Made by a program: the position numbers and the translations under genes. 64,000 bases of DNA from Heptranchias perlo (Eukaryota): contig NW_027139442.1 of NCBI RefSeq assembly GCF_035084215.1, forward strand, positions 4,526,001 through 4,590,000, read 5' to 3'. Position 1 is the first letter of the stretch. Every line of letters begins with the position of its first letter. Below, in pieces: positions 1-64,000 of the stretch. The notes beneath the pieces are model-generated. The model was given only the letters and a program-made list of their open reading frames with translations. It had not been told where the DNA came from and searched no databases.

Positions 1-129
1 GTCAAGGGATGAACTCAGAAACACTCTCTGCCAATAATAAACACTGTTACATTGAAAGAAGTATAAAGTTCTGGAAATACCAAGAATGTTGAATAGACTG
101 CCCTAAAATCTTTGTTCCCATTCACTCAC

Positions 130-420
130 CTGTTATAGTTACCGTCACAGACTCGCTGAGCTGGGATTCTAACCATCTTGTTTTGGCATAGATTCCATAC
201 TTGCATTGGTACATCCCTCCTAGGGTTGGACCGGTAACGGTGAAGGTTACAGTATTGTCCTTTGCGAAGAGCTGACGAGACCACAGCAGTTGATTATCTC
301 TGTAAAAGTAGATTTGACCACGACATTCTCCGGCCACGGTGCAGGTTATGGTGACCGTTTCTCCTTCTAAATACACCCCAGTCGGTTGATCAAGTGATAT
401 CTCTGGCGGTGTTAGCGGAT
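130..420 (-). CDS. Ig-superfamily receptor, Ig exon 6 (type A domain DPLTPPEISLDQPTGVYLEGETVTITC...YQC...VTVTIT); gene continues beyond the left edge
   Basis: 291-nt open exon, acceptor tttaccacAG (421-422), donor GTGAGT, phase 1-1. Cys pair TITC/YQC; paralogous to exons at 5329, 7978 and 10430. Confidence 0.9.
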
Positions 421-1679
421 CTGTGGTAAAATCAATGGAAATAACAATTCGAAATGGAACTGTGTATTTTCATGTACAGTTCAAGAATGGTGACTCAGTT
501 AGGATGGCGGTTTGTTGAAGGGAAATGTTTACATAATTTCTGAGATTCCACAAAAAAAGGGAATTCGCGATTTACTTTCCTCAATCAGTGGAAGTGCGAA
601 AGTAAAGAAATCAGCTGGTGGTTCTATTTCGAAAATCAGCGCTTGGCCCAGAAATTGCTCTTTGCGATACGAGCAGAACACGGAAAATGCATTGATTTGA
701 ATTCCCCTGTTCTGTTAATTTAGCCGAGCTGCAAACTCGATTAGAGACAGTGAATGGAGTAGATTTAGATTTTGTGCGTTAGTGTAAGATGAATGCTAAC
801 GGGACGGCATTCAATTTTACATCTCGGCCGATTTGACTGCAATGGGAATGAAAATCGGGAGTGATGTAAAACAGGATTGATGATTCGCTTTCACCCGTTT
901 TACAATATCGCGCAAAATCAAAATCTCCCCCAATGTATCCGCTAAACCGTGGTGATTCGCTCTTAAAATAAAGGAGTTAAGTGTTGGTGGACTCGAAATT
1001 AATTTTATATAATTGTTTCCGATGTGGGCGTTTCCGCTGCCCATCCCGAGTTGCCTTTGTGAAGATAGTGGTGGGTCTTCTTCATGAGTCGCTGCAGCCT
1101 GTGTAGTGAGGAGGCTCCCACAATGCTGTTTGGGAGAGAGTCTCAGGATATTGATCCAGCAATAATAATGGAACGGTTATATAAGTCCAAGTCGGGATGT
1201 TGCTTGATAACGTTCCTGTGAAGCGATTCGGGACATTATTACTCCGTTAAAGGCGGTGTATAAATGCAAGTTTTTGTTATTGTTGTGACGCTACGTTCAG
1301 CGCAGTTGAGATCTTGGCGATGTGCCATCATTGTGGCATTGAACTGTTCTGTCTGCTAGTTCGGGCATGTAAGGAGTAAATTTGGAAATTAGGAACATAG
1401 ATCTGCTTTTATCCTTCAACAAGGTCTTACGTTGCACTTCATCAGGTGTCTCCTGCCAATGGCTGTCAGGAAGATTCATCTCTGGAATGCAGCATTTCTT
1501 CAGTACTCACCAAAATGGGGCAATTTTAACTTAAACCACCCGGCGGAAACAGAGTCGGTTCAGTCGGCCGACGATTTTGCACTTGGCCCGATTTTATGCA
1601 CCACTAGAATGGTTGGAGGGTAAAATCGAGCGGAGCGTAAAACTGGTGACCAACCTGAATAGGGCTCCAGCTTCGGATA

Positions 1680-4060
1680 ATAACCACCGAAGGATAATTA
1701 AAGAGATGGGGCAGGCGCTCTGTGAGCTCCGTGAACCTGTCTTCAGTAGTTCAATAAAGTTAGGGAAAGTTGCCTTAGACTGGAAGTTAGCCCATGTAGT
1801 TCATGTTTTCAAAAAATGGGTCAAATGAGAGCCAGCGAACAACAGGCCCATCGGCCTGACATCCATTATCAGGAAAATACTAGAAGGAATCGTAAGAGGT
1901 GTCCTTCGTGATCACTGGGAAAGAGAAGGGGCCATTAGACATCTACAACACGGCTTCCTGGAAAGTAAGTCGTGCCTTACAAATTTGATTGAGTTTTTTG
2001 AGGATGTTACCAGGGTATTGGATGAGGGAAATCCAGTACGCATTATCTATCTGGACTTTCAGAAAGCCTTTGTTCAGCACTCCTGATATGAAGTTACTTC
2101 ACAAGATAGGATCTTGTCATATCAGTAGGAATTTGATACGGTGGATCAGCAATTGGCTCCTGGAGGCAAGTTACAAGTTTTGTTTCCAAGGGATCGCTAC
2201 TATGCCCGCTACTGTTCACGGTCTTCCTTAATGACCTGGGCAGCGGTGTTGTGATTATGGTCAGTAAGTTTGCAAATAATACAAAATCTGTAAAATGGTT
2301 AAGGCAGTACAGGAATGCAATCAACTGCAAAGAGATTTAGATGCGCTTGTGGACTAGGTCACACCATGAAAAATTATATTTATTAATAGGACCAAAGCTC
2401 TTTTTGATATATATATTAATGACCTGGACTTGGGTAAACAGGGTATAATTTAAGATTTTCAGGAGACACGAAAGACAGGAAATGTAGTAAACAATTTGGA
2501 GGGTTGTAACAGACTTCAGGAGGTCTTGGCAGACTGGTGAAATGAGCAGACCCATGGCAGATGAAATTTAACGCAGAGAAGTGTGAAGTGATACATTTTG
2601 GGAGGAAGAATGAGGAAAGGCAACATAAACTAGATGGTACAATTTTAAAGGGGATGCAGGAAAGGAGAGACCTGGGGATGCACGTTAACAAATCTTTCAG
2701 AGTGGTTGGACAAGTTGAGATGCCTGCTAAAAAAGCATAAGTTTATACTGGGCTTTATTAATAGAGACATAGAGTACAAGAACAAGGAAATTATGCTAAA
2801 CCTTTCTAAAATACGGGCTAGGCCTCAGTTTGAGTACTATGTTCAATTCTGGGCACCACACATTAGGAAGGATGTCAAAGCCTTAGAGAGGGTAAAGAAG
2901 AGTTTTACGAGAATGCTACCAGGGATGAGGGACTTCAGTTATGTGGAGAGATTGGAATAGCTGTGGTTCTTCTCCTTAGATCAGAGAAGGTTAAGAGGAG
3001 ATTTGAAAGAGGTTTTCAAAATCATGAATGGCTTTGCTAGAGTAAAGAAAGAGGAAATGCTTCTATTGGCAGGATGGTCGGTAACCAGAGCACACAGATT
3101 TAAGGTGATCGGCAAACAGCCAGAGCGAGATGAGGAATATTGCTTGACACAGCGAGTTATAAAAATCTACAATGCACTGCCAGAAAGGGCGGTGGAAGCA
3201 CATTCAATTGTAACATTCAAAATGGAATTAGTTAAATACTTGAAGAGAAAAAAAATATGCGATGGTGAAAGAGCAGAGAATGTGATTAATGGACAGCTCT
3301 TTCTAAGAGCCGGGAGAGGGACGATGTACCTACTATGATAAAATGCACGGTGCTCTACCTACTATGATACTATGAACGGAGATCAATGTGATGTCCTGCA
3401 CGTTCGTACGTCCAACACAGAATAAGCGCATCATTTGCAGGGAACAATACTGAAAGAGGTTGAGGGAGAAAAGTATCTCGGTGTCATTGTATACAGATCA
3501 CTGAAGGTTAATGACCAATGGAGAGAATCTGTAGCTAAAGCTAAAATGGTATTGGGCTGTGTTAATACCACACAACTCCATATTTGTGGATAAACCTCTC
3601 CAAAATAATTCAAGGGCTGAATAGCGTGCCTATTGATAGATTATTCCAGCTTAACAGATTGGGGATGACCAGGGGATATGAAATGAAACTACGCAAGTGT
3701 AGAAATAGATAGGATGTCAGGCAGTTCTTTTTCCAGAGTTTAGTGAGCCCCTGGTGAGGTGGTTGTTGACTCTTTGCACGACATAAAGCAAGCTGGACCG
3801 CTTCTTGACTCGGGCAGAAATCGCACCTATATAAGGTAAGTGACTTTATAGATACCATTTGGTCCATGTGATCTCCAGGCTGGTTTCGACCGCCTCACTG
3901 GATCAAAGAGGAATTTTTTAGAGTATTTTTCCCTTATCGGCCCTGAATATTCATCTGTTTTTGTCTCTCCCCGGAGATTACATAGCTGCAAGGGCGGGAT
4001 CGTAATGTTCCAGCCATAATGAATGTGGGTCAGGCATGATGGACCAGCTGGTCTTTCCTG
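1680..4060 (+). mobile_element. Nested degenerate CR1 LINE ORF2/3' fragments
   Basis: RT-type motifs (YLDFQKAF-like, RPQFEYYVQFWAP, ERLE.L.LFSL) with frameshifts and CR1 3' tails. Confidence 0.85.
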
Positions 4061-4134
4061 TGTAGGTTCGAATGCTGATAGAGTTAGGTGAATAGACTGG
4101 GGGGAGGCTAGTGAGGAGCATAAACATGGACACA

Positions 4135-4775
4135 TAGAAACATAGAAAATAGGAGCAAGAGCAGGCCGTTCCGCCCTTATGACCTATTCCGCCTTTCAAA
4201 ATGATCATTGCTGATTGTCTAACTCAGTATCCTGTTCCCGATTTTTCCCCATATCCCTTGATCCCTTTAGCATTAAGGCGTATATCTATCTCCTTCTTGA
4301 ATACATCTAATGAATTGGCCTCCAATGCCTACTGTGATAGAGAATTCCACAGGTTCGCGACGCACTGAGTGAAGAAATTTCTCCTTATCGCTGTTCTAAA
4401 TGGAATACCCCGTATCCTGAGACTGTGACCCCTGGTTCTGGACTCCACAGCCATCGGGAACATCCTCCCTGCGTCTAGTCTGTCTAGTCCTGTCAGAGTT
4501 TGGTATGTTTCAATTAGATCACCTCTCATTCTTCTAAACTCTAGTGAATACAGGTCTAGTCGATCCAATCTCTCCTCATACGTCAGTCCTGCCATTCCAG
4601 GAATCAATCTGGTAAACCTTCGTTGCACTCCCTCCATGGCAAGGACATCCTTCCTCGGATGAGGAGACCAAAACTGCACACAATACTCCAGATGTGGTCT
4701 CACCAAGGCTCTGTATAACTGCAGTAAGACATACCTGCTCCTGTAGACAATCCTCTTGCAATGAAGGCCATCGCC
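4135..4775 (-). mobile_element. CR1 LINE 3' fragment
   Basis: LYRALVRPHLEYCVQFWSP...RRFTRLIPG...NLWNSL and (TTCTATGT)n tail. Confidence 0.9.
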
Positions 4776-5328
4776 CATTTCGGCCGAATGTCCTTTCTCT
4801 ATGCTTTACTTTCTATGTAATTCTATGTCGTTCAATATCATTCTATCTAAGTTGTAAGCTGCCCCTTTTTTGCCTTTGCCAGTTATCCAAAATAACATTA
4901 TTTGTCTCCTTGTGATCTGAGCCCAAGACTTGGCTGGGATGGAATTCACATAATTCTGCCTTAGTGGGGTATAAATTGGTCTTGACTGGTAGCGTGAGTT
5001 AATTAGAAAGTTAAATCAGGCAGAGTGTAATATGGGCTGCAATCCGCAACCACACGGTTTGCACGACAGCCGAAGCCAAATATCACCCTACACTTGGATA
5101 TAGTAAGAAAGGAGTCAATGAGAATGCTTGTTTCTATTAATGTTTTCGGAGGCAGTAAACGGTCAGCCTGTGTGTTCAGGACCCATTGTTGCAGGGACCC
5201 TGTCAGGAGCTGAGCTCAAGGACCTTCTCTGTGAGTATTAAACACTATTCTATCAAAACAATATGAAATTTTGAAAATAACAAGTGTATTGAACAGATAT
5301 ATTAACAATCTCTGTCCCCTTCACTTAC

Positions 5329-5619
5329 GTGCAATAGTGACCGTCACAGCCTTGCTGAACTGGGATTCCAACCACCTTGTTTTGACAGAGGTTCCATATT
5401 TGCATTGATACCGTCCTCCTTGTTTTTTACTGGTAACCGTCAATATTCCAACGTTGTCCTTTGCGAAGAATTGGCGAGAGGACAGCAGTTCATTATTTCT
5501 GTAAAAGTAGATTTTACCGCCATATTCTTTGTTCACGGTGCAGGTAATGGTGACCGTCTCTCCTTCTAAATATACGCCAGTCGATTGATCAAGAGATATC
5601 TCTGGTGGTATCAGCGGAT
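5329..5619 (-). CDS. Ig-superfamily receptor, Ig exon 5 (type A)
   Basis: 291-nt open exon DPLIPPEISLDQSTGVYLEGETVTITC...YQCKYG...VTVTIA, ccacAG acceptor, GTAAGT donor, phase 1-1. Confidence 0.9.
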
Positions 5620-5979
5620 CTGTGGTAAAATCAATGGAAAGAACAGTTAGGAATGGATCTGAGGATTTTCATGTCCAGTGAAAGGTTGATAACTCAATAA
5701 CGGTTGCGTTGTGTCGAAGGAATTTGTGTGCATCGGGAATAAAATTCTACCAAGGGGGAATTCACGATTTCATTAGCGCAATCAGCGAAATTGCGAAAGT
5801 AAAAAAAAACCGCCGGGATATCTATTTCCAACATCTGGGTTTCGGCCTGAAATTGCACTCTGGGATACGAGCAAAACAAGGAAAATGTGTTGAATTCAAA
5901 TTGCAATTTCTGCTGATTTAGCCGAGCTGCAAACCCAATTAAAAAGAACGAATGGGGTAGATTTTGAGTTTGTGCGGTG

Positions 5980-6727
5980 CTGTAAAGCGGGAGATGGCGA
6001 GTCAGAAACCCATTTTACATCTCTCCCCATTTGAACAGTGCAAAGTTGGTGATGGCGAGTCGGAAGCCCATTTTACACCTCTCCCCATTTCTATAGTGTA
6101 AAGCGGGTGATGGCGAGTCGGAAGCCCATTTTACATCTCTCCCATTTGCACAGTGTAAAGCGGGTAATTACGAGTCGGAAGCCGATTTTACATCTATCCC
6201 CATTTGTGCAGTGCACAGCGGGAGATGGCGAGTCAGAAGCACATTTTACATCTATCCCCATTTGTGCAGTGTGAAGCGGGAGATGGCGAGTCAGAAGCCC
6301 ATTTTATATCTCTCCCCATTTGTATGGTGTAAAGCGGGTGATGGCGAGTCGAAAGCCCATTTTACATCTCTCCCCATTTGTACAGTGTAAAGCGGGTAAT
6401 TGCGAGTCGGAAGTCCATTTTACATCTCTCCCCATTTGTACAGTGTGAAGCGGGTAATTGCGAGTCGGAAGCCCATTTTACATCTCTCCCCATTTGTACA
6501 GTGTAAAACGAATGATGGCGAGTCGGAAGCCCATTTTCCATCTTTCCCCATTTGTACAGTGTAAAGCGGGTAATTGCGAGTCGGAAGCCGATTTTACATC
6601 TTTCCCCATTTGTACAGTGTAAAGCGGGTGATGGCGAGTCGGAAGCCCATTTTACTTCGTTCCCCATGTGTACAGTGTAAAGCGGGTGATGGCGAGGCGG
6701 AAGCCCATTTTACATCTCTCCCCATTT
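5980..6727. repeat. 60-bp minisatellite, ~12 copies
   Basis: Unit GTGTAAAGCGGGTGATGGCGAGTCGGAAGCCCATTTTACATCTCTCCCCATTTGTACA recurring every 59-60 bp. Confidence 0.95.
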
Positions 6728-7977
6728 GACTTCAATGGAAATGGAAATAGAGAGTTCTGTCAAACGGGATTGCTGATTGGCTTTCACCCGTTTTACTTTG
6801 TCGCACAAAGTCTAGATCGACCCCAATATCTCCGTTAAACCGTGGAGACTCGCTTTAAAAATAAATGTTAAATGTTGGTGCAATTGAAATTACTTTTAAA
6901 AAATCATTCAATGGGATGTGGGCGTTGCTGGAAAGGCCGCAATTTTGTCCATCATCGGATGCTCTTGACAGGGTGGTGGTGGGTCTTATTCTTTATATGC
7001 AGGCTTCTGAAAAGTGAAGGTGCTCCCACAATGATGTCACATAGGGAGTTCCAGGATTTTGACCCAGCGACCATGAAGGGATGATGATATATGTCCAAGT
7101 CAGGATGGTGTGAGACTTGGAGCGGGACTCGAGGGTGATGGTGTTCCCACGCACATGCTGCACTTGTCCATCTTGTTAGTGCAGGTCGCGGGTTTGGGAG
7201 GAGCTGCCGGACAGCAATCCAGTCAGAGACATGGAAAGTCGCAATAGAATTAAGTTTAAATATTCCGCATTAAGGACTATTTTGAAAATCTCCGCATGCA
7301 GATCTAATAGAAAAATGTAAAGCGACAAGGCCAGTCAATCTGAGAGGGTGACGCGACAGTCAGTGGATTTAAAATACTGACGATTTGCTATCATTGTGGC
7401 ATTAAACTGTTCAGTCTGATAGTTCAGATACATGAGAGATAACACTGGAAATCAGGAAGATGGATGAGCATCAATATCACACAGCCTGCAGTTATCTTTT
7501 GAAGTTCTTGTGTTCACATCGCTCCTGATCGGGTATCTCGGGCCAACGGCTGAAAGGAGGACTCATCTCTGGAATGTAGAATTCCCTCAGTAATGAGTTA
7601 AATGGGCAATTTTAACCTGACCTTTCCGGAAGGAACGGCACGATTTCAGTCGACGGCTGGTATTAAACTCCGCATAAATCTCAGCTCCATTAAAGAAAAT
7701 GGAGTTTAAAATTGGGCGAACTGTAAATTAGATGGCTGACCGAAGCGGTCCTTTTACCACCGGGGGGGCCTAAGTAATCAAACCAATTGTTACCTTGGGG
7801 TCTGACCTCAAGGTTTGTTTGGGGTTGGAGCAAAAAATTGTGACAATGGGGTAGAAACCCGTCTTTGGTGTTGGGCTATTCGGGCGGTAGCGTTTCAGCA
7901 GCCCAGTGGAAAAAGCAATAGGGTGGAATGTAACACGTGCTGCTGATATATTAACATCTATGTTCCTATTCACTTAC

Positions 7978-8268
7978 CTGCTACAGTTAACCAAACAGCC
8001 TCACTGGGCTGGGACAGGAATCGTCTTGTTGTGACAGAGGTTCCATATTGGCATTGGTACAGCCCTCCTTGTTTTGTACTGGTAAGCAGCAATGTACCAA
8101 TATTGTCCTTTGTGAAGAGTTGACGAGAGGACAGTGGTTGATTTTCTTTGTAAAAGTAGACTTGACCGCGATACTCTCTTTTCACGGTGCAGGTAATAGT
8201 GACCGTCTCTCCTTCTAAATACACTCCAGTCGATTGATCAAAAGTTATCGCTGGCTTTGTAAGCGGGT
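7978..8268 (-). CDS. Ig-superfamily receptor, Ig exon 4 (type A)
   Basis: 291-nt open exon DPLTKPAITFDQSTGVYLEG...YQCQYG...VWLTVA, AG/GTAAGT boundaries, phase 1-1. Confidence 0.9.
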
Positions 8269-8834
8269 CTGTGGTAAAATAAATGGATCGAACAATTAGA
8301 AATGGATCTGTGGATTTTCATGTGTAGTGAAAGGTCTGTTACACAATATCGATTTTACTGTGTTCAAGGAAATTGGTTGCATCGGGGACGGAGATTCTAC
8401 AAATCGGGAATTCGCAACGTCATGAGCGAAAACAAATAGAAATGGGAAAGAAAATAAATTAGCTGGGGTTCTATTTCCAAAATCAGTTTTCGTCCCAGAT
8501 ATTTCTCTCATAAGGTGAGGATAAAGTGATTGAAGTTAAAAACCTGTCCACGTGCTGTCATTGCCGCATTAAATATTTCGCCCTGATAGTTCAGACATGT
8601 AGGGGATAAAATCGGTCTTTGATGGTAGCGTAAAATGGACGGCAATGTAACGGCAGCCTGTTCCACACTCCTACTTATATGATAAGGAAAATTGGCCCTG
8701 CCTAAAACGTGAGGCAGATTTGCTATGGCCGTTTTTCCGCTACCAGCGAGGATGAATTTCACGTATATTTTCAAGGCGTGAGCGGCCATCAAGTAATATC
8801 CGATTATCTTAGAGTGATAGGAATTGAAACTTAC

Positions 8835-9140
8835 CCACCACCGTGAGCTTCACTGTATCACTTCGCTCTGACATCATCTCCCGCTCTGACACTGTATTTT
8901 TATATACACAGAAGTAATCTTCTGAACCGGCCCCCAAATGGTTCGTGATGTCAAAGGTGACAGCGGATTGCGATGACTGGGCTGTGTCCGTTTCGACTGG
9001 TGTATTTTGGCCTCTTCTGTACAAATAGAAACTGCTGCCTAAATATGGAGACCGTGATTCACAAGTAACCGTGGCCACTTCTCCTGTCACAAATACTTTA
9101 TCCCGACGGTTAAGAGATAGTGACGGTTTGAGAGGGTAAG
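8835..9140 (-). CDS. Ig-superfamily receptor, Ig exon 3 (type B domain AYPLKPSLSL...ATVTCES...FYLYR...DYFCVY...SERSDTVKLTVV)
   Basis: 306-nt open exon, tttacAG acceptor, GTAAGT donor, phase 1-1. KPSLS start and S..SD.V.L.V end resemble LRC/FcR-like C2 domains. Confidence 0.88.
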
Positions 9141-9382
9141 CTGTAAACACAAAAAGGGAACACATTAATGTTAAATACACGAAAACATACGGGACTAATT
9201 ATAACATATCCCGCCGCCTTGAAATGGGTTAGTTCGGGCCGGGCACCCGTTTTACAGTTCGCACCATCTGTTAGCACAGATTAGAATCGGTCGGGTGTAA
9301 AACGATCGATCCACCCGATCCTGTTAGCTTTCGGCCTGGCTGGAAAGGGCAAAACAGCGTTACGAGACAGCAACTGTACTCA

Positions 9383-10149
9383 TTCCTACATCCGGACTGC
9401 AGGTCCAATATTAGAATGTAATTCCTTTCCTTCCTACATTCCGGACTGCAGGTCCAATATTAGAATGTAATTCCTTTCCTTCCTACGTTCCGGACTGCAG
9501 GTCCAATATTAGAATGTAATTCCTTTCCTTCCTACATTCTGATCTGCAGGTCCAATATTAGAATGTAATTCCTTTCCTTCCTACATTCCGGACTGCAGGT
9601 CCAATATTAGAATGTAATTCCTTTCCTTCCTACATTCTGAGCTGCAGCTCCAATATTAGAATGTAATGCCTTTCCTTCCGACATTCCGGACTGCAGGTCC
9701 AATATTAGAATGTAATTCCTTTCCTTCCTACATTCTGATCTGCAGCTCCAATATTAGAATGTCATGCCTTTCCTTCCTACACTTCGGACGGCAGGTCCAA
9801 TATTGGAATGTAATCCCTTTCCTTTCTACATTCCGGACTGCAGGTCCAATACTAGAATGTAATTCCTTTCCTTCCTACTTTCCGGACTGCAGGTCCAATC
9901 TCACAATGTAATTCCTTTCCTTCCTACATTCCGGACTGCAGTTCCAATATTAGAATGTAATTCCTTTCCTTTCTACATTCCGGACTGCAGGTCCAATCTT
10001 ACAATGTAATTCATTTCCTTCCCACATTCCGTACTGCAGGTCCAATATTAGAATGTATTTCCTCTCCTTCCTGCATTCCGGACTGCAAGTCCAATATTAG
10101 AATCTAAAACGTTTCCTTCCTACATTCCGGACTGCAGGTCCAATATTGG
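9383..10149. repeat. 49-bp minisatellite, ~15-16 copies
   Basis: Unit CCGGACTGCAGGTCCAATATTAGAATGTAATTCCTTTCCTTCCTACATT (starts 9392, 9441, 9490...). Confidence 0.95.
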
Positions 10150-10429
10150 AGATACCAAAGTATCTGAAACAAGCACTTAAAGAGGAATAGTTTGAATATT
10201 AGAATTTGATATCTTCACGTAAGCGAGAAAAGTCAAACCGTCAACTCCAGTAATGATCTGGTGGGCAGTCGATGCGCAATTGAGCAATGAGATCAAAAGC
10301 CATTCGGTTATATTCCTCTCTCGTAATATTAAACGTTCAATTTTGTTGCAGTGAATAGAGCGTGTTTTTAAAAATATATGTTAAGAGCTTGAACAGGCAT
10401 ATTAAAAATCTCTGTTCCATATCACTCAC

Positions 10430-10723
10430 CTGCTATCGTTACCGACACAGCCTCGCTGAGCTGGGACCACAGCCACCTTCTGTTGACGGATCTTCCATAT
10501 CGGCATTGGTACCGCCCTCCCTGGTTTGTACCTGTTACCGTGAATGTTCCAATGTTGTTCTTTGTGACGATTTGACTAGAGTACAGAATTTCGCTATTTC
10601 CGTAAAAGTAGAATACTTCGCCGAGATAGTCCCTCGTCACGGTGCAGGTAATGGTGACTGCCTCTCCTTCCAAATACACACCAGTCGATTGATCAAGTGA
10701 TACCTCTGGCGGTGTTAGCGAAT
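10430..10723 (-). CDS. Ig-superfamily receptor, Ig exon 2 (type A)
   Basis: 294-nt open exon DSLTPPEVSLDQSTGVYLEGEAVTITC...YQCRYG...VSVTIA, AG/GTGAGT boundaries, phase 1-1. Confidence 0.9.
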
Positions 10724-11039
10724 CTGTGGTAAATAAATGGAAAGACCAATTAGAAATCGATCTTTGGGTTTACTTGTGCTGTGGAAGTTTAGAAACTCAA
10801 TATAGATTCTGCTGTTCGATCGGGGACTGAGATGTCAAAAAGGGGAATTCGTGGTCTCATCAGGAGAATGATAGAAAAGTGCGAAATAACAAGAAATAAA
10901 TCAACTGCGTGTGGTATTTCCAAAGTTGAGTTTTAGCTCAGAAATTGCACCGTGGAAAGCGAGTGGAGTCAGGGGAATGCATTAATCTGCAATTCTTATT
11001 TCTGATCATTTATCAGAGGAGCAGACTGGATTATACAAC

Positions 11040-11720
11040 AAATACTTGCATAGCGCCTTTATCGTAGTAAAACGTCCGACGGTGCTTCACAGGTGCGATA
11101 CCAAACAAAATTTGATACCGAACAATATGAGGAGATATTGAGGTCGGTGACCAAAAGCTTGGACAGATAGGTTTTTAGAAGGAGAGAGGGGAAGAGAGGC
11201 CGAGAGGTTTCGCGAGGGAATGCCAGCGGTTGGAGCCCAGGCAGCTGAAGGCTTGGCCGCCAATTGTGGAGCAATGAAAATCATGGATGCGGAAGAGGCC
11301 AGAATTGGATGAGCGCAGAGATCTCAGGAGGATTGTGGGGCTGGAGGAGATTACGGAAATAGGGAGTGGTGAGGCCATGGAGGGTTTTGAAAACAAGGAT
11401 GAGAATTTTAAAATCGAAGCGTTGCAGGACCGTAAGCCAATGCAGGTCAGTGAGCACAAGAGGAGATGGGTTTTCGGGAATTGGTGAGAGTTAAGAGAAG
11501 TGCAGCAGAGTTTTTTTCATCAGCTCAATTTCGTGGAGGGTAGAAGATGGGAGACCGGCTCGGAGAGCACTGGAAAAGTCGAGTCTAGAGGTAACAAAGG
11601 CAAGGATGAGGGTTTCAGCAGCATATAAACCAAGGGTGGAGATGGGCAATGTTAGGTGGAAGTAGGCACTCTTGGTGATGGAGTGGATATGTGGTCAGAA
11701 GCTCATCTTCGCGTCACATC
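11040..11720 (-). mobile_element. L2-type LINE 3' fragment
   Basis: Degenerate L2 ORF2 C-terminus (L..LHWL..QR..FKIL-type, IGG.AFS) on the minus strand plus 3' tail. Confidence 0.75.
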
Positions 11721-11899
11721 GGACGTCAATTTAAATTTTTTCTAATTTGACAGTTTGCAATTAATCCACAGTAAGATTTGTAGATGGCGGTGGGCCTGGC
11801 GGTGTCTGCCAGCGGTTACTAATATCGGCGTCACCACCATAACGTGCACATGTAATAACTATTATCAAGTTAACCAGTTCCTTGAGTTTTGCAACCTAT

Positions 11900-12240
11900 A
11901 CGGACGGTTGAACTGAGTGAGTGCTGCATTGTCGGAGGTACCGTCGTCTGCACTCTCAGGTGGACGTAAAAGATGGCATGATTTCAAAGAAGAGCAGTGG
12001 TGTTCTCCCTGGAGTTCTGTCCACTATTTCTCCCTCAACCAACAGGAGGGGGAAAAAAGCATATTATCTGTCCGTTATCTCATTGGTTTTTGTGGGATCT
12101 TCCTATGAGCAAATTAGCTGGCGCGTTTCCTACATTACAGCAGTGACTACACTTTAAAAGTACGTCATTGGTTGCTAAGCTCTTTAAGACATCCTGAGGT
12201 CGTGAAATGCGCTATATATTAATGCAAGTCTTTCTTTCTT
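11900..12240 (+). mobile_element. Deu-domain-type SINE fragment abutting the Ig exon 1 donor
   Basis: GTGCTGCATTGTCGGAGGT...CAGGTGGACGTAAAAGAT...GAAGAGCAG core and L2-like tail (GCGCTATAT..ATGCAAGTCTTTCTTT). Confidence 0.6.
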
Positions 12241-12249
12241 TTCATTTAC

Positions 12250-12543
12250 CTGTAACAGTTATTTCAACAGAGTTGCTGTACTGTGATTGCACCTCTCTTC
12301 CTGAAACAGTTTTCGTGTCCCGGCAAGTGTACGATCCTCTGTCCCCATCAGAGATCTGGTCAATGCGGAGCCTGGCCCAACGTCGATCTACATCTGTGCG
12401 GGTCAGTAACTCACTGTTTCTGTAGAAAGTGAAAGGGCTCCCGCTGTGGAGCCCGAGACTGGTACATGTTAGAGTGGCCGCATCTCCTTTTATGTACACA
12501 CCCGAATGTTGGTCCAGAGCAATTCTTGGAATCACAAGAGAAT
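12250..12543 (-). CDS. Ig-superfamily receptor, Ig exon 1 (type C domain DSLVIPRIALDQHSGVYIKGDAATLTC...DGDRGSYTC...VEITVT)
   Basis: 294-nt open exon, tttcAG acceptor, GTAAAT donor, D-x-G-x-Y-x-C motif, phase 1-1. Confidence 0.88.
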
Positions 12544-12809
12544 CTGAAACAAAAGTTAAAGATTAATTTTACCTAAGCTACACTTTGCCAGACTTGCACG
12601 CATTATGTAGGTGAATATTAATACTTATTAATGCTTTGCTGCCACCAGTATTTATAATAAATGTTAGCCCACAACTCAGAGTTGAGTTGAAAAGAGTCGG
12701 TGCGCAGTGAAACTAACCATCAGTTAGATGAGCCTCATCTTTCTCTCCAATCAAAAATCCAGCTGCATTCATTGTAGCAGAGGAAAACCCAGGGATAGGA
12801 TCATGGTAA

Positions 12810-15370
12810 ATAGGAACAGGAGTAGGCAATTCAGCATTTCGAGCCTGCTCCGCCATGCAATTGGATCATGGCTGATCTGCACCTCAACCTCATTTGCTCA
12901 CGTTTAATCCGGCCAGTATTAAAATCTATCCATCTCAGTATTGAAAATTGTATTTGTCCCAGCATGCACAGCCTTTTTGGGGAGGGAGTTCTCGGTTATT
13001 ACCAGACTTTGTGGGAAAAGTGCGACCTACGTTCACTCCTAAATATCTCAGTTCTAATTTTAATGTTCTTCTGGATTCCCTGACGAGAGGAAATAGTTTC
13101 TGCCTTTCTACCCTATCGAATATCTTTATCGATTGGATAACCCCTGAAATTTCAATACTCAAGGAAATATAAGCTAATTTAAGGCTACCTTTCAATATAT
13201 TATTTAATCCTGTAAGCCTCGGTATCATTCTGATGAATCTATGATGAACCCCCTCCAAGGCCAATATATCGTTCCTGAGTTTCGGTGCCCAAAACTGAAT
13301 GCAGTACTCCAGAGGTGGTCCAGCCAAGGCTGTACACAAATGAAGCATATCTTTCTCCCCATTGTATTCCAGTCCCTTTGAGATAAAGGCCAGAGTTCCA
13401 TTCGCCACTTTGATTGTTTTTTTATGTGTCTCCGAGCTTTTATTGATTTATGTCAATAGACACCCATTTTCCACAGTTCCTAGTTTCTCACCAGTTAGAA
13501 AATACTGCAATTCATCTTTCGTGGGTTCTAAGAGGATTATCCCTCACTTGTCCACATTGAACACTCATTTAATCTCTCTTTGCCCACTCATTTAATCTCT
13601 CTTTGTCCGTCTGTAAGTTACTGCTCCCATCTGCGCGAATTGTATTTAAAAATTCGGAGGAGTTGATTGGGGAATGTAAAACAAATGGATATAGATATAG
13701 ATCAAATGTAAGCGATTTAGTGCAGTGAACAGGAGAAACAATTTTAAACCGAGAGTTGTGAGGCTGGTGATTGACACAGAGACCATGTTAACATTGAACA
13801 ATAGTTTGGATAAATGGTTGAAGGAAAGGAGGATAAAGGGGTTGTGGAAACAAGGTGAGGAATGGGATTAGGTCTACTTCTCTTGTGGGCCAACACGAAC
13901 TTATTGGGCCTAACAGCGTTTCTCCGTGTTGTAATTTCTCTGTAATTCTATCTGTCTGACATCCTTGTATTCCAACAGAAAATCCGACTGGAGTCAGACA
14001 AGCAGCATTGCAGTTGTCTTTTTGATTTGATTTTAATGATCTATGTGAGTGGTGGAAACCGAATCTTGTCAATTATTTCATACAGTCGTCCCATTGGAAC
14101 AGAAGTAGGCCATTCACCACCTCGACCCTGTTCCGCTACTGAATTAGATAATAGCTGCTCTGTATCTCAACTCCATTGACCTGTCTTGGCTCCATATCGC
14201 TTACCTGATAAAAACCTACCAATCTCTGTTTTGAATTTTTCAATTGATCCAGCTTCTCTCCATCTACCCGTTCAACTCATTTGATCTTTCAAAACATCTC
14301 AATTAGATTTACCACTTAATATTTTATATTCAAGAGACTATAAGCCTAGTCTATGCAATCTGTCCTCATAATTTACCCTTTTCACCCCGGTATCATTCTG
14401 GTGAATCTGCGTTGCACCCCTTCCAAGGCCAATATATTCTTCCAGAGAAGCAGTGCCCAGAGCTAAAAACAATACTCGAAATGTGGTCTGACTGGAGCTC
14501 TGTAAATCTGTAACATAACTTCCACCGCTTTGTATTCTAGTCCACCTGAGATAAAGGCCAACACTACATTCGCCTTTCAATTAATTTCTGTACCAAGCTT
14601 TTATTGATTTCTGTACTTTGAACCCGAAATCTCTCTGCTTTCTAGCTTCTCGCCATTTTGAAAATACTCTGATGGCAAAAGTGGATGACCTCACAGTTTT
14701 CCACATTGAACTCCATCTGCCACTGGTTTTGCCCACTCACTTAATCTATTAATGTCTCTTTGCAAATTTCTGCTCCAGTCTGCAGCATTTACTGTGCCCC
14801 CTAAATTAATGTCATGATCAAACTTAGATATACAGCTCTCTATTCCTTGATGCAAGTTCTTTATAAATATCGTGAAAAGCTGAGGTCACAGCATAGATCC
14901 CTTGGAGGAACCACGAGTCATATCCCGCCAGTTTGAGTATCCCGACATTCTGTCTCCTACCTCCTAACCAATTCCATATCCAAGCCAATAATATGTCTCC
15001 TATTCCCTGCATTCCCATTTTTGTTAACAGTCTCTTATGTAAAAACTTGTCGAATAGAAAAATAACATCCAGAGACATTCCCTTATCTACCACGTTAGTT
15101 ACCTCCTCAAAAACTCAACTGGGTTAGTTGGACATGACTTACCCATTACATATCCTTGCTGGGTCTCTCTGATCAGCTCACATTTGTACAATGCTCAGTC
15201 ACTCTGTCCCTAATAACAGGGTCTAGTAACTTCCCGACAACTGACGCTAGACTAATAGCTATGGAATTTCCTCGTTTATCTCTCCTTCCTTTCCTAAATA
15301 ATGCAGTGACATTGGCAGTTTGCCAATCCTATGGGACAATTTCTGAGTCGAGATTGGCTCTTGATTATTC
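12810..15370 (-). mobile_element. Degenerate CR1 LINE fragments
   Basis: PPLEYCIQFWAPKLR and FDKFLHKRLL RT-type remnants. Confidence 0.82.
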
Positions 15371-16634
15371 CATTCTGTTGATACTGTAGTTAACTGTGTT
15401 TCACGCATCATTCCCAGATATGTGTTTGTAAAAGAATCAGTTGTTCCTTTCACTATGCAATAAATTATATAATTATTTACTTTCAGTTGTGCAGATTTTA
15501 CCGACTAAAACGAGACCAATGAAAGTGTAATGTTCGGCCGGGCATCTTCAGCGAATTGGATGTTCCGTTCTGCTTTGTTTCTGTCCATTTAACTTTCCAC
15601 TCCTTGTAATGTTGCAAAACCACTGCCTCATCTCACTCATCTGTTACCGTTACTTGCATTGAGTCACTGCGGGAGGACCATATCCATTCCCCATTGCACT
15701 CATTTTCATCCCTGCACTTGTAAGCTCTTTGATCATTTCTGCCAGTTGTTGCATTGTTAGACACGGTGCTGCGAATAGAACCTGGCATTAATAGCTTAAA
15801 TTGTAAAATGTATGATTGCCACCCAGGTAATTTCTGTCTCCACTGCAGTTAATATCGATGATCAAAGAGATAGATATAAGGGAGGCGGTGGGCGGTACAC
15901 AACTATGATTTAATGGAAAGCCCAGACATGTGGATCAAGGTAAGCTGCTGGCAAAAGCAGACGGTTCAAGAAGAGAAAATGTGTGATTTGGTGATCAGGG
16001 CTACAATGCATCCACGACGGATATTAATGGCTCAGATGGTGGAATGTAAAACCTGGTGAGGAGGCGTCAGTCAGGTTCAAGGTATTGCCATTTTCATTCA
16101 AAAAAAAGTACGGTCAAGGCAACCCCTCAATCATCCACATGAATGACAAGGGCTTTATTAGTGAGTGAACCTTCATTCTGGATGGAATGAGTTGGACGGT
16201 GATTGATCCGCTGAAGATTCCAATGGTGTAGTCGAGGGTGAGGTGAGTGAGAGAGTGCAGAACATTTTGAAGGGGGAAGAGGAACAGCCATAATTCGCGG
16301 TACAAGTGGGAACCAGTGACATAGAAAGGAAAAGAGTTGAGGGCCTGCAGTCAGAGTTTTAGGAGGCACGGGGGAGGATAAAAAGCAGAATCTCAATGGT
16401 AGTAATCGTTGGGACCAATAATGGCATTGGAGGGATCTACTCAAGAAGGAGGGGTTGCACCTCAAAAGAGCTCGGACCAATCCCCTTGCGGGGAGATTAA
16501 CTAGTGCTGTGGGTGAGCGTTGAATTTAATTTGGTCGAGGGATGGCACAACGATGTAACATCGGAGAGCAGAAACAAGATGCACAGAGGAATGGGAGAGG
16601 CAAATAGCACTGGAGTAAAGAATAGTTCAAACGT

Positions 16635-17215
16635 AGAAACATAGGAGCATAGAAACAAAGAAAATAGGAGCAATAGTCGGCCATTCGGCCCTTCAGGCCT
16701 GCTCCGCCATTCAAAATGATCATCGCTGATCGTCTAACTCAGTACCCCGTTCCCTCTCTTTCCCCATATCCCTTGATCCCTTTACCATTAAGAAATATAT
16801 CTATCTCCTTCTAGAATACATCTAATGAATTGACCTCCACTGCCATCTGCGGTACAGAATTCCACAGGTTCACCACCCTCTGAGTAAAGAAATGTCTCCT
16901 CATCTCGGTTCTAAATGGCATACGCCGTATCCGGAGAATGTGGCACTTGGCTCTGGACTCATCGGCCATCGGGAACATCCTCCCTGCATCTAGTCTGTCT
17001 AGTCCTGTTAGAATTTTATATGTTTCGATGGGATCACCTCTCATTCTTCTAAACTGTCGTGAATATAGGCCTAGCCGACCCAATCTCTCCTCATACGTTG
17101 GTCCTGCCATCCCAAGAACCAGTCTGGTAAACCTTCGCTGCACTCCCTCCATGGCAAGGACATACTTCCTCAATTTAGGAGAACAAAACTGCACACATTA
17201 CTCAAGATGTGGTCC
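16635..17215 (-). mobile_element. CR1 LINE 3' fragment
   Basis: VQRRFTRLVLGMAG...FFTQRVVNLWNS; same subfamily as 4135-4775. Confidence 0.88.
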
Positions 17216-17259
17216 ACATAGGAGTGATCATACAGGGGGCAAATGCGAATCAGTCTAAG

Positions 17260-20200
17260 GTGAGTTCGGAGAGAACATAGCATGGTAAATAAAGTTGGTG
17301 ATTTTCACTGACAAGTCGCCATGTGGGACTATGATATGGTGGCCATAACTGAGATCTGGCTCAAAGAAGGAAGGATTCCGAACTTAATATTCTTGGCTAT
17401 CAAGTAATCAGGAAAGATAGGGATGGAAAGAAGGGTTGGGGGGAGGGATTGTGACGGTATTGAGCAGATAAACTGTTATGGTACTGGAAGGAGATGATGT
17501 AGTTGAGGGATGAAATACATAACCTATTTGGTTGGAAGTAAGGAACAAAAGAGGAGCTATTACGCTACTGGGATTACACTATTAGCTAACAAAATGTGGG
17601 AAGGAGATAGAGGAGCAAATTTTCAGGCAAATTACAGAAACATGCAAGAACTAGCGAGTAATGTGTTTAGGGGACATCAATTATCCCAATATAGACTGGG
17701 ATAATTACAGTAATACAGGGCAAAGAGTGGCAGGAATTATTGAAATGTATGCAAGAGAACATTATTGATCAGTATGTTTTCAGAAAAACGAGCAAGGAAG
17801 CAGTGCTGGATCTAATTCTGGTGAATGAATTGGGGCAACTGGAGAATGTGTCAGTGGGGGAGCAGTGGGGAACAGTGATCATAATATCGTCAGGTTTGGA
17901 AAATAGTTATGGGAAAATAAAAGGAACAATCAGCATTAAATACTTAACTGGAGGAGGGCTAACTTCAGTGAGTTAAAAAGAAATCTGGCCAAGGTAGATT
18001 GGAATCAGAAATTGTTCGGCAAAACAGTAATTGCACAATGGGAGGACTTCAAGGAGGAGATGGATCGGATACAGAGTAGGTATATTCCCACAAGGGGAAA
18101 TGAAAGGCATCCAAAGCTAGAACTTCCTGGATGACGAAAGATACATCAATTAAAATGAATCGCAAAAGTGAACTTTATGATAAATGTAAGAGTCATAATA
18201 TAGTAGAGAAAAAAGCTGAAAACAAAAAATGCGGAGGAGATTCATGAAAGGAAATAAGAGGGGCAAAGAGAGAGTATGCGAATAGAGCGGTTAGCATAAA
18301 AGGGAATCCAAAAGCATGTTTTAATTAATTACATAGCAGAAGCAATATCAATGTTGGGGTCGGACTGATTGGCACATAACGGGCGGCCTTCTTGTCGAGG
18401 CAGGGCGTATTGCTGAGGTAATAAATGAATACTTCGCATCGATTTTCACTGGTGAAGAGGATGTTGTCAATGTAGCAGTAAAGGAGGAGAGAGCAGCGAT
18501 ATGAGATAGGATAAATTTCGATAAAGAGGAGGTATTTAAAAGTTTGGAATTACCCTAAGTCGAAAAGTCACTCGATCCAGATGGGATGTGTCTAGGTTAG
18601 TGAGGAAAGTAAGGTTGGAAATTGCAGAGGATCTCGCCAAAATCATTCAATCCTCCTTGGATATGGGAGTGATACAAGAGGACTGGAGGATTGCAAATGT
18701 TGCACCATTATTCAAAAAAGTGGAGAGGGATCAATCTGGCAATCATAGGCCAATCAGCCTAACGTCGCTGGTGGGAAAACTTTTAAAGACAATAATCTGA
18801 GACAAAAATCATTGTTACTTGGAAAATGTATGGGCTAATAAATTACATTATATAGAATGAACAGCAGAGAAACAGGCCATTCGGCCCAACAGGTCCATAC
18901 CAGCGGTTATGCTCCACACGAGCGTTCTCCTTCCCTCCTTCATCAAACTCTGATGAAAGTTAGCACGGATTGGTTAAAGCAAAATCGTGTTTGACTAATT
19001 TAATTGAGTTCGTTGATGAAGTAACGGAGAGGGTTGATGAGGGGAGTGCGGTTGATGCTGTGGATATGGACTTTCAAAAGGCAGTTGCTAAAGTACCACA
19101 TTGAAGCTTTGTTAGAAATATTAAAGGCCACTGCATTAAAGGTTCGGTAGCAGCGTGGATATAAAATTGGCCCGGGGTCAATTGTGAGAGTAGTGGTGAA
19201 CAGTTCATTGTCAGACTGGAAGGATGCACAGAGTGCTGTTCCCCAGGGGTCGACATTAGGTCCACTGCTCCTTTTGATTACATTAATGACCTATCCTTGG
19301 GTATGCAACGTATAATTTCAAAGTTTGCAGATGACGAAACTCGAAAAAGGAGTAAATAATGTCGTGGAAAGTAACAGATTAGAGGAGGAGATAGACACGG
19401 TGGTGAAATGGGCAGACACATGAGTGATTGCATTTAATGCAGCGAAGTGTAAAGTAATATATTTTGGGAGGAAGAACGAGGAGAGACAATATTAACTAAA
19501 TGGTACAATTCTAAATGGAGTGCAGCAACAGAGTGACCTGGGGGTATGTACACAAATCTTTGAATGTGGCAGGATCATTTGAGAATGCCGTTAAAAAAGA
19601 GTATGGGGAACTTTGTATTATTAATAGAGGCTTAGATACAAAAGTAAGGACGATATGTTAAACATGTATAAAACACTGGTTAGGTCTCAGCTGAAGTATT
19701 GTGTTCAATTCAGGGCACCACGCTTTAGCAAGGATGTCACGGCCTTAAAGAGAATTATTAGAATGGTTCCAGGGATGAGTACTTCAGTTACGCGGATAGA
19801 TTGGAGAAGCTGGGATTGTTCTCCTGAGAGTGGAGAAGGTTATGGGGAGATTTAATAAAGTTGTTCAAAATCATGAACGGTTTTGAAAGCGTAAATAGGG
19901 AGAAACTGTTTCCTATGACAGAAGGGTCAGTATCATAGTATCATAGGAGAATACAACGCAGAAGGAGTCAATTCGGTCCAATTCGGTAATTGCCTCTTCT
20001 AATTCTTACTCCCAAAATGTATCAGTTCACACTGCTCAGAGTTAACATTCATCTGCCATGTGTCTACCCATTTCACCAGACTGTCTATGTCCTCCTGAAG
20101 ACTGTTATTATTCTCAACATTGTTCACCACATATCCGAGTTTCGTATCATCTGCAAACATTGAAATTAAATCCAGTATGCCCAAGTCGAGGCCAGTAATA

Positions 20201-20725
20201 TACATCAAAAAAGCCGTGGTCCTAATGCCGATCACTGGAGAAGAGTACTGTATACTTTCCTCCAGTTTGAAAACCACTGCTCTCTGCTTTCTGCCCCTTC
20301 GCCAATTTTGCATCCACGCTTCCACTCTCCCTATAATCCTATGGGCTTTAATTTTTCTTGCAAGTCTATTATTTGGGGCTTCATCAAATGCGTTTTGAGA
20401 GTCCATATGCACATCATCGACTGCATTACCCTCATCAACCCTCTCCGTCATTTCAACAAAGTCACCAGAAGACATAGATTTAAGGTGATTGGCAAAACAA
20501 CCAGAGGCGACATGAGGAAAGATTTCTTATGCAGCCAGTTGTTATGATTTGGAATGCGCTGCTTGATAGAGTGGTGGTAACCGATTCAATAGTAACTTTC
20601 AAAAGGTAATTGGATAAATATTTGAAGGGAAACATTTACAGGGCTATGGGGAAAGGGCAAGGTCGTCGGCACAGGCACGATGACCAGAATGGCCTCCTTC
20701 TGTGCAGTGCAACGTTATGATGCTA
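17260..20725 (+). mobile_element. Near full-length degenerate CR1 ORF2 with nested antisense CR1 pieces (~18845-18950, ~19932-20462)
   Basis: EN (ITE.WL, LDLIL.NE), RT (DWRIANVAPLFKK, RPISLTS, DFQKA, KFADD) and 3' domain in order, with stops. Confidence 0.88.
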
Positions 20726-21418
20726 TATGGTACCATGAGTGGGACGGGAAGGAGGCTGATGAGATTAGGCGTCAGCAGGCACGCTGGCCATTCGGGTTGC
20801 TGCTCCTATGAAGCGAGCGGCAGGGCCTTCGTAGGCTGTTCAGAGAATACCAAGTAAGGCACAAAGGCGGCTGCGGCTTGTTCAAGGTATTCAAACTGGG
20901 AACATAGAAAGTAAGAAGGAAGTCGGAGGAGTAGCGATGCTTTGGGTTATTGGAGTGGGAGCGGGAAGTACCCAATAGGGAAAGGGGAAAATAAAGAACA
21001 CAGAGAATCAGGAGAGCGATCTGGGGTGGGGACGGATTGAACCTTCAATTCATGCAGCCAATGTATGACTGATGCCAAGTGCTGGGATTTGTTTACAAAG
21101 CGGAATACAGATTAGGTCTAAAGAAGTAATGTTAACATTAAATGGAACATTGGTCCGGGCCCACCTGGATTGATGTGTACAGATGTTTAATTCACACCAG
21201 AGAAAGGATCTGGTGAACCGTCAGTAACACCGACTTCTCCCCTGCTGCCTTCGCAATAACAGCTGCTGAGATGCAGACTTGCATTCCCGCTACCAATCGG
21301 ACAACAGGATCGGTTACAGCAATCAACTTCATTTACATCAAATCAAAATCAATAATGTAGCAGTGTAGTACATTAACTGTTCGATGTCATTATTTTAAGG
21401 AGAAATGTCGACACTAAC

Positions 21419-21530
21419 CTTGAGAAAAGCTCCGCTGAGTTCCAAAAAATACTAAAAGGAGAAACAATGAATCAGTTATTTGAGTCCGCTCCGTGATGCG
21501 CCTCAGCTCTGCGCCACTTCTGAAAAGCAT
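21419..21530 (-). CDS. Probable leader (signal peptide) exon of the Ig receptor: MLFRSGAELRRITERTQITDSLFLLLVFFGTQRSFSQ|G
   Basis: ATG at 21530, 37 codons + 1 nt, hydrophobic core LFLLLVFFG. Phase-1 donor CAAG|GTTAGT matches the phase of the first Ig exon. Linkage across the 8.9-kb LINE-filled intron is inferred. Confidence 0.65.
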
Positions 21531-21599
21531 CCAGTTTTCCTGGACCTGGATCGGGCCGGCGAATAACAGGCAGCCGATGCGATACGACTTGTTTTGAGT

Positions 21600-22900
21600 C
21601 CCCGTCAATGTCCAATTGAAACTCCAGAATGACTTCGATATAACCCAGATGAATTTGGCCTTCGCCAGTAACACTCGCTCATAGCGAATCGCAGCCCGTT
21701 TTACACCGCGCCGAATGTGCTTTTCCGCACAGGGTACATTCCTGCCCTGTGCTGCAAATTTAACATTTGCTTTTTAGAAGAAATAGTGGAAAATATGCTA
21801 AACTTCAACCCTCATGAGCATAAATCGTGCATTATCAGAAAAAATCTGTGACTTTTCATGCCTTTTCACCATTCTTTCTCAGTTCTTTTATTAACGAGGC
21901 GACTCGTCCAGGAACACGATTTTAAGGGCGGCACCTATCTGTTTTACCCTTCGGCAGAGCGGATACTTTTCATGTCTGAGCTCAGACACTATTTGTCCGC
22001 GAACAATTTGACTCGGGGAGGGTGTGAGCACGGACCCTGATTATGTCCTTAGCGGACATCCACGAATCAACACTTTATAACGGGGCCACGAGTTAACGAT
22101 CAACAAAGGGCACTCTCTCTGTTTCTGTCTACGCCTTATACCGTTCACTTTTCCCGGAAACTAATACCAGTTGCACTCCCTCACCGTTACCCACCGAGAA
22201 TTGAGCACAAGCAAGTAACCGCTCCTGTAGCTTTCCAGTCTCAAGGGCTGCACACCAAACTACGAGTTGCTTCTCTCCATTGAGCTGCCGGAGATCGGAC
22301 AGCGTTGGGCTCAGTCCCAGTCTCCCGCTTCCATCTGTCCACTCCGCTGCACCACAGTCAAGGAATCCTGTACTTTTGGTATAAAATAGTTTCACGACTC
22401 ACCAAACAGCAGTAAAACAGAGACAGTATCCATTTTCTAAGAGGCGCTACGTTGAGACGTGAGAAGTGTGAGGAACGGCGACTCGGTCACTTGTTCGACC
22501 TCGCAGCAGAAGGAATCCGGAAGTGTTTAAATCATGAGACCGGAAACAGAGGCTGGAGAAAGTAAGGTGGTCCCCATAATTAAAGCAACAGTACAGAATT
22601 TTGTACAACCTGGAATAAAATATGGATTAGAACTATCGAAGGGTCCAACATGGCAACCTTTCAATATTATACAACGATCACAGGGTGGAGAGATTAGAAT
22701 GGACTATGAACCCAGAACAACACCGTAAATCACTTGTGATCGATTAGAATTTTTAGTCCTCGTGGTCAAGAACTCCAGTGCTGGGAAGGGATCTTTTCCC
22801 ACTTCAGGCACTCAGTAATAGCAACAAACAACCAAACGCCAGGTGCAGTGCAGTAAAATGCACCAACAAAGTGCCTCAACACAAACCCTATTTCCCAAAA
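21600..22900 (-). repeat. Left arm of ~1.3-kb inverted duplication; probable 5'/promoter region of the Ig gene
   Basis: Reverse-complement blocks shared with 25670-26950 (e.g. gcagcccgttttacaccgcgcc, tttcacgactca, gggtccaacatggcaac, cccagaacaacaccgtaaatca). ETS-like CCGGAAGT near 22517; minus-strand GGTGAG donor candidates near 22185 and 22400. Confidence 0.8.
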
Positions 22901-23889
22901 CAGCGATCCTGTGGGCTCTTTCTGTGAGATGCTGTTAGAGCAGGGTCACAGTCAGGGTTGTGACCCAGCCGAATAAAATAAATTAGATCATATAAAACTG
23001 ATAGCTATTTAGTTACGTAGAAGTCTAGTATAATGAATTTACGCGGATATGTTTAACCTGACTCCGATAATTGAGTTGGTTTACAGTTGGTCATACTTAT
23101 TTGAATTCTACCCTATTCAATTCGGTCGTGATTTTGTGAGGAAATCACTTAATTGAGGAGACGTTTTGATTGTGTAGCGCCAGTGTCCATAAATGGGTTG
23201 TGTCGGTAAAGATTATTTGAATGAGAAACAGGTTTACCTTTGTGCGAAAACATTAGATTCTCGAGCAACAACGAAAGGTAGGTGAACAGATGTCCTTTGT
23301 TTAAGAAAATGGAAGCTAGGTTGTAGCTGAGTCGAGATAGTAGAGGAATGCAGGGTAATGCAGGCTGTGGGGTAATGACAATGCACAGCAATACATCCAA
23401 AACTCAGTTGCCCGTATCCTGACCCAAACCTCCACCTGCTCAGCCAACACACCCGTGCTCGCTGACCTTCAGTGGCTCTTTGTCCACCAACGCCTCGATT
23501 TTAAAATTTTAATCGTCGTGTTGAAATCCCCCCAAGGCCTCGCCTCTCCCTATCCCTGTAATCTCTCCGCGCTTAAGCAACTCCATCTCCCTTCGCCCCA
23601 ACATTGGCGACGATGTCTTCTGCAGTCTAGGCCCTCAGCTCTTGAATTCGCTCCCCAAACATTTCATTATCTCTGCCTCCATTATTGCACTACTGTTGCA
23701 CTTATGCTATATTTTAACACTAATATACACGTTACTTTATGTTGGTCACGAAAAGATTTTCATAGTCTTTTCTGGGACAACTGTTAACTAAGGGTTCTTT
23801 TTAGACATAAACACATACAGTTTTCTAGACATATTTCAAACAGCTCACTCTATGTACCAACTGTAACACTGTATTAACTGAAAGTAAAC

Positions 23890-24410
23890 CACACTTTAGA
23901 AAGGATGTCAAGGCCTTAGATAGGGTTTAGAAGAGATTCACCAGAATGGTAGGAGGGATGAGGGACTTCAGTTATGTGGAGAGACTGGAGAAGCTGGTGT
24001 TGTTTTCCGTGGAACAGAAAAGGTAAAGGGGAGATTTGTTAGAGGTGTTCAAGATCATGAACGGTTCTGATAGAGTAAATAAGGAGAAACGATTTCCAGT
24101 GGCAGAAGGGTCGGTAACCAAAGGACAGAGATTTAAGGTGGTCGAAAAAAGAGCTAGAGGCGACATGAGGAAAAATGTTTTTATGCAGGGAGTTGTAATG
24201 ATCTGGAATGCACTACCTGAAAGGGCGGTGGAAGCAGATTCAATGGTAACTTTGAGAAGGGAATTCGATAAATGCTTGAAGGGAAAAAATACAGGACTAT
24301 GGGGACAGTGCAGGGGAATGGGGCTAATTGGATGTCTCTTTCAAAGAGCCGGCAGAAGCAAAATGGGCCGAATGGCCTCCTTCTATGCTGTACCTACTAC
24401 GATACGATGA
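23890..24410 (+). mobile_element. CR1 LINE 3' fragment
   Basis: EVFKIMNG.DRV.KEK.FP...IWNALP motif and 3' stem-loop tail. Confidence 0.85.
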
Positions 24411-25669
24411 ATGAAAGGCGTGTTGTTTGTTAATGATGTGAAGATAAGCTCTATTCATCTGCAGTGAAAAAGTATCAATAGTTGTTACGATTGGAGGTAT
24501 CGCTAAATCAAACCACACAGAAAGCCTCAACCTTGAAAGTAACTGACCGATCACACTCCCAATCACCAGCTGAAATTTTCTGTTCTTTAGTCTCCATTGA
24601 CGTATTTCATCTGATGGCTGAATACAATGTTCCCCAGATTGTAAAGACGCTTATTTAAAGAGATTGCAGCATGTTTAGAGGGGTGGTGGTTAGTGAAAGG
24701 TATTTTGACAGTTGAACCCAGTTCGCTGAAGGGAAGTGGTAAAATTTACCGAATCATGACGGCCGACGAAAACTGCAACATCGACAGAACATTCAGCATC
24801 ACAGAGGAATGGCCTTGGATCTGCCCGTCACAATCTTTTGTTCCAGATCTTATCTCGTGTCTGAAATACAAGATTCTGCTACTGTTCTTTATTGTGGGAC
24901 AGGCAAGAACAATAACTTGCATTGATGTAGCGCCTTGAATTTAAGAAAATGTCCAACGACACTTCACAGGAGTAGTATTTAGACAACAATTACACAGAAC
25001 CATGAAGGTGTATAGGGCTGAAGGAGACTGCAGGGATTGGGAGGGGCGAGGCCATGGCGGGATTTGAACCGGAGGATGAGAATTCTAAATTGGAGGAGTT
25101 GGTGGTAACTATAGTGAGTACATGGATGATGTGTGAACGGGAGTTGATATGGGTTCGGACACGGGCAGCAGAGTTTTGGATGTATTGGCGTGTATTGTCA
25201 TTATTTTACAACCTAAATGTTCTGTACAATGAACATAACACGACTTTAGTGGAAATACGATGCAGTGTTTGAATTCAGTGTGACTTATCTCTCACCGTGC
25301 CTATTTTAACTCTTGTGGAATCATCCGGAATTTGCGAAAATTGAAAGACCCTATGAGATAATTGGAGGAAATCACTAATAATTAGTTGATTAACTCACAC
25401 AACTATGTCCTAATAAAAGAGGGTAGGTTTCAACTTATCATTCCCAAATGTAAGCCAACTGAATATCCCTGTCAGATTAAACATACCTGTTTACATTCAT
25501 TATATTAGACTTCCCTGTGACTAAATTGCTGCCAGTTTCTGGATATTCCGGTTTTTTTTAATGGATTGGACCATAAATCTGACAGAGGACGCGGCACTAT
25601 CAATGTCTCCCTGAAAGAGCCGAAAGTTTGGTTGTTCTGGGAAACAAAAAAAACTGATCGACGCAGTAG

Positions 25670-26950
25670 GGGGCGCTCTTCAGAGGTTTGGGTTGAGGCA
25701 CTTGGTTGTTGCATTTGTCTCTGCTGCGCCTGATATTTGAGAGTTTGATGCTGGCACGGAGGTCCTGAAGTGGGAAAAGGCTCATTCGCAGCATTGGAGT
25801 TCCTGACCATGATGTGAGCCAAAATTCCATTCCAAGCAAATGATTTACGGTGTTGTTCTGGGTATGTATTCCATTCTAGCCCCTTAATTCTGAATTCACT
25901 ATGTAAGATTCAAACGTTGCCATGTTGGACCCTTGCAACATTCCAATCCATATGTTATTCCAGGTTGTATAAAACTCAGTGTTGTTGCTTTCATTGTGGA
26001 GACCGACTGATTTGCTCCCAGCCTCTTTTTCCGTTCTCAGTCTTTGAATGATTCCGGGTTCCTCTTGAATGGCGGAGCATGTGACTCATTTGCCGTTCCT
26101 CACAGTTCTAGGGTGTCAAAGTATTCCTTTTAGAAAATTGATAAATCGCTTTTTTACTGTTGTTTGCTGAGTCGTGAAACAGTTTTACATGAAAAGTATA
26201 GGATTCCCGGACTGTGGTGCAGCTGAATGGACAACTGTTAAGCGGGAGAGTGGGACTGAATCTGGCGGTATCCGATATCCGGTAGCTCAGTGGATAAAAT
26301 CAACTCGTGGTTTGATGTGGAGCCCTCTGAATTTGAAAGCTATCAGAGCGGTTACTTATGTGTGATGAATTCTCAGTGGTAACGGTGAGGGAGTGCAACT
26401 CGTGCATGTTTATGGAAAAGGTGAGCGATTAGCGGGGAGAGAGAAGCAGAGAGAGTCGCCGGTGCTTATCGCGACCCCGTGGCTCCGATTGCAAAGTGCC
26501 GAGCAGTGGACGTTGGCTGAGGACACTATCAAGTTCCGTGCTCACACCTTCTGTTGTTGAACTGTTCGCGGACAAACAACGTCTGAGCTCAGAGATGGAA
26601 AGTGTCCACTCTGCCGAAGGGGAAAAGGCGCCGCCGTTAGAATCGTGTTCCAGGGTGAGTCGCCTCTTTCATAGAAGGAAAATGAAAGAGAGATAAAGCG
26701 CACAAGCTTTTTCTGCTAATGCACGATTTAAGATCATGAGGTTTCACCGTTTTTTTTTTACTATTTATAACTCACTGTTAAATGCACTGAACAGGGCAGG
26801 AATGGAAAGGAAATCCGGCGCGGTGTAAAACGGGCTGCGACTTCCTATTAACCCATTTTGTTATATCAATGAACCAATTTCATTCCAGTTATGGCGAAGG
26901 CATTCTGGGGGTAAAATTAGGCGGGTGCATGAAACCGGCGGAATCCAATC
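25670..26950 (+). repeat. Right arm of the ~1.3-kb inverted duplication
   Basis: Diverged inverted copy of 21600-22900. It stops at a CR1 fragment (~26960) just before the position of the leader exon. Confidence 0.8.
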
Positions 26951-27081
26951 GGCTCCAGAGAGCTTTGGGAAATTATGACTAATGCATCTGCAATTTCCCC
27001 ACCCGTTTCCTTTAATACCCTAGAGTGGAAACAATCAGGTCCTGGAGATTTTATTATTTGTTTGCAGTTATTTATTTATCG

Positions 27082-27553
27082 GACTGTGTGTATAACAGGA
27101 CTGAGTGTCCCAGCACTGACTGTGTGCACAATAGGACTGACAGTCCCAGCACTGACTGTGTGTTTAAAAAGACTATTGTGCCTTAGCGCTGACAGTGTGT
27201 ATAACAGGACTGAGTGTCCCAGCACTGACAGTGTGGATAACAGGACTGAGTGTCCCAGCATTGACTGTGTGAGTAACAGGGCTGAGTGCCCCAGCGCTGA
27301 CAGTGTGTATAACAGGACTGAGTGTCCCAGCATTGAATGTGTGAGCAACAGGGCTGAGTGCCCCAGCGCTGACAGTATGTATAACAGGACTGAGTGTCCC
27401 AGCATTGACTGTGTGAGGAACAGGGCTGAGTGTTCCAGCGCTGACAGTGTGTATAACAGGACTGAGTGTCCCAGCATTGACTGTGTGAGTAACAGGGCTG
27501 AGTGTCCCAGCGCTAACAGTGTGTATAACAGGAATGAATGTCCCAGCACTGAC
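27082..27553. repeat. 36-bp minisatellite (~13 copies, partly as 72-bp dimers)
   Basis: Unit TGTGTGTATAACAGGACTGAGTGTCCCAGCACTGAC; explains the 12-aa repeat ORFs. Confidence 0.95.
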
Positions 27554-27783
27554 GGTTCTTAGAATGCACATGGGGTGTGGAGGAGATAAATGGGTGGGGT
27601 CGATTCGATGATAGGGTGGAGTGACATGGGGTTGTCAGAAGTGATGAAAAACAGTTGGAGGAGGTTACAGAGATAGGGAGGGGGCGACGACCATGGAGGG
27701 TTTTGAACACAAGGATGCGGATTATAAAATCGAGGCATTGCCGGAACGGGAGCCAATGTAGTAACACACGAACAGAAACTTAC

Positions 27784-27901
27784 GGTTCACTGCCCGGCAG
27801 ACAGGTGGAGAAGACATTGATGTCCGCGGGGGAACAGTCAGGGTCACAGCAGCAGTCGAGTTCACTGACTCCGACAGCCAGGTCACAGGTACAAACGGGA
27901 A
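27784..27901 (-). pseudogene. Tectonic (TCTN3-like) N-terminal Cys-rich exon, orphan fragment, left copy
   Basis: 118-nt exon cgcAG|...|GTAAGT encoding VPVCTCDLAVGVSELDCCCDPDCSPADINVFSTCLPGSEP. Matches the Tectonic C-x-CDL...C-D-x-x-CCCD-x-DC signature with one Cys->Ser. No further Tectonic exons seen. Confidence 0.75.
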
Positions 27902-28104
27902 CTGCGAAAGAAGACACACACAGAGATCGTACAACAGAGCACGGACAGTCTCAAAGACCACCTCCCTCCCTTGTCTGAATCCACGATCGCCGTCTTCACC
28001 ATCTCCCAAAATCAATCTGCAGACTGATCCTCCCACTGCTTTCTACTCACCGAATTACAGCTTCCAAATACCCAGCACAACACACTTAATAAAAAATAAT
28101 CATT

Positions 28105-28705
28105 ATGTGGAGAGAATAGAGAAGCTGAGATTACTCTCTTTAGACCAGAGAAGGTTAAGGGGGGATTGACCAGTGTGGTACCGTGGATGAGGGACTTCAG
28201 TTACGTGGAGAGACTGGAGAAGCTGGGATTGTTCTCCTTGGAGCAGAGACAGTAAAGGGGAGATTAAATAGAGGGGTTCAAAATGAGGAGGGGTTTCGAT
28301 GTATTAGATGGGGAGAAACTGTTGCCACTGGCGAGAGGGTCGGTAACCAGAGGACACAGATTGAAGGGAATTGGGAAAAGAGCCAGAGGGAGATGAGGAG
28401 AATGTTTTTAGGCAGCGAGTTGTTCTGATCTGGAATTCATTGCGTGAAAGGGCGGTGGGAACAGTTTCAATAATAACTTTCAAAAGGGAATCGGATCAAT
28501 CCTTGAAGGGGGTAAATTTGCGGGACTGTGGGGAAAGAGCAGGGGAGTGGGACTAATGAGGTCGCTCTTTCACTGAGCCGGCACGGTCGCGCTGGGCCGA
28601 GCGGCAACTTTCACAGAGCCGGCACAGGCGCAATGGGCCGAGCGGCCTCTTTCACAGAGCCGGCACAGGCGCGATAGGCCGAGCGGCCTCTCTATGTGCT
28701 GTTTG
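28105..28705 (+). mobile_element. CR1 3' fragment with triplicated 41-bp 3'-UTR unit (28565-28690)
   Basis: CR1 C-terminal motifs; unit CTTTCACAGAGCCGGCACAGGCGCGATGGGCCGAGCGGCCT x3. Confidence 0.8.
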
Positions 28706-28739
28706 ATTATCGCTCACTTTTGTCTCCGACCCACGGCCC

Positions 28740-29200
28740 ATTTGACTTGGAGGCGGCAGAGTGACTGCCCCCCGAGCCCATCTGGACATCGGGCGCTGCC
28801 AGAGTGGAGATTCACGGGGCCCGCAGGAAGGCCCGAGTAACTCCGCCCGTCTCCCCATTACCACCCCTCCGCCCCCCCGCTCTCTCCTCTCAGCAAACTC
28901 CCCGGGGTGCGGGCTCTCCCTCTGTCGGCCTCGCCCCGCCCAAAGCAGCTCCCACCCGCCCGCCGGCCGGAGACCGCCATCATCATATGCCCGGCGCCGT
29001 CCTGTTGCTAAGGGAACGCGGCACAGAAAAAGCGCGGCGCATGCGCGGCGTCCCTCGGACCGTAGCGTCACGTACGCGCCGTGACGTCAGCGCGCAAAGG
29101 GGAGAAACGCTGTCGCGTGTCACGTGATGGGAAGAGAGGCGGAGGAGGTGAGAGCTGTTCATCAAAGGGCCAGCATATCGCACTCACTGCGCGCACGGTT
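28740..29200 (-). promoter_or_regulatory. CpG-island promoter / decayed first exon upstream of the left Tectonic fragment
   Basis: Very CpG-rich. X-box-like GTTGCTAAGGGAAC (29004-29017), NRF1-like GCGCATGCGC (29037-29046), CRE TGACGTCA (29082-29089), E-box GTCACGTGA (29119-29127), and ATGATGATGGCGG at 28986 (minus). Confidence 0.65.
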
Positions 29201-30014
29201 TGGAGAATTTCTTTGGAATGCATAATGTGCAAGAATGAAATAAAAATAGAAATCGACAAAAAAGGAATAAACTGCAAATACAATAATCTGAATTTAAAAC
29301 GGAAATGTCTAAACTCACATAAGGCTGATGGTCTGGGTCCTCCTGCCAATATTAAGTCTTCTCTACCTGGGGATTAGGATGAGCAGAATGATTGAATGTA
29401 ACCTTTTTAATGCAGAGGGTGCTGAATGGATGGAATGGAGCAGCAAGGGAGGCAGTGGTGCCTGATTGTATCAGCAAATTCCAAAAAGATGGCGAAGTAC
29501 CTGATAGCGATACCTTGGGATACGACAGCCTCGAAATTTAACATCATTTTTGGTACATGTGCACTAGTTTTTAGTGATTGCTGTACCGAGACACCTAAGC
29601 CCCTTTGCTTCTCTACAGTCCCTAGTTTCTCACCATTAAGAAAATTCTCCTATTTCTCACTTGGTACCAACAATAGAATTACAGAGAATGTACAGAAGGC
29701 CGGTGTTTATGCTCTACATGAACCTCCTGTCACCCTTCTTCATCTAACCCTATCAGCATATATTTCTGTTCCTTGGAATATGACAGCCTCGAAATTGCGG
29801 TGTTCAATGTTATTTTTGGTACATGTGCACTAGCTTTCCACTCTTCACCATCCAATAATAACAGACTTTTACTGATTTGTGTACCGACACACCAAAGCCC
29901 CTTTGCTCCTCTACAGTCCCTATAGATGCTCCTTGTATTACTCCCCACATCTTTAGTCTGGTCGTATTTACTCTGTTCACTGTCCAATAACAACAGAGAC
30001 GGTGAGACTGGAAT

Positions 30015-30270
30015 TTTTTTTGTATTTCAAAATATAGTTTATTTCATAAAATTTTTGGACACACACATTTCAATGTAAATATCACAGATACAATTCAAAA
30101 CAATACAATAAGAATCGTACGCACTACGGATTCCATTTTTACAATTCAAACACAGTACATATTTTAGAAGACATGATGTACAATAGAAGGTGAAATGGCC
30201 TTAAACAGTGACATTTCCCCATAGAGCCTTTGTGTGAGCCGCACCTCGCTTCAGTGTGTCCCACAGCTGC
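30015..30270 (-). mobile_element. Tx1-type 3' end fragment (left arm)
   Basis: Reverse-complement similarity to the 3' end/UTR at 52240-52490. Confidence 0.65.
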
Positions 30271-31706
30271 TGGGGGCTGATCTCCTCTCCGACTCCATGG
30301 TATAGCGAGTCCTGTCTCTATGGAGGGGGGTTATCAGCTTTTACCTGAATACACGGGTCCATTCACCTACATTCATGTTAGTGTTTGTCAAACACCGTCT
30401 GATGTCGTTCACACACCTGTCGAACCTTAGGGTCAGAGACGTGGAAGGTAATTTCATCTTCTCTGCTTGGGCACTAAATTGAAGGAGCAGAAATTAAAAT
30501 CGGGACGGTTCGATAAGGGGCGGATGATCCGCTCGACCAGTTCAGCCCCCGGCGATGGTGAAATTTTCCCTCCACGTGTTGTGAACTGATGCAGTTTGCA
30601 CATCGGACCAGCTTGTGGGCGTCGAAGATTGATACTTCTGCATAGGTCAGGAAAGATGTGGCCAATTTGAAGCATCATCGCCTGGCGGAAATGGGGTGGA
30701 TGAGGCTAGTAAATGGTGTCAGGTCAATTATTGCCCCTTTAACACTCTGGTTCCTGCCTCCACCATCGTGGGGAGGGTCCTGAGAAGAGCGGCCGGAGCA
30801 ACACGCACTTGTTTCCGGTCAGACCACGTGTAATATGTAAATCAGAGCTTTATGACGTGCACTGGAAACCATTTAATGTTGGGCAAAAATGGGTGGAGGA
30901 GGCGCCCTTTCGATGGGTATTGAGTGGTCCAGAACTCTGAGAAGTTTATTTTTAACATATATTTTGTGGGGCAAGGAGGAGAAGGAGAGCTTTCCCTTGG
31001 CTTGATGCGGCTGTGAGAAATCTCCCGGCCCCTGATCGTCTCAGAAATGTATCAGGAGGTTTCCTTATAGATCTGTGTAACCAGGCCCAGCCTCATGTCC
31101 CATTAAACTCCCTGCAGTGAGTAAACATTGCTGCACAGCAGCTCAGAGAGGAAACGATCTCCGGAACTGCCCACTGGAGTTTGAAATTACATTAATATTT
31201 TACCAGTTAGTAACGGTCCGGGTGTTGGTCATTATTCTTCTGTTCTGGTCAAAACAAATGTCCCAATGAACAGGACGCTGTCTGACTCTGACAGCTCACC
31301 CTCAGTCCATCCCATCGGGCAGTGTGTGTGATGGGAAATAATAATCAACCGAAAAGGAGGATTTGATTTTATTCATTTCAGGATTAAACATTTAAAATTG
31401 AAATCATATTATTTCCAAACTAAAACAGCAAAACATTTCATGTTAGAATCACATCTTTTATCATTTCACAACACCGCATTTGTCGGGTAAAATATTATTC
31501 CTGTCTGGTGTTTACAAATTTATTTGAATTATTGGATTGATATCAGTTACTTTAGTGAACACATTGAAGTCAATGGATCGTAAAATCAGGGGCGGTGAAT
31601 AACGGGCGCAGGATCCGCTACCGCCCGTCTAACACCACCGCCAAACATGAAAATCTACTCTCATTGACGTTTTATATAATTTTGAATGAAATGTAATTAG
31701 ATGTTT

Positions 31707-32596
31707 CTATGATTTAACGAATGTAACAATTAGATTCAGGGCGTATTTCACCCCGTTCTTCAGCTCCTCTCTGAATTTAGTCTGGGTCACAGCATAAATA
31801 CACGTGTTGGTGCAGGAACTGAGAAGTTGAAGCATGAATCCGGCTGACTCAATGTCACTGACCGTATAATACTGGGCGTTTGTTGTATGCAGAGAGATAA
31901 CATAAAAAACGTCTGTGCTCCATAACAATATAAAACTGCCTGATATACTGAAGAGTAAAATGATGGAATTCCTTCGGTTCTCCGTCTCTGGATCCTTGTG
32001 ATTCCCCCCATCACTGCGGCCCCGGAGTCCCCTGTGGATTCTATTTGCCGCTAAAATGTGCCTGGCGGTCAGAGCATTGAACAGAAAAATCAGAATGAAC
32101 GGGAGGCAAGGAGTTAACACAAGATTAAACAAGTCAAACGCTGCCCATGCGGGTGAAGTGAAAAAGGTCGGTTTCAAGACACAACCCCGAAGTACATTGT
32201 CCATTATATATTCCGGGTCAAATACAAAGTACCAGTGAATAATGCGGAAAAAGCTCAGCGCACTCACCACCCCGATAACAATAGCCGTCGTTTTCTCGTT
32301 GCAATATTTAGTTTTCAGCTTCTGACAACAAATGGCAACAAATCGATCAAAGGTGAAAACAACTGTGAACCAGACAGAGGCCGCTGTGTTAATTAAACTC
32401 AATATTTCAATGAGACGGCACACGGGGGTAATGCTCAAGAATGAAACTGTGAAATAAATATCAACAATGCGCCACATTATGACATCAGTGATAACGACCA
32501 GGAGATCGGCCGCTGCCATTCCCACCAGGTAGCGAGTGATACATTTGGAGAGTCCGCACTTTCCTCGGGATATGATCACAATCGCCATCAAGTTAA
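31707..32596 (-). CDS. GPR139/GPR142-like class A GPCR, copy 1, exon 2 (TM1 end to stop)
   Basis: 890-nt open exon after cttacAG. Hydrophobic TM segments, MAAADLL (TM2), FTFDRFVAIC (TM3), NTCIYAVTQTKFR (TM7/H8). With exon 1 gives 319 aa. Confidence 0.92.
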
Positions 32597-33598
32597 CTGT
32601 AAGAGAGAGAAACGGAAGCAGAGAAATTACTGATCAGACCTGGAGCCAAAGCAGCAGTTTGAAAGGATCTGGGGTAAAATTTCCAGATTTGTTGTTGCTT
32701 CAAACGGTGGGAACTGATTCACTGACCTGGGCAGCACCTTCGGGCAGAGAAATGTTTTTTAAACACAATTATCAATAATGAATTGGGAAATTGACACAGG
32801 AAGTGAATAAAGTGAGCACCGGATCCACTGAAAGGGCCAAGTGAGGGCGCAGTGCCGGTCGGGAAGAGAGAAGGTGTTTAAAGGCCGGGAATCCAATGGG
32901 TTAAATCAGTTTTTGCGCTCCAAATGGATGAGAAAGTGAGCGAAGGGCCGTGAAGATTAGGGGAGAGGGGAAGATGCGGCTGATTTGTTGCTCTGGGTTA
33001 AGAGAGCCGACAGTCGCTGGCGCTGAACGGGAAAGACCGAGATCCGTGGCGGTGTGTTTGAGGTTTCAGATCGGATTGGAGGCAGCTGGATGCCGAGCCA
33101 GTGAGTGAGATTCGGAGGGCGACAAGGAAAAGGACATGCAGGAGCTGGCGGGGAGTCAGGAGCAGATGATTTGGGAAAACGAATAAACTGATGCAACGGA
33201 TGAGGAGACAGAGGATTCAATGCAGTGGGAGGAGAGGCTCGGATTCACAGGGAGAGACTGCTGATTGTAAGAGGAAATCTAATCTATAGGTCCCAGTAAC
33301 ACAACGCAAAAAATGAATTCAACCTTTAATTTCTATCGTTATTGGCTTCAGGGAACATTTCGTTGTTTATATAATGTTTTCAATAAATTTACCTTGCACA
33401 TTCAATTAAATTTAATTAAAATGCATTGATTGAATTAGCTTCATTCTTTATTGAATTAAGCTGACACATAGCTTCTAGAATTCAGTATCTCAATAATTCA
33501 ATGCGATAAAGAAATCAATGATGTATTTCTTTATATAGATTCTAATTATATTTATGCATCCAGTCAGTAAACAAGTAAACGGAACATTCACATAAACA

Positions 33599-34127
33599 AA
33601 TGTAAGGAATCTTACAACACCAGGTTATAGTCCAAAAGTTTTATTTGAAAACCACATGCTTTCGGAGGCTTTCTCCTTTGTCAGGTGAGTGTGGGATTCC
33701 ATGGAAGGTACCGCACATATAGTCAGAGAACAATACCAGTTGATTACAGATAATCTTTCCAACTGCCCGTTATCAAGGCAATCAAAGGAGTGTTCAGACA
33801 GAGAGACATTACATAAAGGACCACTGAATATAAAAACGATCAGAACCCAAAGACAGAGAGAGAGAGAGAGAGAGAAACATCAATGTCTCGCTGTCTGAAC
33901 ACTCCTTTGATTGCCTTGATAACGGACAGTTGGAAAGATTATCTGTAACCACTAGGCATTGTTCACTGACGATATATGCAGTACCTTCCATGGAATCCCA
34001 TACTCACCTGACGAAGGAGAAAGCCTCCGAAAGCTTGTGATTTTCAAATAAAACTGTTGGACTATAACCTGGTGTTGTAAGATTCCTTCACTTTGTCCAC
34101 CCCAGTCCATCACCGGCATCTCCACAT
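33599..34127. mobile_element. Penelope-like element remnant (inverted terminal/pLTR arms) in the GPCR copy 1 intron
   Basis: ~205-bp inverted arms (33603-33810 / 33882-34088) around a (GA)n spacer. 14-bp direct repeat CATTCACATAAACA at 33585-33598 and 34128-34141, present once at the paralogous empty site (~55540-55553). Confidence 0.8.
34004..34040 (+). ncRNA. Minimal type I hammerhead ribozyme motif of the Penelope-like element
   Basis: TCAC-CTGACGA-A-GGAG(AAAGC)CTCC-GAAA-GC-TT-GTGA: stem I TCAC/GTGA, CUGANGA and GAAA cores, stem II GGAG/CTCC, palindromic AGCT mini-stem III. Confidence 0.65.
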
Positions 34128-35709
34128 CATTCACATAAACAGACTGAGGACCTCATGGTGATAAACACACCGGGAGAGAGTACAATAAAACTCTCACAAC
34201 CTGACAACATCCTAGTAACACCGTCAATTCACATTTCCTCTTCAAAATTGTCGTGGAAGTTTCAGCAGTTCATTCCGATGAATTATTCACACCACTGCCG
34301 CTCTGCCTCTTCCTCTCTCTCCTCGTTCTGTGTGCATGTCTTTCTCTCTCTGTCATTTTGTCTCGTTCCTTCTCCCCTCTCTCTCCTTTTCCTTCTCAGT
34401 CTCTTTCTCTATTACTCCTCTCTATCTCTCCGCACTCTCTCTACTCTCTTTCTCAATGCCGCTTTTCACATCCGAGTAAATCCTAACACCCTGGGCCTGC
34501 TTTCTCTCCACCAGCCCCGTATTCCAACGATCCTATTCTTAGTGTCAGTTTGTTAAATGGTGAAGCCCCTGTGAAGAGTTTAATGCTTCTACAGATCATT
34601 CAATTCTCCACCTGTTCACCGACACTGTTCACTTCATGTACAATGCATGGAATAAACAGAATCAATTGTCTCTTCCGGACACCTCACAATAATTGAAATT
34701 CCTTCTCCTGTAATTACAAAGTACAGCGTTAGATGGCGGCATTGTTCAATTAACAAAACGCCAACATGACCGCTGCAACTTATAATCTACAGATAAATCA
34801 AAGGGCTCATGATTCCAACAGATAAAGTCCAAACTGATCCAAAATAAACTCAAAACATTGCATTTTACAGTGAATTCATCCACAGTGAAGCAGAGAATGA
34901 GATGTGAAAGAATCAGCAGCAAAATCAGTTCAGTAACCAGACCTCCGGCGCTGCGTCAGATATGCATACAATGAAATAATATTTATTAACAGTGATAACC
35001 AATAAATACATTGAAATCCTAGTTGAACTGAACCATTTTAATTTGGAGGGAGGACATTGCGCTGCGTCCTTGGAACACAGAGTCCGTGAGATGTCTCATT
35101 ATCAATCATTGAAAACACATTTACAGAGAAATATTCCAGGACAGGTTGGTTTCACAACATGAAACTGTTAACAACTTCTGATAGTCTGATACCAGCTCTT
35201 AGCCCAGACACCTGATTCCAATACATTCAGTACAGAGAATGATCCAGTAACAATGCCAGGGTTGGATAAATAAAGTTCACTGCAGATATAATGCAATTGC
35301 AACACGACCGAACGTTTAAAATTTAAAGACATACCATTATTCCACAATACTTTCAGTACAGAGAATAATCCATTAATAATGCCAGCGATTGATATGCAAA
35401 GATCATAACAGATTAAATGCAGCTGCTACAAGACCGACGGTTTTGAAGTTAACGGCATATGATTATTCAACAATTCATTCAGTACAGGGAATAATCGAGT
35501 CGCAATACCAGCTTTGGATATACAGCATTCATTGCAGATATAATGCAGCTCCTACAAGACCGAAAGAGCAGAGACTTTAAACATTCCATCATTCAACTGA
35601 TAGAACAGAAGAGGTGGCTGTGTAAAACATGGTGGAAGAAAAAAATTGCCAAGTACAGCAGCACAGTTAACAGCGATTTACAACATTCACAGATGAAATA
35701 ACGGCTTAC

Positions 35710-35779
35710 CTGGAACTCCAATGGCTGCAAGGATAGGATAGTAAAGGCGTTCTATCTGAATTATTACTGGATATCCCAT
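35710..35779 (-). CDS. GPR139-like GPCR copy 1, exon 1 (MGYPVIIQIERLYYPILAAIGVP|G)
   Basis: 70 nt, ATG at 35779, donor CCAG|GTAAG phase 1, joins exon 2 in frame (GVP-V-NL); paralogous to 54228-54297. Confidence 0.88.
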
Positions 35780-35864
35780 TTCTGTGAGAACCAGTGACTT
35801 CTGTTGACCTGCAAACCGCAGCTCCGGCAGGCACTCTGAGCTGATACATTGCAACAAGCTCTGA

Positions 35865-35870
35865 TTTATA
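35865..35870 (-). promoter_or_regulatory. Candidate TATA box of GPCR copy 1
   Basis: TATAAA ~90 nt upstream of the ATG, conserved at the same position in copy 2. Confidence 0.45.
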
Positions 35871-36199
35871 GAGGAGATAAATCTCCACTGACACGGTTAT
35901 ACCCCTGATCATTGTTATTAGTTACAGTCATTTGAATAAACACATTACATCAGCAGTGTAACCCAGGGATGTAACAGGAACTGGATATTCGTGTTTCTTT
36001 ACATGTGTCACATGCCTTACCAATCTTTCAATATTCGGACACAGGAAACACTTGTTAAGATGAAACAGATCCCAATGGATTAACTGCTTCACTTCACACC
36101 AGGTATACTCACAAACCAATCGGTATCATTGGCTTGAAAAATTCAATCAGTTCAACTTAAATGAACATAATAATATAAAATAAAGGATATGCTGCACTT

Positions 36200-37620
36200 C
36201 CCCACATCATCGGATCATTTTGCGAGCCCTAAACAAAATGTCGTCTGCCTGTCCCCCAGTTGTCGTCTAACCTTTTAAGTCTGTGAAAGTTTATCCTCCC
36301 CGGAGAACACTCTGACCCTGATAATTCTATGCAGTACCCATCTTTTGGTCAAGGTGTTCTCCGCCCCAGCCAGAAACAGGTCCAGCTCTCGCTTGAATGA
36401 AGTCAGCGAATCGACGTCCACTGCACGAACCGGCAGCCTGTTCCAGAGGTTCATGATTCTCTGGGAAAAGAATCACTTCCTGACATCTACCCTCGATCTG
36501 GCTTTGTACAACTTAAAATTGTGACCCCTGGTCCTCCCTAACCTATTTAGTTGGCAAAAACTGTCTTATTCACCTGGATCAAATCACCCCAAATTCTACG
36601 CTTCTCTAAAGTCTAGTGTCCGAGGTCATAGAATAGAATCATAGAAGTTTACAACATGGAAACAGGCCCTTCGGCCCAACATGTCCATGTCACCCAGTTT
36701 ATAACACTAAGCTAGTCCTAGTTGCCTGCACTTGGCCCATATCCCTCTATACCCATCTTACCCATGTAACTGTCCGAATGCTTGTTAAAAGACAAAATTG
36801 TACCCGCCTCTACTACTGCCTCTGGCAGCTCGTTCCAGACACTCACCACCCTTTGAGTGAAAAAATTGCCACTCTGGACCCTTTTGTATCTCTCCCCTCT
36901 CACCTTAAACCTATGCCCCCTCGTTATAGACTCCCCTACCTTTGGGAAAAGATTTTGACTATCTACCTTATCTCTGCCCCTCATTATTTTATAGACTTCT
37001 ATAAGATCAGCCCTAAACCTCCTACTCTCCAGGGAAAAAAGTCTTGGTCTATTCAACCTCTCCATATAAGTCAAACCATCAAGTCCCGGTAGCATCCTAG
37101 TAAATCTTTTCTGCACTCTTTCTAGTTTAATAATATCCTTTCTATAATTGGGTGACCAGAACTGTACACAGTATTCCAAGTGTGGCCTTACTAATGTCTT
37201 GTACAACTTCAACAAGACATCCCAACTTCAGTATTCAATGTTCTGACCAATGAAACCAAGCATGCTGAATGCCTTCTTCACCATCCAATCCACCTGTGAC
37301 TCCACTTTCAAGGAGCTATGAACCCGTACTCCTAAATCTCTTTGTTCTATAACTCTCCCCAACGCCCTACCATTAACGGAGTAGGTCCTGGCCCGATGCG
37401 ATCTACCAAAATGCATCACCTCACATTTATCTAAATTAAACTCCATCTGCCTTTTAGCCTATCTTGACAACTAAGAGGTTTCAAACTGGGAATTAATCTA
37501 GTGGCCATCCTCTGCACCCTTTCCAAAGCCTCACTATCATCAACCATGTGGAGAGACCACAACTGGACAAAGTAGTCAACTGAATCCTGATCAAGGTCCT
37601 GTTCAAAGACAAAATAATAG
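36200..37620 (-). mobile_element. Nested CR1 LINE fragments
   Basis: LYKTLVRPHLEYCVQFWSP, MEFNLDKCEVMHFG. Confidence 0.9.
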
Positions 37621-37639
37621 GCGTTGTGTTGTAACCAAC

Positions 37640-40345
37640 TGGAGTTCAATGTGGGAAAGTGACGGCTCATCCACTTTGGCCCTAAGAAAAATATATCAGA
37701 GTATTTTCTGAACGGCGAGAAGCTGGGAACTGTGGAGGAGCAGAGAGATTTAGGTGTTCAAGTCCAGGAATCAATAAAATCGAGCGGATAAAGGTACGAA
37801 AATTAATTAAAAATCCTTTATCTCAAGAGGGCTGGAATGCAAGGGGGTGGAAGTTATGTTACATTTGTACAGCACTCTGGTGCGACCCCATCTGGGGCAC
37901 TGCGTTCAGTAGTGGTACCAAAGCTCAGGAAGGACATATTGGCATTGGAGGGGGTGCAGCGCAGATTCACGAGAAAGATACTGGGGCTAAAAGGGTTAAA
38001 TTATGAGGACAGGTTGCATAGACCAGGCATGTATTCAATTGAATGTAGAAGATTAAGGGGAGATCGAATTGAGTTGTTTGAGAGCATCAAAGAAAGTGAT
38101 AGGGTAGATAGACATGAACTATTTCCTCTGGTGGGGTAGTCCAAAACAATGGGGCATAACCTTAAAACTAGAGCTCGGCCTTTCAGGGGTGATGTGAGGA
38201 AACACTTGTTCACAAGAAGGGTAGTGGAAATCAGGAAAACTCTCCTCAGAAAAGCTGTTGGGGCTGGGGGCCAATTGAAAATTTGAAAGCTCAGATTGAT
38301 AGAATTTTGTTCGGCAGGATATTAAGGGTTACAGAACCAATGTGGCAGATGGAGTTAAGATACAGGTCAGCCATGATCTAATTGAATGACGAATCAGGCT
38401 TGCCAGTTTTAATGGACTACTCTGGTTCCCCTGTCCCTATGTTCCCATGTCATATAAATAGTCCCCGGCACCCTATTCTCTTTACCTATCACATCATGGC
38501 ATTGCTCATGAATCTATAGAGCTCTATGTAAAAAGAAAAATATTAGTGAAGACAAATGTGGGTCCCTTACAATCAGAAAAGGGAGAGTTTATAATGGGGA
38601 ACAGGGAAATGGCAGAGCAATTCAACAAATACTTTGGTTCTGTCTTCACGGAAGACGACACACAGAACTTGCCAGAAATATTAGGGAACCAAGGGGCTAG
38701 TGAGAAGGAGGAATTAAAGAAAATGAGTATTAGCGAAAAAATAATGCTGGAGAAATTAATGGGACTGAAAGCCGATAAATCCGCAGGAGCTGAAAAATTG
38801 CATCCCAGAGTACCAAAAGAGGTAGCCATGGAAATAATGGATGCATTAGTTGTCATCTTCCAAAATTCTATAGATTATGGAACAGTTCCTGCAGATTGGA
38901 AGGTGGTAAATGTAACACCACTATTTAAAAAAGGAGGGAGAGAGAAAACAGGAAACTACAGAGTGGTTAGCCTAACTTCATTAGTAGGGAAAATGCTCGA
39001 GTCTATTATAAAGTAGGTGATAACAGGACACTTAGGCAAAGTCAACATGGGTTTAGAAAGGGAAATCGTGTTTGACAAACCTACTGGAGTTTTTTGAGGA
39101 TGTAACTGGTAGAATAGATCAGGGAGAACCAGTGGATGTGGTTTATTTGGATTTTGTGAAGGCCTTTAATAAAGTGGCACATGAGAGGTTAGTGTGCAAA
39201 ATTAACGTATATGGGATTGGGGGTAATATATTGGCATGGATTGAAAATTGGTTAACAGATAGGAAACAGAGAGTAGGAATAAATGGGTCTTTTACGGGGT
39301 GCCACGCAGTGACTAGTGTGGTACGGCAGTGATCAGTAATTTGGCCCCAGCTATTCAGAATTTATATCAATGATTTGAAAGATGGAACCAAATGTAAGAT
39401 TTCTAAGTTTGCTGGCGACACAAAACTAGGTGGGATCATGAGTTGTGAGGAGGATGCAAAGAGGCTTCAAAGCGATTTGGACAAGTTGAGTGAGTGGGCA
39501 AATACATGGCAATTGCAGTATAATATGGATCAATGTGAAGTTATCCACTTTGGAAGGAAAAACAGAAAGGCAGAGTATTATTTAAACGGTGATAGATTGG
39601 GTAATGTTGATGTACAAAGGGACCTCGGCATCCTTGTACACCAGTCACTGAAAGCAAACATGCAGGTGCAGCAAGCAGTTAGGGAGGCAAATGGTATTTT
39701 GGCCTTCATTGCACTAGGATTTGAGTAAAGGAGCAGGGAATTCTTACTGCAGTTATGAAGGGCTTTGCTGAGACCACACCTTAAATATTGTGTGCAGTTT
39801 TGTTCTCCTTACCTCAGAAAGGGTATACTTGCCAAAGAGGGAATGCAGCGAACGTTAACAGAACTGATCCCTGGGATGGCAGGACTGTTGTATGAGGAGA
39901 GATTGGGTCGACTCTGCCTGTATTCACTCGAGTTTAGAAGAATGAGAGGGGACCTCATTGAAACATATAGAATTCTGAGAGGGCTAGACAGACTGGATGC
40001 AGGGAGGATGTTTCCCCTGGCTGGAGGGTCCATAACGAGGTGTCACAGTCTCAGGATACGGGGTAGGACATTTAGGACTGAGATGAGGAGAAATATCTTC
40101 ACTCAGTGGGTGGTGAACCTGTGGAATTCTCTACCACAAAAGTCTGTGGAGGCCAAGTCACTGAATATTTTTAAGAAGGAGCCAGATAGATTTCTAGACA
40201 CAAAAGTCATCAAGGGGTACGGAGAGAGAGCGGGAATACGGTATTGAGATTGAGTATCAGCCATAATCACATTGAATGGGGGAGCATGCTCGAATGGACG
40301 ATCGACTGACTCCTGCTGTTATTTTCTATGTTTCTATGTTTCTAT
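37640..40345 (+). mobile_element. Two CR1 LINE copies (37640-38450 and 38525-40345)
   Basis: VPADWKVVNVTPLFKKG, VVYLDF.KAF, KFAGDTKLG, C-terminal domain and tails. Confidence 0.9.
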
Positions 40346-40349
40346 TTAG

Positions 40350-42850
40350 ATCCAGTCACGAGCCCAAACCCCCAATGCATCAAGATCCGCCTGAAACAGT
40401 CTACAATCCTGAAACTCGCACAAATCTCAGCAACATCTGCAAATCCTGCCCCCAACACCTACATCTAGATCATTAATTAATATCGTAAAAAGCAATGTTC
40501 CTAACACCGATCCCTGCAGGATACCACTGTTGAGCGGACTCCAAACAGATCCAAATGTACCTATAACTACTTTCTGCCTACGTCCTTCCAGCCAGTTCTC
40601 AATCCAGCTCAATATATTACCACTAATTTCGGACGCTTCGATCTTGTAGAGAAGCCTCTTGTGTGGTACATTATCCAAAGTTTATGGAAGTCTAAGCAGA
40701 AAGCATCTATTGGGCTTTCCACATCTACCATATTGGAGACTTCTTCAAAAAATACAAGCAAATTTATAAGACATGGTCGCCTATTTTTGAAGCCATGTTG
40801 GATGGCCCTAACGTGTCCTTCTCTATCCAAATAGTCACAGATTGCATCGCTAATGATTCCCTCAATACCGACGTTAAATTACTGGGTATTATAGTTACAC
40901 GGATCCGTCTTTCCTCATTTTTTTAAAGATGGGGATTGCATTACACTCCTTTCAGTATAAGGAAACCATCCCAGAGCGCAGCGAGCTATTCAAGAAAGGG
41001 ACAAGGGGCTCGCACAGCACGAGCCCCATCTCCCTATGAACTAACGGATGAATATCATCCAGACCGGCTGCCCTTGCTATTTCAAGCTTCATAATTCTTT
41101 CTAAAGCAATAAGTTCATCGATGTTAAAATTAACATTTTTTTATTAACATCATTAAATTATGACAGTCGATCATCTCCTTCAAGTGTGAAGACCGATGCA
41201 AAGTCCTCATTTAATATTTCCGCCTCACTTTGTGAGTCCTTCGTTACCTGTCCTTGATCATCCTTCAATGGCCCAATACAGTCTTGGCAGTTGTCCGACT
41301 CTTCACATAACTGTAAACGCTTTTCCCAAAATATCCACAATTCTCTATGATCCTCTTTTCCATTATACTTTTAGCTGATCTAACAGCAACCTTAGTTTTC
41401 TTATTCTGTTCCCGGTATCTAACTCTGTTCAGTTGAGTATTCGATGCCTTTAGTTTGTAGAAACACTTTTGTTTACATTTTATTTCTCTTTGTTCATGAC
41501 CAATCAGTGACCTTGCCTTTTCTCACCACATTCCCTTTTTTCGACTTTTGGCACATATTTTTCCTCCACGTTTTTTGTCTTGTTTTTCAAAAACTTCCCA
41601 TTTATATTCAACATCGGGTTAATCACCGGTTTCGTTGTGTTAGCCAATTAACCTGTTCCAAATCTTCTGCCATTTTACTGAAGTTTGCCAGAATGAAATC
41701 TGGAATGAGTTGTACATTTTCAGTAACTTTCGTTCTACCAGCCAATCGAAACCTTATAATATTGTGGTCACTGTTGCCCAAGTGTTCCCCCACATGGAGG
41801 CCTGATACGAGCTCAGGCTCAGTATTAAACACTCGATTAAATATATGATTACCCCTGTGAAGGATTTTAAATTTTCAATATAGATCTTTCACTTGCTAAA
41901 GGAGCAGAGTTTGGTTCAACACAGGATGGAACACAGAACTGTTAGACTTGACTGTTCAACACGGTATTCTGGGAAGGTTGAGCAAGTTCAGAAGGTTTTA
42001 TTATTGCTTCTGATTGTTTAGAAGCCTCACCGAGACGATGTACTTGCGCTGAGATAAGGGACAAGGTTAAATTTAAGACAGCTGTCGAGCTGGGCCTTGA
42101 AAGTCTGTGGGAAACTGTCATAAACATCAGATGCTGCAGCATCAGTTTGTTGAACGATGGGAAAGTGAGAGAGGGAAAGGAGAGAGAGTGAAAAGTTCCA
42201 GCAGCTTGTTTTTATCAGCGAGGATGGGAAAACATTTCTCCTCATTTCCCCTCTAGTTCTTTTGCCAATTGTTTTAAATCTCTGACCTTTGGTTACCGAA
42301 CCACTTACCAGTGGAAACAATTTCTCCCTGTTTGCGCTACCAAAACCCCTCATGATTCTGAATACCTCTATTAGGTCTCCCCTTAACCTTCCCTGCTGCA
42401 AGGAGAACAATCCCAGATTTTCCAATCTTTCCACATAACTAAAGTCTCTAATTTCTGCTATCGTCATGGTAAACCTCCTCTGTACCTCTCCAGGGCCTTG
42501 ACATCCTTCCCAAAGCGAGGTCTAAACAATGATTTGTAAAGGGTCAGCATTACTTCCTTCTTTTTGTATTTAATGCCGCTATTTAAAAAGCCAAGTGTCC
42601 CATTCGCTTTCTTAACCACCTTATCAACTTGCCCTGTCACCTATAAAGATTTGTCAATATGCACCCCCAGGTCCCTCTGGTCTTGCACCCCCCTCAAAAT
42701 AGTGCCATTTAGAATCGACTGCCTCCACATGCGATTCCTCCTGAAGGGCATCAAATCACACTTATCCGCATTAAATTGCAACTGCCATGTGTCTGCCCAT
42801 TTCGGCCACCTGTCTATGTCCTCCTGAAGTCTGCTATTATCCTGCTCACT
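40350..42850 (-). mobile_element. CR1 LINE fragments
   Basis: GILQGSVLGTLLFTILINDLD, HLGNSDHNIIRF, LQEDIDR..KWADTWQL.FN motifs. Confidence 0.85.
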
Positions 42851-43808
42851 ATTTATGTTTCGAATTTTGGATACAATTGTGAATAGATACTCGTGGACTC
42901 GCCTCACCTTTAAACACAAGAACAGGCAAGACTTTCGTTACCTCGAGAAAAACCTAATACTCGGCACAGGATAGCATTCAATGGAAGAGCGCATGCTCCT
43001 TATTAATGGTTCCGAACCCAGGGCTGGATTGCGGGCCCAGTGAGAGATTATTCCACTTTGACAGATTGGTGAGGACCTGGGACAAGAGTTTGGACTACGC
43101 AGAGTGGGGAATAGGCTGGATGTTAGGCGATTTTCCTTTACCCAGTTAGTCGTGAGCATCTGGAATGCGTTGCTGGCTGGACCGGTTATTGGCTGGGGCA
43201 GAGGACGCAACATATAAAAGGTAAGAGGATTTAAAGTTAACGTAAGTCTTATCCATGTGATCTCCTCGACTGGTTTCGAACATCTGAGGGGGTCGGGGAG
43301 AAATTTTCCAGGGTATTCTATCCCTTAAAGTCCCTGGATTTTTGCCTTTCCCAGGAAATGACATGGCTGCAGGCCGGTTGAGGAGGAGTAAGTGTCTGTA
43401 ATGATGCTCCAGCAATCCCGAGTGAGGGGCAGGCTTGATGGACCAGCTGGTCTTTTACTGCCCATAATTTCCGTATGTTCGTCCACAGCTCAGCTAGTCA
43501 AGTTGTTTTAAATGAAGCGATCTCCACACCTGGGGCATGTCCTGCGTCTGTCTTTAGTGAAAGTGGATTCAATGTCTCTGCGTCTCACATTAATCTCCTC
43601 TGAAGCTCAAGGACGCGAAATATTCTTGCAGACCTCGACTATAATGTGTCTGAGAATTTATAGTCCCGTCCAACCGTCCCTACGTCACTACGTTGCTGTT
43701 GTGCGGTGAAGCACATTAGCAGATGATTTAAGCCCAGTATATCATTGGGTGGTCTTAAGACAGTAAGCCCTCAGTCCTTCTAACCTTGGTTAAAGGTTTA
43801 TTGGATTC

Positions 43809-43880
43809 GGGGTTGTAGCTCAGTGGTATAGCGCCTGCTTTGCGTGTATATATTTCTGGGTTCAATATCTAACACTTCCA
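43809..43880 (+). pseudogene. tRNA-Ala(TGC) pseudogene
   Basis: 72 nt GGGGTTGTAGCTCAGTGGTATAGCGCCTGCTTTGCGTGTAT...GGGTTCAATATCTAACACTTCCA; A box intact, stems disrupted. Confidence 0.75.
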
Positions 43881-44047
43881 TCATTGTTTTTCATCAGAAT
43901 GTCCCACAAAAAGACGAATAATGCTATCAGAGGGAAACGAGTTCCAACTTTTGAGGCATGCATTAAATTGTCGCGGAGTAGAACTTCATCTCCCGGTCCC
44001 CTCAGCAGCTCAGCTCATAACAGCCACCGACTGACTGGAATTCAAAA

Positions 44048-44119
44048 TTCGAACCTTGGCGATAGAACGCGGGACGTCATACACACGAAGCATTCTGTCT
44101 ATCACTGAGCTACATCACA
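44048..44119 (-). pseudogene. tRNA-Ala(CGC-derived) pseudogene
   Basis: Minus strand reads GATGTAGCTCAGTGATAGACAGAATGCTTCGTGTGTATGACGTCCCGCGTTCTATCGCC, a degenerate tRNA-Ala. Confidence 0.6.
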
Positions 44120-45520
44120 AGATAGTGAAAACCTCGAATCAAGTATAAAAAGACTGAGAACCTCACTGTCCTATGGCCACCCCGAGGATTTACTGGGCTG
44201 AAAAGCACCTCCTTATGTACTCCAAGCAGACAACTATACCTGAGGTATGTGGACCTGATATACTCAGAGACTCAGAGTAATGCGAAAGGGGGCGTGGAGA
44301 AGTCAGGCTGGGAGAGGGGGCGAGACTCCTTGGGCTGTGCTCTGACCATCCTTCCTATTTCAGGGCGCAATTTTCGAACGCTCCCGTTATCGGACCAGTT
44401 GGACGGGACTTGAAATGTTCAGGCACATTGTAAAAGAGGCCTGCAATAATATTTCGAGTCGCTGAGTTTCAGAGCAAGGCAACGTGAGGCGGAAAGAGTA
44501 GTGAATCTCATTTCACTAGAGACGGACGCAGGACTTGCCCCAGGTGTAGTTTTGTGTTCAAAGATCACTTCACTAAAAACACCTTGACGGGGTGGTGTTA
44601 CAAACGGACATGACGGGCAGGAAAAGAGTTGGTTCATCAATCCTGCCCCACATGTCTGGAGCATTGTGATTGGACACTTCCTACCGACACCACCCGCCCT
44701 ACCCACCGGAAACATGTAATCTCCTGGGAGCGGTTACAAACCAGAAAAAAATCCAGGGCTAATAAGGAGATGATATTCAGGCAAATTCCTCCCCGACTCC
44801 CTCAGGCGATCGAATCGAGTTCAGTGGATCACATTGACAATGTGTCGGTTAACTGCAAAACCACTCACCTTCTATATGATGCGCTCTCGGTCCCAGTCAA
44901 GAACCGGTCCAGATCCCTCGAGAAGGCGGAGAGAGAGAGTCAGTAGACATCTAATCAGCCGGCAATGCATTCCAGAGACTCACTACTCTCTGAGAAAAGA
45001 AGAACCGCCGAACATCCAGACTATTCTTACCTCCGTGTGGTCTAAACGACTGTACGCTGCTCCTCCCCAACCTGTAAAACAGGAAATAATCTATTTCTTC
45101 ACTCTGATGGTGGTGAACCTGTGGAATTCTCTACCACAGAAGGCTGTGGAGGCCAAGTTACTGAATATATTTAAAAAGGAGACAGATAGATTTCTAGAAA
45201 CAATAGGCAGGAAGGGGTATGGGGAGGGAGCGGGAGATGGTATTGAGATTGAGGATCAGCCATGGACATATAGAAAGGCTGAGCAGGCTCGAAGGGCGAA
45301 TGGCCGCCTCGTGCTACTATTTTCTTTATTTTTATCACTGGGCACGCTTTCCAGCCCCGGGATGGGAGCCGTTTAAAAGGCGCTTGCGAGCTTCCATTGA
45401 ATTTTATCGTGTGCAGAGCGTTCGGTTTTTCTCGACGTAAAGAAACTCTTGCCTGTCTTTGTGTGTGAAGGTGAGGTGAGGACAAGAGGATTTTTTCAAA
45501 ATTTGAAACAAAAAAACGTT

Positions 45521-45592
45521 TGGAGATACCGGGGATTGAACCCGGGACCTCATATATGCAAAGCATGCGCTCGACCACTGAGCTACATTTAT
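45521..45592 (-). tRNA. tRNA-Ala(TGC), near-intact body but broken 5' acceptor strand (probable pseudogene)
   Basis: ATAAATGTAGCTCAGTGGTCGAGCGCATGCTTTGCATATATGAGGTCCCGGGTTCAATCCCCGGTATCTCCA. A/B boxes present, oligo-T pol III terminator immediately downstream, 5' GGGG replaced by ATAA. Confidence 0.7.
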
Positions 45593-47197
45593 TGTGACCA
45601 CGGTGAAATTCTGATTATTGTAAATTATGTGAGAGTCTTCAGTTCTCAACATGAGATTATCACATTAAAAGCAATTGGCATTTCTGAATTTCTCACTCTT
45701 GCCAGGGTGTTAATTATTTGAGATGGATAAGGAGTTAATGTTGAGTGTAATTGGTAGGCACAGGAGCAGGCACCAATTATTCTTTTTAAAAAGAGATGCA
45801 TGAACTAAAATGCTGTCTTCCCTGACAGGAATATGTTTAAAGTTAATAGTGATGTTATTAATGATTTCTGCTTGTTTTAACAGATTTTCCAAATTCTAAG
45901 GAAAAAAAGTTGGTTTGAAAGAAAGGCTGTGCTTTCAGGGCTCATGCATAGAAAATTGAAAGTCAGAAATAAGCTGAAATTTATTTTCCAGAATTTAACT
46001 ATATTAGGATCTTTGTGCAAGTTATTATTGCTTAACGGCACAAGGACATGCTTGTTGCGGGGTGGGGGTCGTGGGGAGGGAGAAATAAAATGGAGTTAGG
46101 CACCTTTTCATTCAGCTAAATTTTTAAAATTGATGTGAAAGCAGCGTGACGCAAGCTGCGTGAGTCTGATGATATTTAGGTCCGCCTTCTTTTCACAGCA
46201 GAAAAGTTAGCCCCTTCCATTGGAGCTGATTTAGATTTTTTTCTAGTATAAGATTAACTGTGCCTAAATATTCACGAAGCAGCAACTTTTCTTTGCAGAA
46301 TGTAAACATATATCAGGCATTATTACATTTTTAATTACATTCTTAATTTGAGTGGATATTTCCCCACGTTGAAGGAAGGAAATCAGGAATTGACAAAAGT
46401 ATGTTATGCAATTCACCACTTCGGTTCTCAAGAACAACTACAGTGGATGTTCAGTTTTATTCTTTTAAAACAGGTGAACATGGTTTTCAGAACCGAATGT
46501 GTGTTGATGGTGCAGGATTACCGAGAGTTCTTTGACGTAAAAGTGGCCTCACAGAGTTGTGGAGCAACCTTTGCTGGAAAGACGTAGTTGCTGGAGGAGA
46601 TCCAGGAGTGTTAAGAATTTAAGACGTCATCGGCAGATATCGAATGTCACAGCGTTGTGACGATTTGATCCAAGCCTTTGCCTCTCAAAGGCTCAGATTT
46701 AACCCATTCAGGGTTATTTGTTATCATCCGGGATAGAGTGTTCGAGGGGGTGGAGATATGAGCTATCTCCGAAAGTAATTGCAAGTACTACTGGACTATA
46801 ACCATCCTTCCTGTTTCAGGTCCCCGTTTTTCGAACGCTGCCCTTATCAGTCAGAAAGCAGACAGTTGGATGGGATTAGTGATGCTCAGGCACATTGTAG
46901 TGGAGGTCTGTAGAATATTTTGAGCCCTTGAATTTCAGAAGAGAGAACTGGGTCTCATTTCACTAAAGATGGACTTCGGACATGTCCCAAATATGGGCTT
47001 GTGTTTAAAGATCGTTTCAATGAAAACATCTTGATGAGCTGGGGTCGGGGGCGTTTGAAACGGCGCGTGCGCTCTTCTATTGAATTTTATCCTATGCGGA
47101 GCATTAGATTTTTCTCGATGGAAAGAAAGTTTTGCCTGTCCTTGTGTGTAAAGGCGAGGCGAGTTGAAGAGGATCTTTCCAAAATTCGAAACATAAG

Positions 47198-47262
47198 TGA
47201 AGAGAGATTCCCAGAATTGAACACAAACCTGCGCATCTGCGCTTTACCACTGAGCTACAGTC
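47198..47262 (-). pseudogene. Internally deleted tRNA-Ala pseudogene
   Basis: Minus strand TGTAGCTCAGTGGTAAAGCGCAGATGCGCAGG...GTTCAATTCTGGGAATCTCTC, with the same downstream flank as the 45521 copy. Confidence 0.55.
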
Positions 47263-47382
47263 ACATTCGAAAGTAAACTCCAGTTGAAGTAAACAAGCGT
47301 GTTTCCCCTTTGTCTCTCCCAGACAACCAACGCTTACGGCTGCTTGTTGGAGACATAAGAAGCTCGACTAGCTTTCGGTAAA

Positions 47383-47456
47383 GCATTCGTGGTTCAGTGG
47401 TGGTCACATTCTCGCTTCCAACACGAATAACCCAGTTTCGATTCCCGGTTGATGCA
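47383..47456 (+). pseudogene. tRNA-Gly pseudogene
   Basis: GCATTCGTGGTTCAGTGGT...ATTCTCGC...TTCGATTCCCGGTTGATGCA matches the tRNA-Gly(GCC/CCC) scaffold; anticodon arm degenerate. Confidence 0.7.
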
Positions 47457-47994
47457 GCTTGAATTTTAGTTTAGATCTATAATTGGCCAACATCATTCAA
47501 CCCCGCTAATTGCTAAAATTCACAGTTTGTTGACGGCTGTCCATAGTGACGCCACTATTCCCGGCAAGAATGGAGATGATTGCGTAATTACTGCGTCAAT
47601 CACTGCTGTAAGTGCCTGGGTTTGACTTTACGCACATAATTTTATTATGTAACTATCCTGCTCTCATCGCATTTTGCAAACACACAAACATACAAAGAAT
47701 GAGAGACGGGAAAGGACCTTCTGGTCGATCCAGCCCGTCCCATGCCATTGTCATACTTTGTGTTTCACACGATTTCCACGCCCCACCCCACCCAAAGCCA
47801 TGCGATCTCCTGCGGCAGAGGAAAAACAGGTAAAACCAATTGCAATTGGGGGGAATCTGGGAATTTCCTCTCTGACCAATTAGGAGATCGAAACTGGACG
47901 AGGAGATCAATCTGGCCCTCGTAATTTTAGGCATTGCCTCCCTTTTTTATGCGGTGATCTCCAGCCCTGTCAGAAATAGGTCCAGCACTCGTTT

Positions 47995-48258
47995 GAAATA
48001 TTGCTGAAGAAATGATCAATTTGTATTATGTAACTATCCTCCACTCATTGCATTTTGCTGGAGAAATAATCAATTTATATTATGTAACAGTTCCCCACTC
48101 ACTGCATTTTACTGGAGAAATAATCAATTTGTATTATGTAACTATGCCACACTAACTGCATTTTACTGGAGAAATGATCAATTTATATTATGTAACTATC
48201 CTCCACTCTACATTTTGCTGAAGAAATAATCAATTTTTATTATGTAACTTTCGTCCAA
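47995..48258. repeat. ~55-bp tandem repeat, ~4.5 copies
   Basis: Unit TTTTGCTGAAGAAATGATCAATTTGTATTATGTAACTATCCTCCACTCATTGCA; a solo copy at ~47635-47680. Confidence 0.85.
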
Positions 48259-48417
48259 TCACAGAACCTTGATGGAGAAGTAATCCTGCATTCATTGGGA
48301 GACTTTGCTGTAGTTTCGGTCATGAGTTCTGTTTGCTGCAGTTGCGAGAAACTCTGTTCAAATAGTATGTTTGTTGTAGCGCTTAGTGTTTGCTGAGTAA
48401 ATAAACTGTTTCTCCAG

Positions 48418-51400
48418 TCGTGGATATGTGTTGTACCAAGGGCAGCCCAGAGTGTGTCGGTCGTGCAGCAAACCCGGGCACGGGGCGGCCTCGGGCAAGG
48501 CAGTGATCTGTTGCATGGAGAGCCATCAGACACTGGACTGTCAGGAGGCCAAGTGCTGCAACTTTAGCGAACAGTCTGTTCACCTGCACAAGACCTGCTC
48601 AAACTCCAGCTACAGCTGCGCACAGGCAGCGAGGGGCGAGGTGACGCAGGAGAAGTGAGCAGCAGTAGTGACTGTTCCAGAAGAGGCCAGACCTCTCGCC
48701 CCCACGATGGACACCCGTGAAAGAGCCAAATAACAGGAGGTGGACAAAGAGCAGCAAGGGAGCGTCGAGGAATCCTGCAAGACCCCGACACTCTACCGCG
48801 AGACTATTCACAAGCACACAGAGCCAATGGAAGGTGAACCAGGGGTGTGATGGGAGGAAGGATGGAACACGCAGGAAAAAAAAGAGGAAGTTCCGAAGAA
48901 GCAGAGGAACTGACGCCAAATGTGGGACTGGCAGCAAGAGGCGCTTTATAGTCCTCAATGGACAACAGCGGCTGCTCCTCGACTGACGAACAAGATAAAG
49001 GGGGAAGACCCCGCCCTCATCAAAGAGAGCGGCAAAACGCAACAGTGAGAAGTGACACAGACAGCATGCTGCTGCTCCAGGGTTTCTGGAGCAGTAACAC
49101 CCAGCTCTGGGGCACCGGGAGAAGTGACACAGACAGCCCGCTCCAGCTCGAAGGACTCGGGAGCAGTAACACCCCGCTCTGGGGCACCGGGACAAGTGAC
49201 ACAGACAGCACGCTCCAGCTTCAGGGACTCGGGAGCAGTAACACCCAGCTCTGGGGAACCGGGACAAGTGACACAGACAGCACGCTCCAGCTCCAGGGAC
49301 TCGAGAGCAGTAGCACCCAGATCTGGGGCACCGGGAGAAGAGACGCGGATAACGAACAACCTGCGAGAGCCAAGGAGCCAGATCCGGTCGGGGATCTCAC
49401 GGGCACATCGCCCCACGAGACCCCGCTGACGAGCCCCGATCGCAGATACTCCCCCAAGGGAGGACAGACCTCGTACCTCAGACGAAGAACGGTTCTGCAG
49501 TTTGTGCACACTACGCGAATGAAGAATTTGGACCAATGGATGGAAACGGAGGGTAATATTGAATACGGACTGATTCAATTTAGGACCTTAATTTTGTCCC
49601 TTTTGTATTTTTAAAATGGCTTTACAAATGGCATCATTCAACGTGCATAGTGTTAATTCGACGAGACAATGTGCTGCAACACTGAACTAACTGTCCAGGG
49701 TCAAGAGGGACCTGCTGTACTTGCAGAAATGCGGGATGCCGAACCTCAGCAACTACCGGCAGTGGTCACGCATGTGGATCCAAGGGCAGTTGATCTGGTC
49801 GGGAGGCAACGATAACCGTTCCTCGGGCCTGGAAATTCTGCTGCGAGGAGGCCAATTCGCCATCACTGATGTTAAGGAGGTGGTGGGGGGCCATCTGCTC
49901 GTAGCAGACGTTCAGGAGAAGGACGCCCCGCTCCTACTTATCAATGTTTAAGCCCCGGCCTTCAACAGGATAGGCTGGAGGTCGTTCAGCATCTCCTTTG
50001 CAGCTGGGCGATCCAGCAGGGAAGGCACAATACTGGATTCCACGTCCAAACTCCTGTTGCAGGTGGTGAAAGACACAAAGCTTCGCGACGTTTTCAGAAC
50101 CCCTGCAGATGGACCACCACGGAGACACAGCTGGTCCAGGCCACGCGGGTCCGTCTGTTCCAGGATAGACTTTCGGTTTGTGTCCCCAACGCTCATGGTC
50201 AGATCCACCGAAGTCCAGACGGTGTTCTTCCCTGACCACTGCCTCCTACTGGCCGACTGCCAATCGCAGGAGGACCAGAGTGTGGGCAGGGGTACCTGGA
50301 AGCTGAATGTGACACTGTTGACCCCGGATAACATCGAGGTTCGAAAAGGGTTTACAAAGGTTGGAGTACCATGAAACCCCTCTTCCACTCCACGGTTCAC
50401 CGGTGGGAAGCGATCAAGGCCAATATCAACAACTTCTTCATCCTCAAATGTGCTCAGAAGGCGAGAGAGAGACAAAGGGAATTTACAAAAATTGGCAACC
50501 CATTTCCTTGCTAAATGTCGACGACAAGATTCTTTCTAAGGTCATCGCCAACAGGCTCCAGTCTGCTCTGGAGCAGGTGATCAACCCGGATCAGACCTGT
50601 ACTGTACCCGGCAAGACGATCTCTGATAGCCTTGCGCCACCCAGGGATACGATCGCCTTCGTGCAGGACAGGGAGGTGAACACCTGCCTCATTAGCCTGG
50701 ACCAGACGAAGGCCTTTGACAGAATATCCAGACGTACATGATGGATGTGCTTTCCATAATGGGTTTTTGGGAGGGAATCCGCGATTGAATTCGACTGCTC
50801 GACATGGATATCCATAGCGCAGTCCTAATCCACAGGTGGGGATCAGAGAGCTTTCTAATCAGATCTAGAGTCAGGCAGGTTGTCCTCTCTACGGTCTTGT
50901 TCGTATATTGTATGAAGCCGTTTGCCACATCCATCAGGAAGGACGCAGGTATCAAAGGGTTGACGATTCCAGCCAGGGAGGCTCTCAGATTAAGGCTTCC
51001 CTGCACATGGACGATGTCAACCGTTTCTGCACCGATCAGCGCTCGGTACACAGGCTGATGGGCGTCTGCCACCGTTTTGAGCTGGCCTCGGGTGCCAGAG
51101 TGAACGAAGTGAGAGTGAGGCCTTGTTCTTTGGCAGGTGGAAGGCCCGGTCCCTTTTCCACTTCACCGTCAGGTCGGACTACCTGAAGGTGCTGGGGCTC
51201 TGGTTCGAGGGACCACTGACCAGCACCAAGAACTAGGAGGAGCGTGTCGCCAACACCAAACAGAAGCTTGGTATGTGGGTGGGGCGCTCCCTCTCCATAA
51301 TTGGCAGGAACCTGGTGATAAGCTGTGAGGTACTCGCGGTGTTGCTCAACGTGGCCAGGGTCTGGCCCGTTCCCTGCTGATCCTCCGTCACAGTCACCAG

Positions 51401-52490
51401 AGCTATCCTCCACTTTGTCTGGAGGTCCAAGGTGGAACACGTCGGCAGGGAGCCCATGTACAAGCCCCCAGGCAAAGGGGGCAGGGTGTCCCCAACGCCG
51501 CTCTGATGCTGATGGCCACTTCTGTGTGTGGCTGCCTCGGGATATGTGTTGATCCCCAGTACGCAAATACCAAGTGTCACTACGTGATGAGTTTCTACCT
51601 GTCCACCACACTGAGAAGGCTGGGTCTGGCCACGCTGGCCGAGCAGGTGCAGAACGTTCCGTCCAGCTGGACCGTCCCCCACCGCCTGTCCCAAGGCCGT
51701 CAGACAGTGGTCGGCACAGAACGTTCTAGGATTCCTGTCGGTAAAGGAAAGGTTGTATTCAATCGGGCAGTTCACCGACCAGACGGTCGAAGCCATTTGA
51801 CAGAAAGTCTCATCGCCATAACTGACCAGCAGGCACCAGGATATAGCCTGGATGGTGGTGAGAAGGGCCCTCCCAGTGCAGTCCTTCTAACATGCACAGA
51901 ATCTCAGCACCACCGCGAGCTGCCCTCGAAGCTGCAGCAGGGAAGGGACCATCGTCCATCTCCTGGTAGGCTGCCATTTGGCGCAGAAGGTGTGGAGACA
52001 TATGCGTTTGTATCTGTCCCGGTTCATCCCCAACAGCTCGGTAACACAGGACGCTGTGCTCTATGGGCAGTTCCCCAGGACGCACACTGAGACAGATATC
52101 AACTGCTGCTGGAAGACCATCAGCTCGAAGAAGGAAGCCCTTTGGTCCGCCGAAAACGTGCGAGGCTTCCAGCTGAAGGAGTTGTCCACGACCGAGTTTT
52201 GCCGACAGGCACACTCCAAGGTCCAGGAATATGTTTTGAGGGACGCACTGGAGCGAGTTGCTGCCTACATAAAGGGTCTATGGGGAAAGGCCACCTTGTC
52301 AGGCAATTTCACTTTGTATTGTACAGAATGTATTAGAAGATACGTACTGTGTTTTGAATTTTAATAATGAGGTTTTAGTGTGTGCGATCATTTATTTTAT
52401 TATTTTGAACAGTAATTGTGACATTTATAATGAAATGTGTGTATCCTTAAATTTTATGAAATAAAGCATATTTTGAAATTTTAATAAAAT
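48418..52490 (+). mobile_element. Tx1/L1-clade non-LTR retrotransposon, degenerate (gag-like ORF1 with Zn knuckles; ORF2 APE endonuclease + RT + C-terminal domain)
   Basis: RGYVLYQGQPRVCRSCSKPGH knuckle. ORF2 starts MALQMASFNVHS at ~49616; SRIDF...FPDH and GTWKLN (EN), NWQPISLLNVDDKILSKVIANRL and SLDQTKAFDR (RT). Many stops/frameshifts, deletion between EN and RT, AT-rich 3' UTR with AATAAA. Confidence 0.88.
49050..49340. repeat. 72-bp tandem repeat x4 inside Tx1 ORF1
   Basis: AGTGACACAGACAGC recurs at ~49051, 49123, 49195 and 49267. Confidence 0.9.
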
Positions 52491-53710
52491 CTTGGGGTAC
52501 AAATACAGCAATCACTAAAAGTAGGTTTACAAAAAGGCGAGTCAAGCACTGGGATTCAATTCCAGAGGGATGGAATTGATAAGCTAAGAAGTTATGTTAA
52601 ACTTGTATGGAGCCTTGGTTAGGCCACACTTGGATTATTGTGCACAGTCTGGTCTCCATATTATAGAAAGGATAGACAGGAATTGGAGAGGGAGCAAAAA
52701 AGATTCACAAGGTTGATACCAGAACTGAGGGGATATCCTTATCAGGAAAGGCTGAACAGGCTGGGACTCTTTTCTCTTGAAAAGAGAAGGCAAAGGGGTG
52801 ACCTAATAGAGGTCTTTAATATGTTGATAGGGTAGACGGAGAAAAAATGTTTCCAATTGTGAGGGAGTCCAAAATTAGAGATCATAAATATAAGATAGTT
52901 ACAAATAAATCCAGTAAGAATTCAGGAGAAACTTCTTTACCCATAGAGTGTTAAGACTGTGGAACGCGCTACCACAGGGAGTAGTTGAGGTAAATAACGT
53001 AGGTGCATTTAAGGAGAAGCTAGATAAGCACAAGAGGGAGACAGTAATAGGGTATCCTGATAGGGTTAGATGAAGTATGGAGGGTGGTGGATCGTGTGAT
53101 GCACAAAATCTGGCATAAACCAGTTGGGCCGAATGGCCTGTTTCTGTGCTGTAGTTTAGAAGTAACTCGATGAACTCAATGTATTATTTTTGGGGGTGGT
53201 GGAAGAGCAGAGGGACCTGGGGGCGCATATTCACAAATCTTTGAAGGTGGCAGGACAAGTTGATCAGGCGGTGAAGCAAGCAGATGGGATACATGGGTTT
53301 GCAAAGAGTAATATAGAATACACCAATAGGGAGTCATGTTAAACCTTTACAAAAGGCTGGTTAGGCCTTAGCTGGATTATTGTGTATAATTCTGGGCACC
53401 ACACTTTAAGGAGAATGTCAAGGCCTTGAAGAGGACACAAAGGAGATTTACCAGGGTGATGCCAGGGACGAGGGACTTCAGTTATGTGGAGGGATTGGAG
53501 AAGTTGGGATTGTTCTCCTTCGATCAGAGAAGATTAAGGGGAGACCTAATCGAGGTATTCAAAATAATGAGGGGTTTTTATGGAGCAAATAAGGGAAACC
53601 GTTTACTCCAGCAATTGGATTTGTAATCAGAGGTCATAGGTTTAAAACAATTGGTAAAACAACTGGAGGGGAAATGAGGAAAACATTTTTCACACGGAGG
53701 GTTGTTAAGC
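52490..53710 (+). mobile_element. Two CR1 3' fragments
   Basis: WSPYYRKD..ELEREQKRFTRLIP and RRFTRVMPG motifs. Confidence 0.85.
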
Positions 53711-54136
53711 ACTGCCTGGAAGATGGGGTCCCGTTTAAAGGCTGTCCTCGTATCAAAATTCATATTTTAACTGGGACTCTGCAGGAACAGATTGAAACGG
53801 GTCTGCTTGTGTCCCTGGATTCAATGTACAATGTGGAGAAATCGGTAAAATGTATGAATGAATCGGCAGGAGTGAACATGGTCAATACAATTATATGAAA
53901 ACTGTAAATGAAGCCGCTCATTGTTGTTGGACCAGTCCTTTCTGTGCACAGCTTTTAACTTTATTTCTGAGAGAGGTCTCAGTAAGATAATGTCCTGGAT
54001 TTTGAGGTGTTTGTGATATATCCACGTCATTAGTTACATCGGAGTCAAAGCTGCTGATGTAATGTGTTTGTTCAGGTGACTGTAACTAATAGCAATGATC
54101 AGGGGTATAACCGTGTCAGTGGAGATTTATCCCCTG

Positions 54137-54142
54137 TATAAA
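54137..54142 (+). promoter_or_regulatory. Candidate TATA box of GPCR copy 2
   Basis: TATAAATCAG ~90 nt upstream of the ATG, conserved in both paralogues. Confidence 0.45.
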
Positions 54143-54227
54143 TCAGGAATCTCTGCAATGAATCCGCTCACAGTACCTGCCGGAGCTGCGGTTTCCAGGC
54201 CAACAGAAGTCATTGCTACTCAAAGAA

Positions 54228-54297
54228 ATGGGATATTCAGTAATATATCAGATAGAATGTATTTATTATCCTGTTCTTGCAGCCGTTGGAGTTCCAG
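54228..54297 (+). CDS. GPR139-like GPCR copy 2, exon 1 (MGYSVIYQIECIYYPVLAAVGVP|G)
   Basis: 70 nt, ATG at 54228, donor CCAG|GTAAG, in frame with the exon at 56711. Confidence 0.88.
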
Positions 54298-55629
54298 GTA
54301 AGCCGTTATCTCAGCTGTTAATGGCGTAAATCGATATTATCTCTGCTGCTTTACTTGGCACTGTTTTTTCTCCCATCGTGTATTACACAGTGGAATGTTT
54401 TGTTCTCAGTCTCTGCTCTTTTGGTCTTGTAGTAGTTGCATTACATGCGTTACCATCTTCTACATCCAACCCTGGCATTGTTGCTGGATTATTCTCTGTA
54501 CTGAATGTATTGGAATCAGGTCTCTGGGCTAAGAGCTGATATCAGACCATAAGTAGTTGCTAACAGTTTCATGTTGTTGAATATACCCGCGCTACAATAT
54601 TTTTTCATAAATGTGTTTTCAGTGATTGATAATGAGATATCTCACGGCCTCAGTTTTAAAAGGAGGCAGCGCAATGTCCTCCCTACGCAATAACATGGTC
54701 CAGTTTAACTGGGATGTCAATGTATCTGTTGGTTATCACTGTGATGAAAGATTACTTAATTGTGCCTGCATCTGACGCCGCTTCTGGTTCAGATATCTGG
54801 TCACTGAAATGATTTTGCTGCTGATTCTTTCACATCTCATTCTCTGCTTCACTGTGGATGAATTCACTGTAAAATGCAACGTTTTGCGGTTATGTTGTAT
54901 CAGTTTGCAGTTTATCTGTTGGAATCATGAGCCCTTCTATTTATTTGTAGATTATAAGCAGCAGCTGTGATTTTGGCGTTTTGTTAATTGAACAATGCCG
55001 CCATCTAACGCTGTACTTTAAAATGTCTGGAAGAGGCATTCGATTCTGTTTATTCCATGCATTGTAGATGAAGTGAACAGTGTAGGTGAACAGGTGGAGA
55101 CTTGGATGATCTTAAGAAACATTAAACTGTTCACAGAGGCTTCACCATTTAACAAACTGACACTAAGAATATGATCGTTAGAACACTTGGCTGGTGTAGA
55201 TAAAGCAGGTGCAGGATGTTAGAATTTACTCGGATGAGAAAAGCGGCATTGAGAAAGAGAGTAAAGACAGAGCGGAGAGATAGAGAGGAGAGATAGAGAA
55301 CGCGACTCAGAAGGAACACAAGAGGGGGTAGAATTAAAGAGAAAAAAAGACACACAGAGACGACGAGAGATCAGAAATTGAGCGGGGCTGGGGGAGAGCG
55401 CCAGCGGGGTGAATAATTGATCGGATTGAACTGCCGGATGTGGAAATGTGACTTGAAGGTGTAATTCGGATGTTCTCAGATTGTGAAAGTTTTATTGTAC
55501 TCTCGCCGGGTGTGTTTATCGCTTTCAGGTCATCAGTCTGTTTATGTGAATGTTAATTTTACTTGTTTACTGACTGAATACATAAACATAATTGAAATAT
55601 ATTTAAAGAATAAAATCAGTTATTCCTTG

Positions 55630-55832
55630 ATTTTATTTTTATTCGTTCACGGGATGTGGGCGTCGCTGGCGAGGCCAGCATTTATTGCCCATCCCTAATT
55701 GCCCTCGAGAAGGTGGTGGTGAGCCGCCTTCTTGAACCGCTGCATTCCGTGTGGTGACGGTTCTCCCACAGTGCTGTTAGGAAGGGAGTTCCAGGATTTT
55801 GACCCAGCGACAATGAAGGAACGGCGATATAT
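55630..55832 (-). mobile_element. LINE 3' tail insertion specific to the GPCR copy 2 intron
   Basis: Reverse complement of the 3' end at 60170-60370; absent at the paralogous site (~33515). Related fragments at ~1020-1200 and ~6905-7210. Confidence 0.75.
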
Positions 55833-56710
55833 AGATCGCATTGAATTATTCGGATACTGTATTCTAGAATCTATGTGTCAGCTTAATTCAATAAAGAATG
55901 AGGCTAATTGAATGATTGCATTTTGATTTAATTTTAATTGAATGCGCAAAGTAAATTTATTGAACACGTTATGTAACCAACGAGCTGTTCCCTGACACCA
56001 ATAACCATAGAAATGAACTGTTGAATTTATTAATTGGATTGTGTTACTGGGGCCTATCGATTAGATTTCCACTAACACTCTGCTGCAGTCTCTCCCTGTG
56101 AATCCCAGCCTCTCCTCCCAGTGCATTGAATCCTCGGTCTCCTCGTCCATGGCTTCAGTTTATCCCCTCCACCTCCTACGTGTTCTTTCCTTTGTCGCCC
56201 TCCCAATCTCATTCTCTGGCTCGGCCTTCATCTGCTTCTTCCAACCCGATGCGAAGCCTCAAAATCACCGCCGCGAATCTCGTTCTTTCCCGTTTTGTGC
56301 CAGCCCCTGTCGGCCCACTTCACGCAGAGCAACAAACCAGCTGCATCGCCCCCTGTCCCCTCACCGACCCGGTCCTCGCTCACTTCCATCTGGAGCCCAA
56401 ATCCGGATTTAACCCTTTGGATTCCCAGTCTTCAAAACCCATTCTCCTTCCCCTCCGGCACTGCGCCCTCACTCGACCATTCCAGTGGATCCAGTGATCA
56501 CTTTATTCACTTTCTGTATCAATTTCCCAATTCATTATTGATAATTACCTTTTAAAACATTTCTCTGCCGAACATACTGCACAGGCCAGATAATCAGTTA
56601 ACACCGTTTGATGCAGCAACAAAGCTGGAAATTTCACCCCCTGATGAAACTGCTGCTTTGGCTCCAGGTCTGATCAGTAATTTCTCTGCATGTGTTTCTC
56701 ACTCTTACAG

Positions 56711-57600
56711 TTAACCTGGTGGCGATTGTGATCCTGTCCCGAGGAAAGTGCGGACTCTCCAAATGTGTCACTCGCTATCTGGTGGGAATGACAGCGGCCG
56801 ATCTCCTGGTCGTGATTACCGATGTTTTATTGAGGGGGATTAGTGAGATTTATTTCCCAGTTTCATTATTAACCATTACCCCTGTGTGCCGCCTCATTGC
56901 TATCCTGATTTCAGCAGCTACAGCGGCCTCTGTCTGGTTCACAGTGTTTTTCACCTTTGATCGATTTGTGGCCATTTGTTGTCAGAAGCTGAAAACAAAA
57001 TATTGCACCGAGAAAATGGCGGCTGCTGTTATCGGGGTGGTGAGTGCTCTGAGCTGTTTACTAAACCTTCCCTGGTACTTTGTAATTGAACCGGAATATA
57101 AAATGGACAATGTACCCCGGGGTTGTGTCTGGAAATTGATCCTTTTCACTTCACCCGCTTGGGCAGCGTTTGACTTGTTTTATCTTGTATTAATACCTTG
57201 TCTCCCATTCATTCTGATTTTACTGTTCAATATTCTCACCGCCAGACACATTTTAGCGGCCAATAGAGTCCGCAGGAGACTCCGGGGACGCAACAATGGA
57301 GAGAATCACAAGGATCCAGAGACGGAGAACCGAAGGAAATCCATCATTTTACTCTTCAGTATATCAGGCAGTTTTATATTGTTATGGAGCGCATTCGTTT
57401 TCTTTATTATCTCTCCGCGTATAACAAACATCAAGAACGATACGGTCAGTGACATTGAGTCAGCCGGAGTCATGCTTCAACTTCTCAGTTCCTGCACCAA
57501 CACGTGTATTTATGCTGTGACCCAGACTAAATTCAGAGAGGAGCTGAAGAACGGGATGAAATATCCACTGAATCTAATTGTTACATTAGTTAAATCATAG
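56711..57600 (+). CDS. GPR139/GPR142-like class A GPCR, copy 2, exon 2
   Basis: 890-nt open exon after ctcttacAG, same motifs and length as copy 1, TAG at 57598-57600; 319 aa spliced product. Confidence 0.92.
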
Positions 57601-58329
57601 AAACATCTGAAGACTTTTCATCCGAAATTAAATAAAACGTGAATCAGTGTAGGTTTTCACGTTTGGCGGTGATGTGAGACTCGCGGTAGGGATCGGACGC
57701 CCGTTATTCACCGCACCTGATTTTACTATCCATTGACATCAATGTGTTCACTAAAATAACTGATATCAATCCAATACTTCTAATAAATTTGGAAATAACA
57801 GACAGGAATTATATTTTACCCGACAAAGGCGGTGTTGTGGAATGACACAAGATGTGATTCTAACATGAAACGGTTTGCTGTTATTAGTCTGGAAATAATA
57901 TGATTTCAATATTAAATGTTTAATCCTGAAATGAATAAAATCAAATCCTCTTTTACGGTTGATGATTATTTCCCATCACACACACTGCCCGGTTGAATGG
58001 ACTGAGGGTGAGCTGTCAGGGTCAGACAGAGTCCTGTTCATTGGAATATTTGTTTTGACCAGAACAGAATAATAATGGACCAACACCCGGACCGTTACTA
58101 ACTGGTAAAGTATTAATGTAATTTCAAACTACAGTGGGGAGTTCCAGAGATCGTTTCCTCTCTGAGCTGCTGTGCAGCAATGTTTACTCACTGCAGGGAG
58201 TTTTATGGGACATGAGGCTGGGCCTGGTTACACAGATCTATAAGGAAACATTTCCGAGAAGTTCAGGGGTCGCGAGATTTCTCACGGCCGCAGCAGGCCA
58301 AGGGAAAGCTCTCCTGCTCCTCCGCGGCT

Positions 58330-58492
58330 CTCAGGGGAAAGGCCATTTCACTTTGTAATGTACTGAATTGTAATAATAGATTCGTAGTTTGTACGATATA
58401 CATTGTATTGTTTTCAATTGCAACTGTGACATTTACATTGAACTTTGTGTATCGATAATTTTTTTGAAATCAAGTCAATTTTGAAATATTAA
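58330..58492 (+). mobile_element. Tx1-type 3' UTR fragment (right arm)
   Basis: Similar to 52280-52490 and positionally paralogous to 30015-30270. Confidence 0.6.
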
Positions 58493-59069
58493 ACACATGT
58501 TCCAGTCACACCATGTCCGTTGTTAATGGACAGTGAAGAGTGGAACCAAGCGCAGAAAATAAAGATGTGTGGAGTTATGCAAAGAGCATCTATTGCAGAC
58601 ATCAGGTTTGAAATAAGAGTATTTTATTAATAGTGAGAAACAAGGGACTGTAGAGGAGCAAAATGTTTTGGGTGTCCAGTTGCACCAATCAATAAAAGTT
58701 AGTGCACATGTCGCAAAAATAATTTTCAATATCCCAATTTCTAGTCTGCCATTTCCCAAGATATCGCTATGGCCAACTCTCTGGAATTTGCAGATACAAC
58801 CAGGCCCCACTGCCTCCCTTGCTGGTGAAATCCATACATCCATCACCTTCTGCATTAAAAAAGTTACATGCAATCATTCTGCTCATCCTATGCCCCAGGT
58901 CGAGAAGACTAATAGTGGCGGGAGGTCCCAGGCCATCAGCGTTATGTGAGTTTGGACATTTCTGCTTTTCATTCTGAATTTTGCACTTAAAGTTTTCCCC
59001 TTTGATTTGTACATTTCTATTTTTATTTCATTCTTGTAGATTGTGCATTTTTAAGCAAATTCTCCAAAC

Positions 59070-59490
59070 CCTGTGCGCAGTGAGTGCTGACTCCGGGGCA
59101 TTTGATTGACAACTTTGACCTCCTCCCCCGACCCCAGTTCCCATCACATGATAAGCGAAAGCGTCACCCACCGCTTTGCGCGCTGAAGTCACGGCGCGTA
59201 CGTGCCCCTCCGGCCCGTGGGGCGCCACGCATGCGCGCGCGGCCCCTGTGCCGCGTTCCATTCGCAACAGGCCGGCGCAGAAAGAATGATGATGGCGGAT
59301 TCGGGACGGCGGGCGGACGCTGCGGTGCGCCGGGGCGAGACAGACAGAGTGATGGCCCGCACCCGGGAGTGGCCTGTGTCCACGGCCTGGGAATGGCGCG
59401 CTAAGGGTGGTCCGAGCTGCAGCTCCTCCGAATCCAGGCCCGAGCGGTGTTGATGGGGCCCCGACCCAGGGGCGGTCGGACCGTTACTCC
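59070..59490 (+). promoter_or_regulatory. Paralogous CpG-island promoter, right copy, with degraded motifs
   Basis: Inverted homologue of 28740-29200. NRF1-like CGCATGCGC retained; CRE is TGAAGTCA, E-box is TCACATGA, X-box is GTTCCATTCGCAAC; ATGATGATGGCGG at 59286. Confidence 0.55.
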
Positions 59491-59557
59491 GGGAGGGAGG
59501 TGGTCTTTGAGACCATCCGTGCTCTGTTGAACGATCTCTGTGTGTGTCTTGTTCCAG

Positions 59558-59678
59558 CCGTTCCCATTTGTACCTCTGACCTGACTGGCGGAGTCTGCGA
59601 ACTCGACTGCTGCTGTGACCCTGACTGTTCTGCCGCGGACATCAATGTCTTCTCCACCTGGTTGCTGGGCAGTGAACC
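59558..59678 (+). pseudogene. Tectonic (TCTN3-like) Cys-rich exon, orphan fragment, right copy
   Basis: VPICTSDLTGGVCELDCCCDPDCSAADINVFSTWLLGSEP|GTAAGT. Two Cys lost (C->S, C->W); original acceptor gcAG mutated to gccg, with an in-frame AG 3 nt upstream. Confidence 0.72.
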
Positions 59679-59838
59679 GTAAGTTTCCGTTCGTGTTTTG
59701 CTGTATTCGCACCCAGTCCGGCAATGCCTCCATTTTCAAATCCTCATCCTCCTGTTCAAATCCCCCCACGGCCTCACCCCTCACTTTCTCTTTAACCTCC
59801 CCCAGCCCTATAATTAGCATCTTCGTGTTCAAATCAGG

Positions 59839-60370
59839 AACAAGTCAGGAGTGTGATGGAATACTCTCCACTTGCCTGAATGAGTGCAGCTCAAACAACA
59901 CTTGAGAAGCTCGACATCATCCAGGACAAAGCAGCCCTCTTGATTGGCACCCCAACCATCACCCTAAACATTCACTCCCTCCACCACCGGCGCACAGTGG
60001 CTGCAGTGTGTACCATTCACAGGATGCATTGCAGCAACTCGCCAAGGCTTCTTCGACAGCACCTCCCAAACCGGCGACCTCTACCACCTAGAAGGACAAG
60101 GGCAGCAGGCACATGGGAACAACACCACCTGCACGTTCCTCTCCAAGTCACACACCATCCCGACTTGGAAATATATCGCCGTTCCTTCATCGTCGCTGGG
60201 TCAAAATCCTGGAACTCCCTTCCTAACAGCACTGTGGGAGAACCGTCACCACACGGACTTCAGCGGTTCAAGAAGGCGGCTCACCACCACCTTCTCAAGA
60301 GCAATTAGGAATAGGCAATAAACGCTGGCCTCGCCAGCGACGCCCATATCCCATGAACGAATAATAAAAA
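59839..60370 (+). mobile_element. Non-CR1 LINE ORF2 3' fragment inserted in an L2 remnant
   Basis: KLDIIQDKAALLIG...IHSLHHRRTVAAVC and KSWNSLP...FK motifs, A-rich tail; host L2 sequence resumes at AAATC|CCTCCATGG. Confidence 0.75.
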
Positions 60371-60634
60371 TCCCTCCATGGCCTCACCCCCACTCTATCT
60401 CTATCCTCCTCCAGCCCTATGACCCTCCGAGATCTCTGTGCTCCTCCAATTCTGGTCTCTTGCGCATCCCCAATTTTCATCGTTGCACCATTGGTGGCCG
60501 TGCCTTCAGCTGCCTTGGCCCTAAGCTCTGGGATTCCCTCCATCAACCTCTCTCTCCTCTTTTAAGACGCTCTTTAAAACCAACTTCTTTGCTGAGGTAG
60601 CCGATCTCACCGGGTGTTGGACTGAGCCCCAGAC

Positions 60635-61170
60635 AGATATAGAATAATGGATACCCGGGAGTAAGTTACAGGCTGGAATCTAATCGAGGGGTTCATTGGG
60701 AGGGGGGGGGGGGGGTGAGGGGCTGTTATATATAGTATAACAGATATCCGGGACTGAGATACATGCTGGAATCTAATCAAGAGGTTCAGGTGGTTTATAT
60801 ATCGAATAACAGTTATGTGGCATTGAGTTACAGGCTGGAATAAAATCGACGGGGTCGGGGGGTTTATACATTGAATAACAGATACCCGGGAGTGGGTTAT
60901 AGGATGGATTCTAATCGAGTGGTTTGGTTTGTTTATATATAGAATAACAGATACCCGGGTGTTAGTTACAAGCTGGAATCTAATCGAGGCGTTCGGGGTT
61001 TTATATATCGAATAACAGATACCCGCGACTGAGTTACAGACTGGAATCTAATCGAGGGGTTCGGGTGCTTTACATTTATATAAAATAATGGATACCCAGG
61101 CGTGAGTTACAGGCTGGAATCAAATCGAGGGGTTTGGGGATTTTATATATGGAATAACAGATACCCTGGA
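60635..61170. repeat. ~65-70-bp satellite-like tandem repeat
   Basis: Unit TATATATAGAATAACAGATACCCGGGAGTGAGTTACAGGCTGGAATCTAATCGAGGGGTTCGGGG, ~8 diverged copies. Confidence 0.9.
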
Positions 61171-61349
61171 GATAGGTCGTGAAGTTCAATGTATCAACGC
61201 AAACTTTTCTTTCCTCCAGTCCTGAAATTGGGTTTGGTCTCTATGGAAACAATGGAATTAATGTTGCGAGATGCCAGGCGTCATATTCACTCCAAATGTG
61301 AACCACACCCTGCTAACCATGGAGACCCTGGTGAGAGAGACAGTGGGAG

Positions 61350-61826
61350 GCACACTTTCCCCTATCATGAACTCCACCAAACCCATTTATACTCCACGTA
61401 CAGACCATTTACACTTTCCCGTATCATGGACTCTACCCACCCATTAAATCTCTCACAGTCATTGTAGGCTCTCCCCTATCATGGACTCTACAGACTCATT
61501 TAATGTCCTTCCGCAGCCAATGTACACTCTCCCCAATCATGGACTCTACCCACCCATCTAATCTCCTGTCACCGTCCAAGTACACTCTCCCCTATCATTG
61601 ACTCTACCCACCCATTTAATCTCCTTCCACAGCCCATGAACACTCTCGCGTATGATGGACTCGAGCAACCAATTCATCTTCTCCCAAAGCCCATGTGCAC
61701 TTTCCCCTATCATGGACACTACTCATCCATGTAATCTCCTCCCAGACCCCATGTACACTTTCCCCTATCATAGACTCTACCCACCCAATGAATCTCCTCC
61801 GACAGCCCATATACACTCTCCCCTAT
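61350..61826. repeat. ~58-bp tandem repeat, ~8 copies
   Basis: Unit ACACTCTCCCCTATCATGGACTCTACCCACCCATTTAATCTCCTCCCACAGCCCATGT. Confidence 0.88.
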
Positions 61827-61827
61827 A

Positions 61828-63550
61828 TAAGAACATAAGAAATACGAGCAGGAGTAAGCCATGAGGCCCCTCGAGCCTGGTCCACCATTTACTGAGATTG
61901 TGGCTGATCTTCCGCCTCAACTCCACGATCCCGCCCGATCCCCATATAGCTTGATTCCCTTACAGTCCAAAAGTATATTAACTTCAGTCTTGAATATCGA
62001 CTCGGCATCCTCAGCCCTCTGGGGTAGAGAAATCCAAAGATTCACAACCCTCTGAGTGAAGAAATTCCTCCTCATCTCAGTCTTAAACGGCCGACCCCTT
62101 ATCCTGTGAAATTGCCCTCTCGTTCTCGACTCTCCAGCCAGATGAATCAAATTCTCAGCATCTACCCTGTCAAGCCCACTCAGAATCTTATAAGTTTCAT
62201 TGAGATCACCTCTCATTCTTCTAAACTCCAGAGAGTAAAGGCCCATTCGACTCAACCTCTCCTCATAGGACAACCCTCTCATCCCAGGAATTAATCTATT
62301 GAACCTTTGTTGCACCGCCGCTAAGACAAGTATATGCTTCCTTAGATAAGGAGACAAAAACTTTATGCAGTAGTCTAGGTGAGGTATCACCAATGCCCTG
62401 TACAATTATAGTAAGACTTCGTTACTCTTGTACTCCAACCGAATTGCAATAAAGGCCAACATACCATTTGCTTTCCCAATTGCCTGCTGTACCTGCATAC
62501 TAACTTTCTATGCTTCTTGTACCAGATCACTCAAGTCTCGCTGAACACCAACATTTAATAGTTTCGCACCATTTAAAACAAATTCGTTTTTTTTCTATTC
62601 TTCCCACCAAAGTGAATAACCTCACATTTCCCCACATTATACTGCCACCTTCTTGCCCACTCACTTAATCTCTCTGTATCCCTTTGCAGACTCTTTGTGT
62701 CCTCCTCACAGCTTACTTTTTCCACCTTGCTTTGTATCGTCAGCAAACATGGATACACTACATTCGGTCTCTTCATCTAATCATTAATATAGATTGTAAA
62801 TAGCTGAGGCCCAAGCACTGATCCTTGTGGGACCCCAATAGTTACAGCCTGCCAATCTGAGGATGACGCATTTATCCCTACTCTCTGTTTCTTTCCGTTA
62901 ACCAATCCTCTTTCTATGAAAATGTGTTACCCCCAACCCCATGAGCCCTTACGTTTTGTAACAAACTTTTATGTGGCACCTTATCGAATGCCTTTTGAAA
63001 ATCCAAATATACAACATCCATTAGTTCCCCTTTATCCACCCTGCTAGTTACATCCTCAAAATGCTCTAATAAGTTTGTTAAACACGATTTCCCTTTCATA
63101 AAAACATGTTGACTCTGCCCAATCATATTATGATTTTCTAAGTTCCCTGATAGCACTTCCATAATAATGTATTCCAGCATTTTTCCGACGACTGAAGTCA
63201 GGCTAACTGATTTGTAGCTCCCTGTTTTCTCTCTCCCTCCTTTCTTGCATAGCGGGGTAACATTTGCTACCGTCAAGTCCGCTGGGACCGTTCTAGAATC
63301 TAGTCAATTCTGGAAGATCAAAACCAATGCATCCAACACCTCTGCAGCCACCTCTTTCAGAACCCTAGGATGTAGGACATCAGGTCCGCGGGATTTGTCG
63401 GCTTTTTGTCCCATTAGTTTGTCCAGTACCTTTCCTGTAGTGATATTAATTGTTTTAATTTCCTCGCTCTCATTTACCTCTTGATTCCCAACTATTTCTG
63501 GTATGCTTTTCGTGGCTTCTACTCTGAAACGGATACAAAATATTTGTTTA
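61828..63550 (-). mobile_element. CR1 LINE ORF2 3' half
   Basis: ANVTPL.KKGGREK, KSCLTNLLE.FEDVT, VVYLDFQKAFDKVPH and C-terminal domain. Confidence 0.9.
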
Positions 63551-63569
63551 TTTTACAGTCAAGGTCAAA

Positions 63570-63850
63570 GAAAAGAAAGAACTTGGATTCATATCACAGC
63601 TTTCACAGCCTCAGGACATCCCAAAGGACATCACTTGTGTTATCCGTGGCTCAGAGGGTTGCACTCTCACCTTTGGGTCAAGCCCCACTCCAGAGGCTTG
63701 AGCACATAATCCAGGCTGACAGTCTCGGTGCCAGTACTGAGGGAGTGTTGCACTGTCAGAGGTGCCATCTTTTGGATGAGACGTTAAACCACAGTGGGAT
63801 TTGAACCAACTTTCTGACTCAGAGGTGAGAGTGCCACCATTGATGCAAGG
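63570..63850. mobile_element. tRNA-derived SINE fragments (nested, both orientations)
   Basis: GTGGCTCAG..GGT..CACTCTCACC head, GTACTGAGGGAGTG.TGCACTGTCAGAGGTGCC...GGATGAGACGTTAAACC core, and an inverted head at ~63795-63845. Confidence 0.6.
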
Positions 63851-64000
63851 GTTGTCAGTTGATTTAATGCATTAAGTAAATTAGATCAGGTCTAACAAGG
63901 CAACATAACATTTTTAATCAGACAAACCTCTGACAGAGGGTTTGGTTGAATTAGTAACCATTATTAATCAAATTCGACTTATTCATTAGCTCTCGAAATC

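Follow-up and report, generated by a model that had tools for sequence, protein, structure and literature searches.

A Gene Pair from a Large, Pocket-Diversified Family of Class A Receptors in the Shark Heptranchias perlo

Introduction

Two intact two-exon genes for class A G protein-coupled receptors (GPCRs), A and B, lie head to head in a 64,000-nucleotide stretch of the Heptranchias perlo genome (contig NW_027139442.1, positions 4,526,001 to 4,590,000), here called the window and numbered from its first letter. An earlier note, made from the sequence alone, described the pair as orphan receptors with conserved cytoplasmic faces and diverged ligand-facing surfaces. The locus raises the question of what family these receptors belong to, how their outer faces came to differ and what the family may sense.

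Results and Discussion

Structure of the Gene Pair

Genes A and B each encode 319 amino acids, beginning with a very short N-terminus. The 70-nt coding part of exon 1 of gene A (35710..35779, reverse strand) extends from the ATG to a GT donor and encodes the N-terminus and the outer part of TM1. It is followed by an intron (32597..35709, reverse strand) that ends directly before N1.50 and by exon 2 (31707..32596, reverse strand), which runs from TM1 to the C-terminus and stop, matches 7tm_1 and forms seven long helices in the structural model. Gene B, on the forward strand, consists of a 70-nt coding part of exon 1 (54228..54297), an intron (54298..56710) and exon 2 (56711..57600), which reaches from TM1 to the stop and also matches 7tm_1. 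Both introns are GT-AG and of phase 1.

A predicted core promoter block was located upstream of each gene. The block of gene A (35865..35942, reverse strand) contains TATAAA at 35870-35865, 91 nt upstream of the ATG, and a forkhead-like TGTTTAT at 35942-35936; that of gene B (54065..54142, forward strand) contains a forkhead-like TGTTTGT at 54065-54071 and TATAAA at 54137-54142. Judged by these motifs, both blocks may function as promoters. From promoter to 3' flank, gene unit A (28897..35956, reverse strand) is the inverted homologue of gene unit B (54051..59370, forward strand), with 77-86% identity in blocks.

The two genes are 87.6% identical in nucleotides and 78.4% in amino acids, and they are not mutual nearest relatives: A groups with 10 other copies at an identity of at least 93%, and B with 5 at no less than 98%. 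The same 25.0-kb spacing was found once more on the contig, within a segmental duplication, and the A-B pairing is thus not special. No tRNA was detected in the 64-kb window using ARAGORN.

Receptor Class and Relation to GPR139

The PF00001 (7tm_1) profile matches A and B with 71 and 84 bits, respectively, against a cut-off of 30.5. The predicted structure (mean pLDDT 67) has seven long helices, and its Foldseek matches are class A peptide receptors; GPR139 is absent from the top 50, so the fold comparison does not settle the subfamily. Among 102 distinct proteins of the family, N1.50, C3.25, D3.49, R3.50, the ECL2 cysteine, P5.50, N7.49, Y7.53 and F8.50 are invariant, and D2.50, DRx, the TM3-ECL2 cysteines, P5.50, W6.48 and N7.49/Y7.53 are each present in 94 to 102. 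P6.50 and P7.50 are missing from the family. The profile, the helices and the motifs identify the family as class A (rhodopsin-like) GPCRs. The same 102 proteins carry 62 different 19-residue pocket signatures.

The earlier note regarded the pair as built on the GPR139 scaffold, and this part of the proposal was not upheld. GPR139 and GPR142 are each present as one separate gene in the Heptranchias perlo genome, and the true shark GPR139 orthologue shares 88% identity with a human GPR139 record; the identity of the A/B family to GPR139 is 23-24%. In trees, the family falls outside vertebrate GPR139 and branches with GPR210-like fish receptors and a salamander relative, the outgroup being only two distant proteins, with a long-branch warning at the root. 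Orthology of the family to GPR139 was rejected on these grounds. GPR139 is the best solved-structure match of the family (E 1.7e-7), and the intron of gene A has the same position and phase as that of the true GPR139 in this genome. By best matches, shared intron and tree position, the family lies within the wider GPR139/142/210 clade. The GPR139 ligand contacts E3.32, F3.33, H5x43, W6.48, R6.51 and N7x38 correspond in A/B to S/I, L/S, N/Y, W/W, D/F and F/V, with the TM5 register uncertain by three residues.

Size and Integrity of the Family

Searches of the genome for two family motifs gave 2,048 and 2,309 occurrences, and reversed-pattern controls gave 0. Genes A and B are members of a family with over two thousand related receptor loci in one shark genome, a count that may include assembly duplicates; the matches on C1317, for example, recur at an exact offset of 3,999,424 bases. 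These counts dispose of the possibility, named in the earlier note as one that would tell against its reading, that the family has few members. Both exons are intact in 76 of 100 sampled loci; exon 2 is broken in 16, and exon 1 is damaged in 3 others. On two other contigs, exon 2 is intact in 35 of 40 loci. Many copies are near-identical, and the 79 intact exons on the A/B contig collapse to 53 at 99% identity. The genes are clustered, two large contigs carry arrays at their ends, and whole segments that include neighbouring genes have been duplicated. Relatives are present in sharks, skates and rays; no chimaera member appears among 119 named top matches.

Divergence and Positive Selection on the Outer Face

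Outer and inner halves were delimited by helix positions. Residues differ between the two genes at 42 of 118 positions in the outer part, at 15 of 110 on the intracellular side and at 6 of 66 in mid-membrane (outer against intracellular, Fisher p 1.3e-4), so the concentration of divergence on the outer TM ends and loops described earlier is borne out, and all 12 of the peptide motifs searched from that description were found where expected. The intracellular faces, said to be almost identical, are indeed the more alike, but their identity is only 86%. Charge changes were likewise recovered (W65/R, R66/G, E87/A, D252/F and Y267/D), and 9 of the 15 positions equivalent to GPR139 ligand contacts differ. 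For the complete gene, the pairwise dN/dS of A and B is 0.60 and does not exceed 1.

Codon site models, the check proposed for a diversifying repertoire, were fitted to 51 paralogues. M2a is preferred over M1a (2dlnL 260) with an omega of 3.1 at 14% of sites, and M8 over M8a by 241. Of 25 sites with a posterior above 0.95, 22 lie in the outer half (Fisher p 3.5e-7), and the 15 GPR139-contact positions (from PMC8807744) have an omega of 1.67 (p 0.004). The pattern is the one expected of such a repertoire; randomly distributed substitutions with dN/dS well below 1 at pocket sites were not what was found. Two other subfamilies likewise show higher variability at the selected sites (p 3e-5 and 0.017). 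These sites overlap CpG in 7 of 25 cases, against 48 of 294 sites overall. Mosaic null data simulated without positive selection gave M1a/M2a statistics of 19-59 in 8 of 8 runs, and nominal p-values are therefore inflated; the observed 260 exceeds the null maximum of 59, and the signal survives the recombination controls. One of four segments gave no signal under its own tree (LRT 1.0). Omega is 0.46 for the intracellular region and 0.93 for the outer half as a whole, not different from 1. Since the outer value is near 1 and the inner value is itself loose, relaxed constraint contributes.

Patchwork Histories and Gene Conversion

AU tests of the segment trees were judged biased, and simulation was used instead. 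The conflict among segment trees is 461, compared with at most 70 in 12 simulations with no recombination, and the family genes are patchworks. The four-gamete distance test gave p 0.10. Four-fold silent sites are 0.77 identical between subfamilies on the inner face and 0.45 on the outer face (35 and 22 sites, p 0.002); a second subfamily comparison gave 0.75 and 0.40 (p 0.003), and the contrast is not significant in 3 of 6 subfamily comparisons. Because inner-face silent sites are more alike between subfamilies than outer-face ones, gene conversion, beyond purifying selection alone, appears to account for part of the uniformity of the inner face.

Functional Interpretation

The family is quite probably a many-ligand sensor repertoire with diverse pockets and one shared signalling output. 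Individual receptors would differ in the small molecules or peptides that bind in their varied pockets, and all would signal through a common G-protein interface. New specificities could arise by point change and by the exchange of segments between tandem copies, and the signalling face would be held uniform by purifying selection together with gene conversion. By homology to GPR139, which couples mainly to Gq/11 and also to Gi (PMC8807744), coupling to Gq or Gi/o and amino-acid-like or peptide ligands may be expected. Counting against a sensor role, the 50 top genes of a catshark brain-plus-olfactory library include no GPCR in the available part of PMC11979771. The Logan-derived relative P0096 was ruled out as a record of spliced RNA, as it has no exon-1 sequence.

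A chemosensory role is somewhat more likely than an immune one. Within the sensor reading, we assign slightly over half of the weight to external chemosensing (nose, taste, skin or gut epithelium), about a third to immune or barrier sensing and a small remainder to other roles. That the genes form a further olfactory or taste receptor family, sparsely expressed in sensory neurons or chemosensory cells, has a little less than an even chance. The very short N-terminus, the diversified pockets and the odorant-receptor-like size and clustering suggest it, and some features expected of a chemosensory repertoire (a large clustered family, pocket-focused positive selection and pseudogenes) are present. 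With a relaxed pattern, a TCCYGAGAG plus homeodomain-like module is found in the upstream part of 23 of 33 and of 5 of 8 family promoters; these are homologous copies and not independent observations, homeodomain words are also frequent in control DNA (23 of 33), and gene A lacks the module while gene B has a degenerate form of it. A strict Ebf-type pattern, taken from general knowledge, matches 0 of 33 promoters of the A/B subfamily. As far as the consulted portions of the sources extend, the known catshark repertoires are small, with 5-8 genes each for OR, ORA and TAAR (PMC6368271) and 34 for V2R (PMC10116579), which favours an additional family, and catshark sensory neurons with Go and TRPC2 (PMC10116579) fit Gi/o or Gq signalling.

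A role on leukocytes or at barriers, with microbial or parasite peptides as ligands, is less likely. The receptors would then be analogues of the formyl-peptide or Mas-related receptors, diversified in an arms race. The turnover of the family, which is recent and rapid and is accompanied by positive selection and exchange of segments, is consistent with such a role. At 19-24 kb from gene A there is a gene with several Ig domains and a resemblance to OSCAR, which was duplicated together with 11 of 11 A-type copies; this linkage is a consequence of segmental duplication and carries little information on function, and the OSCAR match is weak (E 0.001). The one small supplement file of a nurse-shark spleen study, a weak test, does not mention the family.

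A largely neutral expansion, in which segmental duplication in unstable arrays multiplied receptors with a relaxed outer face and no new specificities, is improbable. The broken loci, the near-identical copies, the outer-half omega and the duplication of segments together with neighbour genes are what it would predict. Against it stand M8 versus M8a, which compares omega above 1 with neutrality, the M1a/M2a statistic beyond its mosaic null, the location of selected sites on pocket positions, the invariant activation motifs and the relatives in sharks, skates and rays. Redundant amino-acid sensor copies equivalent to GPR139/GPR142, acting by dosage, are very unlikely despite the structural match and common intron position, as E3.32, F3.33, R6.51 and N7x38 of GPR139 are replaced by residues that differ from one paralogue to another, while the true GPR139 and GPR142 are separate.

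Significance of a Probable Sensor Repertoire

Databases automatically name family members "probable GPR139". No description of the family was found in the literature searched outside subscription papers (GPR139/GPR142/GPR210, shark-genome GPCR expansion, four shark genome papers and a GPR139 review), nor in the supplement files of PMC10529500 (1 small file) and PMC13200729 (5 files). The family is likely an overlooked set of chemical sensors. More tentatively, and with the balance somewhat against it, it may be an unrecognised chemoreceptor family of sharks and rays that arose by independent recruitment of a GPR139/GPR210-type orphan receptor and in this species rivals the largest mammalian odorant repertoires. 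New pockets would then arise as outer segments are shuffled onto a signalling chassis homogenised by conversion, and the low-copy salamander relative could reveal the ancestral ligand. In the parts of PMC6368271 and PMC10116579 available, cartilaginous fishes are described with only tens of chemoreceptor genes despite large olfactory organs. One to two thousand pocket-diversified receptors under one automatic name make this puzzle directly testable. If the role were immune, a very large germline-encoded sensor repertoire would stand beside adaptive immunity. Either way, the signalling face of a GPCR family has apparently been homogenised by gene conversion while its pocket diversifies.

Comparison with Known Systems

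Odorant, V1R, TAAR, formyl-peptide and Mas-related receptor repertoires form clustered birth-and-death arrays with diversified pockets and a conserved inner face. The array clustering, the pocket diversification and the conserved inner face are common to the shark family, which differs in its separate origin within class A and its two coding exons. Vertebrate GPR139 and GPR142, activated by L-Trp and L-Phe (PDB 7VUG and 9M42), share the class A fold, the wider clade and the lack of a proline at 7.50; an intron directly before N1.50 is also shared, as checked for GPR139. In contrast to both, the shark family occupies a separate branch, its pocket residues are replaced and hypervariable, P6.50 is lost, and it numbers thousands of copies in Heptranchias perlo against one each.

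GPR210A/B and a third subtype are orphan receptors related to GPR139 and present in fishes and coelacanth (Rinne et al. 2019, PMC6504862, in the part available). Two clades that are probably of this type, labelled GPR210 from their species content, are the nearest vertebrate branches in the tree. Unlike the shark family, GPR210A/B are low-copy and conserved, and no shark appears in the accessible survey text (PMC6504862). The salamander "probable GPR139" proteins (Pleurodeles XP_069092602.1 and Ambystoma XP_069461538.1) are the sister of the shark family (support 100/99) and have a similar short N-terminus and ICL3 motif. They form one cluster of 5 sequences from three species and are therefore apparently low-copy, unlike their shark relatives.

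Genes A and B in the Window

The two 319-residue class A GPCR paralogues lie on opposite strands, gene A on the minus strand and gene B on the plus strand, with diverging start codons 18.4 kb apart. Each consists of a coding exon 1 of 70 nt and an exon 2 of 890 nt, separated by a GT–AG phase-1 intron. All 12 of the peptide motifs searched for from the earlier note were found in the window, and no third family member was found there. Genes A and B are 78.4% identical in amino acid sequence and 87.6% identical in nucleotide sequence, with a pairwise dN/dS of 0.60. The divergent outer face and conserved inner face described from the sequence alone were recovered in exon 2. There the two proteins differ at 42 of the 118 outer positions, 15 of the 110 intracellular ones, and 6 of the 66 in the mid-membrane (Fisher p = 1.3e-4), the classes having been set by the authors from helix anchors and agreeing with a predicted structure model. 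Among the matches listed, the named proteins closest to gene A come from Heptranchias perlo and reach at most 83% identity.

Minisatellites with periods of 36–72 nt appear at 5981–6728, 9383–10147, 27082–27553, 49047–49340, and 60726–61826. Numerous short ORFs elsewhere in the window are presumably LINE reverse-transcriptase fragments, which they resemble. A tRNA-like stretch at about 45520–45590 on the minus strand, uncalled by ARAGORN, is probably a pseudogene or SINE head.

Family Size and Genomic Arrangement

The large receptor repertoire proposed earlier was borne out by motif counts. Degenerate patterns for RGKCGLSKC and TFDRFVAIC(C/W) occur 2,048 and 2,309 times, respectively, in the H. 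perlo genome, with 0 occurrences for each control. An exact 29-base word from TM7 occurs 389 times; of the 100 occurrences listed, 94 fall on the 12.4-Mb contig of the window, at a median spacing of 80 kb. In a similarity search of the same genome, 133 of 4,493 candidates were scored, every one at least 83% identical to gene A. The places listed for the degenerate patterns include arrays at the ends of 172-Mb and 143-Mb contigs. Several subfamilies are interleaved in the arrays at G000:C2:0.1–7.0 Mb and C3:137.8–140 Mb (G000 being the H. perlo genome), which lie at chromosome-scale contig ends.

Both exons are intact in 76 of the 100 listed TM7-word loci; exon 2 is broken in 16, exon 1 is damaged in 3, and exon 1 was not found within the fetched stretch in 5. 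Exon 2 is intact in 35 of 40 author-picked loci on the 172-Mb and 143-Mb contigs, both samples being biased toward copies that keep the motifs. The 79 intact exons on the contig of the window correspond to 71 distinct proteins, or 53 groups at 99%. By extrapolation, the number of distinct intact family genes is roughly 1,100–1,900. On contig C1317 of the same genome, receptor matches repeat with a spacing of exactly 3,999,424 bases; either a 4-Mb stretch was duplicated very recently or the assembly contains it twice. Among public proteins, 2,433 of 4,054 candidates matched at E 1e-20 or better. The 119 named entries among the 120 matches listed are all from sharks, skates, or rays, nearly all automatically named probable GPR139.

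Placement of the Family

The GPR139 scaffold assigned to these receptors in the earlier note did not hold. The true GPR139 occupies a single locus, on a different contig, and is 88% identical to a human record; GPR142 is another separate locus. Genes A and B are 23–24% identical to GPR139, with which they share intron position and phase. In a tree of 33 proteins, in which long branches near the root were flagged by the tool, the family forms one clade (support 97/94), and GPR139 and GPR142 are on a branch of their own (100/100). A quick tree of 46 proteins gave the same separation.

The most similar full-length matches from outside the sharks are salamander and coelacanth proteins. In the 33-protein tree, salamander proteins (P0466 and P0508–P0511) are sister to the shark family (100/99) and could possibly serve as a low-copy model for the ancestral ligand. 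The next branches are two fish/coelacanth clades (90/86 and 99/97), probably the GPR210A/B of PMC6504862. Orthologues of a further single-copy GPR139-related receptor, L216 (G000:C5:114752744–114753592), occur in chimaera, coelacanth, lungfish, and ray-finned fish including teleosts, and L216 is probably one of the GPR210 subtypes. It is likewise automatically named GPR139.

Selection on Outer and Pocket Sites

From 160 fetched loci, 134 exon-2 sequences were kept, and these were thinned to 51 sharing less than 97% identity. Two of the first 60 loci were dropped for stops; of the next 100, 16 were dropped as broken, 3 for damage in exon 1, and 5 for indels. The codon models, written by the authors, used F3x4 and five beta classes, with branch lengths taken from a nucleotide tree and scaled by one factor, and site posteriors were obtained by naive empirical Bayes. 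For the 51 paralogues the M0 omega is 0.68. M2a was favored over M1a by 260 and placed 14% of sites in a class with an omega of 3.1. M8 was favored over M7, the comparison suggested earlier, by 275 and over M8a by 241.

Positions with a posterior above 0.95 include 2.61, 2.65, 3.29, 3.30, 3.32, 3.33, and 3.37 in TM2 and TM3; 149, 164, and 166 in ECL2; residues 181 and 185 in TM5; and 6.50, 6.51, 6.58, 6.59, ECL3, and the start of TM7. The sites above this level number 25, and 22 of them belong to the outer half, which as a whole has an omega of 0.93, not different from 1. The anticipated focus on the pocket was supported at the 15 positions equivalent to the GPR139 ligand contacts in PMC8807744, where omega is 1.67, compared with 0.46 for intracellular and 0.38 for mid-membrane positions. 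Two other subfamilies also show greater variability at the selected sites. CpG overlap was found for 7 of the 25 selected sites versus 48 of 294 overall. Across 102 distinct proteins the activation motifs are invariant, and 62 pocket signatures are present.

With segment-specific trees the signal was retained in three of four segments (88, 21, 1.0, and 60). Mosaic simulations without positive selection gave values of 19–59 across 8 runs; nominal significance is thus inflated, yet these values are far below the observed 260.

Patchwork Genes and Probable Gene Conversion

Four segments of the gene favor different trees by 461 log units, versus −9 to 70 in 12 simulations that included selection and no recombination. 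Among nine genes compared, locus L012 is closest to A-type genes at codons 55–100 and to other genes at codons 101–318. Between subfamilies, four-fold silent identity at inner-face versus outer codons is 0.77 versus 0.45 (p about 0.002) and, in a second comparison, 0.75 versus 0.40 (p about 0.003). Within the 298-residue genes the values are 0.87 and 0.72 (p = 0.011), and three other comparisons of this contrast were not significant. Between-subfamily identity is 0.87 in the core promoter, 0.84 at the intron end before exon 2, and 0.69 at silent sites overall. Selection on the protein does not act on silent sites, so the inner-face likeness is probably due to gene conversion; a possible alternative is convergent change or a local effect of mutation. 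If conversion is responsible, the lower outer likeness would reflect either its rejection there by selection or its blockage by divergence.

Promoters and Neighboring Gene

A TATA box is located 91 nt 5' of the ATG in 29 of 33 promoters of the A/B subfamily and 7 of 8 in a second set, and a forkhead-like word is present in 31/33 and 8/8, respectively. The element TGATGNAA was found in 23/33 and 4/8. The element TGATGTAAT is in the promoters of both genes (35950–35943, minus strand; 54056–54064, plus strand) and resembles a C/EBP-ATF amino-acid response element. An Ebf-like element combined with a homeodomain-like one, in relaxed form, was found in 23/33 and 5/8 promoters; this module is missing from gene A and degenerate in gene B. 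An Lhx2/Ebf composite with strict spacing is described in PMC5608512.

An Ig-like gene at 12529–7973 on the minus strand has at least four Ig-like exons (12529–12245, 10745–10425, 9165–8812, and 8278–7973) and weak similarity to OSCAR/HIDE1. It stands beside 11 of 11 A-type receptor copies at a distance of 23–28 kb. There are 19 close copies of this gene on two contigs.

Proposed Mechanism and Function

In the most likely mechanism, each receptor would have its own ligands, a set of small molecules or peptides bound in a predicted pocket among TM2, 3, 5, 6, and 7, and all would activate the same G protein through the uniform inner face, perhaps Gq or Gi/o by analogy with GPR139. Copies would be supplied by tandem and segmental duplication, and the pocket varied by positive selection and segment exchange, while the output would be held constant by purifying selection plus conversion. 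The data show the pattern of sequence evolution; the ligands, the coupling, and the tissue are predictions.

External chemosensing is somewhat favored over immune sensing because of the family size, its architecture, and the small size of known shark chemoreceptor repertoires, as given in PMC6368271, PMC10116579, and PMC11979771; the last lists 1,948 OR genes for the elephant. A published description of the family was not found in the openly accessible literature searched. The family is known to databases only by an automatic name. Comparable repertoires are the odorant, V1R, formyl-peptide, and Mas-related receptors, and the shark family would be a system of that known kind.
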